DNA from: a virus
Lineage: Duplodnaviria; Heunggongvirae; Uroviricota; Caudoviricetes
IMG/VR virus record: IMGVR_UViG_2651869695_000003
Length of the DNA: 64,000 nucleotides
Direction: 5' to 3' (one strand)
Shown here: positions 1 through 64,000 of the stretch, one piece after another
How the letters are laid out: each line of letters begins with the position of its first letter
How positions within the stretch are numbered: the first letter of the stretch is position 1
Position numbers and translations under genes: made by a program
The notes under the pieces: generated by a model
Databases searched by the model: none
What the model saw: only the letters and a program-made list of their open reading frames with translations
What the model was told of the DNA's origin: nothing

Positions 1-566
1 GCTGGGTGTTGTCTGTTGTGCGTCGGGATCTCGGTTTTGATGATAGTCACGTTGTGACAATACCGGAACTGTGCTGGTGGCTGATTCGTAATGACCTGGC
101 GGATGCCTTACCGGAAAGTGCAGCCCGTAAGGCACTGAGATTACCGAAGCCTGTTGTGCAGGCGGTCACCCGGGAAAGTGACCTTGTGCCTTCGGTTCCT
201 GCCACCAGCATTATCCAGGATAAAGCGAAAAAGGTGCTGGCGCTGAAAGTGGATCCGGAGTCGCTGGAGTCTTTTATGTTACGCCCAAAACGCCGCCGCT
301 GGGTTAATGAAAAGTACACGCGCTGGGTTAAGACACAGCCGTGTGCATGTTGTGGAAAGCCTGCTGATGATCCCCACCACCTGATAGGTCACGGTCAGGG
401 TGGAATGGGTACAAAAGCGCATGACCTCTTTGTGTTGCCTTTGTGCAGAAAGCATCACGACGAGCTGCATGCGGATACCGTGGCATTTGAAGAGAAGTAT
501 GGCTCCCAACTGGAGCTGATATTTCGTTTTATCGATCGCGCGCTGGCGATTGGGGTGTTGGCCTGA
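1..566 (+). CDS. DUF968-like protein with Cys/His-rich HNH-like motif, 5'-truncated by window edge
   Basis: C-terminal 186 aa of the 331-aa protein encoded in full at 46150..47145; motif CACCGKPADDPHHLIGHG...CRKHHDELH; sits just upstream of Q. Confidence 0.5.
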   Translation, partial: WVLSVVRRDLGFDDSHVVTIPELCWWLIRNDLADALPESAARKALRLPKPVVQAVTRESDLVPSVPATSIIQDKAKKVLALKVDPESLESFMLRPKRRRWVNEKYTRWVKTQPCACCGKPADDPHHLIGHGQGGMGTKAHDLFVLPLCRKHHDELHADTVAFEEKYGSQLELIFRFIDRALAIGVLA

Positions 567-583
567 TTTGGTGGAGAAAGTTG

Positions 584-949
584 ATGCGTGATATTCAGAT
601 GGTTCTGGAGCGTTGGGGAGCATGGGCGGCGAGTGATAGTTCTGGAGTAGACTATTCGCCTATAGCTGCTGGGTTTAAGGGGCTTCTTCCCTACACAAGC
701 AAAACACGTCAGGCTTGTTCAGATAGTGATGCATTAATTATTGAAGGTTGTCTTGCTCGTCTAAAGCAAAAAAAGCCAGATGAGCACTCGCTGCTTGTGG
801 CACATTATTTATACAGAATATCCAAGCGTAAGATTGCAAAGGTGCGTGGAAAGGATGAAAAATTGGTACGCATAGAAATACAACTAGCCGAAGGATTTAT
901 TGATGGTTGCCTTTCAATGTTGGATTTTAACCTTGAAATGGACGCTTAG
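584..949 (+). CDS. Antitermination protein Q (lambdoid late-gene regulator)
   Basis: N-terminus MRDIQMVLERWGAWAA recalled as Q-family signature; position between nin-like genes and the lysis cassette; ATG at 584 preferred over track start 581. Confidence 0.6.
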   Translation: MRDIQMVLERWGAWAASDSSGVDYSPIAAGFKGLLPYTSKTRQACSDSDALIIEGCLARLKQKKPDEHSLLVAHYLYRISKRKIAKVRGKDEKLVRIEIQLAEGFIDGCLSMLDFNLEMDA

Positions 950-984
950 GGTTGCACAGGTTGGCCCCATATGAGGCCAACCTG

Positions 985-1446
985 TCACAAGTGGGGGAAG
1001 ATTTTTCGTAACACTAACCAACACCTTCCGAAGGTATATAGCGAAATTATAAGGGAGGATAAGCCTAACAGTATGAACAGGAAATCAATAGGTTTGCCCG
1101 CAACAATAACATCATCAGGTAGAAACATCGCTATCAATGGAAATATACATGCGACGATGAGAGTTAACCCTGTTGAAAGTAATCTATTTACCAGAGTTGG
1201 TAACACGTTGTTTTGCTTAAGGGCATTAATTGCTCCTTCCTTATCGCTGTTTGCACTACTAAATATAGATATTGCAGCCAGAACAAAACCAAACAGGATG
1301 CCTGATATAGTCGAGAGCACCCCCGCTGTTGTGAGTACGTCAGCATGCTTCATCGGTTTAAACAGTTTTGTCGCTGCATAGGTCAACAGAATCCAGAGGA
1401 CGCATTTCCAGAGAAAAGTGGCTAATTCTCTCATTGTGTCCTCCAT
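985..1446 (-). CDS. Small integral membrane protein (about 4 predicted TM helices), candidate RexB-like partner
   Basis: 153 aa with four hydrophobic stretches; low-GC; immediately downstream of the 313-aa ORF on the same strand, opposite to phage late genes. Confidence 0.45.
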   Translation of the reverse strand: MEDTMRELATFLWKCVLWILLTYAATKLFKPMKHADVLTTAGVLSTISGILFGFVLAAISIFSSANSDKEGAINALKQNNVLPTLVNRLLSTGLTLIVACIFPLIAMFLPDDVIVAGKPIDFLFILLGLSSLIISLYTFGRCWLVLRKIFPHL

Positions 1447-1455
1447 GCTTGGTTA

Positions 1456-2397
1456 TTAGTCTCTGCTAGCGAGCTCATACTGTGCAAGATAGTTCGCGTT
1501 ATCAATTTTAGCAGATATCATCGCCGTTCTGATATCAGAATCGGATGGATAACCGCTTTTGACAATGATTGTCTTTGTACTGACCAATACTTGGTCAAGT
1601 AGACTTTTGGGCGTTCTATTGGATGGCTCTGTTACATCAATTTTTTTAATTTTTAGACCTCCAGAACCTTTTGGAAAAAGTTCAAGTAGTTCCTTAATAG
1701 CATCGGTGACAGAAGTTTTTAGATAGTTAAACCCTTGTTTTTTCGGGCGAATCCGACCTCGCATATTTAATCTTAGATGCGACCCGCCCATACCAACAAC
1801 CATGTCAATAATTTCATTAGCTAAAGGGTTTTTAATCTTATAATTAGCTTTGTTAAAGTTTCTTGGAGCAGCAACTATAAGATCGAAACTACGTAGGATA
1901 TTTCCGTCCTCAAGCAGTTCCTTCATGCTCTCTTGTTTCCAAATGGCTTCAAAAGTGACGCTTTTTAAATCAGTTTTGTTATACAAAATGAATGCCAGAT
2001 CATTTACTTTGGGCCCTATATGGTTGAGGGTCATAGCTAATAAGTCCGTTTCGTAGTAATAGATAAAATATGTTCTTTCAACTACAGAATCTTTATCATT
2101 TAAAGGAATTGTTCTCTCACTACCTGTAGCATCCTCGATGAACGGTAGTAGGCATTCCCTTCTCCACGATACGTAACCAAAGTAACATTGCAGTGTGGTA
2201 TCTTTTTGAAGAATAACTAACTTTAACCCTCGACTTGGGGTGTCTGTTGTGTAAGTTATTGGAAAAGTTACAGTATCTGCTGTGGTCATTTGCTCAAAGG
2301 CTAGTTTTGCAGCAGATGTGCCATATTTTTTGCTTCCATTACCAGTGAAAAAACCAACTCTCACTCGCCTGGTTTTATTCTTATTTTCTGTACTCAT
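1456..2397 (-). CDS. Hypothetical 313-aa protein, candidate RexA-like abortive-infection component
   Basis: Low-GC ORF in moron position between Q and holin; soluble protein followed by 4-TM protein mimics rexA-rexB architecture; similarity to RexA is by eye only. Confidence 0.4.
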   Translation of the reverse strand: MSTENKNKTRRVRVGFFTGNGSKKYGTSAAKLAFEQMTTADTVTFPITYTTDTPSRGLKLVILQKDTTLQCYFGYVSWRRECLLPFIEDATGSERTIPLNDKDSVVERTYFIYYYETDLLAMTLNHIGPKVNDLAFILYNKTDLKSVTFEAIWKQESMKELLEDGNILRSFDLIVAAPRNFNKANYKIKNPLANEIIDMVVGMGGSHLRLNMRGRIRPKKQGFNYLKTSVTDAIKELLELFPKGSGGLKIKKIDVTEPSNRTPKSLLDQVLVSTKTIIVKSGYPSDSDIRTAMISAKIDNANYLAQYELASRD

Positions 2398-2520
2398 TAT
2401 CGATCCGAAATAATTTTAGCAACCGTGTGAAAAATACAACAAAAAAAAGAGGAAATCATTAGCGCGGTCCGCAAAAAACATTGTAATCTGTTAAGAGTGG
2501 TTACTTCGCCACACAGCTTA

Positions 2521-2550
2521 AACCCGCCGTCGAGCGGGTTTTGTCGTTTC
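2521..2550 (+). terminator. Rho-independent terminator-like hairpin, candidate tR' of the late leader
   Basis: AACCCGC-cgtcga-GCGGGTT followed by TTGTCGTTTC, about 145 bp upstream of the holin start. Confidence 0.35.
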
Positions 2551-2693
2551 TGTGGCTGGGGATTCGTTGGTCCTGGCCTATTCCGCAGTTCTCCATCGGT
2601 TCGGCTTCTTTGATGTTTCCGCTTCTGATTTGCGGTACATGATGTTCCCTCAATTTGCACCTGCTGTATCAGCGAGGTGAGAGATAACTACAA

Positions 2694-3020
2694 ATGCCTC
2701 ATAACCCAAATACCTGGCTGGAGTTGGTCCAGAGCTGGTGGCGTGGAGACACACCGCTGGGCGCAGTGATTATGTCGATCGTTATGGCTGGCTTGCGCAT
2801 TGCCTATTTTGGCGGTGGTGGTGGCTGGAAACGAAAAACGCTCGAGATTTTGCTCTGTGGTGCTCTGACGCTGACTTTTGCATCCGCTCTTGAGTATGTC
2901 GGATGGCCTAAATCTCTTTCTGTTGCCATTGGTGGCGGCGTTGGGCTGATCGGGGTCGATGCTATTCGTGGGGCTGCAATGAGAGTAATCGGTAATAAGT
3001 TTGGTGGCTCTAAGGAGTAA
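2694..3020 (+). CDS. Holin
   Basis: 108 aa, hydrophobic segments, first gene of lysis cassette directly before the R-like endolysin. Confidence 0.7.
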   Translation: MPHNPNTWLELVQSWWRGDTPLGAVIMSIVMAGLRIAYFGGGGGWKRKTLEILLCGALTLTFASALEYVGWPKSLSVAIGGGVGLIGVDAIRGAAMRVIGNKFGGSKE

Positions 3021-3023
3021 TTT

Positions 3024-3506
3024 ATGCAGGTACTAAATTCCCAGCGTAAAGCTTTCCTCGATATGGTGGCATGGTCAGAAGGAACGGATAACGGGCGACA
3101 ACCGACACGTAACCACGGTTATGACGTTATTGTCGGAGGTGAACTGTTCACTGATTACTCCGATCACCCTCGCAAACTTGTCACGCTAAACCCGAAACTT
3201 AAATCAACAGCCGCAGGACGTTATCAGCTTCTTTCACGCTGGTGGGATGCTTACCGTAAGCAGCTTGGGCTGAAAGACTTCTCTCCAAAAAGCCAGGATG
3301 CTGTGGCATTGCAGCAGATTAAAGAGCGTGGTGCTTTACCGATGATTGATCGCGGCGATATCCGTCAGGCTATTGATCGTTGCAGCAATATCTGGGCGTC
3401 ATTGCCGGGCGCTGGTTATGGTCAGTTCGAACATAAGGTTGACAGCCTGATTGAAAAATTCAAAGAATCGGGCGGAACGGTCAGAGAAATTCAGCTATAT
3501 GAGTAG
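3024..3506 (+). CDS. R: Endolysin, lambda R-like lytic transglycosylase
   Basis: Near-identical over long stretches to lambda R as recalled ([92 protein letters not shown]). Confidence 0.85.
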
Positions 3507-3963
3507 AGTAACTGCGATTCTGTCCTCTCTGGTTATCTGCACCATCGTCTGCCTATCATGGGCTGTTAATCATTATCGTGATAACGCCATCGCCTACAAA
3601 GAACAGCGCGATAAAGCGAAGGAAAAACTCAGCCAGGCGAACGCCACCATTACTGAGATGCAGCAGCGCCAGCGTGATGTTTCTGCGCTCGATGCGAAAT
3701 ACACCGGAGAACTTGCAAATGCTAAAGCAACTATTGAACAGCTTCAGCGTGATGTTGCTGTTGGCACTAAGCGGCTGTTCCTCGCCGCTAGTTGCCCGAG
3801 AGTGCAATCAACGACCATTACCACCAGCCTGGATGATGCTACCGCCCCCCGACTTACTGACACCGCTCAACGGGATTATTTCACCCTCAGAGAGAGAATT
3901 GAAATCAGTTATAAACAGATAAGAGCATTGCAGGACTATATCTCTAGTCAGTGTGAAAAATAA
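3499..3963 (+). CDS. Rz: Rz i-spanin
   Basis: [31 protein letters not shown] matches lambda Rz N-terminus; start moved to internal Met overlapping R stop. Confidence 0.85.
3719..3922 (+). CDS. Rz1: Rz1 o-spanin lipoprotein, embedded in +1 frame of Rz
   Basis: Signal/lipobox LLLALSGC followed by proline-rich [26 protein letters not shown] as in lambda Rz1. Confidence 0.7.
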
Positions 3964-4044
3964 AATTGCTTTCGATGTATGGATCTGGACATCTTTTTTT
4001 TCTACTATGCTGACTGAGAATTGAAACGTATATGGATATTCTAT

Positions 4045-4803
4045 ATGAAAAGAAAAAAATTAGAAGGTCCCGGGTGTGAATCATATGAAGGGTTAGATGT
4101 TGAATATTATATTGATTCCGAAACGGGGGAATTTAAAGCGGTTTATACATTCAATAATGAAATTGTAGATCGCATAAAATTGAGTGGGCGTATTGCCGAT
4201 AGAGCATCTTCACTGTCCCTAATTCATAGGGACTTAAAAAGTGCTAAAGAGTGGTACCAAATAGCTAATGAACTGGCAGGGAGAAACGAATTAAGGACAG
4301 ATGGCAAGTTATACGGGAATATACTTGATCTAGATTTATCAAGTGAAATTAGAGCGTTATTTGTGGCAAGCCTAACGTTTTATGGTAAAGCTTTCTCTGA
4401 AGCTAAAGGGAGAAAGTTAAAGATGGAGCGTGATTGGCTTGATTCTGAATATTTTGGGTTGCATGACTGTATTATTAACTACAGGCATAATTTTGCAGCA
4501 CATAGCGGCAACCAAGACTATGAGTCAGCAGAAACTTCATTGTTACTAATAAGGAAAAATGGGAAAACATTTTATCAAGCAGTGACAGATAGAAAACAAC
4601 TGAGCATGATTGGTGTCGAGGACGAGCATGTTGATATGATTAATTTATTTGAACATGCGATACAGGTTGTTGAGAAAAAATATAATGAAACATTAGAGAG
4701 AATTAGAACCTATGTCATGCAAAAGAGTTATTCTTTTTGGTGTTTAGCTGCCACAGGGAAAGATCCCGTCAATTTAGATAAGTTAAATAAGAAGAAAAAA
4801 TAA
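4045..4803 (+). CDS. Hypothetical protein, AT-rich moron (candidate abortive-infection or defence gene)
   Basis: Low GC compared with flanking phage genes; followed by a candidate terminator (4840..4869); lies between Rz and HNH/terS; contains YRHNFAAH (R-x5-H). Confidence 0.5.
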   Translation: MKRKKLEGPGCESYEGLDVEYYIDSETGEFKAVYTFNNEIVDRIKLSGRIADRASSLSLIHRDLKSAKEWYQIANELAGRNELRTDGKLYGNILDLDLSSEIRALFVASLTFYGKAFSEAKGRKLKMERDWLDSEYFGLHDCIINYRHNFAAHSGNQDYESAETSLLLIRKNGKTFYQAVTDRKQLSMIGVEDEHVDMINLFEHAIQVVEKKYNETLERIRTYVMQKSYSFWCLAATGKDPVNLDKLNKKKK

Positions 4804-4839
4804 ACCTACTCTTCACATTAGTAACATTAGTAGATGCTA

Positions 4840-4869
4840 AGCCACTAGCAATCGATGGTGGCTTTTTTA
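4840..4869 (+). terminator. Rho-independent terminator after moron gene
   Basis: AGCCAC-loop-GTGGCT followed by TTTTTTATT. Confidence 0.5.
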
Positions 4870-4882
4870 TTGGAGCTTACCA

Positions 4883-5233
4883 ATGCCACCACGAACCCCA
4901 AAAGCCTGCCGTGTTCGCGGCTGCCGCTCTACAACCACAGACCCGTCAGGCTACTGCGAAAGCCACAAAAGCGAAGGCTGGAAGCAATACAAGCCAGGTC
5001 AGTCCCGTCATCAGCGCGGTTATGGTTCGAAGTGGGACGCTATCCGCGCGCGTGTGCTGAAGCGTGACAAAGGTTTATGTCAGTTATGTCTGCGTGCCGG
5101 TGTGGTGCGTGAGGCGAAAACCGTTGACCACATCATCCCTAAAGCGCATGGCGGCACTGATGCCGACTGTAATCTGCAGAGTCTGTGTTGGCCGTGTCAT
5201 AAGGCGAAGACGGCCCGTGAACGGTTAAAGTGA
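4883..5233 (+). CDS. HNH endonuclease (terminase-associated)
   Basis: Cys/His motifs CRVRGC...C and DHIIPKAHGG...CWPCH; directly upstream of cos-like region and terS as in HK97-like phages. Confidence 0.8.
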   Translation: MPPRTPKACRVRGCRSTTTDPSGYCESHKSEGWKQYKPGQSRHQRGYGSKWDAIRARVLKRDKGLCQLCLRAGVVREAKTVDHIIPKAHGGTDADCNLQSLCWPCHKAKTARERLK

Positions 5234-5239
5234 TAATAA

Positions 5240-5340
5240 CTCTCAACTGTCTGAGGGGAGGGGCGGGTCACATCCCTGTGACCTGACGTCTTCCGGACTG
5301 CCCGCCCCATCGTTTTTTTATACCCGCGAAAAATGAAATT
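5240..5340. other. Candidate cos / packaging site region
   Basis: GC-rich dyad GGGGCGGG...CCCGCCCC enclosing palindrome GTCACAtcccTGTGAC between HNH and terS. Confidence 0.3.
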
Positions 5341-5358
5341 TAACCAGGAGTGCCGCAT

Positions 5359-5853
5359 ATGGCTGGAACGACGGGGCGTTCCGGGCGTCGCCCCAAGCCA
5401 ACGGCGCGCAAGGCGCTGGCCGGAAATCCCGGCAAGCGAGCCCTGAACAAAGATGAACCTGTTTTTACGCCCATCAAAGGTGTTGAGCCACCGGAGTGGT
5501 TCGCTGAAGAAGATCTCCCTCTCGCCACGATCATGTGGCAACTGACAACCAAAGAACTCTGCGGTCAGGGCCTGCTGTGCGTGACTGACCTCGCGGTGCT
5601 TGAGCGGTGGTGCGTGGCCTACGAGTTCTGGCGACGTGCCGTGAAAAATATTGCCAGACAGGGCAACACCATCACCGGTGCAATGGGCGGTATGGTCAAA
5701 AATCCGGAGCTGACCGCCAAAAAAGAACAGGAGTCCGAGATGAGCAGTACGGGGGCAATGCTCGGACTCGACCCCAGCAGCCGCCAGCGTCTGATTGGCC
5801 TGGCGGGGAAGAAGAAAGCCACTAACCCGTTTCTGAAAATCATCGAATCATGA
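5359..5853 (+). CDS. Terminase small subunit
   Basis: Basic N-terminus, immediately upstream of and overlapping terL; ATG at 5359 with GGAG upstream. Confidence 0.7.
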
Positions 5854-7583
5854 GCCGGAAATCTTACCCCAACGTAAATGCTGCCAATCAGTATGCCCGG
5901 GATGTCGTGCGCGGAAAGATTGTGGCCTGCCAGTTTGTGATTCAGGCCTGCCAGCGCCATCTTGATGACCTGATGGCGGAAAAAAGTAAGTCGTTTCGTT
6001 ACCGCTTCGACAAGGACCTGGCTGAACGGGCCGCCAAATTTATTCAGCTGTTGCCGCACACCAAGGGTGAGTGGGCATTCAAGAGGATGCCCATCACGCT
6101 GGAGCCGTGGCAGCTCTTTGTGATCTGCTGCGCGTTTGGCTGGGTCAATAAAGGCTCCCGGCTGCGCCGCTTCAGGGAGGTGTATACCGAAATCCCCCGT
6201 AAGAACGGCAAATCGGCAATCTCTGCCGGTGTCGCTCTGTATTGTTTTGCCTGTGATAACGAGTTCGGCGCGGAAGTGTATTCCGGTGCCACGACGGAGA
6301 AACAGGCATGGGAAGTCTTTCGCCCGGCGCGACTGATGTGTAAACGCACACCAATGCTGACGGAAGCGTTCGGGATTGAGGTTAACGCCTCAAACATGAA
6401 CCGTCCGGAGGATGGCGCGCGGTTTGAACCGCTGATCGGTAACCCCGGTGATGGTTCATCACCCCACTGTGCGGTGGTGGATGAATATCACGAGCACGCC
6501 ACCGATGCGCTTTACACCACGATGCTTACCGGGATGGGGGCGCGACGTCAGCCACTGATGTGGGCCATTACTACTGCCGGGTACAACATTGAGGGGCCGT
6601 GCTACGACAAGCGGCGGGAAGTTATCGAGATGCTCAACGGGTCGGTGCCTAACGATGAACTGTTCGGGATCATCTATACCGTTGATGAAGGTGACGACTG
6701 GACCGACCCGCAGGTGCTGGAAAAAGCCAATCCAAATATTGGCGTGTCGGTTTATCGCGAATTTTTGTTAAGTCAGCAACAGCGTGCGAAAAATAACGCC
6801 CGTCTGGCAAACGTCTTTAAAACAAAACACCTCAATATCTGGGTGTCGGCGCGTTCGGCGTATTTCAACCTGGTGAGCTGGCAGAGCTGCGAGGATAAAT
6901 CACTGACCCTTGAGCAGTTCGAGGGGCAGCCGTGCATTCTGGCCTTTGACTTGGCGCGTAAACTGGATATGAACAGCATGGCGCGACTTTATACCCGCGA
7001 GATTGACGGTAAAACGCATTACTACAGTGTGGCCCCGCGTTTCTGGGTACCGTATGACACGGTGTACAGCGTCGAGAAAAATGAAGATCGACGGACAGCC
7101 GAACGCTTTCAGAAATGGGTGGAAATGGGCGTTCTGACCGTTACCGATGGTGCGGAAGTGGATTATCGCTACATCCTCGAGGAGGCCAAAGCGGCGAACA
7201 AAATCAGCCCGGTCAGTGAGTCACCCATCGACCCCTTCGGGGCGACCGGGCTGTCACATGACCTTGCTGATGAAGACCTGAACCCCATCACTATCATTCA
7301 GAACTACACCAACATGTCCGATCCGATGAAAGAGCTGGAAGCGGCAATTGAATCGGGGCGCTTTCATCATGATGGCAATCCCATCATGACCTGGTGTATC
7401 GGCAACGTGGTCGGCAAAACCATTCCGGGTAACGATGATGTGGTGAAGCCCGTCAAAGAGCAGGCGGAAAACAAAATCGATGGTGCAGTTGCGCTGATTA
7501 TGGCGGTTGGCAGAGCCATGCTGTACGAGAAAGAAGACACGCTGTCTGACCACATTGAGTCCTATGGGATCCGCTCGCTTTAA
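5850..7583 (+). CDS. Terminase large subunit
   Basis: 577 aa; ATPase-like motifs (RKNGKS, VVDEYHE) and nuclease domain; canonical position. Confidence 0.9.
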
Positions 7584-7594
7584 CTGAGGTAATT

Positions 7595-7777
7595 ATGATC
7601 ATGCTGATTCTCGCGCCTCTGGTGGGCGTGCTGGGGGCGCTTTTGCTGGCGTATGGTGCCTGGCTGATTTATCCCCCGGCGGGGTTTGTTGTTGCCGGGG
7701 CGTTGTGTCTGTTCTGGTCGTGGCTGGTGGCGCGATATCTCGACCGTACACAGTCGTCTGTCGGCGGAGGTAAATAG
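7595..7777 (+). CDS. Small hydrophobic protein
   Basis: 60 aa, two hydrophobic segments, between terL and portal. Confidence 0.4.
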
Positions 7778-9018
7778 TGTTCTTTTCGGGATTATTTCAA
7801 CGAAAAAGTGACGCACCAGTGACCACGCCAGCAGAGCTGGCGGATGCTATCGGGTTGTCCTACGACACCTATATCGGAAAGCAGATCAGCAGCCAGCGGG
7901 CCATGCGACTGACGGCGGTTTTTTCCTGCGTCAGGGTGCTGGCAGAGTCGGTCGGGATGTTGCCCTGCAATCTGTATCACCTGAACGGCAGCCTGAAAAA
8001 GAGAGCCACCGGCGAGCGTCTGCATAAGCTGATCTCCACGCATCCCAATGGCTATATGACGCCGCAGGAGTTCTGGGAGCTGGTGGTCACCTGTCTGTGC
8101 TTGCGGGGAAACTTTTACGCCTACAAAGTGAAAGGATTTGGCGAAGTGGCTGAACTGCTGCCCGTCGATCCCGGCTGTGTGGTACCGAAGCTTAACAGTA
8201 GCTGGGAGCCGGTCTATCAGGTCACATTCCCGGACGGCTCCACGGATGTACTGAGCCAGGAAGATATCTGGCATGTGCGCACGCTGACGCTGGACGGTCT
8301 GGTGGGACTGAATCCCATCGCCTATGCCCGCGAGGCAATATCGCTGGCAGCTGCGACCGAAGAGCACGGGGCCAGACTGTTCAGCAATGGTGCGGTGACG
8401 TCCGGTGTGTTGCGTACAGAGCAGACGCTGTCGGATCAGGCTTATGAGCGCCTGAAGAAAGATTTTGAGGAGCGTCACACCGGGCTTGGCAATGCTCACC
8501 GCCCGATGATCCTTGAGATGGGGCTGGACTGGAAGTCGATGGCGCTGAACGCCGAGGACAGCCAGTTCCTGGAAACCCGCAAGTTTCAGCTTGAAGAAAT
8601 CTGTCGTCTGTTCCGGGTGCCATTGCACATGGTGCAGAACACCGATCGCGCCACCTTCAACAATATCGAAGAGCTGGGGCTGGGATTTATCAACTATTCA
8701 CTGGTGCCGTATCTGACCCGCATTGAGCAGCGGATCAACACCGGACTGGTACGAAAAAGTAAGCAGGGCGTTTATTACGCCAAATTTAACGCCGGGGCGT
8801 TACTGCGCGGGGATATGAAGTCCCGTTTTGAAGCCTACGCCACCGGTATCAACTGGGGAATTTACTCTCCCAATGACTGCCGCGACCTGGAAGATATGAA
8901 TCCGCGTCCCGGTGGGGATGTCTATCTCACGCCGATGAATATGACCACGAAACCCTCCGATGGCAGTAAAGCCGGTAAGCAGAAGGATAACGCCAATGCA
9001 GACGAAACAACGTCTTGA
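7777..9018 (+). CDS. Portal protein (HK97 family)
   Basis: 413 aa; follows terminase; GTG start overlapping previous stop. Confidence 0.85.
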   Translation: MFFSGLFQRKSDAPVTTPAELADAIGLSYDTYIGKQISSQRAMRLTAVFSCVRVLAESVGMLPCNLYHLNGSLKKRATGERLHKLISTHPNGYMTPQEFWELVVTCLCLRGNFYAYKVKGFGEVAELLPVDPGCVVPKLNSSWEPVYQVTFPDGSTDVLSQEDIWHVRTLTLDGLVGLNPIAYAREAISLAAATEEHGARLFSNGAVTSGVLRTEQTLSDQAYERLKKDFEERHTGLGNAHRPMILEMGLDWKSMALNAEDSQFLETRKFQLEEICRLFRVPLHMVQNTDRATFNNIEELGLGFINYSLVPYLTRIEQRINTGLVRKSKQGVYYAKFNAGALLRGDMKSRFEAYATGINWGIYSPNDCRDLEDMNPRPGGDVYLTPMNMTTKPSDGSKAGKQKDNANADETTS

Positions 9019-9646
9019 TGTACCGCTGAGTCTGAAATCTGTCAGTGACTCCGGTGAGTTTGAAGGGTATGGCTCCGTCTTTGGTGTAAAGGACAGCCAC
9101 GATGATGTGGTGATGTCCGGGGCATTTGCTGCTTCCCTGCGGGCGTGGAGTGACAGAAAAGCGTTACCTGCGCTGCTCTGGCAGCACCGCATGGATGAGC
9201 CCATCGGTGTTTACACCGAAATGAAGGAAGACGATGTCGGGCTTTACGTCAGGGGGCGATTGCTCATTGATGATGATCCCCTGGCAAAACGCGCACATGC
9301 ACACATGAAGGCCGGTTCGTTAACCGGCCTTTCTATTGGGTACGTCCTGAAGGACTGGGAATACGACCGGACGAAAGAAGCCTTTCTGCTGAAAGAAATC
9401 GACCTCTGGGAAGTCAGTCTGGTGACGTTCCCGTCTAACGACGAGGCACGGATCAGCGACGTCAAGAACGCGCTGGCTCGCGGGGAAATCCCCGAACAGA
9501 AAAAAATCGAAAGAGTCCTGCGTGATGTCGGACTCTCCCGTACCCAGGCCAAAGCATTCATGGCCGGGGGCTATAGCGCACTGTCCCTGCGCGACGCTGA
9601 GGATGTGAGCTCTGCACTGAATGCACTGAAAAATCTGAACTTCTAA
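8996..9646 (+). CDS. Prohead (head maturation) protease
   Basis: Between portal and major capsid protein; start set to internal Met with AAGGA upstream. Confidence 0.75.
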   Translation: MQTKQRLDVPLSLKSVSDSGEFEGYGSVFGVKDSHDDVVMSGAFAASLRAWSDRKALPALLWQHRMDEPIGVYTEMKEDDVGLYVRGRLLIDDDPLAKRAHAHMKAGSLTGLSIGYVLKDWEYDRTKEAFLLKEIDLWEVSLVTFPSNDEARISDVKNALARGEIPEQKKIERVLRDVGLSRTQAKAFMAGGYSALSLRDAEDVSSALNALKNLNF

Positions 9647-9660
9647 TCAGGAGAAATACG

Positions 9661-10866
9661 ATGGCGGTAGATATTAAAGATGTCGAACAGGTCGCGCAGG
9701 AGCTGCAGCAGAAGTTTGACGACTTCAAAGCAAAGAACGACAAGCGCGTGGATGCGATTGAGCAGGAAAAAGGCAAGCTTGCCGGACAGGTGGAAACCCT
9801 GAACGGGAAACTCAGCGAGCTGGAAAATCTCAAAAGCGACCTTGAAAAAGAGCTGCTTGAGCTGAAACGTCCGGCAGGTGGATCGCAAAATAAACTGGCC
9901 ACCGAGCATAAAGAGGCGTTTGTGGGCTTCCTGCGTAAAGGCCGTGAAGACGGTCTGCGCGATCTGGAGCGTAAGGCATTGCAGGTGGGCACCGATGAAG
10001 ACGGTGGCTACGCCGTGCCGGAAGAACTGGATCGCAACATTCTTAACCTGCTGAAAGATGAAGTGGTGATGCGTCAGGAAGCCACGGTGATCACCGTTGG
10101 CGGTTCCGACTACAAAAAACTGGTGAATCTGGGCGGTACGGCTTCCGGATGGGTGGGGGAAACGGATACGCGATCCCAGACTGCCACCTCCAGACTGGAG
10201 CTGATTGAACCTCTCATGGGGGAAATCTACGGCAACCCGCAGGCTACCCAGAAAATGCTGGACGATGCCTTCTTCAACGTGGAGGCCTGGATCAACAGCG
10301 AGCTGGCGACCGAATTTGCCGAACAGGAAGAAATTGCCTTTACCACCGGCGATGGTACCAAGAAGCCAAAAGGGTTCCTGGCGTATGAATCTACTGATGA
10401 AACCGATAAGATCCGGGCGTTCGGCAAACTTCAGCATATTGTATCCGGCGAAGCGACCGCGGTGACCGCAGACGCCATTATCAAACTGATTTACACGCTG
10501 CGTAAGGCACACCGCACTGGCGCGAAGTTCATGATGAACAACAACAGCCTGTTTGCCATCCGTCTGCTGAAAGACACCGAGGGTAACTATCTGTGGCGTC
10601 CGGGGCTGGAACTGGGGCAGCCGTCCTCTCTGGCGGGTTACGGTATCGCTGAAAACGAACAGATGCCGGATATCGCCGCTGATGCGAAAGCCATTGCATT
10701 TGGTAACTTCAAACGGGGTTACACCATCGTTGACCGTATCGGCACCCGCATTCTGCGTGACCCGTACACCAATAAACCGTTTGTCGGTTTTTATACCACC
10801 AAGCGCACCGGCGGGATGCTGGTCGATTCGCAGGCCATCAAACTGCTGAAGATTGCAGCGGCGTAA
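9661..10866 (+). CDS. Major capsid protein (HK97 fold) with N-terminal coiled-coil delta domain
   Basis: 401 aa; coiled-coil N-terminus then capsid core; follows protease. Confidence 0.85.
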   Translation: MAVDIKDVEQVAQELQQKFDDFKAKNDKRVDAIEQEKGKLAGQVETLNGKLSELENLKSDLEKELLELKRPAGGSQNKLATEHKEAFVGFLRKGREDGLRDLERKALQVGTDEDGGYAVPEELDRNILNLLKDEVVMRQEATVITVGGSDYKKLVNLGGTASGWVGETDTRSQTATSRLELIEPLMGEIYGNPQATQKMLDDAFFNVEAWINSELATEFAEQEEIAFTTGDGTKKPKGFLAYESTDETDKIRAFGKLQHIVSGEATAVTADAIIKLIYTLRKAHRTGAKFMMNNNSLFAIRLLKDTEGNYLWRPGLELGQPSSLAGYGIAENEQMPDIAADAKAIAFGNFKRGYTIVDRIGTRILRDPYTNKPFVGFYTTKRTGGMLVDSQAIKLLKIAAA

Positions 10867-10873
10867 TCACTCA

Positions 10874-10894
10874 GGGGCGCGGAACCGCGCCCCC
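10874..10894 (+). terminator. GC-rich hairpin after capsid gene
   Basis: GGGGCGCGG-aa-CCGCGCCCC; no strong T-tract, so likely a stabilising or partial terminator. Confidence 0.3.
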
Positions 10895-10915
10895 TGTTCT
10901 GACGGGTGAAGAATC

Positions 10916-11116
10916 ATGATCCTGAAACAAGATCTGAAATGGTCACCGGACGGTATGCGTGTTGAGGTCATTCGGGCCGGTGAGTATGACGACGGGGCGC
11001 TTCCTGCCCGGGTGCAGGAGATTGCACTTCAGGCCGGGTTAGCAGAGCGCGGAATCAGTGCAAAAAGCAGTAAAGCGGCAAAAGAGAAAAAAGCCACGAC
11101 CAGTAAAGAGGGCTGA
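10916..11116 (+). CDS. Hypothetical small protein
   Basis: 66-aa ORF between capsid and head-tail connector genes. Confidence 0.35.
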   Translation: MILKQDLKWSPDGMRVEVIRAGEYDDGALPARVQEIALQAGLAERGISAKSSKAAKEKKATTSKEG

Positions 11117-11118
11117 GT

Positions 11119-11442
11119 ATGCTTCTGACAATGGAAGAGATTAAAGCCCAACTCCGGCTGGATGAGGATTTCGATGCTGATGACCGCCATCTGCAACTGC
11201 TGGCCTGTGCGGCACAAAAGCGGACGGAAACGTATCTGAACCGGAAGCTCTATGCACCGGATGAAACCATTCCGGACAGCGATCCGGACGGGCTGCACCT
11301 GCCGGATGATATTCGTCTGGGGATGCTGATGCTTATCAGCCATTTTTACGAAAACCGCTCGTCGGTTACGGAAGTGGAGAAACTCGACATGCCGCAGAGT
11401 TTTGGCTGGCTTGTCGGCCCGTACAGGTACTTTCCGCAATGA
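11119..11442 (+). CDS. Head-tail connector (gp6-like)
   Basis: 107 aa, position after capsid, overlapping stop-start with next gene. Confidence 0.55.
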   Translation: MLLTMEEIKAQLRLDEDFDADDRHLQLLACAAQKRTETYLNRKLYAPDETIPDSDPDGLHLPDDIRLGMLMLISHFYENRSSVTEVEKLDMPQSFGWLVGPYRYFPQ

Positions 11443-11849
11443 AAATTCGTCAGGCGCAGACCAGCGCAACCTACATTCTGCCGGACCCCGGTGAACTGAA
11501 TAAACGCGTCCTGATCCGCCAGCGGGTGGATATGCCCGCGGATAACTTTGGCGTGGAGCCTCAATACCCGGTTACGTTCCGGACATGGGCGAAGGTTATC
11601 CAGACCAGTGCCACCACCTGGCAGGAAACCGCGCAGACCGGGGACGCCATCACCCATTACATCACCATTCGTTACCGCCGGGGGATCACCGCTGATTATG
11701 AGGTGGTCTGCGGTGACAGTGTGTACCGGGTGAAACGTCAGCGCGATCTGAACGGGGCGCGGCGCTTTCTGCTGCTGGAGTGTACGGAGCTGGGCGAATG
11801 TGGGCAGAGTCACGGAGGCAACAATGACGACTTCCTTTTTGCACGTTGA
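11439..11849 (+). CDS. Head closure / head-tail adaptor protein
   Basis: 136 aa, synteny. Confidence 0.5.
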   Translation: MKIRQAQTSATYILPDPGELNKRVLIRQRVDMPADNFGVEPQYPVTFRTWAKVIQTSATTWQETAQTGDAITHYITIRYRRGITADYEVVCGDSVYRVKRQRDLNGARRFLLLECTELGECGQSHGGNNDDFLFAR

Positions 11850-12330
11850 TTTTCAGCAGCCCGCGGAGATGCGCTTTAACCGCGCCCGTGTCCGGCGGGC
11901 GTTTGTCACGATTGGTCAGCGTCATATGCGTGATGCCCGTCGGCTGGTGATGCGCCGTGCGCGGTCGGCACCGGGTGAAAACCCCGGTTATCAGACCGGA
12001 CGCCTGGCTCGTTCGATTGGTTACATGGTACCCAGAGCCAGTAAACATCGCCCTGGTTTTATGGCACGTATAGCCCCTAACCAGCGTAATGGAGAGGGAA
12101 ACCGCCGTATCACCGGTGATTTTTATCCGGCTTTTTTGTTCTATGGCGTGAGGCGAGGGGCAAAGCGTCGTCGCAGCCATCATCGTGGTGCATCCGGTGG
12201 CAGCGGCTGGCGACTGGCTCCACGTAATAACTTCATGGTGGAAACGCTTGAAAAGAACCGCAGCTGGACACGCTATTTTCTGGCGCGGGAATTGCGTAAA
12301 TCACTGAAGCCGGAGCGACGACACAGATGA
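11824..12330 (+). CDS. HK97 gp10-like tail-component protein
   Basis: Synteny; ATG with GGAGG upstream. Confidence 0.5.
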   Translation: MTTSFLHVDFQQPAEMRFNRARVRRAFVTIGQRHMRDARRLVMRRARSAPGENPGYQTGRLARSIGYMVPRASKHRPGFMARIAPNQRNGEGNRRITGDFYPAFLFYGVRRGAKRRRSHHRGASGGSGWRLAPRNNFMVETLEKNRSWTRYFLARELRKSLKPERRHR

Positions 12331-12887
12331 AACTGACGCCTGTTATTGCTGCACTGCGTGCCCGCTGTCCATATTTTGAAAACCGGGTTGCAGGCGCGGC
12401 CCAGTTCAAAAATCTGCCGGAGGTCGGAAAGCTGAAACTCCCGGCGGCATATGTTGTACCGGGTGATGATTCTCCGGGAGAAAACAAAAGCCAGACCGAC
12501 TACTGGCAGGAGCTGAAAGAGGGCTTCTCCGTGGTTGTCATACTGAGTAACGGGCGTGATGAGCGCGGTCAGTTTGCTTCGTATGATGTGGTGGACGATG
12601 TCCGGCAGATGCTCTTTAAGGCCCTGCTGGGCTGGAACCCGGAAGCGTGCGGTAACCCGATTAACTATGACGGCGGCACGCTGCTGGATCTGAATCGTCA
12701 TGAGCTGATTTATCAGTTCGATTTTTCGATCATCAGCGAGCTGACCGAAGACGATACCCGCCAGCAGGATGACCTGAACAGTCTGGATGAACTGCGAACG
12801 CTGGCGATTGATGTTGATTATCTCGATCCCGGTAACGGGCCTGACGGCGATATCGAACATCACACCGAAATAACCCTTCCTTCCTGA
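12327..12887 (+). CDS. Tail protein (Mu gp37-like, possible tail terminator)
   Basis: 186 aa directly upstream of sheath gene. Confidence 0.4.
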   Translation: MKLTPVIAALRARCPYFENRVAGAAQFKNLPEVGKLKLPAAYVVPGDDSPGENKSQTDYWQELKEGFSVVVILSNGRDERGQFASYDVVDDVRQMLFKALLGWNPEACGNPINYDGGTLLDLNRHELIYQFDFSIISELTEDDTRQQDDLNSLDELRTLAIDVDYLDPGNGPDGDIEHHTEITLPS

Positions 12888-13049
12888 GAATCTTCATGTT
12901 TGTGAAACCTGTTAAAGGGCGGTCAGTGCCTGACCCTGCCCGCGGTGACCTTTTGCCCGCCGAAGGGCGAAATGTTGACGAGAACAACTACTGGCTGCGC
13001 CGTGAAGCAGCGGGTGATATCCGGCGCGTGAATAAAAAGGTGAACACCG

Positions 13050-14546
13050 ATGACGATAAGCTTTAACACCATTCCGTCGAATACGCTGGTTCCGCTGTTT
13101 TATGCGGAAATGGATAACCAGGCGGCGAATACTGCACAGGACAACGGAGCATCGCTGCTGATTGGTCATGCCAATAACGGTGCAGAGATTGTTGCCAACA
13201 GTCTGGTGCTGATGCCGTCGGCAGACTATGCACGCCAGATTTGTGGTGCGGGAAGTCAGCTGGCGCGTATGGTCGAGGCTTATCGCCAGACCGACCCGTT
13301 TGGTGAGCTGTATGTGATTGCCGTTCCGGAAGCCACAGGCGCGGCGGCAACGGTTACGCTGACGGTGACCGGGGAAGCAACCGAAAGCGGCACGGTGAAT
13401 GTCTATGTGGGACGTACCCGCGTGCAGGCTCCGGTGACCAACGGCGATAACGTCACGACGATTGCCAGCAGTATCAAAGATGCCATCAATGCCGTTCCGA
13501 CTCTGCCGTTTACAGCTTCATCTTCGGCTGGCGTGGTCACACTGACCGCGCGTCATAAGGGGCTTTGCGGGAATGAAATTCCTGTCAGCCTCAATTACTA
13601 CGGCTTCGGTGGGGGCGAAGTGCTGCCAGCGGGCGTACAGATTGCCGTGGCGACGGGGAACGCCGGAACGGGCGCTCCTGTTCTCACCGGCGCGGTGGCT
13701 GCAATGGCGGATGAGCCGTTTGATTATATCGGCCTGCCGTTCAACGACACGGCCTCCGTTAACACGCTGGTGACCGAGATGAACGATACCAGCGGTCGCT
13801 GGAGCTATGCGCGTCAGCTGTATGGTCATGTGTATACGGCAAAGATCGGCACGCTGTCAGAACTGGTGACCGCAGGTGACCAGTTTAACCAGCAGCACAT
13901 TACCCTAGCGGGGTACGAAAAAGACACCCAGACGCCTGCCGACGAGCTGGCGGCAAGCCGTACCGCCCGCGCAGCGGTGTTTATCCGCAACGATCCGGCA
14001 CGTCCCACGCAGACCGGTGAGCTGGTGGGTATGCTGCCTGCGCCGAAGGGGAAACGGTTCACGATGACCGAGCAGCAGACCCTGCTGTCTCATGGCGTGG
14101 CAACGGCGTATGTCGAAAGCGGGGTGCTGCGCATTCAGCGTGATGTCACCACGTACAGGAAAAATGCTTACGGGGTTGCGGATAACAGCTACCTCGACAG
14201 CGAGACGCTGCATACCAGTGCGTATGTACTGCGCAAACTGAAATCCGTCATTACCAGTAAGTACGGGCGTCACAAGCTTGCCAGCGACGGTACCCGCTTT
14301 GGTCCCGGTCAGGCGATTGTCACCCCGGCGGTAATCAAAGGGGAACTGCTGGCAACCTACCGTCAGCTTGAGCGTGCGGGGATCGTGGAAAACTACGAAC
14401 TGTTTAAGCAGTACCTGGTTGTGGAGCGTGATGCCAGCGATCCGAACCGCCTGAACACGCTGTTCCCGCCTGACTATGTTAACCAGTTGCGTGTTTTTGC
14501 CGTGGTTAACCAGTTCCGTCTTCAGTATTCAGAGGAGTCTGCATAA
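13050..14546 (+). CDS. Contractile tail sheath protein
   Basis: 498 aa, followed by tube, chaperone with frameshift, and tape measure. Confidence 0.75.
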   Translation: MTISFNTIPSNTLVPLFYAEMDNQAANTAQDNGASLLIGHANNGAEIVANSLVLMPSADYARQICGAGSQLARMVEAYRQTDPFGELYVIAVPEATGAAATVTLTVTGEATESGTVNVYVGRTRVQAPVTNGDNVTTIASSIKDAINAVPTLPFTASSSAGVVTLTARHKGLCGNEIPVSLNYYGFGGGEVLPAGVQIAVATGNAGTGAPVLTGAVAAMADEPFDYIGLPFNDTASVNTLVTEMNDTSGRWSYARQLYGHVYTAKIGTLSELVTAGDQFNQQHITLAGYEKDTQTPADELAASRTARAAVFIRNDPARPTQTGELVGMLPAPKGKRFTMTEQQTLLSHGVATAYVESGVLRIQRDVTTYRKNAYGVADNSYLDSETLHTSAYVLRKLKSVITSKYGRHKLASDGTRFGPGQAIVTPAVIKGELLATYRQLERAGIVENYELFKQYLVVERDASDPNRLNTLFPPDYVNQLRVFAVVNQFRLQYSEESA

Positions 14547-14902
14547 TGGCCCGTATCGGGGGAACCTGTTATTTCAAAATTGACGGTCAGCAGCTATCGC
14601 TGACCGGCGGCATTGAGGTGCCCATGAACAGGACGGTCAATGATGACATCATCGGCCTGGACGGTTCAGTGGACCGCAAGGAAACTCACCGTGCGCCTTA
14701 TGTCAAAGGGACCTTCAAGGTGCCGAAGAATTTTCCGGTGAGCAAAATCACCTCGTCTGATGAGATGACCATCACTGCCGAGCTGGCGAACGGTCAGGTC
14801 TATGTATTGTCGTCCGCCTGGCTGCACGGAGAAGCGAACCATAATGCCGAAGAAGGCACGGTTGATCTTGAGTTCCACGGTGAAGAAGGGGATTACCAGT
14901 AA
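14546..14902 (+). CDS. Tail tube protein
   Basis: 118 aa directly after sheath. Confidence 0.65.
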   Translation: MARIGGTCYFKIDGQQLSLTGGIEVPMNRTVNDDIIGLDGSVDRKETHRAPYVKGTFKVPKNFPVSKITSSDEMTITAELANGQVYVLSSAWLHGEANHNAEEGTVDLEFHGEEGDYQ

Positions 14903-15171
14903 TGAAAGAGCTTGAGTTAAAGAAACCGATTATCGCTCATGGTGAGACACTCTCCGTACTGGAGTTTGATGAACCCACCGGGAAGGATGTCCGCGAGCTG
15001 GGGTATCCCTACCAGATGAATCAGGATGAGTCCGTCAGACTTCTGGCGCATGTGGTGTCGAAATACATTGTGCGGCTGGCGAAAGTGCCGCAAAGCTCTG
15101 TCGACCAGATGTCTCCGGCAGACCTGAATGCAGCGGCGTGGCTTGTGGCTGGTTTTTTCCTCCAGGCCTGA
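14902..15171 (+). CDS. Tail assembly chaperone (extended to 15320 by -1 frameshift)
   Basis: 89-aa ORF overlapped by a -1 frame ORF (15138..15320) that runs into the tape measure start. Confidence 0.6.
   Translation: MKELELKKPIIAHGETLSVLEFDEPTGKDVRELGYPYQMNQDESVRLLAHVVSKYIVRLAKVPQSSVDQMSPADLNAAAWLVAGFFLQA
15153..15159 (+). other. Slippery heptamer T_TTT_TTC for -1 programmed frameshift
   Basis: Zero-frame codons GGT TTT TTC near end of chaperone ORF; -1 frame stays open to 15320. Confidence 0.5.
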
Positions 15172-15312
15172 CGGCTGAATACCTCACTGATCGCTTCTTT
15201 GACTGCGCCAGTTACTGGCGCATTAATCCCTTCGAATTGCTGAATATGCCGATCAGTGAAATTCCCTTGCTGGTCAGTCAGGCAAACAGGATAGAGCAGG
15301 AGAAACGCACAC

Positions 15313-17148
15313 ATGGCTGAATTTGAGCTTAAGGCGTTGATCACCGGTGTCGACAGGCTTTCTCCCGCGCTGTCGAAAATGCAAAAGAAAATCCGGGGAT
15401 TTAAACGCCAGGCGGAAGAAGCGTCACAGGGTGGGCTGGCGCTTGGTGGCGGACTGGCAGCGGGTCTGACGCTTTCCCTGAAATCTTATGCCGATCAGGA
15501 AAACGCCGCCACCGGGCTGAAAGTCGCCATGATGGATGCGAACGGCGAGGTTGGAAAGAGCTTTCAGGACATCAATAAACTGGCTATTGGCCTGGGTAAC
15601 CAGCTACCCGGTACAACGGCTGATTTCCAGAACATGATGCAGATGCTGGTGCGTCAGGGGATCCCGGCAGAAAACATTCTTGGTGGTGTGGGTAAAGCGA
15701 CAGCTTATCTTGCGGTACAACTGAAAAAAACACCGGAAGCGGCTGCTGAGTTTGCTGCAAAGATGCAGGATGCTACCGGAACGGCGTCAGAAGACATGAT
15801 GGGGCTGTTCGACACTATCCAGAAGGCGTTTTATCTGGGCGTTGATGATACCAACATGTTGTCCTTCTTCACTAAAACCAGTTCTGTTCTGAAAATGGTG
15901 AATAAGGACGGTCTTCAGGCTGCACAGAGTCTTGCCCCCATCAGTGTCATGATGGATCAGATGGGGATGAACGGGGAGTCGGCAGGTAATGCCCTGCGAA
16001 AAGTTATCCAGTCCGGATTAAGCGTTAAGAAAATCAGGGACGTCAATAAAATCATGGCCCGCCAGAAACTCGGGGTACAGCTCGATTTTACTGATGGCAA
16101 AGGGAGTTTTGGCGGTCTTGATAACATGTTCAGGCAACTGGCAAAGCTGCGAAAACTGACCGACGTTAAGCGAACCGGTGTACTTAAGGCAATATTTGGT
16201 GATGATGCCGAAACCCTTCAGGTGGTCAATGCGCTGATCGATAAAGGAAAGGATGGCTACGATCAGATCCAGCAGAAGATGAATAAACAGGCCAGCCTGA
16301 ATAAACGTGTTCAGGCTCAGCTTGGTACGCTGTCCAACCTGTGGGAGGCAATGACGGGGACCGCAACTAACGGCCTTGCGGCTATTGGCGGCGCATTTTC
16401 TGGTGACGCTAAAAATATCACGCAATGGCTGGGGGAGTTAGGGGAAAAATTCACGAAGTTTGCGGATGAAAATCCCCGGGTTATTCGCGGCGTCGTCGGG
16501 CTTGCTGCCGGTCTTGCGATTCTGAAACTGGGATTGATGGGCGTTGGCGGTGCCATCAGTATTGTCAGCAGGATCATGTCGATGACGCCGATTGGCATGA
16601 TTGCGACGGCGATAGCCCTGGCTGCGGGATTAATTATCACTAACTGGGATGTTGTCGGACCTTATTTTAAGAAACTCTGGGAAACCATTGGTCCTTATTT
16701 TGAGACTGGCTGGGAACTTCTTAAGAAGGTTTTTGCCTGGTCGCCGCTGGGGATGGTGATCAATAACTGGGGACCGGTTGTTAAGTGGTTTCAGGATATG
16801 TGGGACAAGCTGAAGCCAATTATTGAGTGGTTTACCGACAGTTCCGGTGACACGGTCGATGCCATTAACTCTGCGCAGTGGGGCGCGGGTGCTTATGATG
16901 CTTATGGGACGGGAATACCGGCGCGGGGATACACACCTTATCCGGCGGTAGATCCGGCTCAGTCAAACAACGCCTCCGATGCCACAGGCCTGAATCCCTT
17001 CATGATTAACAAAGCTTCTGCGCCAAAAGTTGATGGTGAGATCAAGGTCTCTTTTGTGAATTCGCCTCCGGGTATGCGGGTTATGGAAACGCGATCCAGC
17101 GGTTTTGATGTCAGCCATGATGTTGGCTATACGCGCTTTGGCAGGTAA
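15313..17148 (+). CDS. Tail tape measure protein
   Basis: 611 aa with Gly/Ala-rich and hydrophobic segments. Confidence 0.8.
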   Translation: MAEFELKALITGVDRLSPALSKMQKKIRGFKRQAEEASQGGLALGGGLAAGLTLSLKSYADQENAATGLKVAMMDANGEVGKSFQDINKLAIGLGNQLPGTTADFQNMMQMLVRQGIPAENILGGVGKATAYLAVQLKKTPEAAAEFAAKMQDATGTASEDMMGLFDTIQKAFYLGVDDTNMLSFFTKTSSVLKMVNKDGLQAAQSLAPISVMMDQMGMNGESAGNALRKVIQSGLSVKKIRDVNKIMARQKLGVQLDFTDGKGSFGGLDNMFRQLAKLRKLTDVKRTGVLKAIFGDDAETLQVVNALIDKGKDGYDQIQQKMNKQASLNKRVQAQLGTLSNLWEAMTGTATNGLAAIGGAFSGDAKNITQWLGELGEKFTKFADENPRVIRGVVGLAAGLAILKLGLMGVGGAISIVSRIMSMTPIGMIATAIALAAGLIITNWDVVGPYFKKLWETIGPYFETGWELLKKVFAWSPLGMVINNWGPVVKWFQDMWDKLKPIIEWFTDSSGDTVDAINSAQWGAGAYDAYGTGIPARGYTPYPAVDPAQSNNASDATGLNPFMINKASAPKVDGEIKVSFVNSPPGMRVMETRSSGFDVSHDVGYTRFGR

Positions 17149-17208
17149 TGAAAAATTAATCTGTTAATGAGTCCCACTCCGGTGGGATTTTTTATGTACG
17201 GAGTTTAT

Positions 17209-18537
17209 ATGACGTGGAAAGACAGACTTCAGGACGCGTCATTTCGCGGTGTGCCGTTTAAGGTTGAAGAAGAAAGTGCGGGAACCGGTCGTCGTGTGGA
17301 AACGCACGAATACCCGAACCGCGACAAACCCTATACCGAAGACCTGGGGAAAATCACTTTCCGCCCGTCCATCACGGCTTATGTGGTGGGAGATGACTGC
17401 TTTGACCAGCGCGATCGCCTGATTGACGCGCTGAATAAACCCGGTCCCGGCACGCTTGTCCATCCGACTTACGGTGAGCTGAAAGTCTGTGTTGACGGAG
17501 AGGTTCGGGTCAGCACATCGAAGAGTGAAGGGCGTATTGTCCGCTTTGACCTGAAGTTTGTCGAAGCGGGAGAACTCTCTTACCCCACATCAGGTGCGGC
17601 GACGGCGCAGACGCTGATGTCATCCTGTTCTGCACTGGATGACTGCATCAGTGACAGTTTCAGTAGTTTCAGTATCGATGGCGTGGCAGATTTTGTGCAG
17701 AACGACGTCGTCGGTAATGCCAGCACAATGCTTGGGTATGTTTCTGATGCGATGAAAGTGGTGGATTCTGCCGTATCGGATGCCGCCAGGCTGTTGCAGG
17801 GGGATATCTCGGTACTTCTGCCGCCGCCATCGTCAGGCAAAAATTTCGTTGAGCAGGTGCAGAAAATGTGGCGTACCGGGAAACGCCTTTATGGTAACGC
17901 CAGCGACCTGGTCACCATGATCAAAACGCTTTCCGGTGTCAGCCTCGGCAGCGATCTGCAACCGCGCGGCGTCTGGAAAACGGACAGTAAAACCACCGCC
18001 ACGGCTACGCAGCAGCGTAACGTGGTTGCCAGCACCCTTCGTACGACCGCAATCAGCGAAGCGGCGTATGCCGTCACCCGATTGCCTGCGCCAACAACTT
18101 CCGCGGTGATGCAGAATGCCGCAGTGGGGCAGGCAACAACACCTGCGCAGAGCACTGGCTGGCCTTCCGTCACGCATCCGGCACTGAACAATGCACCGGC
18201 GGTGAAAAACACAGTTGACCTGCCGACGTGGGAAGAACTGACTGACATTCGCGACACACTGAATACGGCAATTGATAAGGAGTTGTCCCGTACAACCAGT
18301 GATGCGCTGTTTCTGGCGCTGCGCCGGGTGAAAGCAGATCTGAATGCGGATATCAACACGCGCCTTGAACAGTCTGCACGGATCATTCAGCGCACGCCGG
18401 ATGAGGTTTTACCCGCGCTGGTGCTGGCGGCGACCTGGTTTGATAACGCGGCGCGTGACGCGGACATTATCCGGCGTAATGCCATTACGCATCCCGGCTT
18501 TGTGCCGGTGATCCCTCTGAAGGTGCCAGTGCAATGA
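17209..18537 (+). CDS. DNA circularisation-like tail protein (Mu N-like)
   Basis: Follows tape measure in Mu-like order; start set to internal Met with GGAG upstream. Confidence 0.55.
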   Translation: MTWKDRLQDASFRGVPFKVEEESAGTGRRVETHEYPNRDKPYTEDLGKITFRPSITAYVVGDDCFDQRDRLIDALNKPGPGTLVHPTYGELKVCVDGEVRVSTSKSEGRIVRFDLKFVEAGELSYPTSGAATAQTLMSSCSALDDCISDSFSSFSIDGVADFVQNDVVGNASTMLGYVSDAMKVVDSAVSDAARLLQGDISVLLPPPSSGKNFVEQVQKMWRTGKRLYGNASDLVTMIKTLSGVSLGSDLQPRGVWKTDSKTTATATQQRNVVASTLRTTAISEAAYAVTRLPAPTTSAVMQNAAVGQATTPAQSTGWPSVTHPALNNAPAVKNTVDLPTWEELTDIRDTLNTAIDKELSRTTSDALFLALRRVKADLNADINTRLEQSARIIQRTPDEVLPALVLAATWFDNAARDADIIRRNAITHPGFVPVIPLKVPVQ

Positions 18538-19613
18538 ACGATAACGTCACGCTACGGGTAAATGGCCGGGAGTGGAATGGCTGGACATCGGTGCGCATCG
18601 GTGCCGGTATTGAACGGCTGGCGCGGGATTTCAGTGTGGAGATCACTCGCCAGTGGCCGGGAGATGAGGGTATCACCACGCTTCAGCCGCGCATTAAAAA
18701 CGGTTCAAAAGTGGAAGTGCTGATTGGTGATGAGCTGGTGATCACCGGCTGGGTGGAGGCGACGCCCGTTCGGTACGATGCCCGTTCGGTCAGCACCGGT
18801 ATTGCCGGACGTAGTCTGACGGCTGACCTGATTGACTGTGCAGCCGAACCGACACAGTTTAACGGACGCTCGCTGGTGCAGATTGCGCAGGCGCTTGCTG
18901 CGCCTTTCGGCATTGAGGTGGTGAACAGCGGTGCGCCGTCGGGTGTTATTCCTGATGTTCAGCCTGATCACGGTGAAACGGTGATTGAGGTAATCAACAA
19001 AATACTCGGTCAGCAGCAGGCGCTGGCTTACGACGACCCGCACGGCAGGCTGGTGATTGGCGGTATTGGCTCAACGCGGGCACATACCGCGCTGGTACTT
19101 GGGGAAAACATCCTTTCCTGTGATACGGAGAAGAGTATCCGGGACCGGTTTTCTGTTTACCAGGTGGCGGGGCAGCGTGCCGGAAACGACGATGATTTCG
19201 GTGAGGCCACCACCACCGCGCTGCGGGCCCGCACAGAGGACGCATTTATTGCCCGTTACCGTCCGATGTATATCAGGCAGACAGGGCAGGCTACGGGGGC
19301 AGGCTGTATTGCGCGTGCTGACTTTGAAGCCCGGCAACGGGCGGCGCGGACGGATGAAACCACCTATGTGGTGCAGGGCTGGCGACAGGGTAACGGTACG
19401 CTGTGGCAACCCAACCAGCGGGTGATTGTCTTTGATCCGGTCTGTGGTTTTGACAATACCGAACTGCTTGTTTCGGAAGTCACGTTTACTCAGGACCAGA
19501 ACGGCACCCTGACGGAAATCCGTGTCGGCCCGCCTGATGCTTATCTGCCTGAACCTGAAGCCCCCGGCGCGCGGAAAAAGAAAAAAGCCAGAGTACAGGA
19601 GGACCCGTTCTGA
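18534..19613 (+). CDS. Baseplate hub protein (Mu P-like)
   Basis: 359 aa, Mu-like synteny. Confidence 0.55.
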   Translation: MNDNVTLRVNGREWNGWTSVRIGAGIERLARDFSVEITRQWPGDEGITTLQPRIKNGSKVEVLIGDELVITGWVEATPVRYDARSVSTGIAGRSLTADLIDCAAEPTQFNGRSLVQIAQALAAPFGIEVVNSGAPSGVIPDVQPDHGETVIEVINKILGQQQALAYDDPHGRLVIGGIGSTRAHTALVLGENILSCDTEKSIRDRFSVYQVAGQRAGNDDDFGEATTTALRARTEDAFIARYRPMYIRQTGQATGAGCIARADFEARQRAARTDETTYVVQGWRQGNGTLWQPNQRVIVFDPVCGFDNTELLVSEVTFTQDQNGTLTEIRVGPPDAYLPEPEAPGARKKKKARVQEDPF

Positions 19614-20161
19614 TGAGGACGATTGAAGCCATGCAGCGACAACTTCTCGGCCTGATTGGGCGGGCAGTGGTGAAAAGCATCAGTGCCGCCACGAAATGTC
19701 AGACCGTGGATGTGTCCCTGATTGCCGGTGAACCCAAAGCCGGGGTTGAACATCTTGAACCCTACGGTTTTACCGCAAGGGCAAACAGCGGTGCGGAAGC
19801 GGTGGTGTTGTTTCCGGATGGCGACCGTTCTCATGCGGTGGTTGTTACGGTGTCGGACCGGCGCTACCGCCTGAAAGGGCTGCAGACGGGTGAGGTGGCT
19901 GTCTATGACGATCAGGGGCAGTCTGTGACGCTGACCCGGGAGGGGATCGTGGTGGACGGTGCAGGTAAAACGATCACGTTTCGCAATGCGCCCAGAGCAC
20001 GTTTTGAAATGGACCTGGAAGTGACCGGACAGGTGAAAGACCTGTGCGACTCCGGCGGCACCACCATGTCAGCGATGCGGCTTGCCTATAACGGCCATTG
20101 TCACAGAGAGAACGGTCAGGGCAGTAACACCGACAAACCGGATAAAGCGATGGAGGCATGA
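19613..20161 (+). CDS. Baseplate spike / assembly protein V-like
   Basis: 182 aa, synteny. Confidence 0.55.
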   Translation: MRTIEAMQRQLLGLIGRAVVKSISAATKCQTVDVSLIAGEPKAGVEHLEPYGFTARANSGAEAVVLFPDGDRSHAVVVTVSDRRYRLKGLQTGEVAVYDDQGQSVTLTREGIVVDGAGKTITFRNAPRARFEMDLEVTGQVKDLCDSGGTTMSAMRLAYNGHCHRENGQGSNTDKPDKAMEA

Positions 20162-20586
20162 TGGAACTGTGGCTGACGGTGAACGGTAAACGCACCTGCG
20201 CCAGCGCACCGCTGGATCCGCTGACCCGCGCCGTGGTGATTTCCCTGTTTACCTGGCGGCGGGCGGAGCCTGATGACAATGCCGACGTCCCGATGGGATG
20301 GTGGGGGGATACCTGGCCTGCGGTACAGAATGACCGTTACGGCTCCCGGCTGTGGCTGCTTCAGCGCGGCAAACTGACCAATCAGCTGGTGCAGACGGTA
20401 AGGGGGTATATCCGCGAATGCCTGCAATGGATGATTGATGACGGTGTGGTGTCCCGTATTGATCTGGATATCCGCCGCACCGGGATTAATGAACTGGGTA
20501 ACAGTATCACTCTCTGGCGTCGTGACGGACCGGTAATGATTTCTTTTGATGATCTGTGGAGTGCGATAACGCATGGCGGACAGTGA
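20158..20586 (+). CDS. Baseplate protein (gpW/gp25-like)
   Basis: 142 aa, synteny. Confidence 0.5.
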   Translation: MMELWLTVNGKRTCASAPLDPLTRAVVISLFTWRRAEPDDNADVPMGWWGDTWPAVQNDRYGSRLWLLQRGKLTNQLVQTVRGYIRECLQWMIDDGVVSRIDLDIRRTGINELGNSITLWRRDGPVMISFDDLWSAITHGGQ

Positions 20587-21631
20587 ATTTCAGCGCCCGA
20601 CGCTGGCAGAAAATATCAGTATGCTCCGTAACGATTTATTCGCCAGGCTGGACGTCAGCGACACGCTCCGGCGCATGGATGAAGACGTGCGGGCAAAGGT
20701 GTATGCGGCGGCGCTGCATACGGTTTACGGTTACATCGATTATCTGGCAATGAACATGCTGCCTGACCTGTGCGATGAGTCCTGGCTGGCGAGACATGCT
20801 GCGATGAAACGGTGTCCGCGCAAGGGGGCCACGTCTGCCAGCGGGTATATGCGCTGGGAAGGTGTCAGCGATGGCCTGAAGGTGACCGCCGGGAGTGTTA
20901 TTCAGCGCGATGATCTGGTTCAGTACACGGCAACTTCTGATGCAACCAGCTCAGGTGGAGTCCTGCGCGTGCCGATCGCCTGCTCAACTGCAGGCGCGGT
21001 CGGTAACGCTGACGACGGTACGGCATTAATCCTGGTCACGCCGGTGAATGGTCTGCCGTCTTCCGGTGTGGCAGATACCCTGACTGGCGGATTCGATACT
21101 GAAGATCTGGAAACGTGGCGCGCCCGCGTCATTGAGCGGTATTACTGGACGCCGCAGGGCGGGGCTGACGGGGACTATGTCGTCTGGGCTAAAGAAGTGC
21201 CCGGCATTACCCGCGCATGGACATACCGTCACTGGATGGGAACGGGGACTGTCGGTGTGATGATTGCCGGCAGTGACCTGATTAATCCCATTCCGGAAGA
21301 ATCAACGGAAACGGCGGCAAGACAACATATCGGGCCACTGGCCCCGGTGGCAGGCTCTGATTTGTATGTGTTCAGGCCGGCGGCGCATACGGTGGATTTT
21401 CATATCCGCGTGACGCCGGACACACCAGAAATACGGGCTGCCATTACCGCGGAGTTGCGTTCGTTCCTGCTGCGTGATGGTTATCCGCAGGGAGAACTGA
21501 AGGTATCGCGTATCAGTGAGGCGATTTCCGGTGCGAACGGGGAATACAGCCATCAATTGCTTGCACCGGCGGACAATATCTCCATTGCAAAAAATGAACT
21601 GGCGGTTCTGGGGACGATTTCATGGACGTGA
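20573..21631 (+). CDS. Baseplate J-like protein
   Basis: 352 aa, synteny before tail fibre genes. Confidence 0.65.
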
Positions 21632-22206
21632 CAAACGATGATTACATCCGTCTGTTGTCGGCACTGCTGCCGCCCGGTCCGGCGTGGTCAGCCAGCGATC
21701 CGGCGATTGCCGGTACGGCACCGTCATTAACCCGTGTTCATCAGCGTGCGGATGCCCTGATGCGGGAGCTGGATCCGCGCACCACCACCGAACTGATAAA
21801 CCGCTGGGAGCGTCTGTGCGGCCTGCCGGATGAATGTATTCCTACAGGGACACAGACCCTTCGCCAGCGCCAGCAACGGCTGGATGCGAAGGTTAACCTG
21901 TCGGGTGGCATCAACGAGGATTTTTATCTTGCACAGCTTGCTGCCCTGGGCAGACCAGATGCTACCATCACGCGATACGACAAAAGCACGTTCACCTGCT
22001 CATCGGCCTGTACTGACGCGGTGAATGCGCCGGAATGGCGGTATTACTGGCAGATCAACATGCCAGCCGCCACCAACACCACCTGGATGACATGTGGCGA
22101 TCCCTGTGATTCCGCACTGCGTATCTGGGGCGACACCGTTGTCGAATGTGTGCTTAACAAACTCTGCCCGTCGCATACCTACGTAATTTTTAAATATCCG
22201 GAGTAA
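21622..22206 (+). CDS. Tail protein (Mu gp48-like)
   Basis: 194 aa immediately upstream of tail fibre. Confidence 0.5.
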
Positions 22207-22209
22207 TCC

Positions 22210-23193
22210 ATGCATCGTATAGACACGAAAACCGCGCAGAAGGATAAGTTCGGCGCGGGTAAGAACGGTTTTACCCGTGGTAACCCCCAGACCGGCACAC
22301 CTGCCACCGATCTTGATGATGACTACTTTGATATGTTGCAGGAAGAACTCTGCAGCGTGGTGGAGGCATCCGGTGCCAGCCTGGAGAAGGGGCGGCATGA
22401 CCAGCTGCTTACCGCGCTTCGTGCGCTGCTGTTAAGCCGCAAGAATCCGTTTAGCGATATCAAATCGGATGGCACGGTGAAAACGGCTCTCGAAAACCTT
22501 GGTTTGGGAGAAGCCAGATTCTCTGGTCGTTTGTTAAACACGAATATTTTTAAAAGCTCTGGAAAATATATCCCAACACTAGGGACAAAAAAGATAAGGG
22601 TCATTGCCTCTGGTGGCGGTGGCGGCGGCGGTGGGGTTCCTGAAACAACAGAAAATCAGCAGGCAACAGCCGGAGCTGGATTGAGCGGTGCATTTATTGA
22701 AGCATTTTTCGAGGTTGATAATGATTTCGAAGTCAACGTTATTATCGGTGCTGCAGGTAAAGGGGGGGGAGCCGGAAGAAATTCAGGTAGTGAAGGTGGC
22801 ACAACTTATTTCGGTTCCCTGATAACTGCACCGGGTGGTACAGGCGGTGGCGCGGGGGGAGCATCTGCAAACACATCATATATTCAGGGTATTTCATGGG
22901 GTGCCAGTCCGACATCGTCCGGTACTGTACTAAGAGCATTTCGCTGTAGTGCAAAAACACCAGGAGCAATGGTTATCTCTGTTAAAGCTGTTGCAGGTGG
23001 TACCGGGGGGGATACACCACTAGGTTCAGGCGGTATAGGTGGTGCAAGTTCTTCATCATTCAGCGGACGTGGTGGTGGTAAAGCTGAGGGCTTTGGTGCT
23101 GGCGGAGGCGGAGCCTGCGCACCTGCCGGAAGTGAGGCTCAATCGGGAGGTGACGGTGCCCCGGGAATAGTTATTGTTGAGGAGTATGCCTGA
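22210..23193 (+). CDS. Tail fibre protein, variant A (shared N-terminal 102 aa + Gly-rich C-terminal domain)
   Basis: N-terminus identical to 23844..24506 through ...LGLGEA, then unique Gly-rich C-terminus. Confidence 0.7.
22487..22512. other. gix/hix-like 26-bp recombination site (left)
   Basis: CTCTCGAAAACC-TT-GGTTTGGGAGAA: imperfect 12-bp dyad half-sites around a 2-bp core; ends 2 bp before the arms diverge. Confidence 0.45.
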
Positions 23194-23456
23194 TGAGTAA
23201 TTTTGCTCTGATTGAACATGGCGTGGTGAAAAATATTATTATCTGGGATGGAGAGGGTGATTTATTCTCTAACTGCGAAATTATAAATATTGATCATATA
23301 GATGCAGGCGTCGGTTGGTTCTATTCTGACGGAGAGTTTATAGCACCACCGGAACCGGAAATGACTGAATATGATGTTGGTAATATCGACGCGGTGATGG
23401 AATCAGATACCAGCACCGCGCCGGACGTCATCTGGCCTGAACTGCCGGAGGCGTAG
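23193..23456 (+). CDS. Tail fibre assembly chaperone A
   Basis: 87-aa acidic ORF directly after fibre A, ending ...WPELPEA. Confidence 0.5.
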   Translation: MSNFALIEHGVVKNIIIWDGEGDLFSNCEIINIDHIDAGVGWFYSDGEFIAPPEPEMTEYDVGNIDAVMESDTSTAPDVIWPELPEA

Positions 23457-23847
23457 GCCATTCAATATCTGGCGCACCGGAAGTATCGACCAGTTCCAGT
23501 GCGTCCAGGTAATCCAGCCACAAATTATATTGCGCCAGTTCCTCACCTTTCAGACGACCAATAGCGGCTTTACCAGGCCATTGCTTACTGTTCATGTATT
23601 CGTTGGCCTGTTCAATAAGTATACTTTTCATTCCCTCCGCTTCAGCTATTTCCTGTTCCTGTGTCTTCGCTGGATATTCAGTAAGTACAGGGTAGTTATC
23701 CGGATTATTGATAATAATTTTCCCCGTACTCTGACCATTCATAAGTTCATAATAAAGAGCATCTTCAATATCGAAAGCATCATCGGGAATATCGCTGTTA
23801 TTTTCAGAGAAAAATCCCTGAACAGATGGGGACCATTTCATTTTCAT
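23428..23847 (-). CDS. Tail fibre assembly protein B (Tfa family)
   Basis: 139 aa; C-terminal region typical of Tfa chaperones; convergent with and overlapping chaperone A by ~29 bp. Confidence 0.7.
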
Positions 23848-24506
23848 AATTTCCCAATTCCTAAAATGTGGACATCATCAGCCTTACGGGCATTCCAGGT
23901 GACAATTACATCGGTAGAGTGACGATTAACTGAGATTGCATATGCTTCGTTAGTCGAGCCAGAAACTTTTGTAGCAAACACAGCAAACAGGACACCAAAT
24001 GACTGGGGCCATTTATAGCCTGACAGCTGATAATTACCATTATTCAGTGTTACAGCTTTGGCTGCTGCACTTGATGGAATCGTCAGCCACTGAAGTATCA
24101 ACCCTCCTGGCAAAAGTTGTTTTCCGTAATAATCCCTCACCCCACTAAATGAAGCCATGTCCGGTATCTGATTTTCCCCTGTTCCCACATTTCGTTTTGC
24201 CGCTTCTCCCAAACCAAGGTTTTCGAGAGCCGTTTTCACCGTGCCATCCGATTTGATATCGCTAAACGGATTCTTGCGGCTTAACAGCAGCGCACGAAGC
24301 GCGGTAAGCAGCTGGTCATGCCGCCCCTTCTCCAGGCTGGCACCGGATGCCTCCACCACGCTGCAGAGTTCTTCCTGCAACATATCAAAGTAGTCATCAT
24401 CAAGATCGGTGGCAGGTGTGCCGGTCTGGGGGTTACCACGGGTAAAACCGTTCTTACCCGCGCCGAACTTATCCTTCTGCGCGGTTTTCGTGTCTATACG
24501 ATGCAT
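23844..24506 (-). CDS. Tail fibre protein, variant B (shared N-terminal 102 aa + alternative 118-aa C-terminal domain)
   Basis: Same N-terminus as fibre A, diverging exactly at the gix-like site. Confidence 0.7.
24204..24229. other. gix/hix-like 26-bp recombination site (right, inverted)
   Basis: TTCTCCCAAACC-AA-GGTTTTCGAGAG, reverse complement of the left site. Confidence 0.45.
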
Positions 24507-24509
24507 GGA

Positions 24510-25094
24510 TTACTCCGGATATTTAAAAATTACGTAGGTATGCGACGGGCAGAGTTTGTTAAGCACACATTCGACAACGGTGTCGCCCCAGATACGCAGT
24601 GCGGAATCACAGGGATCGCCACATGTCATCCAGGTGGTGTTGGTGGCGGCTGGCATGTTGATCTGCCAGTAATACCGCCATTCCGGCGCATTCACCGCGT
24701 CAGTACAGGCCGATGAGCAGGTGAACGTGCTTTTGTCGTATCGCGTGATGGTAGCATCTGGTCTGCCCAGGGCAGCAAGCTGTGCAAGATAAAAATCCTC
24801 GTTGATGCCACCCGACAGGTTAACCTTCGCATCCAGCCGTTGCTGGCGCTGGCGAAGGGTCTGTGTCCCTGTAGGAATACATTCATCCGGCAGGCCGCAC
24901 AGACGCTCCCAGCGGTTTATCAGTTCGGTGGTGGTGCGCGGATCCAGCTCCCGCATCAGGGCATCCGCACGCTGATGAACACGGGTTAATGACGGTGCCG
25001 TACCGGCAATCGCCGGATCGCTGGCTGACCACGCCGGACCGGGCGGCAGCAGTGCCGACAACAGACGGATGTAATCATCGTTTGTCACGTCCAT
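24510..25094 (-). CDS. Tail protein (Mu gp48-like), right-arm copy
   Basis: Translation identical to 21622..22206. Confidence 0.5.
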
Positions 25095-26143
25095 GAAATC
25101 GTCCCCAGAACCGCCAGTTCATTTTTTGCAATGGAGATATTGTCCGCCGGTGCAAGCAATTGATGGCTGTATTCCCCGTTCGCACCGGAAATCGCCTCAC
25201 TGATACGCGATACCTTCAGTTCTCCCTGCGGATAACCATCACGCAGCAGGAACGAACGCAACTCCGCGGTAATGGCAGCCCGTATTTCTGGTGTGTCCGG
25301 CGTCACGCGGATATGAAAATCCACCGTATGCGCCGCCGGCCTGAACACATACAAATCAGAGCCTGCCACCGGGGCCAGTGGCCCGATATGTTGTCTTGCC
25401 GCCGTTTCCGTTGATTCTTCCGGAATGGGATTAATCAGGTCACTGCCGGCAATCATCACACCGACAGTCCCCGTTCCCATCCAGTGACGGTATGTCCATG
25501 CGCGGGTAATGCCGGGCACTTCTTTAGCCCAGACGACATAGTCCCCGTCAGCCCCGCCCTGCGGCGTCCAGTAATACCGCTCAATGACGCGGGCGCGCCA
25601 CGTTTCCAGATCTTCAGTATCGAATCCGCCAGTCAGGGTATCTGCCACACCGGAAGACGGCAGACCATTCACCGGCGTGACCAGGATTAATGCCGTACCG
25701 TCGTCAGCGTTACCGACCGCGCCTGCAGTTGAGCAGGCGATCGGCACGCGCAGGACTCCACCTGAGCTGGTTGCATCAGAAGTTGCCGTGTACTGAACCA
25801 GATCATCGCGCTGAATAACACTCCCGGCGGTCACCTTCAGGCCATCGCTGACACCTTCCCAGCGCATATACCCGCTGGCAGACGTGGCCCCCTTGCGCGG
25901 ACACCGTTTCATCGCAGCATGTCTCGCCAGCCAGGACTCATCGCACAGGTCAGGCAGCATGTTCATTGCCAGATAATCGATGTAACCGTAAACCGTATGC
26001 AGCGCCGCCGCATACACCTTTGCCCGCACGTCTTCATCCATGCGCCGGAGCGTGTCGCTGACGTCCAGCCTGGCGAATAAATCGTTACGGAGCATACTGA
26101 TATTTTCTGCCAGCGTCGGGCGCTGAAATTCACTGTCCGCCAT
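25085..26143 (-). CDS. Baseplate J-like protein, right-arm copy
   Basis: Translation identical to 20573..21631. Confidence 0.65.
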
Positions 26144-26558
26144 GCGTTATCGCACTCCACAGATCATCAAAAGAAATCATTACCGGTCCGTCACGACGCC
26201 AGAGAGTGATACTGTTACCCAGTTCATTAATCCCGGTGCGGCGGATATCCAGATCAATACGGGACACCACACCGTCATCAATCATCCATTGCAGGCATTC
26301 GCGGATATACCCCCTTACCGTCTGCACCAGCTGATTGGTCAGTTTGCCGCGCTGAAGCAGCCACAGCCGGGAGCCGTAACGGTCATTCTGTACCGCAGGC
26401 CAGGTATCCCCCCACCATCCCATCGGGACGTCGGCATTGTCATCAGGCTCCGCCCGCCGCCAGGTAAACAGGGAAATCACCACGGCGCGGGTCAGCGGAT
26501 CCAGCGGTGCGCTGGCGCAGGTGCGTTTACCGTTCACCGTCAGCCACAGTTCCATCAT
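26130..26558 (-). CDS. Baseplate protein (gpW/gp25-like), right-arm copy
   Basis: Translation identical to 20158..20586. Confidence 0.5.
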   Translation of the reverse strand: MMELWLTVNGKRTCASAPLDPLTRAVVISLFTWRRAEPDDNADVPMGWWGDTWPAVQNDRYGSRLWLLQRGKLTNQLVQTVRGYIRECLQWMIDDGVVSRIDLDIRRTGINELGNSITLWRRDGPVMISFDDLWSAITHGGQ

Positions 26559-27103
26559 GCCTCCATCGCTTTATCCGGTTTGTCGGTGTTACTGCCCTGA
26601 CCGTTCTCTCTGTGACAATGGCCGTTATAGGCAAGCCGCATCGCTGACATGGTGGTGCCGCCGGAGTCGCACAGGTCTTTCACCTGTCCGGTCACTTCCA
26701 GGTCCATTTCAAAACGTGCTCTGGGCGCATTGCGAAACGTGATCGTTTTACCTGCACCGTCCACCACGATCCCCTCCCGGGTCAGCGTCACAGACTGCCC
26801 CTGATCGTCATAGACAGCCACCTCACCCGTCTGCAGCCCTTTCAGGCGGTAGCGCCGGTCCGACACCGTAACAACCACCGCATGAGAACGGTCGCCATCC
26901 GGAAACAACACCACCGCTTCCGCACCGCTGTTTGCCCTTGCGGTAAAACCGTAGGGTTCAAGATGTTCAACCCCGGCTTTGGGTTCACCGGCAATCAGGG
27001 ACACATCCACGGTCTGACATTTCGTGGCGGCACTGATGCTTTTCACCACTGCCCGCCCAATCAGGCCGAGAAGTTGTCGCTGCATGGCTTCAATCGTCCT
27101 CAT
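26555..27103 (-). CDS. Baseplate spike / V-like protein, right-arm copy
   Basis: Translation identical to 19613..20161. Confidence 0.55.
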   Translation of the reverse strand: MRTIEAMQRQLLGLIGRAVVKSISAATKCQTVDVSLIAGEPKAGVEHLEPYGFTARANSGAEAVVLFPDGDRSHAVVVTVSDRRYRLKGLQTGEVAVYDDQGQSVTLTREGIVVDGAGKTITFRNAPRARFEMDLEVTGQVKDLCDSGGTTMSAMRLAYNGHCHRENGQGSNTDKPDKAMEA

Positions 27104-28182
27104 CAGAACGGGTCCTCCTGTACTCTGGCTTTTTTCTTTTTCCGCGCGCCGGGGGCTTCAGGTTCAGGCAGATAAGCATCAGGCGGGCCGACACGGATTT
27201 CCGTCAGGGTGCCGTTCTGGTCCTGAGTAAACGTGACTTCCGAAACAAGCAGTTCGGTATTGTCAAAACCACAGACCGGATCAAAGACAATCACCCGCTG
27301 GTTGGGTTGCCACAGCGTACCGTTACCCTGTCGCCAGCCCTGCACCACATAGGTGGTTTCATCCGTCCGCGCCGCCCGTTGCCGGGCTTCAAAGTCAGCA
27401 CGCGCAATACAGCCTGCCCCCGTAGCCTGCCCTGTCTGCCTGATATACATCGGACGGTAACGGGCAATAAATGCGTCCTCTGTGCGGGCCCGCAGCGCGG
27501 TGGTGGTGGCCTCACCGAAATCATCGTCGTTTCCGGCACGCTGCCCCGCCACCTGGTAAACAGAAAACCGGTCCCGGATACTCTTCTCCGTATCACAGGA
27601 AAGGATGTTTTCCCCAAGTACCAGCGCGGTATGTGCCCGCGTTGAGCCAATACCGCCAATCACCAGCCTGCCGTGCGGGTCGTCGTAAGCCAGCGCCTGC
27701 TGCTGACCGAGTATTTTGTTGATTACCTCAATCACCGTTTCACCGTGATCAGGCTGAACATCAGGAATAACACCCGACGGCGCACCGCTGTTCACCACCT
27801 CAATGCCGAAAGGCGCAGCAAGCGCCTGCGCAATCTGCACCAGCGAGCGTCCGTTAAACTGTGTCGGTTCGGCTGCACAGTCAATCAGGTCAGCCGTCAG
27901 ACTACGTCCGGCAATACCGGTGCTGACCGAACGGGCATCGTACCGAACGGGCGTCGCCTCCACCCAGCCGGTGATCACCAGCTCATCACCAATCAGCACT
28001 TCCACTTTTGAACCGTTTTTAATGCGCGGCTGAAGCGTGGTGATACCCTCATCTCCCGGCCACTGGCGAGTGATCTCCACACTGAAATCCCGCGCCAGCC
28101 GTTCAATACCGGCACCGATGCGCACCGATGTCCAGCCATTCCACTCCCGGCCATTTACCCGTAGCGTGACGTTATCGTTCAT
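27103..28182 (-). CDS. Baseplate hub protein, right-arm copy
   Basis: Translation identical to 18534..19613. Confidence 0.55.
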   Translation of the reverse strand: MNDNVTLRVNGREWNGWTSVRIGAGIERLARDFSVEITRQWPGDEGITTLQPRIKNGSKVEVLIGDELVITGWVEATPVRYDARSVSTGIAGRSLTADLIDCAAEPTQFNGRSLVQIAQALAAPFGIEVVNSGAPSGVIPDVQPDHGETVIEVINKILGQQQALAYDDPHGRLVIGGIGSTRAHTALVLGENILSCDTEKSIRDRFSVYQVAGQRAGNDDDFGEATTTALRARTEDAFIARYRPMYIRQTGQATGAGCIARADFEARQRAARTDETTYVVQGWRQGNGTLWQPNQRVIVFDPVCGFDNTELLVSEVTFTQDQNGTLTEIRVGPPDAYLPEPEAPGARKKKKARVQEDPF

Positions 28183-29507
28183 TGCACTGGCACCTTCAGA
28201 GGGATCACCGGCACAAAGCCGGGATGCGTAATGGCATTACGCCGGATAATGTCCGCGTCACGCGCCGCGTTATCAAACCAGGTCGCCGCCAGCACCAGCG
28301 CGGGTAAAACCTCATCCGGCGTGCGCTGAATGATCCGTGCAGACTGTTCAAGGCGCGTGTTGATATCCGCATTCAGATCTGCTTTCACCCGGCGCAGCGC
28401 CAGAAACAGCGCATCACTGGTTGTACGGGACAACTCCTTATCAATTGCCGTATTCAGTGTGTCGCGAATGTCAGTCAGTTCTTCCCACGTCGGCAGGTCA
28501 ACTGTGTTTTTCACCGCCGGTGCATTGTTCAGTGCCGGATGCGTGACGGAAGGCCAGCCAGTGCTCTGCGCAGGTGTTGTTGCCTGCCCCACTGCGGCAT
28601 TCTGCATCACCGCGGAAGTTGTTGGCGCAGGCAATCGGGTGACGGCATACGCCGCTTCGCTGATTGCGGTCGTACGAAGGGTGCTGGCAACCACGTTACG
28701 CTGCTGCGTAGCCGTGGCGGTGGTTTTACTGTCCGTTTTCCAGACGCCGCGCGGTTGCAGATCGCTGCCGAGGCTGACACCGGAAAGCGTTTTGATCATG
28801 GTGACCAGGTCGCTGGCGTTACCATAAAGGCGTTTCCCGGTACGCCACATTTTCTGCACCTGCTCAACGAAATTTTTGCCTGACGATGGCGGCGGCAGAA
28901 GTACCGAGATATCCCCCTGCAACAGCCTGGCGGCATCCGATACGGCAGAATCCACCACTTTCATCGCATCAGAAACATACCCAAGCATTGTGCTGGCATT
29001 ACCGACGACGTCGTTCTGCACAAAATCTGCCACGCCATCGATACTGAAACTACTGAAACTGTCACTGATGCAGTCATCCAGTGCAGAACAGGATGACATC
29101 AGCGTCTGCGCCGTCGCCGCACCTGATGTGGGGTAAGAGAGTTCTCCCGCTTCGACAAACTTCAGGTCAAAGCGGACAATACGCCCTTCACTCTTCGATG
29201 TGCTGACCCGAACCTCTCCGTCAACACAGACTTTCAGCTCACCGTAAGTCGGATGGACAAGCGTGCCGGGACCGGGTTTATTCAGCGCGTCAATCAGGCG
29301 ATCGCGCTGGTCAAAGCAGTCATCTCCCACCACATAAGCCGTGATGGACGGGCGGAAAGTGATTTTCCCCAGGTCTTCGGTATAGGGTTTGTCGCGGTTC
29401 GGGTATTCGTGCGTTTCCACACGACGACCGGTTCCCGCACTTTCTTCTTCAACCTTAAACGGCACACCGCGAAATGACGCGTCCTGAAGTCTGTCTTTCC
29501 ACGTCAT
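28179..29507 (-). CDS. DNA circularisation-like tail protein, right-arm copy
   Basis: Translation identical to 17209..18537. Confidence 0.55.
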   Translation of the reverse strand: MTWKDRLQDASFRGVPFKVEEESAGTGRRVETHEYPNRDKPYTEDLGKITFRPSITAYVVGDDCFDQRDRLIDALNKPGPGTLVHPTYGELKVCVDGEVRVSTSKSEGRIVRFDLKFVEAGELSYPTSGAATAQTLMSSCSALDDCISDSFSSFSIDGVADFVQNDVVGNASTMLGYVSDAMKVVDSAVSDAARLLQGDISVLLPPPSSGKNFVEQVQKMWRTGKRLYGNASDLVTMIKTLSGVSLGSDLQPRGVWKTDSKTTATATQQRNVVASTLRTTAISEAAYAVTRLPAPTTSAVMQNAAVGQATTPAQSTGWPSVTHPALNNAPAVKNTVDLPTWEELTDIRDTLNTAIDKELSRTTSDALFLALRRVKADLNADINTRLEQSARIIQRTPDEVLPALVLAATWFDNAARDADIIRRNAITHPGFVPVIPLKVPVQ

Positions 29508-29567
29508 ATAAACTCCGTACATAAAAAATCCCACCGGAGTGGGACTCATTAACAGATTAATTTTTCA

Positions 29568-31403
29568 TTACCTGCCAAAGCGCGTATAGCCAACATCATG
29601 GCTGACATCAAAACCGCTGGATCGCGTTTCCATAACCCGCATACCCGGAGGCGAATTCACAAAAGAGACCTTGATCTCACCATCAACTTTTGGCGCAGAA
29701 GCTTTGTTAATCATGAAGGGATTCAGGCCTGTGGCATCGGAGGCGTTGTTTGACTGAGCCGGATCTACCGCCGGATAAGGTGTGTATCCCCGCGCCGGTA
29801 TTCCCGTCCCATAAGCATCATAAGCACCCGCGCCCCACTGCGCAGAGTTAATGGCATCGACCGTGTCACCGGAACTGTCGGTAAACCACTCAATAATTGG
29901 CTTCAGCTTGTCCCACATATCCTGAAACCACTTAACAACCGGTCCCCAGTTATTGATCACCATCCCCAGCGGCGACCAGGCAAAAACCTTCTTAAGAAGT
30001 TCCCAGCCAGTCTCAAAATAAGGACCAATGGTTTCCCAGAGTTTCTTAAAATAAGGTCCGACAACATCCCAGTTAGTGATAATTAATCCCGCAGCCAGGG
30101 CTATCGCCGTCGCAATCATGCCAATCGGCGTCATCGACATGATCCTGCTGACAATACTGATGGCACCGCCAACGCCCATCAATCCCAGTTTCAGAATCGC
30201 AAGACCGGCAGCAAGCCCGACGACGCCGCGAATAACCCGGGGATTTTCATCCGCAAACTTCGTGAATTTTTCCCCTAACTCCCCCAGCCATTGCGTGATA
30301 TTTTTAGCGTCACCAGAAAATGCGCCGCCAATAGCCGCAAGGCCGTTAGTTGCGGTCCCCGTCATTGCCTCCCACAGGTTGGACAGCGTACCAAGCTGAG
30401 CCTGAACACGTTTATTCAGGCTGGCCTGTTTATTCATCTTCTGCTGGATCTGATCGTAGCCATCCTTTCCTTTATCGATCAGCGCATTGACCACCTGAAG
30501 GGTTTCGGCATCATCACCAAATATTGCCTTAAGTACACCGGTTCGCTTAACGTCGGTCAGTTTTCGCAGCTTTGCCAGTTGCCTGAACATGTTATCAAGA
30601 CCGCCAAAACTCCCTTTGCCATCAGTAAAATCGAGCTGTACCCCGAGTTTCTGGCGGGCCATGATTTTATTGACGTCCCTGATTTTCTTAACGCTTAATC
30701 CGGACTGGATAACTTTTCGCAGGGCATTACCTGCCGACTCCCCGTTCATCCCCATCTGATCCATCATGACACTGATGGGGGCAAGACTCTGTGCAGCCTG
30801 AAGACCGTCCTTATTCACCATTTTCAGAACAGAACTGGTTTTAGTGAAGAAGGACAACATGTTGGTATCATCAACGCCCAGATAAAACGCCTTCTGGATA
30901 GTGTCGAACAGCCCCATCATGTCTTCTGACGCCGTTCCGGTAGCATCCTGCATCTTTGCAGCAAACTCAGCAGCCGCTTCCGGTGTTTTTTTCAGTTGTA
31001 CCGCAAGATAAGCTGTCGCTTTACCCACACCACCAAGAATGTTTTCTGCCGGGATCCCCTGACGCACCAGCATCTGCATCATGTTCTGGAAATCAGCCGT
31101 TGTACCGGGTAGCTGGTTACCCAGGCCAATAGCCAGTTTATTGATGTCCTGAAAGCTCTTTCCAACCTCGCCGTTCGCATCCATCATGGCGACTTTCAGC
31201 CCGGTGGCGGCGTTTTCCTGATCGGCATAAGATTTCAGGGAAAGCGTCAGACCCGCTGCCAGTCCGCCACCAAGCGCCAGCCCACCCTGTGACGCTTCTT
31301 CCGCCTGGCGTTTAAATCCCCGGATTTTCTTTTGCATTTTCGACAGCGCGGGAGAAAGCCTGTCGACACCGGTGATCAACGCCTTAAGCTCAAATTCAGC
31401 CAT
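29568..31403 (-). CDS. Tail tape measure protein, right-arm copy
   Basis: Translation identical to 15313..17148. Confidence 0.8.
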   Translation of the reverse strand: MAEFELKALITGVDRLSPALSKMQKKIRGFKRQAEEASQGGLALGGGLAAGLTLSLKSYADQENAATGLKVAMMDANGEVGKSFQDINKLAIGLGNQLPGTTADFQNMMQMLVRQGIPAENILGGVGKATAYLAVQLKKTPEAAAEFAAKMQDATGTASEDMMGLFDTIQKAFYLGVDDTNMLSFFTKTSSVLKMVNKDGLQAAQSLAPISVMMDQMGMNGESAGNALRKVIQSGLSVKKIRDVNKIMARQKLGVQLDFTDGKGSFGGLDNMFRQLAKLRKLTDVKRTGVLKAIFGDDAETLQVVNALIDKGKDGYDQIQQKMNKQASLNKRVQAQLGTLSNLWEAMTGTATNGLAAIGGAFSGDAKNITQWLGELGEKFTKFADENPRVIRGVVGLAAGLAILKLGLMGVGGAISIVSRIMSMTPIGMIATAIALAAGLIITNWDVVGPYFKKLWETIGPYFETGWELLKKVFAWSPLGMVINNWGPVVKWFQDMWDKLKPIIEWFTDSSGDTVDAINSAQWGAGAYDAYGTGIPARGYTPYPAVDPAQSNNASDATGLNPFMINKASAPKVDGEIKVSFVNSPPGMRVMETRSSGFDVSHDVGYTRFGR

Positions 31404-31544
31404 GTGTGCGTTTCTCCTGCTCTATCCTGTTTGCCTGACTGACCAGCAAGGGAATTTCACTGATCGGCATATTCAGCAATTCGAAGGGATTAATGCGCCA
31501 GTAACTGGCGCAGTCAAAGAAGCGATCAGTGAGGTATTCAGCCG

Positions 31545-31814
31545 TCAGGCCTGGAGGAAAAAACCAGCCACAAGCCACGCCGCTGCATTCAGGTCTGCCG
31601 GAGACATCTGGTCGACAGAGCTTTGCGGCACTTTCGCCAGCCGCACAATGTATTTCGACACCACATGCGCCAGAAGTCTGACGGACTCATCCTGATTCAT
31701 CTGGTAGGGATACCCCAGCTCGCGGACATCCTTCCCGGTGGGTTCATCAAACTCCAGTACGGAGAGTGTCTCACCATGAGCGATAATCGGTTTCTTTAAC
31801 TCAAGCTCTTTCAT
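31545..31814 (-). CDS. Tail assembly chaperone, right-arm copy (frameshift extension to 31396)
   Basis: Translation identical to 14902..15171; slippery site mirrored at ~31557..31563. Confidence 0.6.
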   Translation of the reverse strand: MKELELKKPIIAHGETLSVLEFDEPTGKDVRELGYPYQMNQDESVRLLAHVVSKYIVRLAKVPQSSVDQMSPADLNAAAWLVAGFFLQA

Positions 31815-32170
31815 TACTGGTAATCCCCTTCTTCACCGTGGAACTCAAGATCAACCGTGCCTTCTTCGGCATTATGGTTCGCTTCTCCGTGCAGCCAGGC
31901 GGACGACAATACATAGACCTGACCGTTCGCCAGCTCGGCAGTGATGGTCATCTCATCAGACGAGGTGATTTTGCTCACCGGAAAATTCTTCGGCACCTTG
32001 AAGGTCCCTTTGACATAAGGCGCACGGTGAGTTTCCTTGCGGTCCACTGAACCGTCCAGGCCGATGATGTCATCATTGACCGTCCTGTTCATGGGCACCT
32101 CAATGCCGCCGGTCAGCGATAGCTGCTGACCGTCAATTTTGAAATAACAGGTTCCCCCGATACGGGCCAT
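31814..32170 (-). CDS. Tail tube protein, right-arm copy
   Basis: Translation identical to 14546..14902. Confidence 0.65.
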   Translation of the reverse strand: MARIGGTCYFKIDGQQLSLTGGIEVPMNRTVNDDIIGLDGSVDRKETHRAPYVKGTFKVPKNFPVSKITSSDEMTITAELANGQVYVLSSAWLHGEANHNAEEGTVDLEFHGEEGDYQ

Positions 32171-33666
32171 TATGCAGACTCCTCTGAATACTGAAGACGG
32201 AACTGGTTAACCACGGCAAAAACACGCAACTGGTTAACATAGTCAGGCGGGAACAGCGTGTTCAGGCGGTTCGGATCGCTGGCATCACGCTCCACAACCA
32301 GGTACTGCTTAAACAGTTCGTAGTTTTCCACGATCCCCGCACGCTCAAGCTGACGGTAGGTTGCCAGCAGTTCCCCTTTGATTACCGCCGGGGTGACAAT
32401 CGCCTGACCGGGACCAAAGCGGGTACCGTCGCTGGCAAGCTTGTGACGCCCGTACTTACTGGTAATGACGGATTTCAGTTTGCGCAGTACATACGCACTG
32501 GTATGCAGCGTCTCGCTGTCGAGGTAGCTGTTATCCGCAACCCCGTAAGCATTTTTCCTGTACGTGGTGACATCACGCTGAATGCGCAGCACCCCGCTTT
32601 CGACATACGCCGTTGCCACGCCATGAGACAGCAGGGTCTGCTGCTCGGTCATCGTGAACCGTTTCCCCTTCGGCGCAGGCAGCATACCCACCAGCTCACC
32701 GGTCTGCGTGGGACGTGCCGGATCGTTGCGGATAAACACCGCTGCGCGGGCGGTACGGCTTGCCGCCAGCTCGTCGGCAGGCGTCTGGGTGTCTTTTTCG
32801 TACCCCGCTAGGGTAATGTGCTGCTGGTTAAACTGGTCACCTGCGGTCACCAGTTCTGACAGCGTGCCGATCTTTGCCGTATACACATGACCATACAGCT
32901 GACGCGCATAGCTCCAGCGACCGCTGGTATCGTTCATCTCGGTCACCAGCGTGTTAACGGAGGCCGTGTCGTTGAACGGCAGGCCGATATAATCAAACGG
33001 CTCATCCGCCATTGCAGCCACCGCGCCGGTGAGAACAGGAGCGCCCGTTCCGGCGTTCCCCGTCGCCACGGCAATCTGTACGCCCGCTGGCAGCACTTCG
33101 CCCCCACCGAAGCCGTAGTAATTGAGGCTGACAGGAATTTCATTCCCGCAAAGCCCCTTATGACGCGCGGTCAGTGTGACCACGCCAGCCGAAGATGAAG
33201 CTGTAAACGGCAGAGTCGGAACGGCATTGATGGCATCTTTGATACTGCTGGCAATCGTCGTGACGTTATCGCCGTTGGTCACCGGAGCCTGCACGCGGGT
33301 ACGTCCCACATAGACATTCACCGTGCCGCTTTCGGTTGCTTCCCCGGTCACCGTCAGCGTAACCGTTGCCGCCGCGCCTGTGGCTTCCGGAACGGCAATC
33401 ACATACAGCTCACCAAACGGGTCGGTCTGGCGATAAGCCTCGACCATACGCGCCAGCTGACTTCCCGCACCACAAATCTGGCGTGCATAGTCTGCCGACG
33501 GCATCAGCACCAGACTGTTGGCAACAATCTCTGCACCGTTATTGGCATGACCAATCAGCAGCGATGCTCCGTTGTCCTGTGCAGTATTCGCCGCCTGGTT
33601 ATCCATTTCCGCATAAAACAGCGGAACCAGCGTATTCGACGGAATGGTGTTAAAGCTTATCGTCAT
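32170..33666 (-). CDS. Tail sheath protein, right-arm copy
   Basis: Translation identical to 13050..14546. Confidence 0.75.
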   Translation of the reverse strand: MTISFNTIPSNTLVPLFYAEMDNQAANTAQDNGASLLIGHANNGAEIVANSLVLMPSADYARQICGAGSQLARMVEAYRQTDPFGELYVIAVPEATGAAATVTLTVTGEATESGTVNVYVGRTRVQAPVTNGDNVTTIASSIKDAINAVPTLPFTASSSAGVVTLTARHKGLCGNEIPVSLNYYGFGGGEVLPAGVQIAVATGNAGTGAPVLTGAVAAMADEPFDYIGLPFNDTASVNTLVTEMNDTSGRWSYARQLYGHVYTAKIGTLSELVTAGDQFNQQHITLAGYEKDTQTPADELAASRTARAAVFIRNDPARPTQTGELVGMLPAPKGKRFTMTEQQTLLSHGVATAYVESGVLRIQRDVTTYRKNAYGVADNSYLDSETLHTSAYVLRKLKSVITSKYGRHKLASDGTRFGPGQAIVTPAVIKGELLATYRQLERAGIVENYELFKQYLVVERDASDPNRLNTLFPPDYVNQLRVFAVVNQFRLQYSEESA

Positions 33667-33828
33667 CGGTGTTCACCTTTTTATTCACGCGCCGGATATC
33701 ACCCGCTGCTTCACGGCGCAGCCAGTAGTTGTTCTCGTCAACATTTCGCCCTTCGGCGGGCAAAAGGTCACCGCGGGCAGGGTCAGGCACTGACCGCCCT
33801 TTAACAGGTTTCACAAACATGAAGATTC

Positions 33829-34389
33829 TCAGGAAGGAAGGGTTATTTCGGTGTGATGTTCGATATCGCCGTCAGGCCCGTTACCGGGATCGAGATAATC
33901 AACATCAATCGCCAGCGTTCGCAGTTCATCCAGACTGTTCAGGTCATCCTGCTGGCGGGTATCGTCTTCGGTCAGCTCGCTGATGATCGAAAAATCGAAC
34001 TGATAAATCAGCTCATGACGATTCAGATCCAGCAGCGTGCCGCCGTCATAGTTAATCGGGTTACCGCACGCTTCCGGGTTCCAGCCCAGCAGGGCCTTAA
34101 AGAGCATCTGCCGGACATCGTCCACCACATCATACGAAGCAAACTGACCGCGCTCATCACGCCCGTTACTCAGTATGACAACCACGGAGAAGCCCTCTTT
34201 CAGCTCCTGCCAGTAGTCGGTCTGGCTTTTGTTTTCTCCCGGAGAATCATCACCCGGTACAACATATGCCGCCGGGAGTTTCAGCTTTCCGACCTCCGGC
34301 AGATTTTTGAACTGGGCCGCGCCTGCAACCCGGTTTTCAAAATATGGACAGCGGGCACGCAGTGCAGCAATAACAGGCGTCAGTTTCAT
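33829..34389 (-). CDS. Tail protein (Mu gp37-like), right-arm copy
   Basis: Translation identical to 12327..12887. Confidence 0.4.
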   Translation of the reverse strand: MKLTPVIAALRARCPYFENRVAGAAQFKNLPEVGKLKLPAAYVVPGDDSPGENKSQTDYWQELKEGFSVVVILSNGRDERGQFASYDVVDDVRQMLFKALLGWNPEACGNPINYDGGTLLDLNRHELIYQFDFSIISELTEDDTRQQDDLNSLDELRTLAIDVDYLDPGNGPDGDIEHHTEITLPS

Positions 34390-34892
34390 CTGTGTCGTCG
34401 CTCCGGCTTCAGTGATTTACGCAATTCCCGCGCCAGAAAATAGCGTGTCCAGCTGCGGTTCTTTTCAAGCGTTTCCACCATGAAGTTATTACGTGGAGCC
34501 AGTCGCCAGCCGCTGCCACCGGATGCACCACGATGATGGCTGCGACGACGCTTTGCCCCTCGCCTCACGCCATAGAACAAAAAAGCCGGATAAAAATCAC
34601 CGGTGATACGGCGGTTTCCCTCTCCATTACGCTGGTTAGGGGCTATACGTGCCATAAAACCAGGGCGATGTTTACTGGCTCTGGGTACCATGTAACCAAT
34701 CGAACGAGCCAGGCGTCCGGTCTGATAACCGGGGTTTTCACCCGGTGCCGACCGCGCACGGCGCATCACCAGCCGACGGGCATCACGCATATGACGCTGA
34801 CCAATCGTGACAAACGCCCGCCGGACACGGGCGCGGTTAAAGCGCATCTCCGCGGGCTGCTGAAAATCAACGTGCAAAAAGGAAGTCGTCAT
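34386..34892 (-). CDS. HK97 gp10-like protein, right-arm copy
   Basis: Translation identical to 11824..12330. Confidence 0.5.
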   Translation of the reverse strand: MTTSFLHVDFQQPAEMRFNRARVRRAFVTIGQRHMRDARRLVMRRARSAPGENPGYQTGRLARSIGYMVPRASKHRPGFMARIAPNQRNGEGNRRITGDFYPAFLFYGVRRGAKRRRSHHRGASGGSGWRLAPRNNFMVETLEKNRSWTRYFLARELRKSLKPERRHR

Positions 34893-35277
34893 TGTTGCCT
34901 CCGTGACTCTGCCCACATTCGCCCAGCTCCGTACACTCCAGCAGCAGAAAGCGCCGCGCCCCGTTCAGATCGCGCTGACGTTTCACCCGGTACACACTGT
35001 CACCGCAGACCACCTCATAATCAGCGGTGATCCCCCGGCGGTAACGAATGGTGATGTAATGGGTGATGGCGTCCCCGGTCTGCGCGGTTTCCTGCCAGGT
35101 GGTGGCACTGGTCTGGATAACCTTCGCCCATGTCCGGAACGTAACCGGGTATTGAGGCTCCACGCCAAAGTTATCCGCGGGCATATCCACCCGCTGGCGG
35201 ATCAGGACGCGTTTATTCAGTTCACCGGGGTCCGGCAGAATGTAGGTTGCGCTGGTCTGCGCCTGACGAATTTTCAT
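34867..35277 (-). CDS. Head closure protein, right-arm copy
   Basis: Translation identical to 11439..11849. Confidence 0.5.
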   Translation of the reverse strand: MKIRQAQTSATYILPDPGELNKRVLIRQRVDMPADNFGVEPQYPVTFRTWAKVIQTSATTWQETAQTGDAITHYITIRYRRGITADYEVVCGDSVYRVKRQRDLNGARRFLLLECTELGECGQSHGGNNDDFLFAR

Positions 35278-35597
35278 TGCGGAAAGTACCTGTACGGGCC
35301 GACAAGCCAGCCAAAACTCTGCGGCATGTCGAGTTTCTCCACTTCCGTAACCGACGAGCGGTTTTCGTAAAAATGGCTGATAAGCATCAGCATCCCCAGA
35401 CGAATATCATCCGGCAGGTGCAGCCCGTCCGGATCGCTGTCCGGAATGGTTTCATCCGGTGCATAGAGCTTCCGGTTCAGATACGTTTCCGTCCGCTTTT
35501 GTGCCGCACAGGCCAGCAGTTGCAGATGGCGGTCATCAGCATCGAAATCCTCATCCAGCCGGAGTTGGGCTTTAATCTCTTCCATTGTCAGAAGCAT
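35274..35597 (-). CDS. Head-tail connector (gp6-like), right-arm copy
   Basis: Translation identical to 11119..11442. Confidence 0.55.
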   Translation of the reverse strand: MLLTMEEIKAQLRLDEDFDADDRHLQLLACAAQKRTETYLNRKLYAPDETIPDSDPDGLHLPDDIRLGMLMLISHFYENRSSVTEVEKLDMPQSFGWLVGPYRYFPQ

Positions 35598-35599
35598 AC

Positions 35600-35800
35600 T
35601 CAGCCCTCTTTACTGGTCGTGGCTTTTTTCTCTTTTGCCGCTTTACTGCTTTTTGCACTGATTCCGCGCTCTGCTAACCCGGCCTGAAGTGCAATCTCCT
35701 GCACCCGGGCAGGAAGCGCCCCGTCGTCATACTCACCGGCCCGAATGACCTCAACACGCATACCGTCCGGTGACCATTTCAGATCTTGTTTCAGGATCAT
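35600..35800 (-). CDS. Hypothetical small protein, right-arm copy
   Basis: Translation identical to 10916..11116. Confidence 0.35.
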   Translation of the reverse strand: MILKQDLKWSPDGMRVEVIRAGEYDDGALPARVQEIALQAGLAERGISAKSSKAAKEKKATTSKEG

Positions 35801-35849
35801 GATTCTTCACCCGTCAGAACAGGGGGCGCGGTTCCGCGCCCCTGAGTGA

Positions 35850-37055
35850 TTACGCCGCTGCAATCTTCAGCAGTTTGATGGCCTGCGAATCGACCAGCAT
35901 CCCGCCGGTGCGCTTGGTGGTATAAAAACCGACAAACGGTTTATTGGTGTACGGGTCACGCAGAATGCGGGTGCCGATACGGTCAACGATGGTGTAACCC
36001 CGTTTGAAGTTACCAAATGCAATGGCTTTCGCATCAGCGGCGATATCCGGCATCTGTTCGTTTTCAGCGATACCGTAACCCGCCAGAGAGGACGGCTGCC
36101 CCAGTTCCAGCCCCGGACGCCACAGATAGTTACCCTCGGTGTCTTTCAGCAGACGGATGGCAAACAGGCTGTTGTTGTTCATCATGAACTTCGCGCCAGT
36201 GCGGTGTGCCTTACGCAGCGTGTAAATCAGTTTGATAATGGCGTCTGCGGTCACCGCGGTCGCTTCGCCGGATACAATATGCTGAAGTTTGCCGAACGCC
36301 CGGATCTTATCGGTTTCATCAGTAGATTCATACGCCAGGAACCCTTTTGGCTTCTTGGTACCATCGCCGGTGGTAAAGGCAATTTCTTCCTGTTCGGCAA
36401 ATTCGGTCGCCAGCTCGCTGTTGATCCAGGCCTCCACGTTGAAGAAGGCATCGTCCAGCATTTTCTGGGTAGCCTGCGGGTTGCCGTAGATTTCCCCCAT
36501 GAGAGGTTCAATCAGCTCCAGTCTGGAGGTGGCAGTCTGGGATCGCGTATCCGTTTCCCCCACCCATCCGGAAGCCGTACCGCCCAGATTCACCAGTTTT
36601 TTGTAGTCGGAACCGCCAACGGTGATCACCGTGGCTTCCTGACGCATCACCACTTCATCTTTCAGCAGGTTAAGAATGTTGCGATCCAGTTCTTCCGGCA
36701 CGGCGTAGCCACCGTCTTCATCGGTGCCCACCTGCAATGCCTTACGCTCCAGATCGCGCAGACCGTCTTCACGGCCTTTACGCAGGAAGCCCACAAACGC
36801 CTCTTTATGCTCGGTGGCCAGTTTATTTTGCGATCCACCTGCCGGACGTTTCAGCTCAAGCAGCTCTTTTTCAAGGTCGCTTTTGAGATTTTCCAGCTCG
36901 CTGAGTTTCCCGTTCAGGGTTTCCACCTGTCCGGCAAGCTTGCCTTTTTCCTGCTCAATCGCATCCACGCGCTTGTCGTTCTTTGCTTTGAAGTCGTCAA
37001 ACTTCTGCTGCAGCTCCTGCGCGACCTGTTCGACATCTTTAATATCTACCGCCAT
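35850..37055 (-). CDS. Major capsid protein, right-arm copy
   Basis: Translation identical to 9661..10866. Confidence 0.85.
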   Translation of the reverse strand: MAVDIKDVEQVAQELQQKFDDFKAKNDKRVDAIEQEKGKLAGQVETLNGKLSELENLKSDLEKELLELKRPAGGSQNKLATEHKEAFVGFLRKGREDGLRDLERKALQVGTDEDGGYAVPEELDRNILNLLKDEVVMRQEATVITVGGSDYKKLVNLGGTASGWVGETDTRSQTATSRLELIEPLMGEIYGNPQATQKMLDDAFFNVEAWINSELATEFAEQEEIAFTTGDGTKKPKGFLAYESTDETDKIRAFGKLQHIVSGEATAVTADAIIKLIYTLRKAHRTGAKFMMNNNSLFAIRLLKDTEGNYLWRPGLELGQPSSLAGYGIAENEQMPDIAADAKAIAFGNFKRGYTIVDRIGTRILRDPYTNKPFVGFYTTKRTGGMLVDSQAIKLLKIAAA

Positions 37056-37069
37056 CGTATTTCTCCTGA

Positions 37070-37720
37070 TTAGAAGTTCAGATTTTTCAGTGCATTCAGT
37101 GCAGAGCTCACATCCTCAGCGTCGCGCAGGGACAGTGCGCTATAGCCCCCGGCCATGAATGCTTTGGCCTGGGTACGGGAGAGTCCGACATCACGCAGGA
37201 CTCTTTCGATTTTTTTCTGTTCGGGGATTTCCCCGCGAGCCAGCGCGTTCTTGACGTCGCTGATCCGTGCCTCGTCGTTAGACGGGAACGTCACCAGACT
37301 GACTTCCCAGAGGTCGATTTCTTTCAGCAGAAAGGCTTCTTTCGTCCGGTCGTATTCCCAGTCCTTCAGGACGTACCCAATAGAAAGGCCGGTTAACGAA
37401 CCGGCCTTCATGTGTGCATGTGCGCGTTTTGCCAGGGGATCATCATCAATGAGCAATCGCCCCCTGACGTAAAGCCCGACATCGTCTTCCTTCATTTCGG
37501 TGTAAACACCGATGGGCTCATCCATGCGGTGCTGCCAGAGCAGCGCAGGTAACGCTTTTCTGTCACTCCACGCCCGCAGGGAAGCAGCAAATGCCCCGGA
37601 CATCACCACATCATCGTGGCTGTCCTTTACACCAAAGACGGAGCCATACCCTTCAAACTCACCGGAGTCACTGACAGATTTCAGACTCAGCGGTACATCA
37701 AGACGTTGTTTCGTCTGCAT
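37070..37720 (-). CDS. Prohead protease, right-arm copy
   Basis: Translation identical to 8996..9646. Confidence 0.75.
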   Translation of the reverse strand: MQTKQRLDVPLSLKSVSDSGEFEGYGSVFGVKDSHDDVVMSGAFAASLRAWSDRKALPALLWQHRMDEPIGVYTEMKEDDVGLYVRGRLLIDDDPLAKRAHAHMKAGSLTGLSIGYVLKDWEYDRTKEAFLLKEIDLWEVSLVTFPSNDEARISDVKNALARGEIPEQKKIERVLRDVGLSRTQAKAFMAGGYSALSLRDAEDVSSALNALKNLNF

Positions 37721-38939
37721 TGGCGTTATCCTTCTGCTTACCGGCTTTACTGCCATCGGAGGGTTTCGTGGTCATATTCATCGGCGTGAGATAGACATCC
37801 CCACCGGGACGCGGATTCATATCTTCCAGGTCGCGGCAGTCATTGGGAGAGTAAATTCCCCAGTTGATACCGGTGGCGTAGGCTTCAAAACGGGACTTCA
37901 TATCCCCGCGCAGTAACGCCCCGGCGTTAAATTTGGCGTAATAAACGCCCTGCTTACTTTTTCGTACCAGTCCGGTGTTGATCCGCTGCTCAATGCGGGT
38001 CAGATACGGCACCAGTGAATAGTTGATAAATCCCAGCCCCAGCTCTTCGATATTGTTGAAGGTGGCGCGATCGGTGTTCTGCACCATGTGCAATGGCACC
38101 CGGAACAGACGACAGATTTCTTCAAGCTGAAACTTGCGGGTTTCCAGGAACTGGCTGTCCTCGGCGTTCAGCGCCATCGACTTCCAGTCCAGCCCCATCT
38201 CAAGGATCATCGGGCGGTGAGCATTGCCAAGCCCGGTGTGACGCTCCTCAAAATCTTTCTTCAGGCGCTCATAAGCCTGATCCGACAGCGTCTGCTCTGT
38301 ACGCAACACACCGGACGTCACCGCACCATTGCTGAACAGTCTGGCCCCGTGCTCTTCGGTCGCAGCTGCCAGCGATATTGCCTCGCGGGCATAGGCGATG
38401 GGATTCAGTCCCACCAGACCGTCCAGCGTCAGCGTGCGCACATGCCAGATATCTTCCTGGCTCAGTACATCCGTGGAGCCGTCCGGGAATGTGACCTGAT
38501 AGACCGGCTCCCAGCTACTGTTAAGCTTCGGTACCACACAGCCGGGATCGACGGGCAGCAGTTCAGCCACTTCGCCAAATCCTTTCACTTTGTAGGCGTA
38601 AAAGTTTCCCCGCAAGCACAGACAGGTGACCACCAGCTCCCAGAACTCCTGCGGCGTCATATAGCCATTGGGATGCGTGGAGATCAGCTTATGCAGACGC
38701 TCGCCGGTGGCTCTCTTTTTCAGGCTGCCGTTCAGGTGATACAGATTGCAGGGCAACATCCCGACCGACTCTGCCAGCACCCTGACGCAGGAAAAAACCG
38801 CCGTCAGTCGCATGGCCCGCTGGCTGCTGATCTGCTTTCCGATATAGGTGTCGTAGGACAACCCGATAGCATCCGCCAGCTCTGCTGGCGTGGTCACTGG
38901 TGCGTCACTTTTTCGTTGAAATAATCCCGAAAAGAACAC
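37698..38939 (-). CDS. Portal protein, right-arm copy
   Basis: Translation identical to 7777..9018. Confidence 0.85.
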   Translation of the reverse strand: MFFSGLFQRKSDAPVTTPAELADAIGLSYDTYIGKQISSQRAMRLTAVFSCVRVLAESVGMLPCNLYHLNGSLKKRATGERLHKLISTHPNGYMTPQEFWELVVTCLCLRGNFYAYKVKGFGEVAELLPVDPGCVVPKLNSSWEPVYQVTFPDGSTDVLSQEDIWHVRTLTLDGLVGLNPIAYAREAISLAAATEEHGARLFSNGAVTSGVLRTEQTLSDQAYERLKKDFEERHTGLGNAHRPMILEMGLDWKSMALNAEDSQFLETRKFQLEEICRLFRVPLHMVQNTDRATFNNIEELGLGFINYSLVPYLTRIEQRINTGLVRKSKQGVYYAKFNAGALLRGDMKSRFEAYATGINWGIYSPNDCRDLEDMNPRPGGDVYLTPMNMTTKPSDGSKAGKQKDNANADETTS

Positions 38940-39121
38940 TATTTACCTCCGCCGACAGACGACTGTGTACGGTCGAGATATCGCGCCACCAGCCACGACC
39001 AGAACAGACACAACGCCCCGGCAACAACAAACCCCGCCGGGGGATAAATCAGCCAGGCACCATACGCCAGCAAAAGCGCCCCCAGCACGCCCACCAGAGG
39101 CGCGAGAATCAGCATGATCAT
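38939..39121 (-). CDS. Small hydrophobic protein, right-arm copy
   Basis: Translation identical to 7595..7777. Confidence 0.4.
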
Positions 39122-39132
39122 AATTACCTCAG

Positions 39133-40866
39133 TTAAAGCGAGCGGATCCCATAGGACTCAATGTGGTCAGACAGCGTGTCTTCTTTCTCGTACAGCATGG
39201 CTCTGCCAACCGCCATAATCAGCGCAACTGCACCATCGATTTTGTTTTCCGCCTGCTCTTTGACGGGCTTCACCACATCATCGTTACCCGGAATGGTTTT
39301 GCCGACCACGTTGCCGATACACCAGGTCATGATGGGATTGCCATCATGATGAAAGCGCCCCGATTCAATTGCCGCTTCCAGCTCTTTCATCGGATCGGAC
39401 ATGTTGGTGTAGTTCTGAATGATAGTGATGGGGTTCAGGTCTTCATCAGCAAGGTCATGTGACAGCCCGGTCGCCCCGAAGGGGTCGATGGGTGACTCAC
39501 TGACCGGGCTGATTTTGTTCGCCGCTTTGGCCTCCTCGAGGATGTAGCGATAATCCACTTCCGCACCATCGGTAACGGTCAGAACGCCCATTTCCACCCA
39601 TTTCTGAAAGCGTTCGGCTGTCCGTCGATCTTCATTTTTCTCGACGCTGTACACCGTGTCATACGGTACCCAGAAACGCGGGGCCACACTGTAGTAATGC
39701 GTTTTACCGTCAATCTCGCGGGTATAAAGTCGCGCCATGCTGTTCATATCCAGTTTACGCGCCAAGTCAAAGGCCAGAATGCACGGCTGCCCCTCGAACT
39801 GCTCAAGGGTCAGTGATTTATCCTCGCAGCTCTGCCAGCTCACCAGGTTGAAATACGCCGAACGCGCCGACACCCAGATATTGAGGTGTTTTGTTTTAAA
39901 GACGTTTGCCAGACGGGCGTTATTTTTCGCACGCTGTTGCTGACTTAACAAAAATTCGCGATAAACCGACACGCCAATATTTGGATTGGCTTTTTCCAGC
40001 ACCTGCGGGTCGGTCCAGTCGTCACCTTCATCAACGGTATAGATGATCCCGAACAGTTCATCGTTAGGCACCGACCCGTTGAGCATCTCGATAACTTCCC
40101 GCCGCTTGTCGTAGCACGGCCCCTCAATGTTGTACCCGGCAGTAGTAATGGCCCACATCAGTGGCTGACGTCGCGCCCCCATCCCGGTAAGCATCGTGGT
40201 GTAAAGCGCATCGGTGGCGTGCTCGTGATATTCATCCACCACCGCACAGTGGGGTGATGAACCATCACCGGGGTTACCGATCAGCGGTTCAAACCGCGCG
40301 CCATCCTCCGGACGGTTCATGTTTGAGGCGTTAACCTCAATCCCGAACGCTTCCGTCAGCATTGGTGTGCGTTTACACATCAGTCGCGCCGGGCGAAAGA
40401 CTTCCCATGCCTGTTTCTCCGTCGTGGCACCGGAATACACTTCCGCGCCGAACTCGTTATCACAGGCAAAACAATACAGAGCGACACCGGCAGAGATTGC
40501 CGATTTGCCGTTCTTACGGGGGATTTCGGTATACACCTCCCTGAAGCGGCGCAGCCGGGAGCCTTTATTGACCCAGCCAAACGCGCAGCAGATCACAAAG
40601 AGCTGCCACGGCTCCAGCGTGATGGGCATCCTCTTGAATGCCCACTCACCCTTGGTGTGCGGCAACAGCTGAATAAATTTGGCGGCCCGTTCAGCCAGGT
40701 CCTTGTCGAAGCGGTAACGAAACGACTTACTTTTTTCCGCCATCAGGTCATCAAGATGGCGCTGGCAGGCCTGAATCACAAACTGGCAGGCCACAATCTT
40801 TCCGCGCACGACATCCCGGGCATACTGATTGGCAGCATTTACGTTGGGGTAAGATTTCCGGCTCAT
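39133..40866 (-). CDS. Terminase large subunit, right-arm copy
   Basis: Translation identical to 5850..7583. Confidence 0.9.
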
Positions 40867-41357
40867 GATTCGATGATTTTCAGAAACGGGTTAGTGGCTT
40901 TCTTCTTCCCCGCCAGGCCAATCAGACGCTGGCGGCTGCTGGGGTCGAGTCCGAGCATTGCCCCCGTACTGCTCATCTCGGACTCCTGTTCTTTTTTGGC
41001 GGTCAGCTCCGGATTTTTGACCATACCGCCCATTGCACCGGTGATGGTGTTGCCCTGTCTGGCAATATTTTTCACGGCACGTCGCCAGAACTCGTAGGCC
41101 ACGCACCACCGCTCAAGCACCGCGAGGTCAGTCACGCACAGCAGGCCCTGACCGCAGAGTTCTTTGGTTGTCAGTTGCCACATGATCGTGGCGAGAGGGA
41201 GATCTTCTTCAGCGAACCACTCCGGTGGCTCAACACCTTTGATGGGCGTAAAAACAGGTTCATCTTTGTTCAGGGCTCGCTTGCCGGGATTTCCGGCCAG
41301 CGCCTTGCGCGCCGTTGGCTTGGGGCGACGCCCGGAACGCCCCGTCGTTCCAGCCAT
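40863..41357 (-). CDS. Terminase small subunit, right-arm copy
   Basis: Translation identical to 5359..5853. Confidence 0.7.
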
Positions 41358-41482
41358 ATGCGGCACTCCTGGTTAAATTTCATTTTTCGCGGGTATAAAA
41401 AAACGATGGGGCGGGCAGTCCGGAAGACGTCAGGTCACAGGGATGTGACCCGCCCCTCCCCTCAGACAGTTGAGAGTTATTA

Positions 41483-41833
41483 TCACTTTAACCGTTCACG
41501 GGCCGTCTTCGCCTTATGACACGGCCAACACAGACTCTGCAGATTACAGTCGGCATCAGTGCCGCCATGCGCTTTAGGGATGATGTGGTCAACGGTTTTC
41601 GCCTCACGCACCACACCGGCACGCAGACATAACTGACATAAACCTTTGTCACGCTTCAGCACACGCGCGCGGATAGCGTCCCACTTCGAACCATAACCGC
41701 GCTGATGACGGGACTGACCTGGCTTGTATTGCTTCCAGCCTTCGCTTTTGTGGCTTTCGCAGTAGCCTGACGGGTCTGTGGTTGTAGAGCGGCAGCCGCG
41801 AACACGGCAGGCTTTTGGGGTTCGTGGTGGCAT
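41483..41833 (-). CDS. HNH endonuclease, right-arm copy
   Basis: Translation identical to 4883..5233. Confidence 0.8.
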   Translation of the reverse strand: MPPRTPKACRVRGCRSTTTDPSGYCESHKSEGWKQYKPGQSRHQRGYGSKWDAIRARVLKRDKGLCQLCLRAGVVREAKTVDHIIPKAHGGTDADCNLQSLCWPCHKAKTARERLK

Positions 41834-41912
41834 TGGTAAGCTCCAATAAAAAAGCCACCATCGATTGCTAGTGGCTTAGCATCTACTAATGTTACTAATG
41901 TGAAGAGTAGGT

Positions 41913-42671
41913 TTATTTTTTCTTCTTATTTAACTTATCTAAATTGACGGGATCTTTCCCTGTGGCAGCTAAACACCAAAAAGAATAACTCTTTTGCATG
42001 ACATAGGTTCTAATTCTCTCTAATGTTTCATTATATTTTTTCTCAACAACCTGTATCGCATGTTCAAATAAATTAATCATATCAACATGCTCGTCCTCGA
42101 CACCAATCATGCTCAGTTGTTTTCTATCTGTCACTGCTTGATAAAATGTTTTCCCATTTTTCCTTATTAGTAACAATGAAGTTTCTGCTGACTCATAGTC
42201 TTGGTTGCCGCTATGTGCTGCAAAATTATGCCTGTAGTTAATAATACAGTCATGCAACCCAAAATATTCAGAATCAAGCCAATCACGCTCCATCTTTAAC
42301 TTTCTCCCTTTAGCTTCAGAGAAAGCTTTACCATAAAACGTTAGGCTTGCCACAAATAACGCTCTAATTTCACTTGATAAATCTAGATCAAGTATATTCC
42401 CGTATAACTTGCCATCTGTCCTTAATTCGTTTCTCCCTGCCAGTTCATTAGCTATTTGGTACCACTCTTTAGCACTTTTTAAGTCCCTATGAATTAGGGA
42501 CAGTGAAGATGCTCTATCGGCAATACGCCCACTCAATTTTATGCGATCTACAATTTCATTATTGAATGTATAAACCGCTTTAAATTCCCCCGTTTCGGAA
42601 TCAATATAATATTCAACATCTAACCCTTCATATGATTCACACCCGGGACCTTCTAATTTTTTTCTTTTCAT
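41913..42671 (-). CDS. Hypothetical AT-rich moron protein, right-arm copy
   Basis: Translation identical to 4045..4803. Confidence 0.5.
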   Translation of the reverse strand: MKRKKLEGPGCESYEGLDVEYYIDSETGEFKAVYTFNNEIVDRIKLSGRIADRASSLSLIHRDLKSAKEWYQIANELAGRNELRTDGKLYGNILDLDLSSEIRALFVASLTFYGKAFSEAKGRKLKMERDWLDSEYFGLHDCIINYRHNFAAHSGNQDYESAETSLLLIRKNGKTFYQAVTDRKQLSMIGVEDEHVDMINLFEHAIQVVEKKYNETLERIRTYVMQKSYSFWCLAATGKDPVNLDKLNKKKK

Positions 42672-42752
42672 ATAGAATATCCATATACGTTTCAATTCTC
42701 AGTCAGCATAGTAGAAAAAAAAGATGTCCAGATCCATACATCGAAAGCAATT

Positions 42753-43217
42753 TTATTTTTCACACTGACTAGAGATATAGTCCTGCAATGCTCTTATCTG
42801 TTTATAACTGATTTCAATTCTCTCTCTGAGGGTGAAATAATCCCGTTGAGCGGTGTCAGTAAGTCGGGGGGCGGTAGCATCATCCAGGCTGGTGGTAATG
42901 GTCGTTGATTGCACTCTCGGGCAACTAGCGGCGAGGAACAGCCGCTTAGTGCCAACAGCAACATCACGCTGAAGCTGTTCAATAGTTGCTTTAGCATTTG
43001 CAAGTTCTCCGGTGTATTTCGCATCGAGCGCAGAAACATCACGCTGGCGCTGCTGCATCTCAGTAATGGTGGCGTTCGCCTGGCTGAGTTTTTCCTTCGC
43101 TTTATCGCGCTGTTCTTTGTAGGCGATGGCGTTATCACGATAATGATTAACAGCCCATGATAGGCAGACGATGGTGCAGATAACCAGAGAGGACAGAATC
43201 GCAGTTACTCTACTCAT
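42753..43217 (-). CDS. Rz: Rz i-spanin, right-arm copy
   Basis: Translation identical to 3499..3963. Confidence 0.85.
42794..42997 (-). CDS. Rz1: Rz1 o-spanin, right-arm copy
   Basis: Translation identical to 3719..3922. Confidence 0.7.
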
Positions 43218-43692
43218 ATAGCTGAATTTCTCTGACCGTTCCGCCCGATTCTTTGAATTTTTCAATCAGGCTGTCAACCTTATGTTCGAACTGACCATAA
43301 CCAGCGCCCGGCAATGACGCCCAGATATTGCTGCAACGATCAATAGCCTGACGGATATCGCCGCGATCAATCATCGGTAAAGCACCACGCTCTTTAATCT
43401 GCTGCAATGCCACAGCATCCTGGCTTTTTGGAGAGAAGTCTTTCAGCCCAAGCTGCTTACGGTAAGCATCCCACCAGCGTGAAAGAAGCTGATAACGTCC
43501 TGCGGCTGTTGATTTAAGTTTCGGGTTTAGCGTGACAAGTTTGCGAGGGTGATCGGAGTAATCAGTGAACAGTTCACCTCCGACAATAACGTCATAACCG
43601 TGGTTACGTGTCGGTTGTCGCCCGTTATCCGTTCCTTCTGACCATGCCACCATATCGAGGAAAGCTTTACGCTGGGAATTTAGTACCTGCAT
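43210..43692 (-). CDS. R: Endolysin R-like, right-arm copy
   Basis: Translation identical to 3024..3506. Confidence 0.85.
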
Positions 43693-43695
43693 AAA

Positions 43696-44022
43696 TTACT
43701 CCTTAGAGCCACCAAACTTATTACCGATTACTCTCATTGCAGCCCCACGAATAGCATCGACCCCGATCAGCCCAACGCCGCCACCAATGGCAACAGAAAG
43801 AGATTTAGGCCATCCGACATACTCAAGAGCGGATGCAAAAGTCAGCGTCAGAGCACCACAGAGCAAAATCTCGAGCGTTTTTCGTTTCCAGCCACCACCA
43901 CCGCCAAAATAGGCAATGCGCAAGCCAGCCATAACGATCGACATAATCACTGCGCCCAGCGGTGTGTCTCCACGCCACCAGCTCTGGACCAACTCCAGCC
44001 AGGTATTTGGGTTATGAGGCAT
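43696..44022 (-). CDS. Holin, right-arm copy
   Basis: Translation identical to 2694..3020. Confidence 0.7.
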   Translation of the reverse strand: MPHNPNTWLELVQSWWRGDTPLGAVIMSIVMAGLRIAYFGGGGGWKRKTLEILLCGALTLTFASALEYVGWPKSLSVAIGGGVGLIGVDAIRGAAMRVIGNKFGGSKE

Positions 44023-44318
44023 TTGTAGTTATCTCTCACCTCGCTGATACAGCAGGTGCAAATTGAGGGAACATCATGTACCGCAAATCAGAAGCGGAAA
44101 CATCAAAGAAGCCGAACCGATGGAGAACTGCGGAATAGGCCAGGACCAACGAATCCCCAGCCACAGAAACGACAAAACCCGCTCGACGGCGGGTTTAAGC
44201 TGTGTGGCGAAGTAACCACTCTTAACAGATTACAATGTTTTTTGCGGACCGCGCTAATGATTTCCTCTTTTTTTTGTTGTATTTTTCACACGGTTGCTAA
44301 AATTATTTCGGATCGATA

Positions 44319-45260
44319 ATGAGTACAGAAAATAAGAATAAAACCAGGCGAGTGAGAGTTGGTTTTTTCACTGGTAATGGAAGCAAAAAATATGGCACAT
44401 CTGCTGCAAAACTAGCCTTTGAGCAAATGACCACAGCAGATACTGTAACTTTTCCAATAACTTACACAACAGACACCCCAAGTCGAGGGTTAAAGTTAGT
44501 TATTCTTCAAAAAGATACCACACTGCAATGTTACTTTGGTTACGTATCGTGGAGAAGGGAATGCCTACTACCGTTCATCGAGGATGCTACAGGTAGTGAG
44601 AGAACAATTCCTTTAAATGATAAAGATTCTGTAGTTGAAAGAACATATTTTATCTATTACTACGAAACGGACTTATTAGCTATGACCCTCAACCATATAG
44701 GGCCCAAAGTAAATGATCTGGCATTCATTTTGTATAACAAAACTGATTTAAAAAGCGTCACTTTTGAAGCCATTTGGAAACAAGAGAGCATGAAGGAACT
44801 GCTTGAGGACGGAAATATCCTACGTAGTTTCGATCTTATAGTTGCTGCTCCAAGAAACTTTAACAAAGCTAATTATAAGATTAAAAACCCTTTAGCTAAT
44901 GAAATTATTGACATGGTTGTTGGTATGGGCGGGTCGCATCTAAGATTAAATATGCGAGGTCGGATTCGCCCGAAAAAACAAGGGTTTAACTATCTAAAAA
45001 CTTCTGTCACCGATGCTATTAAGGAACTACTTGAACTTTTTCCAAAAGGTTCTGGAGGTCTAAAAATTAAAAAAATTGATGTAACAGAGCCATCCAATAG
45101 AACGCCCAAAAGTCTACTTGACCAAGTATTGGTCAGTACAAAGACAATCATTGTCAAAAGCGGTTATCCATCCGATTCTGATATCAGAACGGCGATGATA
45201 TCTGCTAAAATTGATAACGCGAACTATCTTGCACAGTATGAGCTCGCTAGCAGAGACTAA
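44319..45260 (+). CDS. Hypothetical 313-aa protein, candidate RexA-like, right-arm copy
   Basis: Translation identical to 1456..2397. Confidence 0.4.
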   Translation: MSTENKNKTRRVRVGFFTGNGSKKYGTSAAKLAFEQMTTADTVTFPITYTTDTPSRGLKLVILQKDTTLQCYFGYVSWRRECLLPFIEDATGSERTIPLNDKDSVVERTYFIYYYETDLLAMTLNHIGPKVNDLAFILYNKTDLKSVTFEAIWKQESMKELLEDGNILRSFDLIVAAPRNFNKANYKIKNPLANEIIDMVVGMGGSHLRLNMRGRIRPKKQGFNYLKTSVTDAIKELLELFPKGSGGLKIKKIDVTEPSNRTPKSLLDQVLVSTKTIIVKSGYPSDSDIRTAMISAKIDNANYLAQYELASRD

Positions 45261-45269
45261 TAACCAAGC

Positions 45270-45731
45270 ATGGAGGACACAATGAGAGAATTAGCCACTT
45301 TTCTCTGGAAATGCGTCCTCTGGATTCTGTTGACCTATGCAGCGACAAAACTGTTTAAACCGATGAAGCATGCTGACGTACTCACAACAGCGGGGGTGCT
45401 CTCGACTATATCAGGCATCCTGTTTGGTTTTGTTCTGGCTGCAATATCTATATTTAGTAGTGCAAACAGCGATAAGGAAGGAGCAATTAATGCCCTTAAG
45501 CAAAACAACGTGTTACCAACTCTGGTAAATAGATTACTTTCAACAGGGTTAACTCTCATCGTCGCATGTATATTTCCATTGATAGCGATGTTTCTACCTG
45601 ATGATGTTATTGTTGCGGGCAAACCTATTGATTTCCTGTTCATACTGTTAGGCTTATCCTCCCTTATAATTTCGCTATATACCTTCGGAAGGTGTTGGTT
45701 AGTGTTACGAAAAATCTTCCCCCACTTGTGA
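45270..45731 (+). CDS. 4-TM membrane protein, candidate RexB-like, right-arm copy
   Basis: Translation identical to 985..1446. Confidence 0.45.
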   Translation: MEDTMRELATFLWKCVLWILLTYAATKLFKPMKHADVLTTAGVLSTISGILFGFVLAAISIFSSANSDKEGAINALKQNNVLPTLVNRLLSTGLTLIVACIFPLIAMFLPDDVIVAGKPIDFLFILLGLSSLIISLYTFGRCWLVLRKIFPHL

Positions 45732-45766
45732 CAGGTTGGCCTCATATGGGGCCAACCTGTGCAACC

Positions 45767-46132
45767 CTAAGCGTCCATTTCAAGGTTAAAATCCAACATT
45801 GAAAGGCAACCATCAATAAATCCTTCGGCTAGTTGTATTTCTATGCGTACCAATTTTTCATCCTTTCCACGCACCTTTGCAATCTTACGCTTGGATATTC
45901 TGTATAAATAATGTGCCACAAGCAGCGAGTGCTCATCTGGCTTTTTTTGCTTTAGACGAGCAAGACAACCTTCAATAATTAATGCATCACTATCTGAACA
46001 AGCCTGACGTGTTTTGCTTGTGTAGGGAAGAAGCCCCTTAAACCCAGCAGCTATAGGCGAATAGTCTACTCCAGAACTATCACTCGCCGCCCATGCTCCC
46101 CAACGCTCCAGAACCATCTGAATATCACGCAT
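45767..46132 (-). CDS. Antitermination protein Q, right-arm copy
   Basis: Translation identical to 584..949. Confidence 0.6.
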   Translation of the reverse strand: MRDIQMVLERWGAWAASDSSGVDYSPIAAGFKGLLPYTSKTRQACSDSDALIIEGCLARLKQKKPDEHSLLVAHYLYRISKRKIAKVRGKDEKLVRIEIQLAEGFIDGCLSMLDFNLEMDA

Positions 46133-46149
46133 CAACTTTCTCCACCAAA

Positions 46150-47145
46150 TCAGGCCAACACCCCAATCGCCAGCGCGCGATCGATAAAACGAAATATCAG
46201 CTCCAGTTGGGAGCCATACTTCTCTTCAAATGCCACGGTATCCGCATGCAGCTCGTCGTGATGCTTTCTGCACAAAGGCAACACAAAGAGGTCATGCGCT
46301 TTTGTACCCATTCCACCCTGACCGTGACCTATCAGGTGGTGGGGATCATCAGCAGGCTTTCCACAACATGCACACGGCTGTGTCTTAACCCAGCGCGTGT
46401 ACTTTTCATTAACCCAGCGGCGGCGTTTTGGGCGTAACATAAAAGACTCCAGCGACTCCGGATCCACTTTCAGCGCCAGCACCTTTTTCGCTTTATCCTG
46501 GATAATGCTGGTGGCAGGAACCGAAGGCACAAGGTCACTTTCCCGGGTGACCGCCTGCACAACAGGCTTCGGTAATCTCAGTGCCTTACGGGCTGCACTT
46601 TCCGGTAAGGCATCCGCCAGGTCATTACGAATCAGCCACCAGCACAGTTCCGGTATTGTCACAACGTGACTATCATCAAAACCGAGATCCCGACGCACAA
46701 CAGACAACACCCAGCGGGCACAGTTATCCGTTGCCATTGATTCCAGCCGTTCCGTGAACTGATCGCGCAGCTGGTTATCGCAGTGCCAGCACAAACGGAT
46801 TGCGCCCGGAGCGTGTCGCATTGTTGTCATGTTCTCGCTGTGCCAGTCGGAATGAGGCCACTGGCAGCCTTTTTCACGAAGTAACCAGCTTTCAAGACAT
46901 TCCACGCCACCAGCACGACGGATCACTGCCTCATTGCGGAATACGGCCCGAACGGCAGGATCATCCGCCAGCGGTTGTGATGCCGCCGGAACGGCACCAC
47001 TGGCGAAAGATGAATAACGTTCCGGCTCAGGCTCCAGCAGGACACGCCCCTGCATAAACAGGGGCATCAACTCTGAACCTGGCCTGAACAATACGATCCC
47101 CATACGCGGGGCAATTTCAGGGGTCAGTAGTGCTCTCACGGTCAC
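46150..47145 (-). CDS. DUF968-like protein with Cys/His-rich HNH-like C-terminus (full length)
   Basis: 331 aa; C-terminal 186 aa identical to left-arm partial ORF; the N-terminal part lies beyond the mirror boundary. Confidence 0.5.
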   Translation of the reverse strand: MTVRALLTPEIAPRMGIVLFRPGSELMPLFMQGRVLLEPEPERYSSFASGAVPAASQPLADDPAVRAVFRNEAVIRRAGGVECLESWLLREKGCQWPHSDWHSENMTTMRHAPGAIRLCWHCDNQLRDQFTERLESMATDNCARWVLSVVRRDLGFDDSHVVTIPELCWWLIRNDLADALPESAARKALRLPKPVVQAVTRESDLVPSVPATSIIQDKAKKVLALKVDPESLESFMLRPKRRRWVNEKYTRWVKTQPCACCGKPADDPHHLIGHGQGGMGTKAHDLFVLPLCRKHHDELHADTVAFEEKYGSQLELIFRFIDRALAIGVLA

Positions 47146-47146
47146 C

Positions 47147-47944
47147 TCAATGAACGGTATCGAGCAGCTTTAACAGCTCAGAGAATCGGGATTCGAAGAA
47201 ATGCGGCTGCGTCTCGCGCGGATTTGCGGGACTGGTGATGTTCTTGCCGAACATGCAGCCTTTCGCTGTCAGCGACCAGAATTTTTTGATGTTGTTAATC
47301 GCGGTACGGCTGTATCGTTCGCGCTGCTCGACGATCCCCAGCTTCACCATCTGGTGATATGCCTGATTAGCCGTCAGGCGGATACCATACTGTTTCAGCA
47401 GTGCACTCAGTGACAGCGTAGGGCGACTTGAGCCATCGTGTGCATCAGCAGGAGCATCAATGGCATAGCGCGGTGCCAGATTCGGTAAGCCAACAGCCTC
47501 CTGAAGTTTCTGACAGGCTCCAAGCACTGAAGAGTTAGACAGATTTAACTCCCGGCGCATAAAGTCCAGCAGAATCACGCCAGCCTGCATCTTGTCAGCA
47601 GCCTGTCCGGATAATTTTTCAGGTGCGCTGGTTACCATGTCGAAAGTACGGATCACCTTCAGATGGAATGACGGGCTGATCCACATTGCATAGGCATACA
47701 CCAGTTCTTTGCAGACATACGTCCCCTGGTTATTTCCGCCACGAATAACGTTAACTGGCGCTATATTGACCGAGTTGCAAATCTGCAACTCGCTTATTAA
47801 ACGTTCGGTTTGCTCATTGCGGAGCCAGAATGCAGGCTTATGTTTATCCAGAGAACCGGCAGCCCTGTGCAAATCGTTCAGGCTGTAACGCCCATAAGCA
47901 TCACGACGAACTTCAATACCATCAATAACCATCAGATTATTCAT
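47147..47944 (-). CDS. KilA-N domain protein (antirepressor-like)
   Basis: N-terminus MNNLMVIDGIEVRRDAYGRYSLNDLHRAAG typical of KilA-N DNA-binding domain. Confidence 0.55.
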   Translation of the reverse strand: MNNLMVIDGIEVRRDAYGRYSLNDLHRAAGSLDKHKPAFWLRNEQTERLISELQICNSVNIAPVNVIRGGNNQGTYVCKELVYAYAMWISPSFHLKVIRTFDMVTSAPEKLSGQAADKMQAGVILLDFMRRELNLSNSSVLGACQKLQEAVGLPNLAPRYAIDAPADAHDGSSRPTLSLSALLKQYGIRLTANQAYHQMVKLGIVEQRERYSRTAINNIKKFWSLTAKGCMFGKNITSPANPRETQPHFFESRFSELLKLLDTVH

Positions 47945-47963
47945 ACTTCGTTTCTCCTCTTAA

Positions 47964-48353
47964 TCAGGCGGCTGCACCCGCCGGTTTCTCGTACTTACTG
48001 ATAGTGATCTCGACCTTCCCTTCCGGGATAACCGGTCCCCACTCCACCAGCATTCTTTTCACCTGACTGTCGTCTTCCCACACACCCGCGTGGGTCAGGG
48101 CGTCAAACAGCGCCTTGTTATAGTTGTCCAGATCGCGGATCCGGTTATCCGGAGGAAACAACACGATCTCCACTGAAGCAGGTGCCGACGTTGGTTTTGG
48201 CAGACGACGTAACTGCTCAAATATTGCTGCACACGCCGCGCTCTGGAATTTGCGCCCCGCCGCGCTTATCAGGCTCTTACCAGCAAACGCCCCTTTGTTG
48301 GGGTGTCGCCAGTACGTGTTCACGCTGGGCGGAAAAGGCAGGATCAGCTTCAT
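47964..48353 (-). CDS. rusA: Holliday junction resolvase RusA
   Basis: 129 aa with RDLDNYNKALFDALTHAGVWEDDSQV matching RusA catalytic region. Confidence 0.8.
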   Translation of the reverse strand: MKLILPFPPSVNTYWRHPNKGAFAGKSLISAAGRKFQSAACAAIFEQLRRLPKPTSAPASVEIVLFPPDNRIRDLDNYNKALFDALTHAGVWEDDSQVKRMLVEWGPVIPEGKVEITISKYEKPAGAAA

Positions 48354-48676
48354 ACTTTCAGGCCCCTCTCATGTAACCAGTGGGCTGCACGCAGCCTGGC
48401 GTTTTCCTCACCGGCAAGCAGTGAGCGGATAATCCCGACCGCCTCGCTGTCGTCGTCCTTCACCGCGGTATGAAGCGTTATCCCCCGTGCCACGCCACGC
48501 TTTATCGTGATGACGCCTTTTTTCTCCAGTGCGCGAAGATGCTCCACCGCTGCATTCACTGAACGGTATCCCAGCATGGTAGCCACCTCCTGATTGGTTG
48601 GTGGGAAGCCACGTTCTTTCTGGTAAGAAATCAGCATATCCAGCACCTGCTGCTGGCATTGAGTTAACGTCGTCAT
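48350..48676 (-). CDS. LexA-like winged-helix DNA-binding protein (no peptidase domain)
   Basis: LTQCQQQVLDMLISYQKERGFPPTNQEVATMLGYRSVNAAVEHLRALEKKGVI resembles LexA N-terminal domain. Confidence 0.5.
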   Translation of the reverse strand: MTTLTQCQQQVLDMLISYQKERGFPPTNQEVATMLGYRSVNAAVEHLRALEKKGVITIKRGVARGITLHTAVKDDDSEAVGIIRSLLAGEENARLRAAHWLHERGLKV

Positions 48677-49170
48677 TAAGCCCCCACGTAATTCCCTGAC
48701 AGATACCACTCTTCACCTGATGCAGCCCGCTTACTGCTTTTCCGTAAACACCGTTCACGACGCGCCAGAAAATTGTTTCGTTCTGGCTGGGAGTGGCTTT
48801 CACGGAATGCCGCCATCCACACCGTTGCAGCACGACGGTATAAGCCCCTGGACTCCAGTTCTTCCGCCTGGCGGGTCAGGCACAAAATCACCCGCGGGTC
48901 GTTAGTGCCGACATAGAAATTGCGCACAGGTCTGGTTTCACGAACTGGTTGTGGTTCCGGATCCTGCGCTCTCTCAGTCAGGCGCGGGAAATGTCTGTGT
49001 GTATCTCCTTCACAACGGTGAGCCACACGCCCACTCTGACGTAACTTGCTTGCTGACTGCAGAACGCGCTGCCGTGAGTAACCTGCAAAAGCATCCGCAA
49101 TGTCTCCGGAAGTACAGCCCGGATGGGCTTCAATGAATTTCTGAACGTCATTCAAAAGACTCATGCTCAC
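48676..49170 (-). CDS. Hypothetical protein (replication/nin region)
   Basis: 164-aa ORF translationally coupled between O-like gene and LexA-like gene. Confidence 0.4.
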   Translation of the reverse strand: MSMSLLNDVQKFIEAHPGCTSGDIADAFAGYSRQRVLQSASKLRQSGRVAHRCEGDTHRHFPRLTERAQDPEPQPVRETRPVRNFYVGTNDPRVILCLTRQAEELESRGLYRRAATVWMAAFRESHSQPERNNFLARRERCLRKSSKRAASGEEWYLSGNYVGA

Positions 49171-50108
49171 CCCCTGAATCCTGCCGGGATCTGGCTGTAG
49201 TCCACATTGTCGTAACTGGCTTTGAAGTACGGGTCTTCGCGTTTTTCTGTGTACGTGCTGACGGACGGCGATAAGCGCAGGGAAAGCTCATCCCATTTTT
49301 CCCGCAGCTTCGACGGGCTGAGCACGTTACGGCACCAGAACGGATCGCGGCTGACGCGGCTGTACATCTCGCAGATTTGTTTGTGAGTACGACCATCCTG
49401 CACACACATCAGGCGAATTTCGTTTGCCCAGGCTGTCCAGTTCGGTTCTTTGGGACGAACCACCTCGCCGTCACATTCGGCAGCCTGCTCGTACAGGGCG
49501 ATGATTTTTTTCCAGAGCCACTGTGCGCAGGTCAAATCATCCTGCGTCCCCCACTGGCGCTTTTTAGGGCTGAATACAACCGCATCAGGATGGCGAGTTA
49601 AAAAATCCTGTTCAGCCGTCTGCGTGTCCGGTTGCGAAGCGTCCGGACGAGAAGGTTTTTTATCTGACGGATCATGTTTTGATTTTACTGACGGATCCCC
49701 GCCAGATTCTGACGGGTGAAAACCCGCTTTTTTGCCAGATTTCGACGCATCAAATTTTGACGGGTCAGATTTTGATGCGTCAGATTTTGACGGGTCAGAA
49801 TCTGACAGTTGAGAAAATGCCGCTGCCTGAAGCTTCGCAACGTTAAGCTGATAAACATTCGACGCATTGCGGTTACCCTGGCGACGCGCCTTACGCGTTA
49901 ACCAGCCTTCTGCTTCCAGCCGTGCGATAGCCGTTCTGACGGTACTCATCCCCGCGCCAATCTGACGGGCAATGGTTTCAATTGATGGCCAGCACACACC
50001 TTCGTCATTACTGAAATCAGCCAGGCGGGCCATAATTGCCACGCTGGATAACTTCATGCCTGATGCAGCGCAACCATCCCATACATAGCCGGTTAATTTA
50101 GTGCTCAT
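49167..50108 (-). CDS. Replication initiation protein (O-like, winged-helix N-terminus) with internal iterons
   Basis: N-terminal HTH-like segment; central Ser/Asp/Lys-rich linker (DPSKSDASKSDPSKFDASKS) encoded by 15-bp tandem repeats; position after cII-like gene. Confidence 0.55.
   Translation of the reverse strand: MSTKLTGYVWDGCAASGMKLSSVAIMARLADFSNDEGVCWPSIETIARQIGAGMSTVRTAIARLEAEGWLTRKARRQGNRNASNVYQLNVAKLQAAAFSQLSDSDPSKSDASKSDPSKFDASKSGKKAGFHPSESGGDPSVKSKHDPSDKKPSRPDASQPDTQTAEQDFLTRHPDAVVFSPKKRQWGTQDDLTCAQWLWKKIIALYEQAAECDGEVVRPKEPNWTAWANEIRLMCVQDGRTHKQICEMYSRVSRDPFWCRNVLSPSKLREKWDELSLRLSPSVSTYTEKREDPYFKASYDNVDYSQIPAGFRG
49690..49805. repeat. Iteron-like direct repeats (~7 copies, 15-bp period), candidate origin
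   Basis: Tandem units of the form AGATTTTGACGGGTC / AGATTTTGATGCGTC inside the O-like gene. Confidence 0.5.
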
Positions 50109-50117
50109 GACCGACCT

Positions 50118-50456
50118 CTATTTCCCTGAATTTACGACGAAACTGTTCGAGCGGACTGAAGCATTCATGCTCATAACCTTCGCGGAGGTAGATAACCCGT
50201 TGTGTTTCCGGCTCCCAACGAATGACTCTGACGGGTACTCCGTAGTGATCTTTGAACCAGCGGTTAACTTGTCGCAAAGGACTGTCTCCTTCTGCCGGTT
50301 GAAATCACCCACAGCCCACTCTGCAAAGCTGTGGGTTACAATTTCCCTGTCACCTGGTACATTCACTGCATAGCAATATTCCACCTTCGCTTTTCCACCC
50401 GGAACAGGAAGCGCAATCAGTTGCGAGCGACGGTAGTGTGTTGTTAAACTGTTCAT
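50118..50456 (-). CDS. Hypothetical protein
   Basis: 112-aa ORF between cII-like and O-like genes; C-terminal half looks less protein-like, possible frameshift. Confidence 0.3.
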
Positions 50457-51022
50457 GCGTTAGTTTCTCCACAACCAGAAGCAATCGACGCCACGACGCC
50501 CGGAGCTGCACACTCGCGGGCGTCATTACTTTCTGAAATGCAAAAAATTTTGTAGACCAGTGCTGCATGCTCCTGCAGCTTCGAAATTGAGAGATACAGC
50601 TCGTCGTTAATTGCTGTCTTCTCATGCGGTTCCACTACACCGTCTTCGATTGCTGAACGAATCTGTTTTGAATAACTGCCGATCTGTTCAATGACTTCCA
50701 GCAGACGCTGGTTAATATCGGCGTTGTCCACATCCTCGACGTCAGGAAGAGACACAAAGACGCCATTTGCAGACTGCGCCACAGCATCAGCAATGAAGTG
50801 AGTGCCACCAGCACGCTGTAAAACCATTGCCCATCCCAGCGGGAAAATCTGATCGCCATCTGCACGAAGGCGGTTGAATAAAGCGTTTTCTGTTACATCG
50901 AGCCAGTCAGCCGCTTCAGCGTAACCACCCGGCAACGCCGCGATAGTTTTTCTGACAGCTTTCACGTACCACTCAGGCTGTTTTTCTATTTTCCAGTGAT
51001 GCTTACCCACAATTAGCCTCAT
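50453..51022 (-). CDS. CII-like regulatory protein
   Basis: 189 aa directly downstream of cro-like gene; family assignment from memory. Confidence 0.4.
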
Positions 51023-51053
51023 CGTTCTGTGGTTAAAAATTGAAAGTGTTCTG

Positions 51054-51254
51054 CTAATCTTTCGGATAGATATCCGGTCTTAAGTCAGATTTCGTAATTG
51101 CACCTGACGTGCATTGCTCAAGTTTTTTAGCCAGCACAAAACTGGCTTTTTTATAGCCATTGAAAACCAGCCGTAAGTAGCCAGGTGTTGAGCCAACTTT
51201 TCCGGCCAACTCGCCCTGCTGTTCTTTGGTTAAAGAGTCCCAATACGCTTTCAT
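51054..51254 (-). CDS. cro: Cro-like HTH repressor
   Basis: 66 aa (MKAYWDSLTKEQQGELAGKVGSTPGYLRLVFNGYKKASF...), divergent from cI across a 90-bp operator region. Confidence 0.65.
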   Translation of the reverse strand: MKAYWDSLTKEQQGELAGKVGSTPGYLRLVFNGYKKASFVLAKKLEQCTSGAITKSDLRPDIYPKD

Positions 51255-51344
51255 ACAATATGTACCTCCGATGTACATATTACATGATTGAAATGAACCT
51301 TCAAGATACTTGTACCTTAACGGTACAAGGGTTTTAATTTCGTT
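51255..51344. promoter_or_regulatory. cI-cro divergent promoter/operator region
   Basis: Palindromes ATGTACAT and CTTGTACC-ttaa-CGGTACAAG with repeated TGTAC half-sites. Confidence 0.5.
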
Positions 51345-52019
51345 ATGAAAACAATCCATGACATCCGGCGGTCTAACGCCAGAAAACTGAGAGATGGTGT
51401 TGGCGGGAATTCTTCCTTTGCCACTATGATTGATCGCGAGCCAACCCAGACCAGCAGGTTTATGGGAGATGGTGCTACTAAAAATATCGGTGACAGCATG
51501 GCACGACACATCGAAAAATGTTTCGACCTGCCTGTCGGATGGCTCGATCAAGAACACCAGACAACGAACATCACAAAAAAACCTGATGTTTCAATCACTA
51601 ATAAACAAATCACATTAGTCCCTGTCATATCATGGGTACAGGCCGGAGCATGGAAAGAAGTTGGATATTCTGAGGTTGATTTGAGCACAGCAGAAACGTA
51701 TCCCTGCCCTGTACCCTGTGGGGAAATGACTTATATCTTGCGGGTGATAGGTGATTCAATGATTGATGAGTACCGCCCGGGAGACATGATTTTTGTCGAT
51801 CCTGAAGTACCTGCCTGCCACGGTGACGACGTTATTGCATTGATGCACGATACAGGTGAAACCACCTTCAAAAGGTTGATAGAAGATGGGACACAGCGTT
51901 ATCTCAAAGCGTTAAACCCAAACTGGCCTGAGCCTTACATTAAGATCAACGGTAATTGCTCTATAATTGGTACAGTGATTTTCTCAGGAAAACCAAGAAG
52001 ATACAAAATCAAAGCCTAA
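51345..52019 (+). CDS. cI: CI-like repressor (HTH + S24 LexA-like peptidase domain)
   Basis: 224 aa; C-terminal GDSM ... KRL Ser/Lys dyad context typical of autocleaving repressors. Confidence 0.8.
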   Translation: MKTIHDIRRSNARKLRDGVGGNSSFATMIDREPTQTSRFMGDGATKNIGDSMARHIEKCFDLPVGWLDQEHQTTNITKKPDVSITNKQITLVPVISWVQAGAWKEVGYSEVDLSTAETYPCPVPCGEMTYILRVIGDSMIDEYRPGDMIFVDPEVPACHGDDVIALMHDTGETTFKRLIEDGTQRYLKALNPNWPEPYIKINGNCSIIGTVIFSGKPRRYKIKA

Positions 52020-52191
52020 TCAATGTTTATGAACCTGCTTCGGCAGGTTTTTTTATACTTGACAATGTACCTTTGAGATACATAATGTACCCAAGCGAAA
52101 CAACGAACAGGCAGGACGCCCACGAAGTAGCCGCCTGGGGCATATGAAGTCCAGGATGATTCGTTGAGTCATGTTGTGCCACTAGGCACTC

Positions 52192-52488
52192 ATGTTAAAG
52201 CAGGTGTATGAAATGAAAGTCCAGATTTTAAACAATAACTGTGAAGTCGTTTGGTCATACGACATAGCCGCCCCTGTAGATCAGAGCGGCGATAGCTGGA
52301 CCAATGGGAAACATCAGATTATGGCTGGAGTTGTGTTCTCTTTACGCCGTGCTTTGGAACAGGCTGAAGTATTTCCATCAGACCCTGAATGGAAATGGCC
52401 TTTTTCTATTTGTCCAAATTCGGAGAGCACATTTCAGAAAATTGGTCAGAAAGTCGCACTCGAAGAGCATCAGCCAACTGTTTCCTGA
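52192..52488 (+). CDS. Hypothetical protein
   Basis: 98-aa ORF downstream of cI; overlaps convergent ORF 52406..52651. Confidence 0.3.
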   Translation: MLKQVYEMKVQILNNNCEVVWSYDIAAPVDQSGDSWTNGKHQIMAGVVFSLRRALEQAEVFPSDPEWKWPFSICPNSESTFQKIGQKVALEEHQPTVS

Positions 52489-52651
52489 TTTTTTCAGGTA
52501 ACTCGTCGGCATCGCAGAAACAACAACGCTCGATCATGTTGAAAGCCGATTCGTAGAACTGTTTTTGCTGAGTGTCGCTGAGACAGGAAAAGAGCGACGT
52601 TACGATGATTTTATTAATTGCATTATCAAGTTCTTTTTCATCAAAAGTCAT
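52406..52651 (-). CDS. Hypothetical protein
   Basis: 81-aa ORF, convergent with 52192..52488. Confidence 0.3.
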   Translation of the reverse strand: MTFDEKELDNAINKIIVTSLFSCLSDTQQKQFYESAFNMIERCCFCDADELPEKIRKQLADALRVRLSDQFSEMCSPNLDK

Positions 52652-53088
52652 TTGATTTTCCTTTTATGTATACGGGCTTAAAAGGATACCACCGAGCCTG
52701 AAGTGGTGAAAAGACAGGCACATAACAGCTAAGTATTTTCAACCAGAGAGAATCCTTAGCGTTGTGGTGAATGCGGCTCAGCGCACGCGGGTTAAGGTTG
52801 AGGCTGACAGTCGACCTTCTGTGGATACCCACCCGTCTGGTGTGCAACCTTCGCCAGGCACCGGGAGGCACCCGGCACCACAACTTTATGCTGTGTGTAG
52901 TCCTGGCGGTACCAGTTTGTACCCTTGCTTCCGGCTGGTACCGTCCTTTTTACAAAACAGAGAAGAGCATCACCGGACGACGGGCTCATAACCCAATCCA
53001 TCCGGGCGGCTGCCACCGCAGGTGTTCTTCTCTGTTTTGTGGAGAAACTAATCGGCCTTGCAGGGTCGATATGATGAGGAGCAGCAAA

Positions 53089-53451
53089 ATGGCTAGCGAA
53101 CGCAGTACTGATGTGCAGGCATTTATCGGGGAGCTGGACGGCGGCGTATTTGAAACCAAAATCGGCGCAGTTCTCAGTGAAGTCGCTTCCGGTGTGATGA
53201 ACACGAAAACCAAAGGTAAGGTCTCACTCAACCTGGAAATCGAACCATTTGATGAGAACCGTGTGAAAATCAAACACAAACTCTCATATGTTCGCCCGAC
53301 TAACCGCGGGAAAATTTCTGAAGAAGACACCACCGAAACGCCGATGTATGTCAATCGCGGTGGTCGCCTGACTATTCTGCAGGAAGACCAGGGACAATTA
53401 CTGACTCTTGCCGGTGAACCTGACGGAAAACTCCGCGCAGCAGGTCATTAA
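53089..53451 (+). CDS. Hypothetical protein (YfdP-like position)
   Basis: 120 aa; GAGGAG RBS 8 bp upstream of ATG at 53089; N-terminal extension of track ORF rejected. Confidence 0.4.
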   Translation: MASERSTDVQAFIGELDGGVFETKIGAVLSEVASGVMNTKTKGKVSLNLEIEPFDENRVKIKHKLSYVRPTNRGKISEEDTTETPMYVNRGGRLTILQEDQGQLLTLAGEPDGKLRAAGH

Positions 53452-53516
53452 TATCGTTTTTAATTAACTGATTATTTATCTCATCACTGAATATTTTTAT
53501 ATAGTGAGGACTTATT

Positions 53517-54341
53517 ATGTCTCAGAACTTAGACGCAACCGCAATTAATCAAATCCATGCCCTTATTTCTGCTCAGGGTGTTAATGAAATTATCAGTAAG
53601 ATTGGTGCCGACGCAGTGGCATTACCTGAAAATTTCCGCATTCATGATCTGGAAAAATTTAATTTAAATCGCTTCCGTTTCCGTGGTGCGCTTTCCACTG
53701 CCAGCATCGATGACTTTACCCGTTATTCTAAAGATCTTGCAGATGAAGGCACCCGCTGCTTTATCGATGCCGATAATATGCGAGCCGTCAGTGTGCTTAA
53801 CCTGGGTACTATTGATGAACCAGGTCACGCAGATAACACTGCCAATCTCAAACTGAAAAAGACAGCACCGTTCTCTGCCCTGTTGTCTGTTAACGGCGAG
53901 CGTAACTCCCAGAAGTCACTGGCAGAATGGATTGAAGACTGGGCCGACTACCTTGTGGGCTTTGATGCTAATGGTGACGCCATTCAGGCAACCAAAGCGG
54001 CTGCGGCGATCCGTAAAATCACAATTGAAGCGAACCAGACCGCTGATTTTGAAGATAATGACTTCAGCAGCAAACGCTCCCTGATGGAGTCTGTCGAAGC
54101 GAAGACCAAAGACATTATGCCAGTGGCATTTGAATTTAAATGCGTTCCGTTTGAAGGTCTGAAAGAACGTCCGTTTAAATTACGCCTCAGCATTATCACT
54201 GGCGATCGTCCTGTACTGGTTCTGCGCATTATTCAGCTGGAAGCGGTACAGGAAGAAATGACTAACGAATTTCGTGATCTGCTTGTTGAGAAATTCAAGG
54301 ACAGCAAAGTAGAAACCTTTATTGGTACTTTCACCGCCTGA
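53517..54341 (+). CDS. YfdQ-like protein (DUF2303-type prophage protein)
   Basis: 274 aa; length and gene order match E. coli CPS-53 yfdQ as recalled. Confidence 0.4.
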
Positions 54342-54468
54342 TTTCATTACTGCAAATGCCCCTGCGGGGGCATTTATGGAAACGTAATTAACTCAATAAT
54401 CACCGGATGGTGAGGGCTTCCTTTTACCAGAATTCAGCGCGGTGCAGTGCATATACGTGGAGAACAAA

Positions 54469-54993
54469 ATGTCATTTATTAGAACTTTTTCCGGGAAGCA
54501 TTTTTATTATGAAAGGATAAATAAAGACGACATCGATATTAACGATATCGCGGTTTCCCTTTCAAATATCTGTCGCTTTGCCGGTCATCTTTCGCACTTC
54601 TACAGCGTCGCCCAACATGCGGTTCTTTGCAGCCAGCTGGTGCCGCAGGAATTTGCTTTTGAAGCGTTAATGCATGATGCAACAGAAGCGTATTGCCAGG
54701 ACATTCCCGCACCACTGAAACGCCTTCTTCCTGACTATAAACGAATGGAAGAAAAAATAGACGCCGTAATCCGTGAGAAATACGGGTTACCCCCGGTTAT
54801 GAGTACGCCCGTGAAATATGCCGATCTCATCATGCTGGCAACCGAACGCCGCGATCTCGGGCTTGATGATGGCTCTTTCTGGCCCGTACTGGAAGGTATC
54901 CCGGCAACAGAGATGTTCAAAGTTATTCCACTGTCGCCAGGCCATACCTATGGGATGTTTATGGAACGCTTTAAAGAGTTAACTGAGTCGTAA
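54469..54993 (+). CDS. HD-domain 5'-deoxynucleotidase (YfdR-like)
   Basis: His/Asp motifs (HAVLCSQ, MHDATEAY) typical of HD hydrolases. Confidence 0.55.
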   Translation: MSFIRTFSGKHFYYERINKDDIDINDIAVSLSNICRFAGHLSHFYSVAQHAVLCSQLVPQEFAFEALMHDATEAYCQDIPAPLKRLLPDYKRMEEKIDAVIREKYGLPPVMSTPVKYADLIMLATERRDLGLDDGSFWPVLEGIPATEMFKVIPLSPGHTYGMFMERFKELTES

Positions 54994-55101
54994 AAATCAG
55001 CACGTACGAATTCAAACTCTGCCATAAAAGAACATATAAGTAATTTATTAACATATAGATATAGGTTATATTACAAATTGAAAAATTATTGGAGAGCAAC
55101 A

Positions 55102-55968
55102 ATGAATCAAAATCCATTCTCATTCTATGACTTTCTTGGATATTTAATACCAGGTGGTTTTTTTATCCTATTAATGTATTTCTGTGGTTTGACATTCGAT
55201 CTAGATATTGTTATTGACTTAAGTGAATTGCTCAGAGGTCAAAGTCAAATCTTTGGCATTTTGAACTACGCTTCAATAGTTATTATATCTTATATAGCTG
55301 GACATTTTATTTCTATCACGTCAGCATTTTTTATCGAAAAATACATGAATAAAGAATTAGGATATCCTTCCAAATATCTATTTAAAAAATTGATAGATAC
55401 CTCAGAAAGCATTTGTAGCCCATCATGCGATGAGAGAAGCGCTGATAAAAAAACAAAAATAAAGAATCGCATAATCAAATGCGTATTATGTCCAATAATA
55501 CTATGGGATTTTATAACACAAAAACTATGTTATTCTCAATCTCTACCATTTCATTTAGCTAATACAACATGGTTAATGATCAAAGAAGGTTATGAGAAAA
55601 AGTTCATAACAAATCGCCAATTATTACAAGATAAAAACGGACTTGATGATGATCTCTTCAGATTGGCATATCATTATGTTTATGAGTTTTCAAAACAACA
55701 TCAAACAAAAATTCAAAACTATGTTGCATTATATGGTTTTTGCAGAAACATATGTTTAATCTTTATAATTTCATTTTGGGTATCAGTTCCAACCTTTATT
55801 TATCGATTATGTACTCATAGTGATTATCTTTATAGTTTACTTTCAATAATGCTTAGCTTTTTCTTCGTCTATGTCTTCTATGTTGGTTTTGTTAAATTTT
55901 ATAGAAGATATACTTTAGAAGTATTAATGGCATTTGCTGTACTTCAAAGTAACGACACTATTCGTTAA
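55102..55968 (+). CDS. AT-rich integral membrane protein (moron, unknown function)
   Basis: Very low GC; hydrophobic helices at both termini; between yfdR-like gene and xis. Confidence 0.45.
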   Translation: MNQNPFSFYDFLGYLIPGGFFILLMYFCGLTFDLDIVIDLSELLRGQSQIFGILNYASIVIISYIAGHFISITSAFFIEKYMNKELGYPSKYLFKKLIDTSESICSPSCDERSADKKTKIKNRIIKCVLCPIILWDFITQKLCYSQSLPFHLANTTWLMIKEGYEKKFITNRQLLQDKNGLDDDLFRLAYHYVYEFSKQHQTKIQNYVALYGFCRNICLIFIISFWVSVPTFIYRLCTHSDYLYSLLSIMLSFFFVYVFYVGFVKFYRRYTLEVLMAFAVLQSNDTIR

Positions 55969-56009
55969 TAATGTTGCTCCCGTGTGCAGACGGGATAATG
56001 GAGAAACGT

Positions 56010-56216
56010 ATGCTGAACCTCGATTGTGTTCCTATCTCAACTTATTGCAAAGAAACTGGCGAAACTCCTGAAGCAATAAACAAACGTGTACAGCGCGGTG
56101 TTTGGCGTGAAGGTGTTCAGGTTTTAAAGGTTGAAGGCGTTAAGGAGAGGTGGATTGATCTTAGTGAGGTTGCAAAATGGGCCAGACAAAACTGCTCAAA
56201 CTACCGCGCGGCGTAA
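56010..56216 (+). CDS. xis: Excisionase-like protein
   Basis: Small basic protein overlapping int start. Confidence 0.5.
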   Translation: MLNLDCVPISTYCKETGETPEAINKRVQRGVWREGVQVLKVEGVKERWIDLSEVAKWARQNCSNYRAA

Positions 56217-57352
56217 CAATCAGGAAACACCGCCAGGGAGAAACGATCAATATAACTTTCACCTACAAAGGAGTTAGATGTCGTGAGCCACTTTCCAATC
56301 TGGAAGTAACACCAAAGAACATTAAATACGCCGAGCGTACACTCGGCGAAATCCATAATAAGATCGAAAGGGGAACATTCATTTATGCAGAATATTTTCC
56401 CCGTTCTGCTCGTTTGAAAATTTTTGGTAATGCTGCCACTGGCAAAACGGTAAAAATGTACCTGGACGAATATCTTGAAATCTGCGAAACGAGGAAACTA
56501 TCACCATCCACGATTGGTGGTTATAAAAAATGCCGGAGTGCGTTAGCCTCGCTTCACATTTGCCCTGCAAGTGAATTAACACCAGCAACCCTGAAAGCGT
56601 GGATTCAAAGCCAAAAAACGACCTTAAAAACCATTCGCAACCAGTTATCTTTCCTGCGGTCAGCACTTGATGAAGCCGTAACCGATGGGGTACTTCAAAT
56701 TAATCCCGTATCGTTAGTAACTGCTTCGCGCTACCAAAGTGATAAGTCAGAAGCAGAAAGCAGCTACGTGGTTGATCCGCTATCACCAGCAGAAGTTGAT
56801 GCATTACTAGCAGCAGCCGGAAACAAACAATGGGAGAATCTGTTCCGGTTCGCTATACATACAGGTCTGCGTAGTTCTGAATTATGTGCCCTTCGATGGC
56901 GTGATATTGACTTTGTAGGGATGACTGCCCACGTCCAGAGCGCCAGTGTTGTTGGTGTAATCAAAGGTACCAAAACAAAAGCAGGTACTCGAAAAGTTGA
57001 ACTGACAGATGAAGCAATGTCTGCACTAATAAATCAGAAACCGTTCACTTTCATGAAGGACGCGACTGTCTTTGAAGATCCAAAAACCAATAAACCTTGG
57101 GCCAGCGCAGACGCCATAAGAAAGAAGGCATGGGTGCCAACTTTACGTAAAGCCGGAGTCCGTTACCGTAATCCTTATCAAACTAGACATACATTTGCTA
57201 CAAAACACATTAGTCAAGGTGTTAATTTGTTTTGGTTAGCCGCTCAAATGGGGCATAAAGGACCAGAAATGCTATTTAGGCATTACGGCCGTTATCTTAA
57301 AGATTATGATAACAATAGCACACACAATCATTTGATAAATTGTACTAATTAA
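56177..57352 (+). CDS. int: Tyrosine integrase (phage integrase family)
   Basis: 391 aa; C-terminal catalytic region (RHTFAT, HYGRYL); adjacent to att site. Confidence 0.85.
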   Translation: MGQTKLLKLPRGVTIRKHRQGETINITFTYKGVRCREPLSNLEVTPKNIKYAERTLGEIHNKIERGTFIYAEYFPRSARLKIFGNAATGKTVKMYLDEYLEICETRKLSPSTIGGYKKCRSALASLHICPASELTPATLKAWIQSQKTTLKTIRNQLSFLRSALDEAVTDGVLQINPVSLVTASRYQSDKSEAESSYVVDPLSPAEVDALLAAAGNKQWENLFRFAIHTGLRSSELCALRWRDIDFVGMTAHVQSASVVGVIKGTKTKAGTRKVELTDEAMSALINQKPFTFMKDATVFEDPKTNKPWASADAIRKKAWVPTLRKAGVRYRNPYQTRHTFATKHISQGVNLFWLAAQMGHKGPEMLFRHYGRYLKDYDNNSTHNHLINCTN

Positions 57353-57391
57353 ATGATAATCTCTACTTCTGATTGGAAGTAGAGATTTCAC

Positions 57392-58210
57392 ATGAATAAC
57401 ACAGATTTAATAAAAATGTTAGGTTACTCAATTACCACTACCGACTTCATAGCCATAATAAGTGTCATAATTGCATTTTTTGCAATGTACCAAACATGGC
57501 AGCAAAGAATAATTTCAAACAAACCTCAAATCTTACCTAAGAATATAAAATTCACATGGATGCACAGAGATAACTTGAAATTATTTAAGAACATAGAAAT
57601 ATCACCAACCACTTTGAATATAGAGCTTCTCAACATAGGTCTTGGCCCAGCTATAAAAATAAACCACTACTGGTCTGAAGAGTATGAGAAATATATTAAG
57701 ATAAACAAATTCAAAATAGATAATAACAACACACAAAAATCACATGAGATATTTTTGCAAAATGAAGAGTTTTTTACAATCAAAGACAACAATAACTTCT
57801 TGAATGTTGATATTTTTGGTAGAGGTCCGCAAAAACATAATAGCTTTCAAAAAAAAGGAACTTTGATAGAATTTATAACTCCGAATATTAAAGACAAAGA
57901 GAAAACAACCATACCATTTCCCCCATTGGTGCCGGAATTAATTGGTAATTATCTTGTAACCACCTCCATCTCATCGTTTATAGGGCCGGACCTTATCCTT
58001 GAATATAGAGATGTAAACAATAAGAAAAGAAAGAAAATTTTCACAACAGAATTTAAGAGCGTATCTTTTTACGGAAATGGCTTAGATCTAATTTTAGACA
58101 TAGATATTCTTTTCACATCCAAACAGTGTTGGACACAGGTTGTCCTAGAAAGGATACGCAAAAGCTACGCAGATTTTATGGATGAGCATGATTTTAATAA
58201 AAACAGATAG
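57392..58210 (+). CDS. AT-rich hypothetical protein with N-terminal TM helix (moron between int and attR)
   Basis: 272 aa, Asn/Lys/Ile-rich, very low GC. Confidence 0.45.
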   Translation: MNNTDLIKMLGYSITTTDFIAIISVIIAFFAMYQTWQQRIISNKPQILPKNIKFTWMHRDNLKLFKNIEISPTTLNIELLNIGLGPAIKINHYWSEEYEKYIKINKFKIDNNNTQKSHEIFLQNEEFFTIKDNNNFLNVDIFGRGPQKHNSFQKKGTLIEFITPNIKDKEKTTIPFPPLVPELIGNYLVTTSISSFIGPDLILEYRDVNNKKRKKIFTTEFKSVSFYGNGLDLILDIDILFTSKQCWTQVVLERIRKSYADFMDEHDFNKNR

Positions 58211-58223
58211 TTAAAAAAATTCG

Positions 58224-58263
58224 GACTCGGGTTCAACTCCCGCCAGCTCCACCAAAATTCTCC
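58224..58263 (+). other. ssrA: Partial 3' end of ssrA (tmRNA): prophage attachment site core (attR)
   Basis: TCGGACTCGGGTTCAACTCCCGCCAGCTCCACCA matches the E. coli tmRNA 3' end with one mismatch; upstream sequence is AT-rich phage ORF. Confidence 0.7.
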
Positions 58264-58302
58264 ATCGGTGATTACCAGAGTCATCCGATGAAGTCCTAAG
58301 AG

Positions 58303-58335
58303 CCCGCACGGCGCAAGCCCTGCGGGCTTTTTTGT
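58303..58335 (+). terminator. Rho-independent terminator downstream of ssrA 3' fragment
   Basis: GCCCGCA-loop-TGCGGGC followed by TTTTTTG. Confidence 0.6.
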
Positions 58336-58515
58336 GCCTTGAATTTGTCCCGCGAAGTCTGATGCCAACTAATTAAATCCGAACCTTTTAGGCACCTTGT
58401 TAGGCACCTCATAAAGCTTTATTGTTTTTGAGGTGCCTAAAACTATGGAAACCCGGCAATGGCAAGACAAACCAAACCTCTATCCGTTAAAGAAATCGAA
58501 TCTGCTAAACCCAAG

Positions 58516-60460
<1,945 letters not shown>

Positions 60461-61696
60461 AGTGACACCAAGGAAGCGGACTACGTTCTCTATGATGGCG
60501 ATGGCCTTGAGCTACTTATCAAATCCAGCGGGAGTAAAATCTGGCAGTTTCGCTACATTCGCCCTGTCACCAAGAAACGTGCGAAGAAGAGCATAGGCCC
60601 CTACCCGTCAGTTACGCTTGCCGATGCCAGAAACTACCGGGCAGAGTCACGCTCTCTCCTGGCGAAACAAATCGATCCACAGGAACATCAGCAAGAACAA
60701 CTTCGCAGTTCGCTTGAAGCTAAAACCAATACTTTCCAACTCGTGGCTGAACGATGATGGAATGTGAAGAAAGCCAGCGTGACAGAGGACTATGCCGACG
60801 ATATCTGGCGCTCTATTGAAGAGATGTCTTTCCTGCAATTGGCGACGTTAGCGTTACAGATATTAAAGCTCACACACTGGTTCAGGCCGTCCAACCGGTT
60901 CAGGCCAGAGGAGCAAAACCGTTTGTCGCCTGTGCCAGCGCATTAATGAGGTCATGACCTATGCCCAAAACACATGGCTGATTGATGCTGTTCCCAGCGT
61001 TAATATTGGTAAAGCCTTCGAGAAGCCTCAGTAAAAGAACATGCCCAGCATTCGACCGGATCAGCTACCTCAACTGATGCAGACAATGCGAACAGCCAGC
61101 ATTAGCCTTTCCACACGCTGCCTGTTCATGTGGCAACTTCTTACTATTACCCGCCCTGCCGAAGCGGCTGAAGCTCGCTGGGAAGAGATAGACATAGAAG
61201 CACAAGAGTGGAAGATTCCTGCAGCACGCATGAAAACGAACCGCGACCATACTGTTCCATTGTCAGATGAAGCAATTGCGATACTGGAGATGATGAAGCC
61301 GTTAAGTGGAAATCGAGAATTTATCTTTCCCAGCCGCATCAAGCCAAACCAGCCGATGAACAGTCAGACCGTAAACGCATAGCTAAAACGCGCAGGTTTT
61401 GGTGGGGTGCTCGTTTCACACGGCCTGCGATCTATCGCCAGTACAGCCCTTAATGAACAAGGCTTTCCGCCTGATGCCATTGAGGCAGCACTTGCCCATG
61501 TAGACAAGAATGAAGTTCGTCGCTCTTATAACCGCAGCGATTACCTGGAGCAGCGTCGTCCAATGATGCAGTGGTGGACGAATTTTGTTCAAGCGGCAGA
61601 TCGTGGAAGTATTATTGAAGGTGGGATGAAAGGAATGCGATTGGTTGGATAACGATTCACTCTGCCTACGTTATTACAAATAGCGTCCGATTAGAG

Positions 61697-62617
61697 GTGT
61701 GATTCATAGACATCGTTTCAATTTTCTCAGTTCAAGTTCAAGCTTGTAATTCTGTTCCTGTATATGCTCTTCATTGGGCTGATACTTTGCATGAACGGCA
61801 TCGGAGTATGGTGTTTTCTCAGCAAGTTCAAAGTAGCGCTCCATCGGAGTTTTACCGTTGTGAGCGCTATGAGGACGTTCCCAGTTATAGTAATGCTGCC
61901 ATTCTGCCTGCAGTTCCTTCAGGTCATCAGCAGAAAGATCTACGGTAGCGTAAGACTCTGCTTTGTCTGTCTTTTGGGAACGTTCAACCTTTCCGTTAAG
62001 ATGAGGTGACGCTGGCTTATTTGGACGAAACTTGATGCCGTATTATTTTAATCTTTCCTGCACTTTAACGGCAAAAAATTCTCTTCTCCGGTCTGTCTGA
62101 GAGCGCTATATCGGGAAAGGCATTTCTTCAATAACACAATCAATAAAATCCAGTGAGTTTACCGCCGTGCGACGAGAGTAGAGCCTCAGGACTCTGTAGC
62201 GAGTGCAATCATCAACAGATGTGTACTGATATAAGCCGGGGCCAATTTTACAGGTATCCATCTGAACCCGATCACCGGGAACAGGGCGTTCGTAGCGAAT
62301 GAAATCAACTTCACGCCGAAATTTAACAACAGGTTTAACCTGATTCTGGCAAAGGACTTTGTGGATTGTTGCTATTGCCAGTGAGTCGTTTTAACTCGCT
62401 TTGAATACGTCTTGCACCCAGATTTCGCTGAGAACGTAACTCCAGAATCAGAGCGACTTCGCAAGTACCGGTTTTCGTTGATGGTGAACGCTTGAGGCGA
62501 CGGCATATAAATCCCGCATCACCGGACGTTTCATAGAATTTTACCCACTGTAGCCGCTGCTGAATTTCCCTGTACATAGTGAGGTATTATAGTGAAACGA
62601 TGTCTATGAATCACACA
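61697..62617 (-). mobile_element. Degenerate IS remnant with 24-bp terminal inverted repeats
   Basis: GTGTGATTCATAGACATCGTTTCA at 61697..61720 and its reverse complement at ~62593..62617; transposase N- and C-terminal fragments inside. Confidence 0.55.
62335..62577 (-). pseudogene. Transposase N-terminal fragment (IS3/IS481-like)
   Basis: MYREIQQRLQWVKFYETSG...; C-terminal rve-like fragment (GIKFRPNKPASPHLNGKVERSQ...) near 61708..62040 in another frame. Confidence 0.5.
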
Positions 62618-62631
62618 ATTCAAAAATGACG

Positions 62632-62978
62632 ATCAAACAATTCTGTGAACAGGAACATATTCTGGTGTCCACAGAAGGTCATTTTACTGGTGTAACGGAT
62701 GAGGTACTGGCTGAGTTAAATCTCAAGCGACGTGTCGGTATTCTGTTAACAGCTTTTTGGTGATACCAGACATATTACGATTAACTGACATGATTGCTGT
62801 TGTACCCAGCCGTATGGTCCCGAACAACAGTGACCTTACTATCATTCCCTTACCGATTAAAATTCCAGGCTTCACTAAAAGCATGGCGTGGCACGAGCGT
62901 ACTCATCATGATCCAGCCCATCAATGGATTCGCGCTTTGTGCTTTGAGATAAACCAGCACTCCACAACGGTGATATAA
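62632..62978 (+). pseudogene. LysR-family regulator C-terminal fragment (frameshifted)
   Basis: Two frames joining near 62757; C-terminal AVVPSRMV...PLPIKIPG...WIRALCFEI pattern. Confidence 0.4.
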
Positions 62979-63113
62979 GTTTTCTTATTCAGATCATAAA
63001 GAATAACGATTGGCATTATAACACAATAATCTCAATAATTGTTGCTGCCACATTGAATACGGCTTCTGAAGCAACATGCTCAGCACAATTAATTACCGTA
63101 ACTGGAGAAATTT

Positions 63114-63610
63114 ATGAACGAGATTAACTGGCCTGAAGGTTTTGTTCCTGGTTTTACTGATAACTTTGTTTCCAATGAAATGATTATCTCTGGTCTTAAT
63201 GTTAAAGATATCTGGCCGCTTCTGAGTCAGCCATTCCTGTGGCCAAAAATTGTGCTGATATTCGCTTTTACGATAACAAAAAGCCAGAACTGGAAAATGG
63301 GGTGCGTTTCTATTTCAAAACCTTTGGTTTTCCTGTTGAAGCTCAGGTTGTGGAGTTTGTCCCACCGATGGAAGGCAAACCTGCTCGTCTGGCCTGGCAC
63401 GGATGGTCCGGTGAAGAAAATACTACTCAACGTCTCGATGTACATCATGCATGGTTACTGGAGGATCTTTCCAGTAACCGGGTACGTATCCTGACGCAGG
63501 AAACACAGAACGGAGTTCCGGCAAAAGAACTGGCAAATACTCGCCCGAACCCAATGCTGAATGGTCACCAGGCATGGCTTGATGGCCTAGTTGAAGCAGC
63601 AACGAAATAA
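63114..63610 (+). pseudogene. Hypothetical protein gene disrupted by frameshift
   Basis: ORFs 63114..63494 and 63239..63610 overlap in different frames and read as one protein. Confidence 0.4.
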
Positions 63611-63638
63611 TGACTGACTTTCTACTGTCATATCACTA

Positions 63639-63672
63639 AGGTTGCGCTTAATCGCAACCTCAAAAATTTTTA
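63639..63672 (+). terminator. Rho-independent terminator-like hairpin
   Basis: AGGTTGCG-cttaat-CGCAACCT followed by A/T-rich tract. Confidence 0.4.
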
Positions 63673-63903
63673 TCACTTTTTTACTCTTACTATTAGCCAC
63701 GGGTAAAAAGTGGCGTTTTCGCAACCAGTGAACGGTCACCTAAAAAATCACCGAAATTCTTATCAGTAGCTGAAGTAATGGTATTGCCGAGGACCATGTA
63801 AATCGTCTGAAAATGATGAAACTACAGATGTATGGTTGTTCTGGATTCGAATTACTGAGGCGAAGGGAAATGAGTCCACTGGCATGAAAATCTCCCCTAA
63901 GTT

Positions 63904-64000
63904 CTGTCTCTTGATCAGATCTCCTGATCAAGAGACTTCATCACCAGGTAACCCTCAACCATATCCTGAAGTCTGAACCAGCCATCCCACATGACGACCC
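63904..64000 (-). mobile_element. End of an IS50-like (IS4-family) element with transposase C-terminus; extends beyond window
   Basis: CTGTCTCTTGATCAGATCT at 63904..63922 matches the IS50 inside end as recalled; minus-strand translation ...WDGWFRLQDMVEGYLVMKSLDQEI* resembles Tn5 transposase C-terminus. Confidence 0.5.

Follow-up and report, generated by a model that had tools for sequence, protein, structure and literature searches.

The closest described counterpart of the locus studied here is the P segment of e14 in E. coli K-12 (stfP-tfaP / tfaE-stfE), with its invertase PinE. In e14, a ymfQ-like gene is followed by the constant part of the tail-fibre gene, a crossover site, variable fibre ends in mirror arrangement, each with a small ORF downstream, and a second crossover site. 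The segment has a length of 1,797 bp, and e14 itself is a defective prophage integrated at icd. In such systems, the Fis-bound recombinational enhancer normally lies within the 5' part of the invertase gene. The G segment of Mu (Gin) and the C segment of P1 (Cin) are built along similar lines, with 26-bp quasi-palindromic sites carrying a central dinucleotide (consensus in PMC4134206, Table 3) and a constant N-terminal fibre part placed in frame with alternative C-terminal parts and their cognate chaperones. Mixed cassette orientation within one culture is also a known source of confusion in assembly. [quoted passage not shown] 2014, PMC4134206).

The DNA analysed here, referred to as the window, is a stretch of 64,000 nucleotides that was exactly identical to bases 26..64025 of the 64,025-bp draft contig JHST01000046.1. 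It contains an ordinary invertible tail-fibre cassette of the e14 type, which forms the centre between two long mirror-image arms; the arms end at the two crossover sites of this cassette (Table 1). The order of elements matched that of e14, from the ymfQ-like gene to the second site, including the small ORF after each variable fibre end, and in close relatives pinE comes next. The distance between the two central dinucleotides was 1,715 bp. The locus differs from e14 in that the prophage around the cassette is a seemingly complete SfV/SfII-like myovirus integrated at ssrA, that the variable ends are tips of 225 aa (glycine-rich) and 118 aa, unlike those of e14, and that the deposited contig has a mirrored late region, judged to be an artefact, in place of pinE. 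From Mu and P1, the locus differs in phage backbone and cassette content.

Table 1. Positions of the features in the window
Feature	Position	Strand	Description
Left arm	1..22514	+	Late region of the prophage a second time, in reverse complement, from the 3' part of the DUF968 gene through Q, moron, lysis, terminase, head, contractile tail and baseplate to the fibre constant part
Isomer-1 tail-fibre gene	22210..23193	+	327 aa; constant 102 codons (22210..22514) plus Sv
Left crossover site	22487..22512	+	26 bp; central dinucleotide 22499..22500
Cassette body	22515..24201		Sv and 87-aa ORF; Tfa and Sv' on the opposite strand
87-aa ORF	23193..23456	+	Downstream of Sv
Tfa chaperone	23428..23847	-	139 aa; cognate to Sv'
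Isomer-2 tail-fibre gene	23844..24506	-	220 aa; constant 102 codons (24202..24506) plus Sv'
Right arm	24202..46715	-	Late region, contiguous with the prophage early region
Right crossover site	24204..24229	-	Exact mirror copy of the left site; central dinucleotide 24216..24217
Early/lysogeny region, single copy	46716..58210		Rest of DUF968 gene through 272-aa ORF
Tyrosine integrase	56177..57352	+	Within the early/lysogeny region
att remnant	58217..58254	+	Last 38 nt of ssrA (tmRNA); integrase-side prophage end

The original prediction, made from the sequence of the window, included two fibre ORFs with their first 102 codons in common, and these were found on opposite strands. In the isomer-1 gene, the constant part (Sc) continues in frame into Sv, a glycine-rich domain (Pfam Gly_rich_2, E = 4.3e-7), and the gene is annotated as stfP / phage tail protein in relatives. 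In the isomer-2 gene, it continues into Sv', for which a weak match to Pfam Gp53-like_C was obtained; the complete 220-aa protein was matched exactly in the relatives L005 and L006, where it lies in native context and is followed by pin. The variable ends are in mirror arrangement, each with its downstream ORF. The ORF after Sv' encodes a Tfa chaperone (Pfam Caudo_TAP, E = 2.6e-23). For the 87-aa ORF after Sv, a match to the C-terminal end of Caudo_TAP stayed below threshold (E = 0.0055); from its position, this ORF probably encodes the assembly factor cognate to the glycine-rich fibre tip.

The left crossover site reads CTCTCGAAAACC-TT-GGTTTGGGAGAA, and the two inverted 26-bp sites fit the consensus of the Din family with identical central TT/AA. 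A 16-bp inverted repeat common to both sites (22499..22514 at the left site) differed at a single base from TTGGTTTGGGAGAAGG, the repeat given for the e14 P segment in PMC12529663 (15 of 16 identical). The right site of native prophages has CGTTTATGAAAA as its outer half, on the pin side, whereas in the window this is the Sc-side half (alignment with L005 and L001), and the divergence of the window from these native relatives starts directly after the central dinucleotide. Both cassette orientations occur, one in the complete genome H1 and the other in H2-H4, L005 and L006. Both fusion junctions, Sc-Sv and Sc-Sv', were present within JHST01000046.1 itself, which suggests that the cassette was switching in the overnight culture of this EPEC isolate. 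The underlying biology is real and already known: a tail-fibre host-range switch of the e14/Mu type, carried by an SfV-like prophage that appears intact.

The original prediction had also described a mirror-image duplication of the phage late region, ~22.5 kb in size, with arms that diverge only in a central segment of 1.69 kb. This structure was confirmed in the deposited sequence. In a base-by-base test of x against 46716-x, window 1..22514 and the reverse complement of 24202..46715 were identical throughout, with 0 mismatches. The arms thus form a perfect inverted repeat of 22,514 bp per arm with 100% arm-arm identity, while the centre (1,687 bp) was non-palindromic, differing at 631 of 843 mirrored positions. 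The sign of the GC skew flipped at the palindrome centre. The left arm was indeed found to be cut, as had been noted, the cut being that of the source contig, which ends 25 bp past window position 1, and not that of the window edge.

Taken with the data on how the genome was assembled, these features make it very probable that the palindrome arose as an artefact of assembly, from an invertible tail-fibre switch that is itself real and ordinary, and is not a real feature of the genome. The right arm is the genuine late region of the prophage, and the left arm is judged to be an artefactual duplicate. The JHST record belongs to EPEC strain 102535 and consists of 97 contigs (PMC4433268, S2 Table). 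The strain was sequenced on the Illumina HiSeq2000 with 300-bp inserts, and contigs from Velvet and contigs from Edena were merged with Minimus (PMC4433268, S1 Methods). In a k-mer test against a single-copy model, no substring of window 1..46715 up to 1,730 bp long was missing from both isomers. To tell this model from the palindrome, a fragment would need to span 22493 to 24223 and so measure 1,731 bp or more. Since the isomers account for every substring up to that length and the inserts were of 300 bp, no read pair could have backed the join. The draft data were therefore too short for the discriminating distance, and the pipeline used gives more than one representation of each locus; the copies showed zero divergence, the breakpoints lay at the borders of the invertible segment, and one copy stopped at the contig end.

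The same evidence bears on the suggestion that the palindrome could be a chimeric long read or a mis-assembly, of which the second part is favoured. Palindromic chimeras, whether from library or PCR chimeras or as a palindromic long read, are a known class of artefact, and would act at the level of the template instead of contig merging or graph traversal. For strain 102535, however, no long reads were used, and 100-nt reads from 300-bp inserts cannot carry a chimera that places arms of 22.5 kb. A non-palindromic centre of 1.7 kb bounded by recombination sites is also unlike the outcome of a hairpin chimera. An origin in chimeric templates is thus given very little weight.

For the preferred reading, assembly of a single-copy locus, the most likely route is a join, by way of the cassette, between contigs in which the cassette lay in opposite orientations. 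The SfV/SfII/e14-like prophage at ssrA is most likely present once in strain 102535. The 1.7-kb cassette would be inverted by PinE, or by another Pin in trans, and as a result of this inversion the DNA of an overnight culture would comprise both isomers, with reads backing both the Sc-Sv and the Sc-Sv' junction. If two contigs both ended in the cassette, with its orientation reversed in one relative to the other, their alignment on the same strand would leave non-matching overhangs of 1.7 kb, an invalid overlap; aligned on the reverse strand, they would give a clean end-to-end overlap of 1.7 kb at 100%. A merge via the reverse-strand overlap would produce the late region, the cassette and the reverse-complemented late region, and the single-copy late region would be shown twice, once per assembler, with zero differences. 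In a less specific variant, the graph walk of one assembler may itself have gone from Sc through the cassette to the reverse complement of Sc. A false join via the inverted repeat alone was rejected, the native 16-bp repeat being considered too short for assembly k-mer/overlap lengths; if it is too short to bridge, both junction types must derive from real reads. The situation resembles that of EC958 in that mixed cassette orientation confused the assembly, but there the alternative forms appeared as separate small contigs, whereas in the short-read, two-assembler merge of strain 102535 they were apparently fused into one palindrome.

The position at which the left arm stops, in the KilA-N/DUF968/Q module, is a plausible break point for a contig; this module is multi-copy in most E. 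coli genomes. Alignment ends were not clustered exactly at the mirror position of the left contig end (~46740), where a sharp repeat boundary was sought.

The original prediction had attributed the structure, if real, to recombination between gix-like sites or to replication template switching. The arms do end at sites of the Gin/Pin type, and a real rearrangement is nonetheless disfavoured relative to mis-assembly. In the first form of this proposal, two prophage copies, either in a tandem or double lysogen or within a replicating concatemer, would have undergone Pin-catalysed exchange between the left site of one and the right site of the other, with inversion of the DNA between the recombined sites. 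One of the resulting junctions would read late-Sc-cassette-Sc'-late' and the second pin'-cassette-pin. Judged by sequence alone, the window fits such a head-to-head junction equally well: the arms stop precisely at the crossover sites, the right one of which has the perfect Sc-type form expected after site-specific exchange, and two inverted sites on one molecule are an established substrate geometry for the Gin/Hin/Pin systems. However, normal inversion of a single copy yields identical junction sequences, a library of 300-bp inserts is unable to link both arms, and a true perfect repeat of 22.5 kb would not be resolvable into two placed copies by a short-read assembler. A genuine second copy would be expected to run on into its own early region and flank; here, the left copy is not seen past the contig end, and the contig contains no second early region, int or att.

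Complete genomes were also searched for the join. With a 3.5-kb query (21600..25100), none of 5,426 complete E. coli genomes matched the palindromic join at ≥80% coverage, and the best complete-genome matches comprised one arm plus the cassette only. No independent, long-read-resolved example of the structure was therefore obtained among these genomes. Based on these results, a real Pin-made inverted duplication is regarded as very unlikely. That strain 102535 itself holds a real junction, a stable 22.5-kb Pin-made palindrome with both fibre variants expressed at once and the neighbouring invertase gone, is rated slightly lower still. The further idea that recombination between the arms would flip the centre and swap receptor-binding domains is unneeded, because normal Pin inversion already swaps them.

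The second form of the proposal, a real inverted duplication arising by template switching or snap-back at short inverted repeats, or by homologous recombination between inverted prophage copies, is considered close to negligible. Short inverted repeats around a spacer are known substrates for template switching (compare tandem-inversion duplications), and perfect arm identity is what a very recent event would leave. All objections to the Pin-mediated duplication hold here too, including the inability of the short-insert data to back the join. In addition, the junction matched the invertase crossover point and the junction of the natural isomer to the base, a coincidence for which a 16-bp repeat offers no particular reason.

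If the palindrome is an artefact of assembly, the true neighbour of the cassette on the left-arm side should be pinE, followed by GIY-YIG, methylase, EcoRII, ssrA and smpB. This corresponds to the near-identical relative L005, which had 1 mismatch in 12,013 bp against the right arm and in which the cassette is followed by pin, GIY-YIG, methylase, EcoRII, ssrA and smpB. The invertase directly adjoined the cassette in L005, L006, L001 and L002, and pinE did so in the complete genomes H1 and H2. In L005 and in relatives from complete genomes, this position was thus occupied by pinE and not by another late region. No invertase gene was found in the window (tblastn with L005 Pin, best E = 4.2), as the artefact model predicts. 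The expected order in strain 102535 would accordingly start, on the pin side, with smpB, ssrA, EcoRII, methylase, GIY-YIG, pinE, crossover site, cassette and crossover site, and would continue with the fibre constant part, tail, head, lysis, early genes, int, att remnant, IS100 and the EspC island.

The main value of the finding lies in database hygiene. GenBank JHST01000046.1 holds ~22.5 kb of prophage twice, and hence roughly 30 duplicated genes, and the sequence that truly adjoins the cassette on the pinE side is missing from it. Analyses of copy number, synteny and prophage boundaries can be misled by this record. It further provides a clear example of how mixed-orientation invertible segments and merged contig sets can give palindromic contigs.

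The host element is an SfV/SfII/e14-like prophage integrated at ssrA. As had been predicted, the right arm runs on into an early region, integrase and att site; the genes identified were KilA-N, PerC-like, S24 repressor, DUF2303 and the tyrosine integrase, together with a low-GC block, and they are followed by the ssrA remnant. The intact ssrA sits at the pin-side prophage end in L005 and L006. No usable hit came from scanning the moron ORFs with PADLOC and Pfam. The late region is akin to that of the phages vB_EcoM-689R6, SfII, SfI and SfV, which combine lambdoid early genes with a Mu-like contractile tail, and shared 97-98% nucleotide identity with them over most of its length. The prophage differs from this group in its integration at ssrA, in having no O-antigen modification genes by int and in carrying other morons. 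Beyond the att remnant, the contig continues with IS100 and then the flank of the EspC island.

A base-by-base comparison of window positions 1..22514 with the reverse complement of 24202..46715 gave no mismatches in 22,514 bp, and the 1,687 bp between these two arms (22515..24201) was found to be non-palindromic. The sign of the GC skew switched at the palindrome centre, across which two fibre ORFs face each other; their first 102 codons are common and the sequences diverge beyond. As a description of the deposited sequence, the original prediction of a late region duplicated in mirror image and joined fibre to fibre was accurate.

The centre is built like a Gin/Pin-type invertible tail-fibre cassette. 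On one strand, the constant part of the fibre gene leads into a variable glycine-rich end (Pfam Gly_rich_2), with an 87-aa ORF after it; the opposite strand encodes a tail-fibre chaperone (Pfam Caudo_TAP) and another variable fibre end. The 16-bp repeats, TTGGTTTGGGAGAAGC and GCTTCTCCCAAACCAA, matched the inverted repeats of the e14 P segment, as quoted in PMC12529663, at 15 of 16 bases. The cassette is an invertible host-range switch of the e14/Mu type, the biology of which is already known. An invertase gene was absent from the whole window. The convergent genes for the 87-aa product and the 139-aa Tfa share 29 bp at their 3' ends (23428..23456), and both products terminate in a similar W-P-x-x-P motif.

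Coordinates of features in the palindrome, the prophage and its flank
Feature	Position	Strand	Remarks
Fibre ORF, 327 aa	22210..23193	+	Faces second fibre ORF across centre
Fibre ORF, 220 aa	23844..24506	-	Faces first fibre ORF across centre
26-bp quasi-palindromic crossover site, CTCTCGAAAACC-TT-GGTTTGGGAGAA	22487..22512		Arm end; mirror image ends other arm
Two-gene insert, 313 aa + 153 aa	44319..45731	+	Mirrored copy 985..2397 (-)
PerC-domain protein, 164 aa	48676..49170	-	Pfam PerC, E = 8e-9; early region
Low-GC block, 37-39%	54000..58210		Adjoins integrase
ssrA 3'-end remnant, 38 nt	58217..58254		Integrase-side prophage end
IS100	58582..60381		Directly after ssrA remnant

Most of the late region showed 97-98% identity to SfV, SfII, SfI and vB_EcoM-689R6, and the backbone was assigned by sequence to this phage type, which combines lambdoid early genes with a contractile tail like that of Mu. 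A 3.5-kb query across both junctions had matches in 2,623 of 5,426 complete E. coli genomes, with coverage of at least 80% in none of the 5,426. The best matches consisted of one arm plus the cassette, ending ~20 bp beyond the far crossover site. Among these genomes, H1 covered window 21600..24222 and H2-H4 covered 22494..25100, so both orientations of the one cassette exist in nature. In the best-matching genomes, the cassette was followed by pinE, encoding a serine site-specific recombinase, and a LEM-3-like GIY-YIG gene. The draft relative L005 (GCA_021537415.1) differed by one base in 12,013 bp of right arm and cassette, and continued past the cassette with pin, GIY-YIG, cytosine methylase, EcoRII, an intact ssrA and smpB. 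The window and the native loci part immediately past the crossover site's central dinucleotide, which is the strand-exchange point of Din-family invertases. As in L005, the cassette should in reality have the ~5-kb pinE-to-ssrA stretch on its left.

A real head-to-head junction, formed by Pin recombining the sites of two prophage copies, would give an identical junction sequence and is therefore compatible with the sequence taken by itself; however, it requires a second prophage copy, of which there was no trace, and a data type able to resolve a 22.5-kb perfect repeat, and such a structure was absent from the 5,426 complete genomes. Template switching as the source of a real inverted duplication meets the same objections and leaves unexplained why the breakpoint falls on the invertase crossover point. 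Real structures, all taken together, were considered very improbable.

Both fibre proteins had exact matches on contig JHST01000046.1 (64,025 bp; NCBI GCA_001266115.1), and window 12210..33193 was identical to the locus retrieved from it; the window therefore represents bases 26..64025 of this contig. The left arm, previously thought to be cut by the window edge, is indeed cut, but the contig itself ends 25 bp further out. The genome under JHST00000000 is that of EPEC strain 102535, a GEMS strain from an asymptomatic infection in The Gambia, and comprises 4.79 Mb in 97 contigs (PMC4433268, S2 Table). DNA was obtained from a single colony grown overnight in culture, paired-end reads with 300-bp inserts were produced on an Illumina HiSeq2000, and Velvet and Edena v3 contigs were merged with Minimus (PMC4433268, supplementary methods). 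A palindromic chimeric long read, one of the causes initially proposed, is excluded, since the strain was sequenced without long reads.

A single-copy prophage was modelled from the right arm, cassette and right flank of the window plus the pin-side flank of L005, in both isomers, related by inversion between the two central dinucleotides. Any substring no longer than 1,730 bp from window 1..46715 occurred in one or other isomer; to be palindrome-specific, a fragment had to be 1,731 bp or longer and to span ~22493 to 24223. A 300-bp-insert library has no such fragments, and hence the contig cannot serve as evidence of two copies, real or not.

The mis-assembly alternative was strongly favoured: 300-bp inserts cannot support the join, and in L005 the place of the left arm is taken by pin. 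The palindrome is very probably an assembly artefact and, with high probability, not a real genomic feature. As the native 16-bp repeat was judged too short for false joins at the assembly k-mer/overlap lengths, the culture must have held both isomers, from which we infer an active Pin switch; the cassette thus appears active in strain 102535. In the most likely mechanism, Minimus would have been given every locus twice, once from each assembler. Two contigs ending in opposite cassette orientations would, on the same strand, align with 1.7-kb mismatching overhangs (an improper overlap), and on opposite strands would overlap perfectly end to end over 1.7 kb. A merge through the opposite-strand overlap would give exactly the deposited structure, and would explain why there are two copies (one per assembler) without any divergence, why the breakpoints fall at the crossover sites and why pinE is missing. 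The arm terminus would be the place where one assembler's contig ended; the left-arm end falls in a KilA-N/DUF968/Q module, of which most E. coli genomes have multiple copies. A single-assembler graph walk from the constant fibre part through the cassette to the reverse complement of that part would have the same outcome, the two routes being indistinguishable here. Forde et al. [quoted passage not shown] The root cause is the same as for the palindrome of strain 102535.

The right arm was correctly predicted to run on to int and attR: the integrase side of the prophage ends at the ssrA remnant, directly followed by IS100 and the EspC-island flank. Within 58217..64000, the prophage abuts another ssrA-associated element; IS100 is followed by a stretch with a match to a degenerate integrase pseudogene, and by the SRPBCC pseudogene found ahead of espC in strains A25 and E2348/69. 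At the native pin-side end, outside the window, the near-identical relatives L005 and L006 (12075..16549) have, between pinE and ssrA, the LEM-3-like GIY-YIG gene plus a restriction-modification pair made up of a cytosine methylase and EcoRII; L001 and L002, relatives at other integration sites, are without this pair.

The two-gene insert lies between the Q antiterminator and holin, the classic moron position; it is oriented against the late genes, and GC is lower here (40-44% in 2-kb windows). Neither product had a Pfam match above the cut-off or a PADLOC match, and the insert is conserved in relatives L008-L017. The low-GC block encodes a 183-aa ORF with a sub-threshold YfbR/HD-like match, a 296-aa ORF with a weak, possibly spurious PADLOC match to Csx27 (E = 1.4e-5), and ORFs of 81 and 272 aa, the latter between int and the att remnant. 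These four ORFs, none with a firm family assignment, could be lysogenic-conversion or exclusion cargo. The PerC-domain protein is encoded in a prophage of an EPEC strain, and prophage PerC/Pch homologues are known LEE regulators.

Follow-up and report, generated by a model that had tools for sequence, protein, structure and literature searches.

In lambdoid lysogens, short RNAs running from the late promoter pR′ to the terminator tR′ are the rule (PMC7547250), and the Q paradigm describes Q, qut/pR′ and tR′ as a linked module (bioRxiv 10.1101/651190). The toxin genes stx1 and stx2 are accessory cargo in the interval between Q and the lysis genes; they follow tR′ in sense orientation and are expressed by Q-antiterminated transcription from pR′ (PMC7547250). 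The porin genes nmpC (DLP12, E. coli K-12) and lc (PA-2) occupy the same interval in another layout: a QuuD-family Q gene, an accessory gene on the reverse strand whose Q side bears a hairpin, a conserved block, and the holin gene. Both encode outer-membrane porins (lysogenic conversion), nmpC being interrupted by IS5 in K-12. Fixed positions at which alternative defence-like cargos are swapped between conserved flanks are found in P2-like phages and P4-like satellites, which are described as defence hotspots (Rousset et al. 2022, PMC9122126).

The locus analysed here lies in a 64,000-nt stretch of DNA of a virus of the Caudoviricetes (IMG/VR record IMGVR_UViG_2651869695_000003; hereafter, the window). 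It has the same layout as the nmpC and lc loci, and the core of their block matches the window with one mismatch in 39 nt; its cargo differs, being a pair of genes, one for a cytoplasmic and one for a membrane protein. In contrast to stx, the cargo lies upstream of the proposed pR′, is antisense, and is probably expressed from its own promoter. nmpC in DLP12 and lc in PA-2 are true precedents for this locus and stx is not; the arrangement is of a known kind, is not a disruption of late-gene control, and overturns no model of that control. We consider it likely that ~950..2452 is a self-contained antisense moron carrying a RexAB-type pair, located between the Q stop codon and a pR′-leader-tR′ block that would operate by Q-dependent readthrough.

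Gene order from Q to the lysis genes

The window contains the following features, in order:

6..566, plus strand: 3′ part of the DUF968/HNH-like gene preceding Q (PF06147, E=6e-80), its reading frame truncated by the left window edge
581..949, plus strand: Q antiterminator, 122 aa, Q21/Q933W/QuuD family (PF06530, E=4e-51, full-length match; phrog_79)
955..983, both strands: hairpin between the convergent Q and cassette, a strong inverted repeat filling the 35-bp gap
985..1446, minus strand: gene B, small membrane protein, 153 aa, RexB-like architecture with four long helices (phrog_8552; hydrophobic segments)
1456..2397, minus strand: gene A, 313-aa soluble protein, probable DUF6731 family, RexA-like fold
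2413..2442, minus strand: candidate cassette promoter, TTGTTG, 18 bp, TGCTAAAAT (extended −10; reverse complement of 2413..2421), read by eye
about 2453..2550, plus strand: conserved block, ~95 bp, ending in a terminator hairpin
2694..3020, plus strand: holin S, lambda-type (PF05106)
3024..3506, plus strand: lysozyme (phrog_90 endolysin)
3451..3963, plus strand: Rz (PF03245)

The full-length PF06530 match identifies a recognised Q-family protein, of the family that comprises Q21 and Q933W (naming from bioRxiv 10.1101/651190), and the protein also matches, weakly, the solved structure of Q21 (6P18, E=0.002). The DUF968/HNH-like gene is annotated at full length in the locus L095. The original prediction had placed the end of Q at 949, a reverse-strand cassette at 985..2397, and a plus-strand terminator-like hairpin upstream of the holin. 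All three placements are borne out: the PF06530 reading frame ends at 949, the cassette comprises two minus-strand reading frames (985..1446 and 1456..2397), and the hairpin (2520..2550) ends 144 bp before the holin start at 2694.

The repeat at 955..983 folds with a dG of −21.4 kcal/mol on the plus strand and −27.1 kcal/mol on the minus strand (z = −4.1 and −6.1, respectively), and has no U-tract on either strand. It probably forms the 3′ end of the cassette, as a hairpin or terminator, and probably insulates it from Q. An equivalent hairpin lies directly after the Q stop in most other cargo types, mostly with A- and T-run flanks, and these hairpins look like bidirectional terminators. With the candidate promoter at the opposite end of the cassette, the leader ahead of the ATG at 2397 would be very short; a similar TGCTAAATT is present upstream of a divergent homologous cassette in phage cdtI, and the candidate was not listed by a consensus promoter scan. 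Judging from these motifs, the cassette probably has its own promoter.

The window contains a perfect inverted repeat of 22.5 kb (1..22514 versus the reverse complement of 24202..46715, zero mismatches), and the whole feature is therefore present twice. The repeat may be a real duplication or an assembly artefact. The second copy is as follows:

43696..46135: second copy of the feature, base-identical and inverted (x -> 46716-x; open-reading-frame symmetry, zero mismatches)
43696..44022, minus strand: holin
about 44166..44263, minus strand: conserved block
44319..45260, plus strand: gene A
45270..45731, plus strand: gene B
45767..46135, minus strand: Q

The conserved block and its terminator hairpin

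The block between the cassette and the holin can be divided into the following elements, all on the plus strand:

2453..2519: proposed pR′ and early leader, conserved across cargo types
2464..2472: palindrome GCGGTCCGC, part of the proposed pR′ block
2484..2489: −10-like hexamer TAATCT, part of the proposed pR′ block
2489..2497: TGTTAAGAG, overlapping TAATCT, a second conserved −10-like motif
2497..2512: leader hairpin 1, GUGGU/GCCAC, paired in 100% of alignment cells, with one compensatory change
2520..2550: proposed tR′, an 8-bp GC-rich stem (2520..2541) with a 6-nt loop, then UUUUGUCGUUUC

The core of the block is GTTAAGAGTGG, and the order of elements is an A-tract, CGCGGTCCGC, a TAnnnT hexamer with A2 and T6 invariant in 35 of 35 variants, GTTAAGAGTGGTTACTTCGCCACACAGC, and the terminator hairpin. 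A terminator scan reported the 8-bp stem at 2520..2541 followed by TGTCGTTTCT, and RNAfold returned the same hairpin. Terminator-like sites are not significantly enriched in that scan (5 sites versus 2.4 +/- 1.6 expected from shuffles), as would be the case if the hairpin were a functionless chance inverted repeat. However, the hairpin is near-invariant across related phages with divergent flanks (35 distinct variants), its stem is paired in 97% of alignment cells with two compensatory changes and several wobble changes, and a T-run always comes next. It is this conservation, and not the scan, that identifies the hairpin as real, and it contradicts an origin by chance, which we regard as hardly credible. 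The covariation and the position ahead of the holin mark the hairpin as an intrinsic terminator placed after the proposed promoter and before the late genes.

The late promoter was assigned from comparative data and reading by eye. Two overlapping −10-like motifs, either of which might serve as the −10 or as the pause element of a sigma-70 promoter, are conserved, and a −35 element is absent. Promoter prediction, which had been suggested as a check on the original prediction, gave no support, in that the consensus scan of 500..3100 listed no promoter anywhere on the plus strand. We infer from the conserved motifs that the block consists of pR′, leader and tR′, with putative promoter elements and a putative start site.

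It is unlikely that the late promoter instead lies downstream of the hairpin (2551..2693), with the block serving as a terminator or insulator for early pR/Q transcription or as a small-RNA gene. Such a position would be consistent with the lack of a clear −35 in the block and with the conservation of 2543..2693 in SfII, SfIV, and many E. coli prophages having the same holin. Against it, the consensus scan found no promoter-like site in the segment; the segment is replaced by unrelated sequence in cdtI, L014, L031 and other loci, while Q and the block stay together; and Q specificity requires a linked qut site. A terminator for the Q transcript would, in addition, be unneeded in cargo-bearing phages, in which a terminator-like hairpin is already present between Q and the block. 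An Rfam scan of 900..2800 at E<=10 yielded chance-level matches only, with no small-RNA match, so that the block corresponds to no known RNA family. StxS was considered and rejected as an identity for the block, StxS being a 258-nt transcript that accompanies a 144-aa Q and the Rfam small-RNA match being absent.

The E. coli and cdtI matches stop exactly at 2542, with at least two unrelated downstream modules beyond. The late segment beyond the terminator thus varies, and the homology break falls exactly at the terminator end, which fits Q, qut/pR′ and tR′ travelling as a single specificity module.

With the block as pR′-leader-tR′, pR′ would be constitutive in the lysogen, and its transcripts, some 45-55 nt long, would end at the 2520..2550 hairpin. 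Once the prophage is induced, Q produced from the early rightward transcript would modify RNA polymerase at the block, and the Q-modified polymerase would pass the hairpin and continue into S-R-Rz and the structural genes. The proposal resembles lambda 6S RNA and StxS, each of which combines a constitutive late promoter with a close intrinsic terminator overridden by Q. The predicted RNA is much shorter than lambda 6S RNA (194 nt) and StxS (258 nt) and is unrelated in sequence. Literature searches with the core sequence, with DUF6731, or with quuD and "late promoter" found no paper, and entries near essD or nmpC are absent from the supplements of E. coli K-12 3′-end datasets. A published comparison of Stx phage pR′ regions does not define the elements for this Q type (PMC6266700).

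Antisense cargo between Q and the block

We surveyed the same slot in about 90 related loci, comprising 15 empty loci (PhiR49_2, Stx2 phage 1720a-02, and 13 IMG/VR loci) and about 73 cargo-bearing loci. In the 15 cargo-less loci the conserved block starts 28-47 bp past the Q stop, and in all cargo-bearing loci it is found immediately after the cargo. In the window the block is intact, to the right of the cargo and 1.5 kb from the Q stop; a late promoter directly downstream of Q is thus seen only in the cargo-less relatives. Since the block of the cargo-less loci is intact beyond it, the cargo was inserted between the Q stop and the proposed late promoter, upstream of pR′. This comparison with cassette-less relatives, likewise suggested at the outset, identifies the cargo as an insertion, and the absence of the extra genes from the same site in close relatives (15 versus about 73 loci with the same flanks) agrees with its being a moron; the features that could serve as its own promoter and terminator are the by-eye extended −10 candidate and the strong hairpin at 955..983, which lacks a U-tract. 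The original prediction that cargo had been inserted into the late regulatory region is upheld in that the genes are accessory, lie between Q and a plausible tR′, and are absent from close relatives, but not as regards the late unit, which is uninterrupted, with its block intact.

If pR′/qut lay right after Q (950..985), the cassette would be inside the pR′-tR′ leader, and late transcripts would need to run through 1.5 kb of antisense cargo before tR′. The late promoter is indeed located just after Q in lambda and in the cargo-less relatives. In the window, however, the gap between the stop codons of Q and gene B is only 35 bp and is filled by the hairpin; the promoter scan lists no promoter-like site there; and the sequence found next to Q in the cargo-less relatives sits at 2453..2550, not at 950. 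We therefore judge this position to be very improbable. With pR′ in the block, the cargo would occupy a recombination slot exactly between the stop of a Q21/QuuD-family Q and the block, and would remain outside the late transcript; late transcripts would start downstream of the cargo and never cross it. In the lysogen, the cassette's own promoter would drive leftward transcription, pointing away from the lysis genes.

The junctions are shared by unrelated cargos, the left one falling in the last Q codons and the right one in the A-tract of the block. The slot holds at least 12 unrelated cargo families, in antisense orientation in all of the approximately 73 cargo-bearing loci, and most of these cargos end in a hairpin after Q. 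Occupants include the porins mentioned above and PADLOC candidates, namely PDC-S20/KAP NTPase, PDC-M53AB, a PDC-M68A-like HNH, PDC-S42, and TIR-TM. As in the P2-like and P4-like hotspots, position is fixed and cargo is exchanged between conserved flanks. The phage group and the flanks (here the Q stop and the pR′ block) are different, and the strict antisense orientation and the Q-side hairpin are particular to this slot. The slot is not described in the papers on prophage hotspots that we examined, and may be described elsewhere.

Some Stx phages share the Q family and the block. In L005, L093 and L094, stx lies downstream of the conserved block, and in two of these, the Stx1a and Stx2a phages L093 and L094, slot cargo is present as well, on the other side of the block. 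The stx-like placement originally proposed did not hold up: the cargo in the window lies upstream of the block and is antisense, and is not late-operon cargo of the Stx type, which is downstream of tR′, in sense orientation, and transcribed from pR′.

For this large Q family, the late promoter and terminator can be located by the ~95-bp block and not by distance from Q. Late expression should not be assumed for genes between Q and the block, a point relevant to Stx phages with cargo on either side. Candidate defence genes could also be collected by using the slot, which runs from the Q stop to GTTAAGAGTGGTTAC, as a simple address in the genome.

The DUF6731 gene pair

The gene A protein of the window has no Pfam match at E<=0.01, and 17 of 28 aligned homologues (41-85% identity) match DUF6731 (PF20505; best E=1e-11). 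Gene A is similar in fold to RexA, the soluble component of RexAB (RexA/RdgC fold), and gene B supplies a small four-transmembrane partner directly downstream. With such a fold, A would be predicted to form a dimeric clamp. Gene B starts ~10-20 bp past the gene A stop and encodes 149 aa if translated from an internal ATG (start 1434), the start used by homologues and RefSeq. Its AF2 model (pLDDT 81) has four helices of 27-31 residues each, and its best BFVD match is a 165-aa protein of Mycobacterium phage Sbash (probability 0.99, E=0.03), a phage that carries the Rex-like gp30/gp31 system. The top BFVD matches of A and B include one pair from a single uncultured phage.

Sequence comparisons with known Rex proteins were negative. 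Pfam, NCBIfam and PADLOC gave no informative match for either cassette protein, and none to the Rex models of Pfam or PADLOC, placing the pair outside the RexA and RexB sequence families; PHROGs returned families of unknown function only. hhalign to lambda RexA and RexB gave probabilities <1%, gene B has no sequence similarity to lambda RexB, and single-sequence and PDB profile searches of gene A against solved structures gave no matches. A Foldseek search of gene A against BFVD returned uncharacterised phage proteins only, and lambda RexA was not among them. More broadly, the Rex-type pairs (lambda RexAB, Sbash gp30/31, CarolAnn gp44/43, and P. putida RexABpp) have no detectable sequence similarity to the window pair, and the Pfam family is different, the RexA family being DUF4747 (PMC6426596). 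RexAB adjoins the cI repressor gene, whereas the window pair sits between Q and the proposed pR′.

By analogy with these systems, the A-B pair is most likely a RexAB-type abortive-infection or exclusion pair, in which a sensor would activate a membrane effector and protect the lysogen from other phages. That the cassette is not anti-phage, and serves in lysogenic conversion, in a membrane function, or in tuning the phage's own switch between lysis and lysogeny, seems to us a lesser but appreciable prospect. The porins among the other slot occupants and the lack of a PADLOC match would be consistent with such a role, and lambda RexA biases the switch toward lysis independently of RexB (PMC11077077). 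On the other side, the pair matches experimentally validated Rex-type exclusion pairs in its two-gene layout, its RexA-like fold and its four-helix membrane partner, and most slot neighbours match defence candidates. The DUF6731 pair is a testable new RexAB-type candidate.

Somewhat short of an even chance, in our estimation, is a broader proposal. The Q stop-pR′ junction of Q21/QuuD lambdoids may be a dedicated, orientation-constrained hotspot (with at least 12-15 cargos that replace one another, invariably antisense, the majority with a hairpin beside Q, and several matching defence candidates), and the DUF6731 protein with its four-helix partner may represent an unrecognised, widespread enterobacterial branch of RexAB-type systems. 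Antisense orientation might have been selected because it prevents constitutive transcripts of the cargo from entering the lysis genes, and if the hairpin leaks, a possibility here given that it has no U-tract, antisense cargo transcripts might also damp Q, like paQ in lambda.

The cassettes of SfII and SfIV show no pairwise sequence similarity to the pair in the window. Prophages of Yersinia, Serratia and other enterobacteria conserve the A-B pair beside Q, and the DUF6731 pair is present in 73 of 5426 complete E. coli genomes (~1%) and in several other enterobacterial genera.

The late region and its two copies

A lambdoid prophage with an e14/SfV-like morphogenesis module has its late region at the left end of the window, where the following features lie.

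6–566: DUF968/HNH-like gene, cut by the window edge
581–949: Q antiterminator, 122 aa (PF06530, E = 4e-51)
985–1446, reverse strand: gene B
1456–2397, reverse strand: gene A
between gene A and the holin gene: non-coding stretch of 296 bp
2497–2512: leader hairpin GUGGU/GCCAC, 5′ of the terminator hairpin at 2520–2541
2694–3020: lambda-type holin, followed, in order, by lysozyme, Rz, a 260-aa ORF of unknown function, an HNH gene, and terminase
4021–4803, plus strand: the 260-aa ORF, between the Rz and HNH/terminase genes (phrog_8440)

ORF, domain, and terminator scans and RNAfold confirm all coordinates of the original prediction for Q, the A–B cassette, the hairpin, and the holin. In particular, the terminator scan and RNAfold return the same hairpin, with a GC-rich, 8-bp stem at 2520–2541 followed by TGTCGTTTCT. 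A very strong inverted repeat at 955–983, absent from that prediction, fills the 35-bp gap between Q and gene B (minus-strand dG −27 kcal/mol, z = −6). The 260-aa ORF, which has no match in Pfam, NCBIfam, or PADLOC, occupies another classical moron position, directly 5′ of the packaging module.

Positions 1–22514 and 24202–46715 form a perfect, 22.5-kb inverted repeat with zero mismatches (x maps to 46716−x) that covers the whole late region, and the entire feature is therefore present twice in the window. The repeat centre (22515–24201), 1.7 kb of unique sequence, falls in the tail-fibre region. E. coli LD22-1 has a near-identical prophage that is single-copy and carries the Pin invertase gene (pinE) beside its tail-fibre genes, at the site of the repeat centre. 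It is thus a serious possibility that the assembly folded back at the invertible segment; the repeat may alternatively be a real inverted duplication.

A conserved block 5′ of the late genes

A megablast search of phage genomes reveals a mosaic: SfII, SfIV, and cdtI have the Q gene and the hairpin surroundings in common, and the insert between differs in each. For cdtI and many E. coli prophages, homology ends at exactly window position 2542, i.e. at the hairpin end. Alignment of the sequences 5′ of the late genes defines a block comprising an A-rich stretch, followed by TTAGCGCGGTCCGC, followed by ~17 variable bases closing with TAnnnT, followed by an invariant GTTAAGAGTGGTTACTTCGCCACACAGC, followed by the terminator hairpin. 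In the window, the block is located at ~2453–2550, to the right of the cassette. In relatives having no insert (PhiR49_2, Stx2 phage 1720a-02, and 13 IMG/VR contigs), 28–47 bp separate the start of the block from the Q stop codon, and one insert-less group even has the block overlapping the Q end; a position directly after Q is the classical pR′/qut place in Q-dependent regulatory cassettes (bioRxiv 10.1101/651190). In E. coli K-12 prophage DLP12, the block lies between nmpC and essD, and in phage PA-2 it adjoins lc, with 1 mismatch in the 39-nt core.

At least two unrelated modules follow the terminator (window 2543–2693 compared with L003, L014, L031, and other loci): in one, as in the window, a lambda-type holin comes next; in the other (TTGTACCTGTAAAC...), a small ORF, a DNA methyltransferase, and a different holin come next. 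The modules change over no more than a few bases from where the hairpin ends, which suggests that the terminator serves as a recombination boundary.

Position, linkage to Q, and conservation lead us to infer that the block is a pR′–leader–tR′ unit with a predicted promoter. Among 35 distinct block variants, the hexamer directly 5′ of GTTAAGAG has invariant A2 and T6, T at position 1 in all but one group, and variation at the middle three positions; in a −10 element, the two invariant bases are the key ones. The hexamer is overlapped by a second −10-like motif, TGnTAAGAG (2489–2497). The block contains no −35 match at 16–18-bp spacing, and a consensus scan of 500–3100 returns no plus-strand promoter. 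No start-site data were found for the DLP12 copy; the supplements of a K-12 3′-end dataset have no entry near essD or nmpC.

In an alignment of 23 sequences, the stem cells of the leader and terminator hairpins form standard pairs in 97% of cases, versus 41–56% with partners slid, and the two hairpins together show two compensatory double changes and several G–U intermediates. Because the element is highly conserved, this covariation is modest, and we count it as supportive only. The loop and T-tract are free to vary, and a T-tract is present in every variant.

A GC palindrome at 2464–2472, roughly −33 to −24 relative to the proposed start, reads GCGGTCCGC in most phages, GCGTACGC in SfII, and ACGTACGT in DLP12 and PA-2. 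Its sequence thus changes with dyad symmetry kept (window versus the aligned position in L001, L006, and L007), and phages with an altered palindrome (SfII, DLP12, and PA-2) have more divergent Q proteins. The palindrome could be a protein-binding, perhaps Q-binding, element inside the proposed late promoter; the Q21 element, however, is a direct repeat.

Antisense cargo in the Q–block interval

In each of 80 IMG/VR loci having this Q, we mapped the block and the Q stop codon. The interval between them is cargo-less in 15 loci and cargo-bearing in all remaining loci with enough sequence (~73, reference phages included). All cargo ORFs run antisense to Q and the late genes, and at least 12 unrelated cargo families are represented.

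Cargo found between Q and the block
KAP-family NTPase (PADLOC PDC-S20, PifA-like)
DUF6731 plus membrane-protein pair, in three divergent versions
HNH protein (PDC-M68A-like)
PDC-S42 set, three genes
SDH-type protease
TIR-TM protein
PDC-M53A/B, in SfII
356-aa plus 108-aa pair, in SfIV, with IS1 inserted
339-aa protein, family unknown
porins nmpC and lc

The Q/pR′ junction thus behaves as an orientation-constrained hotspot for cargo and defence genes, a result of moderate interest. The antisense rule would make sense because, in a lysogen, rightward transcription from a constitutively expressed insert would drive expression of the lysis genes. In nearly every cargo, a GC-rich hairpin lies directly past the Q stop codon, in most cases with the A-run and T-run flanks of a bidirectional terminator; the window hairpin at 955–983 is stronger than most of its counterparts, yet has no U-tract. 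Insertion sequences also land here: SfIV has an IS1-type transposase pair (L002 729–1428), and K-12 nmpC is interrupted by IS5 (DLP12, L006 2092–3286).

In the original prediction, the cassette appeared to have been inserted into the late regulatory region, as stx is in Stx phages, but in antisense. This reading is supported in part: Q and tR′ do flank the cassette, but the block is to its right, and the cargo is upstream of the proposed late promoter, outside the late transcription unit. In contrast, stx is transcribed from pR′ through tR′ (PMC7547250), and in 1720a-02, which has the same Q family and block, stx2 is downstream of the block. Phages Stx1_14040 and Stx2a_WGPS2 have both arrangements: antisense cargo separates Q from the block, and sense stx lies downstream of the block. 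Their uncharacterised antisense cargos comprise three genes of 350, 130, and 220 aa (L093 333–2440, Stx1a) and two genes of 343 and 179 aa (L094 883–2446, Stx2a), with no significant PADLOC match. For the cargo position, the fitting precedent is not stx but nmpC/lc, descriptions of which date back to the 1980s. A moron lying between Q and the lysis genes is an arrangement already known; the one in the window is nmpC-like by position and RexAB-like by content.

The A–B pair

Shortly before the gene A start, the minus strand has TTGTTG-18 bp-TGCTAAAAT (reverse complement of 2413–2442), a plausible extended −10 promoter for the cassette as judged from sequence; a similar TGCTAAATT is present 5′ of the cdtI homologue. 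The cassette and late promoters would be back to back, ~70 bp apart, and cassette transcription would proceed toward Q and be halted, fully or partly, by the 955–983 hairpin.

Gene A (313 aa) itself has no match in Pfam, NCBIfam, or PADLOC. Its homologues (41–85% identity) occur in Escherichia, Citrobacter, Serratia, Yersinia, Xenorhabdus, and others, and 17 of 28 match PF20505 (DUF6731). In Yersinia prophages, the A–B pair is likewise antisense and adjoins a PF06530 Q. The model of gene B (149–153 aa) has four long helices (pLDDT 81). Among viral models, it is matched best by a 165-aa mycobacteriophage Sbash protein (probability 0.99, E = 0.03), not necessarily gp31; gp30 and gp31 of Sbash form a Rex-like defence pair. 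The second-best match of gene B and the best BFVD match of gene A come from the same uncultured phage, indicating that the pair is linked there too.

The A–B pair resembles rexA–rexB in sizes and in gene order, with a soluble protein followed by a small, four-helix membrane protein. We infer a defence function, and the DUF6731 pair is a candidate RexAB-type system of moderate interest; the pair may instead act in the switch of the phage itself, or at the membrane in a capacity other than defence. Of 5426 complete E. coli genomes, 73 carry the cassette at ≥80% coverage, nearly always as a single chromosomal copy.

Further two-gene antisense cargos downstream of Q occur in L077/L078 (340 aa and 149 aa) and L074 (356 aa and 170 aa). 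These loci, SfII (PDC-M53A/B), and SfIV have a common layout, with a soluble ~340-aa protein first and a small protein second, and several sequence-unrelated occupants may share a sensor-plus-membrane-effector design.

Follow-up and report, generated by a model that had tools for sequence, protein, structure and literature searches.

The window analysed here is the whole stretch of 64,000 nucleotides from the Caudoviricetes record IMGVR_UViG_2651869695_000003. Two open reading frames lie in tandem on its minus strand. The first one, gene A, encodes a protein of 313 aa (1456..2397), and the second one, gene B, was delimited mechanically as an ORF of 153 aa (985..1446). On the left side of this cassette the plus strand carries a DUF968/HNH-like gene, which is followed by the gene for the antiterminator Q. 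According to the RefSeq annotation of the 99.9% identical prophage of E. coli R12, the genes on the right side encode a lambda-family holin (2694..3020), an endolysin and a spanin. The GC content of the cassette is 0.390, compared to 0.493 and 0.494 in its flanks and 0.510 in the whole window. The coordinates and these values agree with the initial annotation, which had described a low-GC two-gene cassette placed between Q and the holin gene on the strand opposite to the late operon. The features of the locus are listed in Table 1.

Table 1. Features of the cassette and its surroundings in the window
Feature	Coordinates	Strand	Remarks
Gene A, soluble protein resembling RexA (DUF6731 family), proposed to act as sensor and to bind DNA	1456..2397	-	313 aa
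Gene B, RexB-like four-helix membrane protein, proposed effector	985..1434	-	149 aa from the probable start; mechanical ORF from the ATG at 1446 gives 153 aa
Antiterminator Q (PF06530, Phage_antitermQ)	581..949	+	Pfam E 4e-51; convergent with B, conserved neighbour of the pair
Perfect 11-bp stem-loop between Q and B	956..985		Overlaps the B stop codon; no U-tract
Cassette-specific leader upstream of A	2398..2459	-	About 60 nt; putative own promoter
Conserved post-Q block, right-hand insertion boundary	about 2443/2460..2542/2550	+	88-94% identity to cassette-less phages
Mirror copy of the whole cassette	44319..45731	+	100% identity in self-BLAST; inside the inverted repeat 24202..46715

The 313 aa originally given for the product of A were borne out. 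For B, the start codon is most likely the second ATG at position 1434, so that the protein probably has 149 aa and not 153 aa. A GGAGGA sequence is found 5 nt upstream of this ATG, the RefSeq protein and nearly all homologues are 149 aa long, and the HMM of the family begins at M5 of the longer reading frame. The gap between A and B in the window is 21 nt. Both are regarded as real genes, since full-length homologues with 44-85% identity occur across Enterobacterales and the two genes are adjacent in 79 of 80 viral loci. The four transmembrane helices predicted earlier for B are supported by four Kyte-Doolittle hydrophobic segments and by four long helices in the AlphaFold model (pLDDT 79.7).

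The cassette had also been described as duplicated in the window. The second copy does exist and is an exact reverse complement of the first one. However, it is part of a much larger structure: self-BLAST revealed that the segment 1..22514 is the perfect reverse complement of 24202..46715, so that half of the prophage is mirrored. A duplication specific to the cassette is therefore ruled out, the second copy being part of a perfect 22.5-kb mirror repeat.

The carrier of the cassette is an E. coli lambdoid/Mu-like hybrid prophage, which combines a lambdoid early region with a contractile tail and is related to CPS-53/e14 genes. The cassette is probably a moron in this prophage, with low GC content and sporadic distribution as moron-like features. 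The complete cassette was found in 73 of 5,426 complete E. coli genomes, where the two genes are always annotated as "hypothetical protein (x2)". In phage cdtI, which is CDT-converting, this place is taken by an orthologous pair encoding proteins of 313 and 147 aa, with about 50% identity between the B proteins. Homologues of A (41-85% identity) and B (44-88% identity) are present in Citrobacter, Serratia, Yersinia, Hafnia and Salmonella, and further homologues in Xenorhabdus, Pectobacterium, Proteus and Providencia. An exhaustive profile search among 1.84 billion representative proteins returned 168 relatives of A at E <= 1e-3, all of about 280-320 aa; those with a name belong to Aeromonas, Pseudoalteromonas, Shewanella, Vibrio, Metapseudomonas and Thiococcus. 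The search of species-representative genomes with a narrower B alignment yielded seven genomes, none of them of V. cholerae, and added Endozoicomonas, Nitrosomonas and Desulfoluna.

The two genes are inherited as a unit. In 79 of the 80 IMG/VR loci found through B, the A gene is located directly upstream on the same strand with a gap of 2-28 nt, and the lone exception is interrupted by the end of the contig. The same arrangement is seen in distant relatives of A from metagenomes, all six of which are immediately followed by an ORF of 138-170 aa. The products of these six ORFs show HMM homology to the B of the window and contain three or four hydrophobic segments by a crude Kyte-Doolittle estimate.

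Neither protein of the window gave a significant match in Pfam, NCBIfam or PADLOC, and the PHROGs to which they were assigned are of unknown function. The pairwise BLASTP comparison with RexA and RexB was not significant, and the search of PDB sequences with phmmer and the family HMM returned only noise-level matches to eIF2-alpha. The product of A does not match the RexA models PF15969 (Pfam) and PDLC02339 (PADLOC) at E <= 1, and none of 51 aligned members of its family matches either model. Likewise, the window B and its 37-member clade do not match the RexB models PF15968 and PDLC02340. As positive controls, RexA and RexB of lambda match the Pfam and PADLOC Rex models at E values of 1e-61 to 1e-110, with 1e-97 and 9e-110 for RexA. 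The negative results obtained with the window proteins are thus real.

The family to which A belongs can be named from its relatives. The proteins with 44-70% identity to A are annotated as "DUF6731 family protein", and the corresponding Pfam model PF20505 matches 40 of the 51 aligned relatives; the model missed the window protein itself. By sequence, A can be assigned to the DUF6731 family. No publication was found by searching for DUF6731, PF20505 or the protein accessions, and the DefensePredictor paper mentions neither Rex nor DUF6731.

The relationship between DUF6731 and RexA became apparent in the comparison of profiles. The hhalign alignment of 132 DUF6731 representatives with 23 RexA sequences has a probability of 93.8% (P 1.8e-7) over 255 columns and spans residues 12-293 of A and 2-273 of RexA. 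The global mode gave 96.3% and P 1.1e-9. In the controls, the P values were 0.16-0.46 for reversed sequences and 0.3-0.6 for cross-family comparisons. A smaller DUF6731 profile of 51 sequences gave P 1.4e-3 against the same number of RexA sequences (23). The alignment begins at the N-terminal strand (RVGFF in A, KNGFY in RexA), includes a "GP..DL" motif common to both and reaches the C-terminal helix. In the model of A, the secondary-structure elements follow each other as in the published topology of RexA, which consists of a split globular domain and a beta/alpha dimerisation domain. In this model, A has the RexA fold, with the split globular domain interrupted by the beta/alpha dimerisation domain, and by analogy with RexA it is probably a dimer that binds DNA.

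The evidence for B is transitive and passes through its family, since the clade of the window protein misses the RexB model. The distant B partners are homologous to the window B by HMM (E 1e-32 to 2e-6), and the PADLOC RexB model matches four of seven of them at E values between 1.9e-7 and 5e-3. The best of these matches, that of L008_B (E 1.9e-7), aligns residues 20-133 with positions 25-135 of the 141 in the model. It is followed by L010_B (4.6e-5), L044_B (1.6e-4) and L004_B (5e-3). RexB is the sole PADLOC match for three of the four proteins and the top match for the fourth. The Pfam RexB model gave collinear matches below threshold for two distant partners, and a custom HMM built from seven RexB sequences finds the same link. 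In hhalign, the whole B family aligns with seven diverse RexB proteins at P 2.3e-4 and its distant subset at a probability of 84% (P 7e-6), compared to P 0.4-0.5 for the reversed controls. The aligned region comprises the end of TM1, an H-x-D motif, TM2 (SGILFGFVLAAISI in B and AGTMIAILIAALTF in RexB) and the loop after TM2. B also has the general features of RexB, being a small inner-membrane protein with four transmembrane helices and a conserved TM2-TM3 loop, in which G67, A71, L72 and K73 are the conserved residues.

The Foldseek search of viral structures led both models to the same uncultured phage, Siphoviridae sp. ctylc9, which provides the best match for A as well as for B. The second-best match for B comes from the mycobacteriophage Sbash (probability 1.00, TM-score 0.53/0.49); it has 165 aa, exactly the length of the product of Sbash gene 31. 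The similarity to RexA/RexB suggested in the initial annotation is thus found for both genes, at the level of profiles and structures and by independent methods; the window proteins themselves miss the Pfam and PADLOC Rex models. It is very probable that A and B are remote homologues of RexA and RexB.

Compared to RexA and RexB of lambda (PF15969/PF15968; PDB 8TWQ), the proteins of the window are strongly diverged, with about 13% identity. The lambda proteins have 279 and 144 aa, whereas A and B have 313 and 149 aa, A being about 35 residues longer. The genomic context is also different. The lambda rexAB genes belong to the immunity operon behind cI and are co-transcribed with it. In contrast, the cassette lies between Q and a putative late promoter, antisense to both the early and the late operons, and presumably has a promoter of its own. 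In the reference prophage, the genes resembling a repressor are some 6 kb further left, and the cassette belongs neither to the immunity region nor to a transcript shared with cI.

RexAB-type systems recognised solely by structure or remote homology have been reported from actinobacteriophages (PMC6426596), from P. putida in 2026 (PMC12894663) and, under the name Sucellos, in 2024/2025. The gp30/gp31 pair of Sbash is an experimentally validated Rex-like defence system composed of a sensor and a four-TM effector, and the conserved central loop of gp31 is functionally essential (PMC6426596). The pair gp44/gp43 of the Gordonia phage CarolAnn is grouped with it as a Rex-like sensor and effector. 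The Sbash genes lie just after the lysis genes, displaced from the repressor, so that the linkage to cI is absent there as in the cassette. Sbash gp30 has 372 aa, compared to 313 aa for A. The hhalign scores of gp30/gp31 against A/B and against lambda RexAB were 10-17, equal to those of reversed controls. As the Sbash proteins lack profile similarity, the cassette is closer by sequence to lambda RexAB than the Sbash pair. The RexABpp genes of P. putida (PP_5643/PP_5644; PMC12894663) are located downstream of a CI-like repressor, which distinguishes them from the cassette with its position by Q.

A close parallel in published descriptions is Sucellos, SclA/SclB, cassette 68 of the V. cholerae superintegron (Darracq et al., bioRxiv 10.1101/2024.07.02.601686; Science 2025). 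Sucellos is structurally similar to RexAB, is missed by the Pfam models and acts by abortive infection, for which both genes are needed (10.1101/2024.07.02.601686). SclB is predicted to be a membrane pore, the system has its own promoter, and outside Vibrio it occurs mostly in prophages, commonly in those of enterobacteria (10.1101/2024.07.02.601686). On the strength of this description, the cassette may belong to the same family. The presence of DUF6731 pairs in Vibrio, Shewanella and Pseudoalteromonas, including one cluster at least 90% identical across three genera, is in line with such a relationship. Among S. Enteritidis PT1/PT4 isolates, about 98% reportedly carry Sucellos. However, the Salmonella relatives of A and B form small clusters, found on 40 contigs, which implies that the Sucellos of Salmonella is not a close relative of A/B. 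V. cholerae, S. Enteritidis and P. putida proteins did not appear among the names of 30 DUF6731 clusters. The flanks of the Vibrio-like contigs were searched for VCR/attC-like words, which gave nothing useful.

Two unpublished PADLOC candidates without a known mechanism, PDC-M67 and PDC-M53, were also compared. The window proteins match the models of neither. The model PDC-M67A weakly matches six of the 51 members of the A family, and PDC-M67B weakly matches five of the 37 members of the window B clade together with L005_B, all with E values of about 1e-3 to 5e-3. Judged by these weak matches, PDC-M67 is probably a sister family of A/B. PDC-M53 shows no similarity to A/B except for one weak match of B.

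The position of the cassette next to Q is conserved. A Q homologue lies just past B in convergent orientation in 75 of 79 viral loci. The stem-loop in the short interval between the two genes has a predicted dG of -21.4 kcal/mol as plus-strand RNA and -27.3 kcal/mol as minus-strand RNA. The terminator scan passed over it, since it has no T run; possibly it serves as a bidirectional terminator or stabilises the RNA. At the other end of the cassette, an extended -10-like sequence, TGCTAAAAT, can be read on the minus strand at 2413..2421 in the leader of A. A consensus promoter scan found no site at threshold on either strand, and the proposed promoter of the cassette is thus a reading by eye. 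The leader differs from those of the cdtI and L002 cassettes, and the block beyond it is conserved.

This block of about 100 bp has close counterparts immediately after Q in the phages PhiR49_2, cdtI, SfII and others. In PhiR49_2 the match starts 10 nt before the stop codon of Q, and in SfII the same block is found upstream of the holin gene. The block is also conserved upstream of A in three diverged cassette contexts, and it ends with a hairpin (2520..2541) followed by a T run. We infer that the block contains the late promoter or Q-utilisation region and a terminator of the short transcript. If so, the cassette separates Q from the late promoter and is not part of the late transcript. Stx genes are located downstream of the late promoter. 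The site is thus not quite the classic toxin site of lambdoid phages that had been proposed, as the putative late promoter comes after the pair and not before it.

The same slot in SfII contains a different pair, which also encodes a soluble protein (340 aa) and a four-TM protein (194 aa). This pair corresponds to PADLOC PDC-M53, with E values of 1.9e-32 and 2.8e-54 against the two models, so that the slot between Q and the late promoter carries alternative defence candidates.

The convergence of B with Q in 75 of 79 loci and the back-to-back arrangement of the A leader and the post-Q block raise the question of whether the near-obligate wiring of the Rex pair to Q and the putative late promoter is functional. 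It could be so in either of two ways. Convergent early transcription running through Q might silence the suicide module at the start of the phage's own lytic cycle and thereby act as a self-immunity switch. Alternatively, the RexA-like clamp might act on the late promoter or Q-utilisation region and time the late genes. Under both readings, the gap between Q and the late promoter would serve this phage group as a dedicated defence slot with exchangeable contents, SfII carrying PDC-M53 instead. We consider this idea of functional wiring doubtful.

We propose that the cassette is a divergent RexAB-type module that acts by abortive infection, with A as the sensor and B as the permeabiliser of the membrane, and we assign a probability of roughly 0.65 to this reading, which is made by analogy with characterised systems. 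The individual steps are drawn from lambda RexAB, Sbash gp30/gp31, P. putida RexABpp and V. cholerae Sucellos. The lysogen would produce A and B from the pair's own promoter, with the translation of B closely coupled to that of A 21 nt upstream. Upon infection by a second phage, A, probably as a DNA-binding dimer, would be triggered and would activate B. B would then permeabilise or depolarise the membrane, so that the infected cell would stop growing or die before the cycle of the invader ends. The TM2-TM3 loop of B, with its conserved residues, is a candidate site of contact with A, as it parallels the essential central loop of Sbash gp31.

The linkage to Q could also be explained if the pair mainly serves the development of its own phage. 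The protein A would then act as a clamp near Q that tunes the transition from lysogeny to lysis or the timing of the late genes. Lambda RexA, which is reported to bias the CI/Cro switch independently of RexB (PMC11077077), provides a precedent. The occurrence of Q beside the pair in 75 of 79 loci and the leader that abuts the conserved post-Q block are in accordance with such a function. However, distant members of the family are found outside the Q/lysis context: the L008 pair adjoins an integrase and a MerR regulator, the L006 pair lies beside tRNA genes, and one member is located in a Vibrio tectivirus-like element. Moreover, B is always retained, which argues that the membrane effector is the point of the module. 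A predominantly developmental role is therefore unlikely.

The neighbourhood of the holin, endolysin and spanin genes allows yet another explanation, in which the cassette is a lysis accessory or an addiction module similar to toxin-antitoxin systems. B would be a holin- or antiholin-like protein with A as its regulator, and the pair would stabilise the prophage or modulate lysis. B is indeed a small membrane protein with several helices, and the over-production of RexA makes RexB toxic in P. putida (PMC12894663). On the other hand, the cassette is transcribed away from the lysis operon, pairs occur without lysis genes in islands and in the tectivirus-like element, and the homology of B is specifically to RexB. 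Apart from noise-level matches, B shows no similarity to any holin family at E <= 1. A holin-like role of B was rejected, as no holin family was matched and the gene lies on the strand opposite to holin, endolysin and spanin; the explanation as a whole appears improbable. An explanation that separates the two genes would make A a modulator of recombination in phage or host DNA, similar to RdgC, and B an unrelated membrane fellow traveller. The matches of A to RdgC exist but are weaker than those to RexA, and RdgC lacks a membrane partner and is found in a housekeeping context. A role of A similar to that of RdgC was rejected on these grounds, and we regard this explanation as highly improbable.

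The cassette is best described as a RexAB-type pair that possibly overlaps with Sucellos and is distinguished by its location beside Q and not beside cI. If the family proves to be identical to Sucellos, the value of the finding shrinks to an annotation and a note on context. The finding is useful for annotation and offers a convenient model in E. coli, but would not surprise specialists. Such pairs, which are missed by the 2023 PADLOC models and the Pfam Rex models, are distributed over several proteobacterial classes and are present in prophages of E. coli, among them the CDT-converting phage cdtI. The results tie DUF6731, a family of unknown function in Pfam, to RexA and its obligate membrane partner to RexB, and they identify the interval from Q to the late promoter as a slot for alternative defence candidates. 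RexAB is the oldest known phage-exclusion system, and its mechanism and spread are poorly understood. The cassette provides an easily testable relative of this system that is native to E. coli and has a different regulatory context, with Q in place of cI.

The segment 1..22514 of the window recurs in the opposite orientation at 24202..46715 and forms with it a perfect inverted repeat of 22.5 kb. The mirrored part of the prophage extends from the DUF968 gene to the tail genes. Since the left arm of the repeat stops only where the window begins, the mirror may reach further. The unique centre (1.7 kb, 22515..24201) is located within the tail-fibre and tail-fibre-assembly region, and its ORFs are opposed, like those of an invertible host-range segment. 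None of the complete E. coli genomes in the collection spans the junction of the inverted repeat; the best place accounts for 69% of the 4.7-kb probe. The repeat is either a foldback assembly artefact formed at the inverted repeats of the invertible segment or a very recent inverted duplication.

The positions of the genes discussed below are collected in the table. The true start of gene B, which encodes the four-helix RexB-like membrane protein, is likely to be the ATG at position 1434. The motif GGAGGA, located between this codon and the first ATG of the mechanically predicted ORF, acts as ribosome-binding site for the start at 1434.

Coordinates of the genes and gene pairs (each locus is numbered separately)
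Feature	Locus	Position	Strand	Remarks
B, mechanical ORF	window	985..1446	-	first ATG 12 nt upstream of likely true start
Low-GC ORF, 260 aa (RefSeq 252 aa)	window	4021..4803	+	GC 0.351
97-aa gene, Acb2/Tad1 hairpin domain PF24729	L002	3792..4085		just past the lysis genes
Distant A–B pair	L006	340..1621		adjoins tRNA genes
Distant A–B pair	L008	1099..2492		adjoins tyrosine integrase and MerR regulator
Soluble SfII_50 of 340 aa; SfII_49 of 194 aa with four hydrophobic segments	L038	834..2448	minus
Distant A–B pair	L044	1389..2896		within a 14.6-kb Vibrio tectivirus-like element

Three A–B pairs were found in non-lambdoid settings (L006, L008 and L044). One cluster of A, the RexA-like partner of B, shows at least 90% identity across Shewanella, Pseudoalteromonas and Vibrio natriegens, and this degree of sequence conservation indicates recent horizontal transfer.

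The prophage carries a second low-GC ORF, which is flanked by the spanin and HNH/terminase genes. Its product belongs to PHROG 8440, a family of unknown function, and gave no match in Pfam, NCBIfam or PADLOC. The ORF looks like a further moron in the orientation of the late operon. The related E. coli prophage L002 contains a RexAB-like pair with a 44%-identical A as well as a gene of the PF24729 anti-CBASS/anti-Thoeris sponge family, and thus carries defence and counter-defence cargo side by side.

Homology to PhiR49_2, a related phage that lacks the cassette, starts at 2443..2452, 10 nt before the stop codon of the PhiR49_2 Q gene. The window therefore seems to have kept, on the right-hand side of the cassette, the 3'-terminal few nucleotides of another Q allele. 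This remnant is possibly a scar of the recombination that introduced Q together with the cassette. In Shigella phage SfII, the slot between Q and holin is filled by SfII_50 and SfII_49, oriented as the A/B cassette, whose products match PDC-M53A and PDC-M53B of a PADLOC candidate defence system (E values of 1.9e-32 and 2.8e-54, respectively). The presence of this pair in the slot of the cassette suggests that phages of this group use the interval from Q to the late promoter as an exchangeable site for defence genes.

Follow-up and report, generated by a model that had tools for sequence, protein, structure and literature searches.

The window, a stretch of 64,000 nt corresponding to positions 26-64025 of the draft contig JHST01000046.1, carries lysis, packaging, head, tail and fibre genes at 2694-23456. 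The named lysis, head and tail genes all lie on the + strand at the coordinates given below, with protein family E-values far past chance; gene functions are putative, being assigned by homology. The lysis cassette and its flank comprise the following features (percentages refer to amino acid identity unless DNA is specified).

2694-3020, + strand: holin S, lambda holin family (PF05106, 6e-25; 99% to 689R6, 95% to SfV S)
3024-3506, + strand: endolysin R (phrog_90 endolysin, 1.5e-63; 92% to lambda R, 93% to HK97 gp71)
3499-3963, + strand: Rz i-spanin (PF03245, 2e-40; 62% to lambda Rz)
~3719-3922, + strand: Rz1 o-spanin, in the +1 frame within Rz (PF06085, 3e-14; lipobox LLLALSGC)
4021-4803, + strand: moron-like ORF (phrog_8440, a function-unknown family, 2e-117)
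4839-4864: terminator-like hairpin after ORF 4021-4803

Like the lambda cassette, this one has an S-family holin, R, and Rz with an embedded Rz1 downstream of the Q antiterminator, but here a 1.7-kb minus-strand cargo cassette intervenes between Q and S. The original prediction had called R and Rz/Rz1 lambda-like, and the identities listed, together with 82% identity at the DNA level, bear this out. The holin itself had no tblastn match (E ≤ 0.01) in the lambda genome, and a lambda-style Met-Lys-Met dual start was not seen at its N-terminus (MPHNPNTW); internal Met residues are present. SfV-family DNA identity ends at 3499, and the Rz/Rz1 pair beyond is lambda-like, not SfV-like. ORF 4021-4803 matched neither Pfam nor PADLOC and is missing from 689R6, SfII, and SfV; the whole interval 3964-4880 has no match in close relatives.

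Packaging, head and connector genes follow.

4883-5233, + strand: HNH endonuclease, HK97 gp74-like, adjoining cos (PF01844, 5e-15; 42% over 48 residues to HK97 gp74)
5299-5308, + strand: cos cohesive end TGCCCGCCCC, between HNH and terS, predicted from sequence, being letter for letter the 10-nt cos gap of SfI
5350-5853, + strand: terminase small subunit, TerS (PF05119)
5850-7583, + strand: terminase large subunit, TerL (PF03354, PF20441; 100% to 689R6, 98% to SfV, 26% to HK97 gp2)
7595-7777, + strand: small membrane protein between TerL and portal (phrog_502, 2.5e-28; SfII_03 equivalent)
7777-9018, + strand: portal (PF04860, 3e-108; 32% to HK97 gp3)
8960-9646, + strand: S78 prohead protease (PF04586, 1e-31; 36% to HK97 gp4)
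9661-10866, + strand: major capsid protein, HK97 family (PF05065, 9e-79; 26% to HK97 gp5)
10916-13066, + strand: head-tail joining genes, namely a 66-aa unknown, gp6-like connector, head closure, Neck1/tail completion and tail terminator proteins, and DUF2635, which is Mu gp38-like (PF05135, PF05521, PF23840, PF10948; phrog_879); connectors at 11119-12887, DUF2635 at 12896-13066

The head block runs in the order HNH, cos, TerS, TerL, portal, S78 protease, capsid. It shares with HK97 the gene order from HNH to capsid, the Pfam families and the lack of a separate scaffold gene (the protease-capsid gap is only 14 nt), and homology to HK97 gp2-gp5 and gp74 had E-values from 2e-7 to 1e-54, in agreement with the HK97-like head originally predicted. 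The phages nevertheless differ in that amino acid identity is modest (26-42%) and the HK97 tail is lambda-like and non-contractile. The best solved capsid relative is RcGTA (6TB9, 2e-75) rather than HK97 gp5, and the distant kin of the capsid are found in siphophages of Firmicutes and others. The predicted cos site rests on the published 10-nt SfI cos gap, TGCCCGCCCC (PMC3636060); the SfV record begins at window position 5292.

The tail genes lie immediately downstream.

13050-14546, + strand: tail sheath (PF04984, PF17482 and PF17481, of the sheath and tube set; 36% to Mu gpL; PDB 9KHY/9KI1, 4e-80)
14546-14902, + strand: tail tube (PF10618, sheath and tube set)
14902-15171, + strand: tail assembly chaperone, short form, 89 aa (PF10109, 2e-15)
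14902-15320, + strand: chaperone, fused form of ~139 aa predicted to arise by -1 frameshift (phrog_32181 for the -1 frame part)
15313-17148, + strand: tape measure (PF10145, 1e-26; 99% to SfV orf14)
17167-18537, + strand: Mu gp43 homologue (DNA circulation/N, DNA_circ_N; PF07157)
18534-22206, + strand: homologues of Mu gp44 (hub P), gp45, gp46, gp47 (baseplate J) and gp48 (PF21683/PF22255/PF21929, PF06890, PF07409, PF04865, PF10076)

The original prediction of a Mu-like tail was likewise sustained: matches to Mu gpL and gp43-48 were at 30-43% amino acid identity (tblastn; 36% for gp44, 30-40% for gp45-48) and colinear with Mu, and structure matches agree. Tail PDB matches include Mu and MuSo2 proteins; the gp44 homologue matched 1WRU (Mu gp44) at 5e-51, with 1WRU and 3CDD at ~1e-51. 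The 9KI1 and 1WRU matches are the best among solved structures; PDB entry 9KI1, in which a sheath is the matched protein, also contains Mu gp44. For the sheath, the distant kin are Mu, D108 and SuMu-type phages. A slippery T_TTT_TTC lies at 15153-15159, 12 nt ahead of the short-form stop, and the -1 frame is open to 15320, suggesting that the two chaperone forms would be produced by -1 frameshifting. Common to this tail and that of Mu are colinear gp38-gp48 homologues, a chaperone of putative frameshift type, and a fibre segment made invertible by crossover sites of the AAACC-NN-GGTTT kind. On the other hand, there is no DNA similarity to Mu, a transposase, MuB and a Mu-type head are all lacking, and replication and integration are lambdoid. 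When the ORFs of 1-24506 were compared with the Mu genome in search of Muvirus transposition or head functions, credible matches were to tail genes only. A Pfam scan of the early region (46150-52019) returned lambdoid, not Mu-type, functions; a tyrosine integrase and cos are present.

The fibre genes end the operon and extend into an invertible segment.

22210-23193, + strand: tail fibre S in the G(+) state, with a constant N-terminus (22210 to ~22512) and a variable, glycine-rich C-terminus (PF21722, Gly_rich_2)
22487-22512, + strand: crossover site CTCTCGAAAACCTTGGTTTGGGAGAA, 26 bp, Hin/Gin/Cin/Pin (Din) type, with an identical inverted copy at 24204-24229
23193-23456, + strand: small ORF U, 87 aa, downstream of Sv (weak Caudo_TAP C-terminal similarity; phrog_14370)
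23428-23847, - strand: tail fibre assembly U' (PF02413, 3e-23)
23844-24506, - strand: fibre S', a variable part to ~24203 plus a mirrored constant part (64% to SfV orf21)

Over its first 102 residues S shares 97% identity with the fibres of SfV and 689R6; the sequences diverge thereafter. The AAACC-NN-GGTTT core of the crossover sites is common to the Mu gix sites (NC_000929). Between the sites, in a segment of ~1.7 kb (22513-24203), Sv/U and S'v/U' are oppositely oriented. The segment is closer to the P segment of e14 (StfP, pinE) than to the Mu G segment, e14 P being its nearest counterpart. The region as first delimited was correct in its gene list; its end coordinate, 23456, cuts the invertible segment in half. 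In vB_EcoM-689R6 and e14, a DNA invertase adjoins the fibre genes; a tblastn search of the 64 kb for a serine invertase, with that of 689R6 and Mu Gin as queries, had no match.

From the HNH gene to the constant part of the fibre gene, the locus is colinear with SfII, SfI (SfIV) and phages of the vB_EcoM-689R6/e14 type at 97-98% DNA identity. Positions 5234-22514 correspond to SfII 1-17281 in one colinear block of 17,281 nt (97.9%), and 689R6 matches 4881-22513 over 17,643 nt (97.8%); the region is also similar to SfI, SfIV and SfV. SfI has the identical cos sequence, and the lambdoid early layout is common to the SfI/SfII/689R6 group. Differences from these phages lie in the fibre tips, in cargo ORFs 985-2660 and 4021-4803, and in integration: SfI/SfII integrate at thrW and e14/689R6 at icd, whereas here the site is ssrA and the integrase is different. 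The integrase-side junction is a 35-nt ssrA 3' fragment (attR, 58220-58254), the only piece of ssrA in the window. No gtrA, gtrB or gtr(type) genes, which next to attP are the mark of the serotype-converting SfI/SfII/SfIV/SfV subgroup, were found, nor was thrW integration. In near-identical relatives the fibre-distal end, adjoining ssrA, is occupied by pin, GIY-YIG and a Dcm/EcoRII-type R-M system. SfV shares TerS, TerL, the connectors and the entire tail at 97-99%, but its portal, protease and capsid are at ~25-28%, as against 97-99% for those of SfI, SfII and SfIV; this difference of SfV within the family has been noted before (PMC3851460, PMC3636060). Salmonella 118970_sal3/As1 has the same pairing of head and tail in more diverged form (head DNA ~89-94%, sheath 84.7%).

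These relatives bear on whether the module could be a recent, previously unseen recombinant uniting lambda, HK97 and Mu modules, as the original prediction implied in presenting it as a noteworthy mosaic. Consistent with such a recombinant, local joints exist: SfV-family identity stops at 3499, 3964-4880 is unmatched in close relatives, and the lysis cassette as a whole has its nearest kin among lambdoid siphophages (mEp460, 86.5%), with nothing above 95% in the phage collection. However, HNH to fibre constant part form one block shared with SfII, SfI and 689R6, the S-R genes also occur in 689R6 (91.6% identical), and the Salmonella phage carries the same head and tail together, so that a new recombinant is very improbable; the one-block relatives largely refute it. 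Compared module by module, head and tail share their nearest phages, and only the lysis cassette has other closest kin. The mosaic joints, at 3499/3500 (R/Rz), ~4881, 7523-11117 (relative to SfV only) and the crossover site, are real, yet of a kind already described for the SfV family.

The lambda/HK97/Mu combination is an established lineage. SfI has been described as a mosaic whose nearest kin are SfV, e14 and lambda (PMC3636060), the heads of SfI, SfII, SfIV and SfV have been assigned to the HK97 family (PMC3851460), and an HK97-family head with a Mu-like tail is what publications give as the hallmark of the SfV/SfI/SfII/SfIV/e14 group (PMC3636060, PMC3851460, PMC4542187). The biological weight of the locus is small: the copy is 97-98% identical to sequenced phages and is ordinary, because this operon type is well known in E. 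coli and Shigella temperate phages (SfV/SfI/SfII/e14), the hybrid layout having been textbook for the SfV family since 2002-2003. The architecture is said to have been first described for SfV, as a mosaic of two virion lineages, by Allison et al. in 2002 and 2003.

We conclude with considerable confidence that 2694-23456 is the lysis-plus-virion late operon of a temperate E. coli myovirus, an SfI/SfII/SfV/e14-type prophage integrated at ssrA, and that this copy belongs to one arm of a perfect 22.5-kb palindrome that is most probably a mis-join. The lambdoid regulatory layout is present: a Peptidase_S24 repressor (51345-52019), a divergent YdaS-type HTH protein, a CP76 cII-like protein and RusA. 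Of the cI/cro/Q regulation that had been placed with the lysis genes, Q (581-949, PF06530, with a mirror copy) does lie near the operon; cI/cro, at ~51054-52019, lie outside it, in the right-hand part of the window that is not repeated. By analogy with well-studied homologues, Q would antiterminate late transcription, which would pass first through the lambda-type lysis cassette (holin, R endolysin, Rz/Rz1 spanins) and then through the HK97-type packaging and head block, in which the HNH nuclease may aid terminase at cos and the N-terminal part of the capsid protein, encoded in the same block as the S78 protease and portal, probably serves as scaffold. The Mu-type contractile tail would come last, with sheath, tube, -1 frameshifted chaperone pair, tape measure and gp43-48 baseplate. 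The 5' part of the fibre gene would stay constant, and inversion of the 1.7-kb segment between the two 26-bp Pin-type sites would exchange the 3' part, presumably giving two alternative receptor-binding tips.

The original prediction overlooked a base-perfect second copy of the locus in reverse complement.

24202-46715, - strand: second palindrome arm, reverse complement of 1-22514, base-perfect

A repeat search identified 1-22514 and 24202-46715 as an inverted repeat of 22,514 nt at 100% identity, and a script counted zero mismatches. The arms flank the invertible fibre segment, end exactly at the crossover sites, and have 1,687 nt between them. GC skew and gene order are mirrored about ~23358, as they would be if two independent, closely related prophages had integrated tail-to-tail. 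Such an origin is hardly credible, given the lack of any mismatch in 22.5 kb, a single invertible segment common to both copies, and the absence of attachment site, integrase and host DNA between them; the arm boundary is a crossover site, not a phage end. With neither a phage end nor an att site between the arms, the tail-to-tail reading was rejected.

In all probability the palindrome is an assembly mis-join. In another assembly, a prophage 99.99% identical (L010) continues from the segment into pin. Two further relatives (L008 and L011) also reach pin, which directly follows the same segment in all three, and past pin L010 and L011 have GIY-YIG, Dcm and EcoRII genes and then intact ssrA and smpB. 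The S' protein occurs exactly in the natural contigs L010 and L011. Both junctions in our contig are the natural Sc-Sv and Sc-S'v; relatives show each of them, L008 being in the G(+) state and L010 and L011 in the G(-) state, and no novel junction is needed. The sequenced culture would hold both segment orientations, and the fibre constant part would therefore truly be linked to both segment ends; the assembler would have walked along the arm, the segment and the arm reversed, instead of on into pin.

Pin-mediated exchange between two copies would yield the exact same sequence. A real palindrome would be a 45-kb inverted duplication of the late region, formed either when Pin-type recombination joined the right site of one copy to the left site of a second, carried on a sister chromosome or on phage DNA in replication, or when the template was switched at the inverted sites (tandem-inversion-duplication type). 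Supporting this possibility, the junctions coincide exactly with crossover sites that look functional, an exchange at their central TT/AA would give precisely the sequence found, and only the arm-segment-arm arrangement contains both exact fibre proteins, of 327 aa and 220 aa, in full. We nevertheless consider it unlikely, since a mixed-orientation culture gives the same sequence without a new junction, identity between the arms is 100%, and the left arm breaks off at the contig end, as follows from the window's position in the contig. Moreover, the arrangement was found in none of 5,426 complete, closed E. coli genomes, although related tails are present in 2,639, and a real palindrome would mean that pin, the R-M genes and the attachment site near ssrA had been lost or moved. 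Invertases of the Pin-type family strongly disfavour intermolecular reactions. That a chromosome or phage DNA genuinely holds two late-region copies joined head-on through the segment by a Pin-type invertase or template switching, with its own invertase lost, is accordingly quite doubtful; if true, there would be two complete late operons, with both alternative fibres expressed at once.

The missing invertase is attributed to the mis-join. The practical value of the locus is as a warning: in this draft contig the whole late region is duplicated as a perfect palindrome around the invertible fibre segment, and the prophage lacks its invertase end. Pending a read check, anyone who reads from this window two prophages, a giant inverted repeat or a prophage devoid of invertase is likely looking at an assembly artefact. 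The cos sequence occurs once in each palindrome arm.

The genes at 2694-23456 were called from an ORF listing, Pfam and PHROG scans, and tblastn against the HK97, Mu, lambda, SfV, SfII and vB_EcoM-689R6 genomes. The original prediction was of a mosaic virion module combining lambda-like lysis, an HK97-like head and a Mu-like contractile tail, and its observational part was confirmed: all the genes that it named are present on the plus strand by ORF listing, Pfam, PHROG and tblastn.

Features of the late operon (identities are at the amino acid level)
2694-3020, plus: holin (PF05106)
3024-3506, plus: endolysin R (92% to lambda R)
3499-3963, plus: Rz (PF03245)
Within 3499-3963, plus: Rz1, embedded in Rz in the +1 frame (PF06085; lipobox LLLALSGC)
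4021-4803, plus: 260-aa ORF of phrog_8440, function unknown (PHROG), with its own terminator-like hairpin 3' (to 4864)
4883-5233, plus: HNH protein (Pfam; 42% to HK97)
5299-5308: cos sequence TGCCCGCCCC, identical to the SfI cos gap reported in PMC3636060
5350-7583, plus: TerS and TerL (Pfam; TerL 26% to HK97)
7777-9018, plus: portal (32% to HK97)
8960-9646, plus: S78 protease (36% to HK97)
9661-10866, plus: capsid (PF05065; 26% to HK97)
11119-12887, plus: connectors and tail terminator (Pfam)
12896-13066, plus: DUF2635 protein (Pfam)
13050-14546, plus: sheath (36% to Mu)
14546-14902, plus: tube (Pfam)
14902-15171, plus: chaperone (Pfam)
15313-17148, plus: tape measure (Pfam)
17167-22206, plus: homologues of Mu gp43-gp48 (tblastn against Mu)
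22210-23193, plus: tail fibre, constant N-terminal part and variable part

The chaperone gene contains a slippery heptamer, T_TTT_TTC, at 15153-15159, with a stop codon 12 nt further on; read from the sequence, its -1 frame is open as far as 15320. Antisense between Q and the holin gene, on the minus strand at 985-2660 (copy at 44056-45731), lies a low-GC three-gene cassette whose products of 153, 313 and 87 aa belong to phrog_8552, phrog_7651 and phrog_25030, and for which no Pfam or PADLOC family was found. In SfII this position is occupied by a different minus-strand pair.

The three proposed affinities also held. The lysis proteins are lambda-like (R 92%, Rz 62% amino acid identity), and the R-Rz DNA is ~82% identical to both lambda and HK97. 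The head is HK97-like in its TerL, portal, protease, capsid and HNH proteins, and the gene order is that of HK97, which likewise lacks a separate scaffold gene. The tail is Mu-like and colinear with that of Mu, with amino acid identities of 36% for the sheath, 43% for gp43 (N-terminal domain), 36% for gp44 and 30-40% for gp45-48; no similarity to Mu was found at the DNA level. Among solved structures, the sheath best matched the tail sheath in 9KHY/9KI1 (4e-80), the latter entry also including Mu gp44, and the gp44 homologue best matched Mu gp44 in 1WRU and MuSo2 in 3CDD (~1e-51). For the capsid, the nearest solved structure is that of the capsid from the Rhodobacter gene transfer agent (6TB9/6TBA, ~2e-75) rather than HK97 gp5.

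The mosaic itself is not a noteworthy one. With the whole region as query, megablast over 50,697 phage records returned near-full-length matches at 97-98% identity, namely E. coli phage vB_EcoM-689R6 and Shigella phages SfII, SfI, SfIV and SfV, and SfII 1-17281 aligned with 5234-22514 as one block at 97.9%. Packaging, head, connectors, tail and the constant part of the fibre thus share their nearest relatives, whereas the lysis cassette does not: as a whole it is nearest to lambdoid siphophages (mEp460, 86.5%), with no match above 95%. The combination is also already in the literature, SfI having been described as "a mosaic phage" nearest to SfV, e14 and lambda (PMC3636060), and the head proteins of SfI, SfII, SfIV and SfV as ones that "belong to the HK97 family" (PMC3851460). 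The interpretation is therefore correct as to affinities but not as to novelty, and the region represents a further example of a phage type that was known before. The type phages differ from this copy in integration site (here ssrA), cargo genes, Rz/Rz1 allele and fibre tips.

In protein searches, capsid identity was 99% to SfI, 84% to Klebsiella phages, 63% to Pseudomonas phages and ~30% to Firmicute siphophages; for the sheath it was 99% to SfII and SfV, 85% to Salmonella phages, 67% to Yersinia phages, 50% to Burkholderia phages and 36% to Mu and D108. The head and tail halves therefore differ in deep ancestry, though they have long been passed on together. A recombination joint lies at the R/Rz boundary, where identity to the SfV family ends at 3499 and lambda-like Rz/Rz1 lies beyond. 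The adjoining stretch at 3964-4880 had no match in close relatives, and the ORF with its hairpin between Rz and HNH (4021-4864) is absent from 689R6, SfII and SfV. The portal-protease-capsid cassette of SfV is only 25-28% identical in amino acids to the one here, while that of SfI and SfII is not different. Such local joints are ordinary lambdoid exchanges. The S-R genes upstream of 3499 have 91-92% DNA identity to the SfV family, whose Rz differs. Two short GenBank records labelled "Enterococcus phage Efm 3-10" (OR844959.1 and OR844966.1) match TerL DNA at 85% and the capsid at 100% amino acid identity, and look mislabelled or contaminated.

The first ~102 residues of the fibre, its constant part (Sc), are common to SfV and 689R6. 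A 26-bp site, CTCTCGAAAACCTTGGTTTGGGAGAA, occurs at 22487-22512 with an inverted copy at 24204-24229; the AAACC-NN-GGTTT core of both also occurs in the gix sites of Mu (NC_000929). Two gene sets lie between them.

Genes between the inverted sites
Set 1, plus: glycine-rich variable part Sv and an 87-aa ORF
Set 2, minus: alternative variable part S'v and a Caudo_TAP assembly protein

The segment is a Pin/Gin-type host-range switch. In a 98% identical prophage the RefSeq gene names are stfP and pinE, and related prophages show both orientations, G(+) in L008 and G(-) in L010 and L011.

The window contains a palindrome, with the region under study in one of its arms: 1-22514 is the reverse complement of 24202-46715 over 22,514 nt with zero mismatches, and the 1,687-nt spacer (22515-24201) is the invertible segment, the arms stopping just inside the crossover sites. 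In the natural arrangement the right-hand site has a distinct outer half, TTTTCATAAACG; the window has the fibre-side outer half at both sites, and the two contig junctions are therefore exactly Sc-Sv of G(+) and Sc-S'v of G(-). By exact-protein match, the window is positions 26-64025 of an E. coli draft contig (JHST01000046.1, GCA_001266115.1), so that the left arm stops at the contig end. A culture containing both orientations would link the arm to both segment ends, and an assembler's walk from arm through segment to reversed arm would be legal but wrong. None of 5,426 complete (closed) E. coli genomes has the arm-segment-arm arrangement, though 2,639 have related tails. On these grounds together the palindrome is very likely such a mis-join, and at the level of the window it is probably not a real feature. 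A literature search found no assembly method or publication for JHST01/GCA_001266115.1. A real inverted duplication, formed by intermolecular Pin recombination or template switching, would yield identical sequence, but seems quite improbable. Two prophages lying tail-to-tail were rejected: the arms have zero mismatches, and neither a phage end nor an att site lies between them.

By tblastn, the 64-kb window contains no invertase and no e14-type integrase or icd; nor were tRNA or tmRNA genes or Rfam families found in it. Two other assemblies have the same prophage, L010 being 99.99% identical over 12 kb. In near-identical prophages pinE lies directly 3' of the segment (compare L010 12075-17140 and L008 14284-14838). 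In L010 the segment and pin are followed by GIY-YIG, a Dcm-like methylase, an EcoRII-type endonuclease, an intact ssrA and smpB, and in L011 the same series follows pinE as far as the intact ssrA.

Features on the integrase side
56177-57352: tyrosine integrase
57392-58210: 272-aa ORF, no family
58220-58254: 35-nt copy of the ssrA 3' end, attR (blastn-short)
58582-60381: IS100 (istB, istA); integrase remnants also follow attR

The sequence after attR (within 56177-64000) matches at 99.4% identity the stretch that lies downstream of ssrA in EPEC E2348/69, on the side of the EspC island. For the cargo ORFs, PADLOC matches were limited to weak Csx27- and Csn2-like ones, judged untrustworthy. GC content around the integrase (54000-58200) is very low, at 0.37-0.39, and the ORF at 55078-55968 has a weak Csx27-like membrane-protein match (1e-5); this ORF and that at 57392-58210 are possible cargo or defence genes of the prophage.

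Follow-up and report, generated by a model that had tools for sequence, protein, structure and literature searches.

Results

Gene content and composition of the locus

The window, by which we mean the whole 64,000-nucleotide stretch of phage DNA that was analysed, contains an ORF of 252 aa in an SfI/HK97-like prophage of E. coli, a relative of phage SfI. The ORF is situated between the lysis genes and the packaging genes, with the following features in and around it.

2694..3020, lambda-family holin, upstream of the 252-aa ORF
3024..3506, endolysin, upstream of the 252-aa ORF
ending at 3963, Rz, containing an embedded Rz1 with lipobox
3964..4044, plus strand, AT-rich upstream spacer of 81 nt with a weak Shine-Dalgarno sequence
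3974..4001, plus strand, weak 5-bp hairpin followed by T8, 3' of Rz, not counted as functional
4045..4803, plus strand, 252-aa ORF (RefSeq WP_001407090.1, 'hypothetical protein'; phrog_8440)
4839..4870, plus strand, intrinsic-terminator-like hairpin between the ORF and HNH, with a 9-bp stem and an 8-nt loop, then TTTTTT
4883..5233, HNH endonuclease, downstream of the 252-aa ORF
41913..42671, minus strand, mirror copy of the 252-aa ORF inside a 22,514-bp perfect inverted repeat

The original prediction correctly placed the ORF between Rz/Rz1 and HNH. The spacers measure 81 nt toward Rz and 79 nt toward HNH, and the HNH gene is followed by a P27-family small terminase, TerL, the portal and an HK97-type head module. 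The ORF is a real gene, and its start at ATG 4045 is backed by PGAP and by homologues: the longest-frame call begins at TTG 4021 and gives 260 aa, RefSeq PGAP chose ATG 4045 in an identical prophage, and this codon pairs with a GTG in a 60%-identical homologue. The much lower GC content claimed for the ORF was also borne out, as it amounts to 0.354 compared to 0.494 in the lysis cassette and 0.552 in the HNH-TerL region, with GC3 at 0.31 compared to 0.65 in TerL. Of all segments of the same size in the 64 kb, only 2.4% are as AT-rich. The composition of the ORF is therefore foreign. In composition, and in being present in some related phages but missing or replaced in others, the 252-aa ORF fits a moron in the Hendrix/Juhala sense.

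The gene had further been described as bracketed by terminator-like hairpins, and of these only the downstream one stands. The hairpin at 4839..4864 folds with -12.8 kcal/mol (z = -2.65; 2 of 200 shuffles fold equally well), is picked up by a terminator scan and is convincing as a terminator. The hairpin at 3974..4001, rightly noted from the outset to be a weak 5-bp stem, is at chance level (-3.2 kcal/mol, z = +0.43; 128 of 200 shuffles equally good) and is not called by the scan. No sigma-70-like promoter with more than 8 of 12 matches was found in 3964..4044, and the ORF runs in the direction of the Q-dependent late operon. In another prophage (L022), a 60%-identical homologue occupies the equivalent slot with a gap of 19 nt to HNH, and there is no trace of a terminator between the two. 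The picture of an autonomous moron consequently holds in its composition, its presence/absence polymorphism and its downstream terminator but falls short in its upstream hairpin and promoter; with no promoter found and no terminator in L022, the arrangement of promoter, gene and terminator is only half supported for the window copy.

The window protein has no Pfam match at E ≤ 1 and no match among the PADLOC-DB v2 HMMs, and a PHROG scan assigns it to phrog_8440, 'unknown function'. Searching 133 family members against PADLOC-DB v2 returned only scattered single matches at chance level. RefSeq and PHROGs thus already list the family as a hypothetical protein, and Pfam and PADLOC lack it; a literature search found no paper on the family of WP_001407090.1 / phrog_8440.

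The mirror copy

The gene was originally reported as duplicated at 41913..42671. That copy is the minus-strand half of a perfect inverted repeat and not a separate gene duplication. BLAST self-comparison of the window revealed that 1..22514 and 24202..46715 are exact reverse complements of each other, the left arm running past the window start; a direct-repeat search is blind to the mirror copy, which is inverted. The spacer of the repeat (22515..24201, 1,687 bp) encodes a pair of alternative C-termini for the tail fibre and has two tail-fibre-assembly genes in opposed orientation. Codons 1-101 of the tail-fibre gene are common to both arms, and arm identity ends just past ...CTCGAAAACCTTGGTTTGGGAGAAGC. 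The centre of the repeat is a Pin-type invertible tail-fibre segment. The same prophage is present in the complete E. coli R12 genome, where the invertible segment is followed by the invertase gene pinE, a methyltransferase/restriction pair and ssrA; the window does not extend to pinE. Because complete genomes hold one copy (the gene is single-copy in 23 of the 23 complete E. coli genomes carrying it), the mirror arrangement is almost certainly an assembly foldback, and the copy at 41913..42671 is therefore no independent duplication. The simplest explanation would be an assembly path that ran into the invertible segment and came out through the same constant region in reverse orientation.

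The Rz-HNH interval and other cargo

The interval from the spanin genes to HNH and the terminase is a hot spot for cargo. Related E. coli prophages (H60-H64) have iss, a KilA-N/DUF6979 pair or other hypothetical genes in the Rz-HNH interval, and phage SfI has an unrelated ORF of 124 aa there (L001 1983..2357). The original statement that lambda carries bor at this position is in agreement with the presence of iss, a bor homologue, in the slot of one of these prophages (H60). The gene itself was found in 23 of 5426 E. coli genomes. Homologues with 50% and 60% identity lie between the spanin and small terminase genes in two more lambdoid lineages with other packaging modules, so that the family uses the Rz-to-terminase slot in three lambdoid lineages.

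Other regions of this phage type also appear to carry cargo. A second AT-rich cassette (985..2397, minus strand, GC 0.39), mirrored in the other arm, is situated between the Q antiterminator and the holin and encodes a 313-aa protein (phrog_7651), then a 153-aa multi-pass membrane protein (phrog_8552), neither with a Pfam or PADLOC match. The L022 prophage carries the Kiwa genes KwaA-KwaB in the equivalent slot and strand; a relationship of the cassette to Kiwa was rejected, as its proteins have no similarity to KwaA or KwaB. The cassette is a candidate for an uncharacterised two-gene defence system. At the right end of the E. coli R12 prophage, by ssrA (L024 6061..10525; NZ_CP066740 1180060..1184524), pinE is accompanied by a hypothetical gene, a DNA cytosine methyltransferase and a type II restriction endonuclease, the latter pair being more defence cargo on this phage type. 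Two AT-rich stretches in the early, integrase-proximal part of the prophage (55000..56200 and 57400..58000, GC 0.29-0.34) are probably additional foreign cargo.

Protein family and conserved residues

A word-indexed search recovered 197 relatives, none of them carrying a name other than 'hypothetical', in Enterobacteriaceae, Pseudomonas, Burkholderia and Vibrio. An exhaustive profile search extended the family to 879 representatives (50% clustering, E ≤ 1e-3), single-domain proteins of about 225-290 aa when complete, and a scan of species-representative genomes yielded 39 loci, chiefly in Beta- and Gammaproteobacteria. Conservation was assessed in an alignment of 133 members that are 19-60% identical to the window protein. 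Only five residues are invariant (Y113, R123, H140, R147 and H153), while D63, W70, K115, G122, A152 and G155 are nearly so. The YRHNFAAH motif (R147-x5-H153) is encoded at 4480..4503, and the codons of the invariant residues are as follows.

4381-4383, plus strand, Y113 codon, invariant
4411-4413, plus strand, R123 codon, invariant
4462..4464, plus strand, H140 codon, invariant His two helical turns ahead of R147
4483..4503, plus strand, codons of the Rx5H motif R147-H-N-F-A-A-H153, with R147 and H153 invariant in 133 homologues

Judged from this alignment, the R-x5-H arrangement is the most conserved feature of the family. The residue after the motif arginine is H148 in the window protein and H or N in homologues (RHNFAAH, RNNFAAH, RNKYVAH). 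At four loci (L045, L057, L061 and L063) the homologues are truncated or split into two ORFs and are apparent pseudogenes. Truncation and splitting are common for costly or toxic accessory genes.

Predicted fold and relation to HEPN domains

The motif had been proposed to be of the HEPN RNase type, and the protein an abortive-infection toxin. HEPN domains are four-helix up-down bundles with frequent inserts between helices 2 and 3, in which an Rx4-6H motif falls where helix 3 ends or the loop to helix 4 begins and a polar residue (N, D or H) follows the motif arginine (Anantharaman et al., PMC3710099). An AlphaFold2 model of the window protein, built from a 46-sequence alignment (pLDDT 86, pTM 0.82), predicts three N-terminal strands (4-7, 13-23 and 30-36), helices at 49-80, 96-115, 134-152, 198-225 and 229-237, and a beta-hairpin at 160-185, right after the motif; in Csx1, too, a beta-hairpin directly follows the HEPN motif (PMC3710099). 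R147, H148 and H153 lie on either side of the point where predicted helix 3 (134-152) ends at its C-terminus, and helices 2 and 3 are separated by an insert, a loop that contains G122 and the invariant R123. The protein thus combines a predicted four-helix up-down core with an Rx4-6H motif at the end of helix 3, a polar residue after the arginine (H148) and family-wide conservation of the motif R and H. On the strength of the model, the fold may be described as HEPN-like, with the motif predicted to lie at the HEPN-defining position, and under the HEPN criterion the conservation of the motif would imply catalysis. Many, not all, HEPN families have a second conserved acidic residue in helix 2 (Ex3[KR]). 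No acidic residue of helix 2 (96-115) is invariant in the present family, the near-invariant D63 being located in helix 1; helix 2 closes with the near-invariant K115.

Sequence comparison gave a fainter signal. The window protein reached no significant profile match to an established HEPN family. When the 133 members were scanned against Pfam one by one, the most recurrent sub-threshold match was HEPN_AbiU2 (PF18734), found in 4 of the 133 with a best E of 0.036. Concatenates of members were used to place the match: in three members, positions 111-143 of the 193 in the AbiU2 profile align to the 'HDxxxxxR[NH]xxxAHSG' stretch, that is, helix 3 and the motif (LSKEFREDHDFYMNLRNKYVAHSG in P0133, EKYRELHDHCIRHRNNYTAHSGAEKI in P0129 and EHRASHDRYIKLRHNFAAHSGIDAHEGSR in P0153). 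An artificial concatenate of four members scored 26.1 bits against the AbiU2 gathering threshold of 26.8 bits. These matches are weak and non-independent, since the sequences are related, yet they land on the motif. Membership of AbiU2 was rejected, as the scores of single members are all under the 26.8-bit threshold and the window protein is unmatched. A relationship to AbiV was likewise rejected, as hhalign gave a probability of 0.2% when the family was compared with a true AbiV encoded next to a homologue. The family profile found nothing at E ≤ 10 among all PDB sequences, and Foldseek found no match below E 0.1 in PDB or BFVD; the best structural matches for the helical core were HepT toxins (PDB 7ae2, 5yep and 8xdj). 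The HEPN proposal is partly supported and withstood the tests applied to it. It is favoured by invariance, position at the helix 3 end, the polar residue, the AbiU2 alignments and the solo cargo setting, and is opposed by the lack of a significant HEPN profile match.

The same evidence bears on a possible, though somewhat unlikely, alternative, namely that the protein is a helical bundle mimicking HEPN and that Y113, R123, H140, R147 and H153 form another catalytic or ligand site, for example of a phosphoesterase or a nucleotide-binding protein, whose role could still lie in phage-host conflict. The empty Foldseek searches of PDB and BFVD and the sub-threshold HEPN profiles would agree with this, as would the position of the invariant Y113, R123 and H140 outside the canonical motif. 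It is countered by the motif itself, which matches the HEPN definition in position, spacing and the polar residue after the arginine, and by the alignment of the AbiU2 profile onto it.

Genomic contexts of homologues

In Pseudomonas prophages the homologue is an isolated early-region gene on the opposite strand; with this orientation, such homologues need their own promoters. In coliphage 2H10 the homologue directly follows the integrase, in a filamentous phage (inovirus) of Vibrio cyclitrophicus it follows zot and bears the depositor's note 'endonuclease', and a Mu-like Pseudoalteromonas prophage also carries it. A Comamonas sp. MAG (L047 2392..5356) shows a same-strand row of DUF4145, Abi_alpha, the family gene and HEPN_AbiV, which is a compact abortive-infection island. 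The homologue adjoins a pair of PIN and AAA_15/DUF3696 ATPase genes in Massilia, and a Tlde1-domain gene in Burkholderia. In Nitrincola lacisaponensis, a 970-aa protein without a Pfam match at E ≤ 0.001 is encoded immediately 3' of the homologue (L038 4819..7731); by eye, its N-terminus ('WDLHVHTP') is PHP-like and 'GGKSSGKS' is Walker-A-like, and it may be a defence-type neighbour.

When the flanking ORFs at 42 loci were clustered all against all, every neighbour family was confined to three loci or fewer, and those reaching three were the lambdoid Q and DUF968, approximately 3 kb off. The lack of a recurrent neighbour marks the gene as a solo module exchanged among mobile elements and islands of the defence type.

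Discussion

We consider, with moderate confidence, that the window gene represents a new family of solo HEPN-like RNases, which act as prophage-borne abortive-infection proteins. The locus presents a real and conserved gene of foreign composition in a cargo slot, with no partner gene, whose product has an invariant R/H motif and a predicted HEPN-like fold. It was shown only recently that the prophage-encoded solo HEPN proteins HepS and Tha are immune proteins that combine sensor and effector in themselves (PMC13043305, PMC11087260). HepS is an inactive tetramer that is activated by the tail-tip protein J and cuts tRNA anticodon loops (PMC13043305). By analogy, we propose for the family RNase activity, a dimeric active site, a trigger, an Abi phenotype and expression in the lysogen. 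The gene is exchangeable cargo of prophages and defence islands. In the proposed mechanism, the protein, with a predicted four-helix core behind a small N-terminal beta element, would be made in the lysogen and, in the window phage, at least from the late transcript as well. At rest it would be an inactive oligomer until a component of an infecting phage activates it. The active protein would cleave RNA (tRNA, rRNA or mRNA) without metal, and this would halt translation and abort the infection. The HEPN/Abi reading is put forward with caution, in view of the lack of a significant HEPN profile match, the lack of a promoter and the one relative wired into a late operon.

The packing of the L022 homologue into the late operon without a terminator would fit a function in the lytic cycle as well. 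Such a HEPN-like RNase would be expressed from the Q-dependent late transcript and serve the phage during lytic growth rather than defend the lysogen, possibly through shut-off of host or competitor RNA, late superinfection exclusion or countering of host defence. We regard this as unlikely. The gene is indeed embedded in the late operon and co-oriented with it, its own promoter was not detected upstream of the ORF, the L022 homologue is terminator-free at 19 nt from HNH, and the family adjoins lysis genes in three lambdoid lineages and in a Mu-like prophage. However, in Pseudomonas prophages, 2H10, the Vibrio inovirus and chromosomal islands the homologues have a strand of their own or lie outside late operons, and several of these loci are among Abi genes, which argues for autonomous expression and a host-protective role. 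The occurrence in 23 of 5426 E. coli genomes is, moreover, a patchiness typical of accessory cargo and not what a lytic-cycle function would show.

A more speculative proposal, to which we assign a rather low probability, is that of a new effector class on a HEPN-like scaffold, in which the invariant pentad and the beta-sheet addition would form a distinct active or sensor site. Such a protein would differ from a classical HEPN RNase and could be a self-contained late-operon sensor-effector that tells late proteins of the resident phage apart from those of an intruder, or could attack a substrate other than RNA.

It is highly improbable that the protein acts as a toxin alongside an overlooked antitoxin, be it a small ORF or an RNA. 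The closest structural matches are the HepT toxins of HEPN/MNT pairs, and at some Pseudomonas loci the gene is followed by small ORFs on its own strand, but no neighbour is conserved across the 42 loci, a nearby MNT gene is absent, and the flanks in the window are Rz and HNH with spacers of only 81 nt and 79 nt. On the grounds of these flanks and the lack of a conserved neighbour, membership of HEPN/MNT (HepT-MntA) as a toxin with an adjacent antitoxin was rejected. A Bor/Iss-like lysogenic-conversion factor for virulence or fitness, to which the iss gene in the Rz-HNH slot of another E. coli prophage might point, is scarcely credible for a predicted cytoplasmic helical bundle that has no signal peptide, lipobox context or Bor/Iss similarity and whose family extends to environmental Beta- and Gammaproteobacteria and marine Vibrio inoviruses.

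The favoured interpretation, a solo HEPN-like abortive-infection RNase, concerns a family of approximately 879 clusters at 50% identity in Gamma- and Betaproteobacteria, carried by temperate phages of at least five kinds, the filamentous and Mu-like among them. If the protein is an Abi RNase, the family constitutes a new defence system that consists of a single gene and is easy to test. A new HEPN architecture would come with it, consisting of Rx5H, a post-motif beta-hairpin and additional invariant His, Arg and Tyr residues, and the cargo hot spot between lysis and packaging genes in lambdoid phages would gain a defined rationale. If it is no RNase, the invariant pentad signals a novel activity.

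Comparison with known systems

The likeness to lambda bor and E. coli iss is confined to the slot 3' of Rz and to the insertion of a single AT-rich gene. The proteins are unrelated: Bor/Iss is an outer-membrane lipoprotein, and a Bor/Iss-like lipoprotein was rejected for the 252-aa protein owing to the absence of a lipobox context and an unrelated predicted fold. In addition, lambda bor is transcribed from the opposite strand, whereas the 252-aa ORF is co-oriented with the late operon.

HepT of the HEPN/MNT type VII toxin-antitoxin systems resembles the window protein in its helical core and in the R...H motif at the end of helix 3. Unlike HepT, the 252-aa gene has no adjacent MNT antitoxin gene, and its product has about 110 extra residues and an Rx5H-S-G motif in place of Rx4HxY with its AMPylated tyrosine. 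AbiU2 (PF18734), a Lactococcus abortive-infection gene family (Anantharaman et al. 2013, PMC3710099), is the only Pfam family recurring among the members and is likewise an abortive-infection HEPN family, but the similarity is limited to about 25-30 residues and leaves the N-terminal strands and the beta-hairpin of the 252-aa protein uncovered.

Tha-1 and Tha-2, tail-activated proteins of S. aureus prophages (PMC11087260), share with the window protein the prophage-encoded HEPN effector and an Abi-like logic. They differ in their length of 301 aa, their C-terminal HEPN domain and their RNSIMH (Rx4H) motif, and Tha and its inhibitor Ith form a pair in a non-contiguous operon, whereas the 252-aa gene has no conserved partner at 42 loci. 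HepS (STM14_3211 of Salmonella Gifsy-1, 'HEPN Solo'; PMC13043305) is also a single small HEPN protein encoded without a partner in a lambdoid accessory slot. Its gene is situated between replication and antirepressor genes in Gifsy-1 and the 252-aa gene after Rz, its motif is Rx4H at 100-105 compared to Rx5H at 147-153, and the 252-aa protein has extra N-terminal beta-strands and a post-motif beta-hairpin. No sequence similarity between the two is detectable (family profile against PDB chains, E ≤ 10), and the LT2 Gifsy-1 record contains no ORF with R100/H105; with no detectable homology and a motif that differs from Rx4H near residue 100, membership of the HepS family was rejected. The window protein is thus conceptually near HepS and Tha, and is unusual in its architecture and its Rx5H motif.
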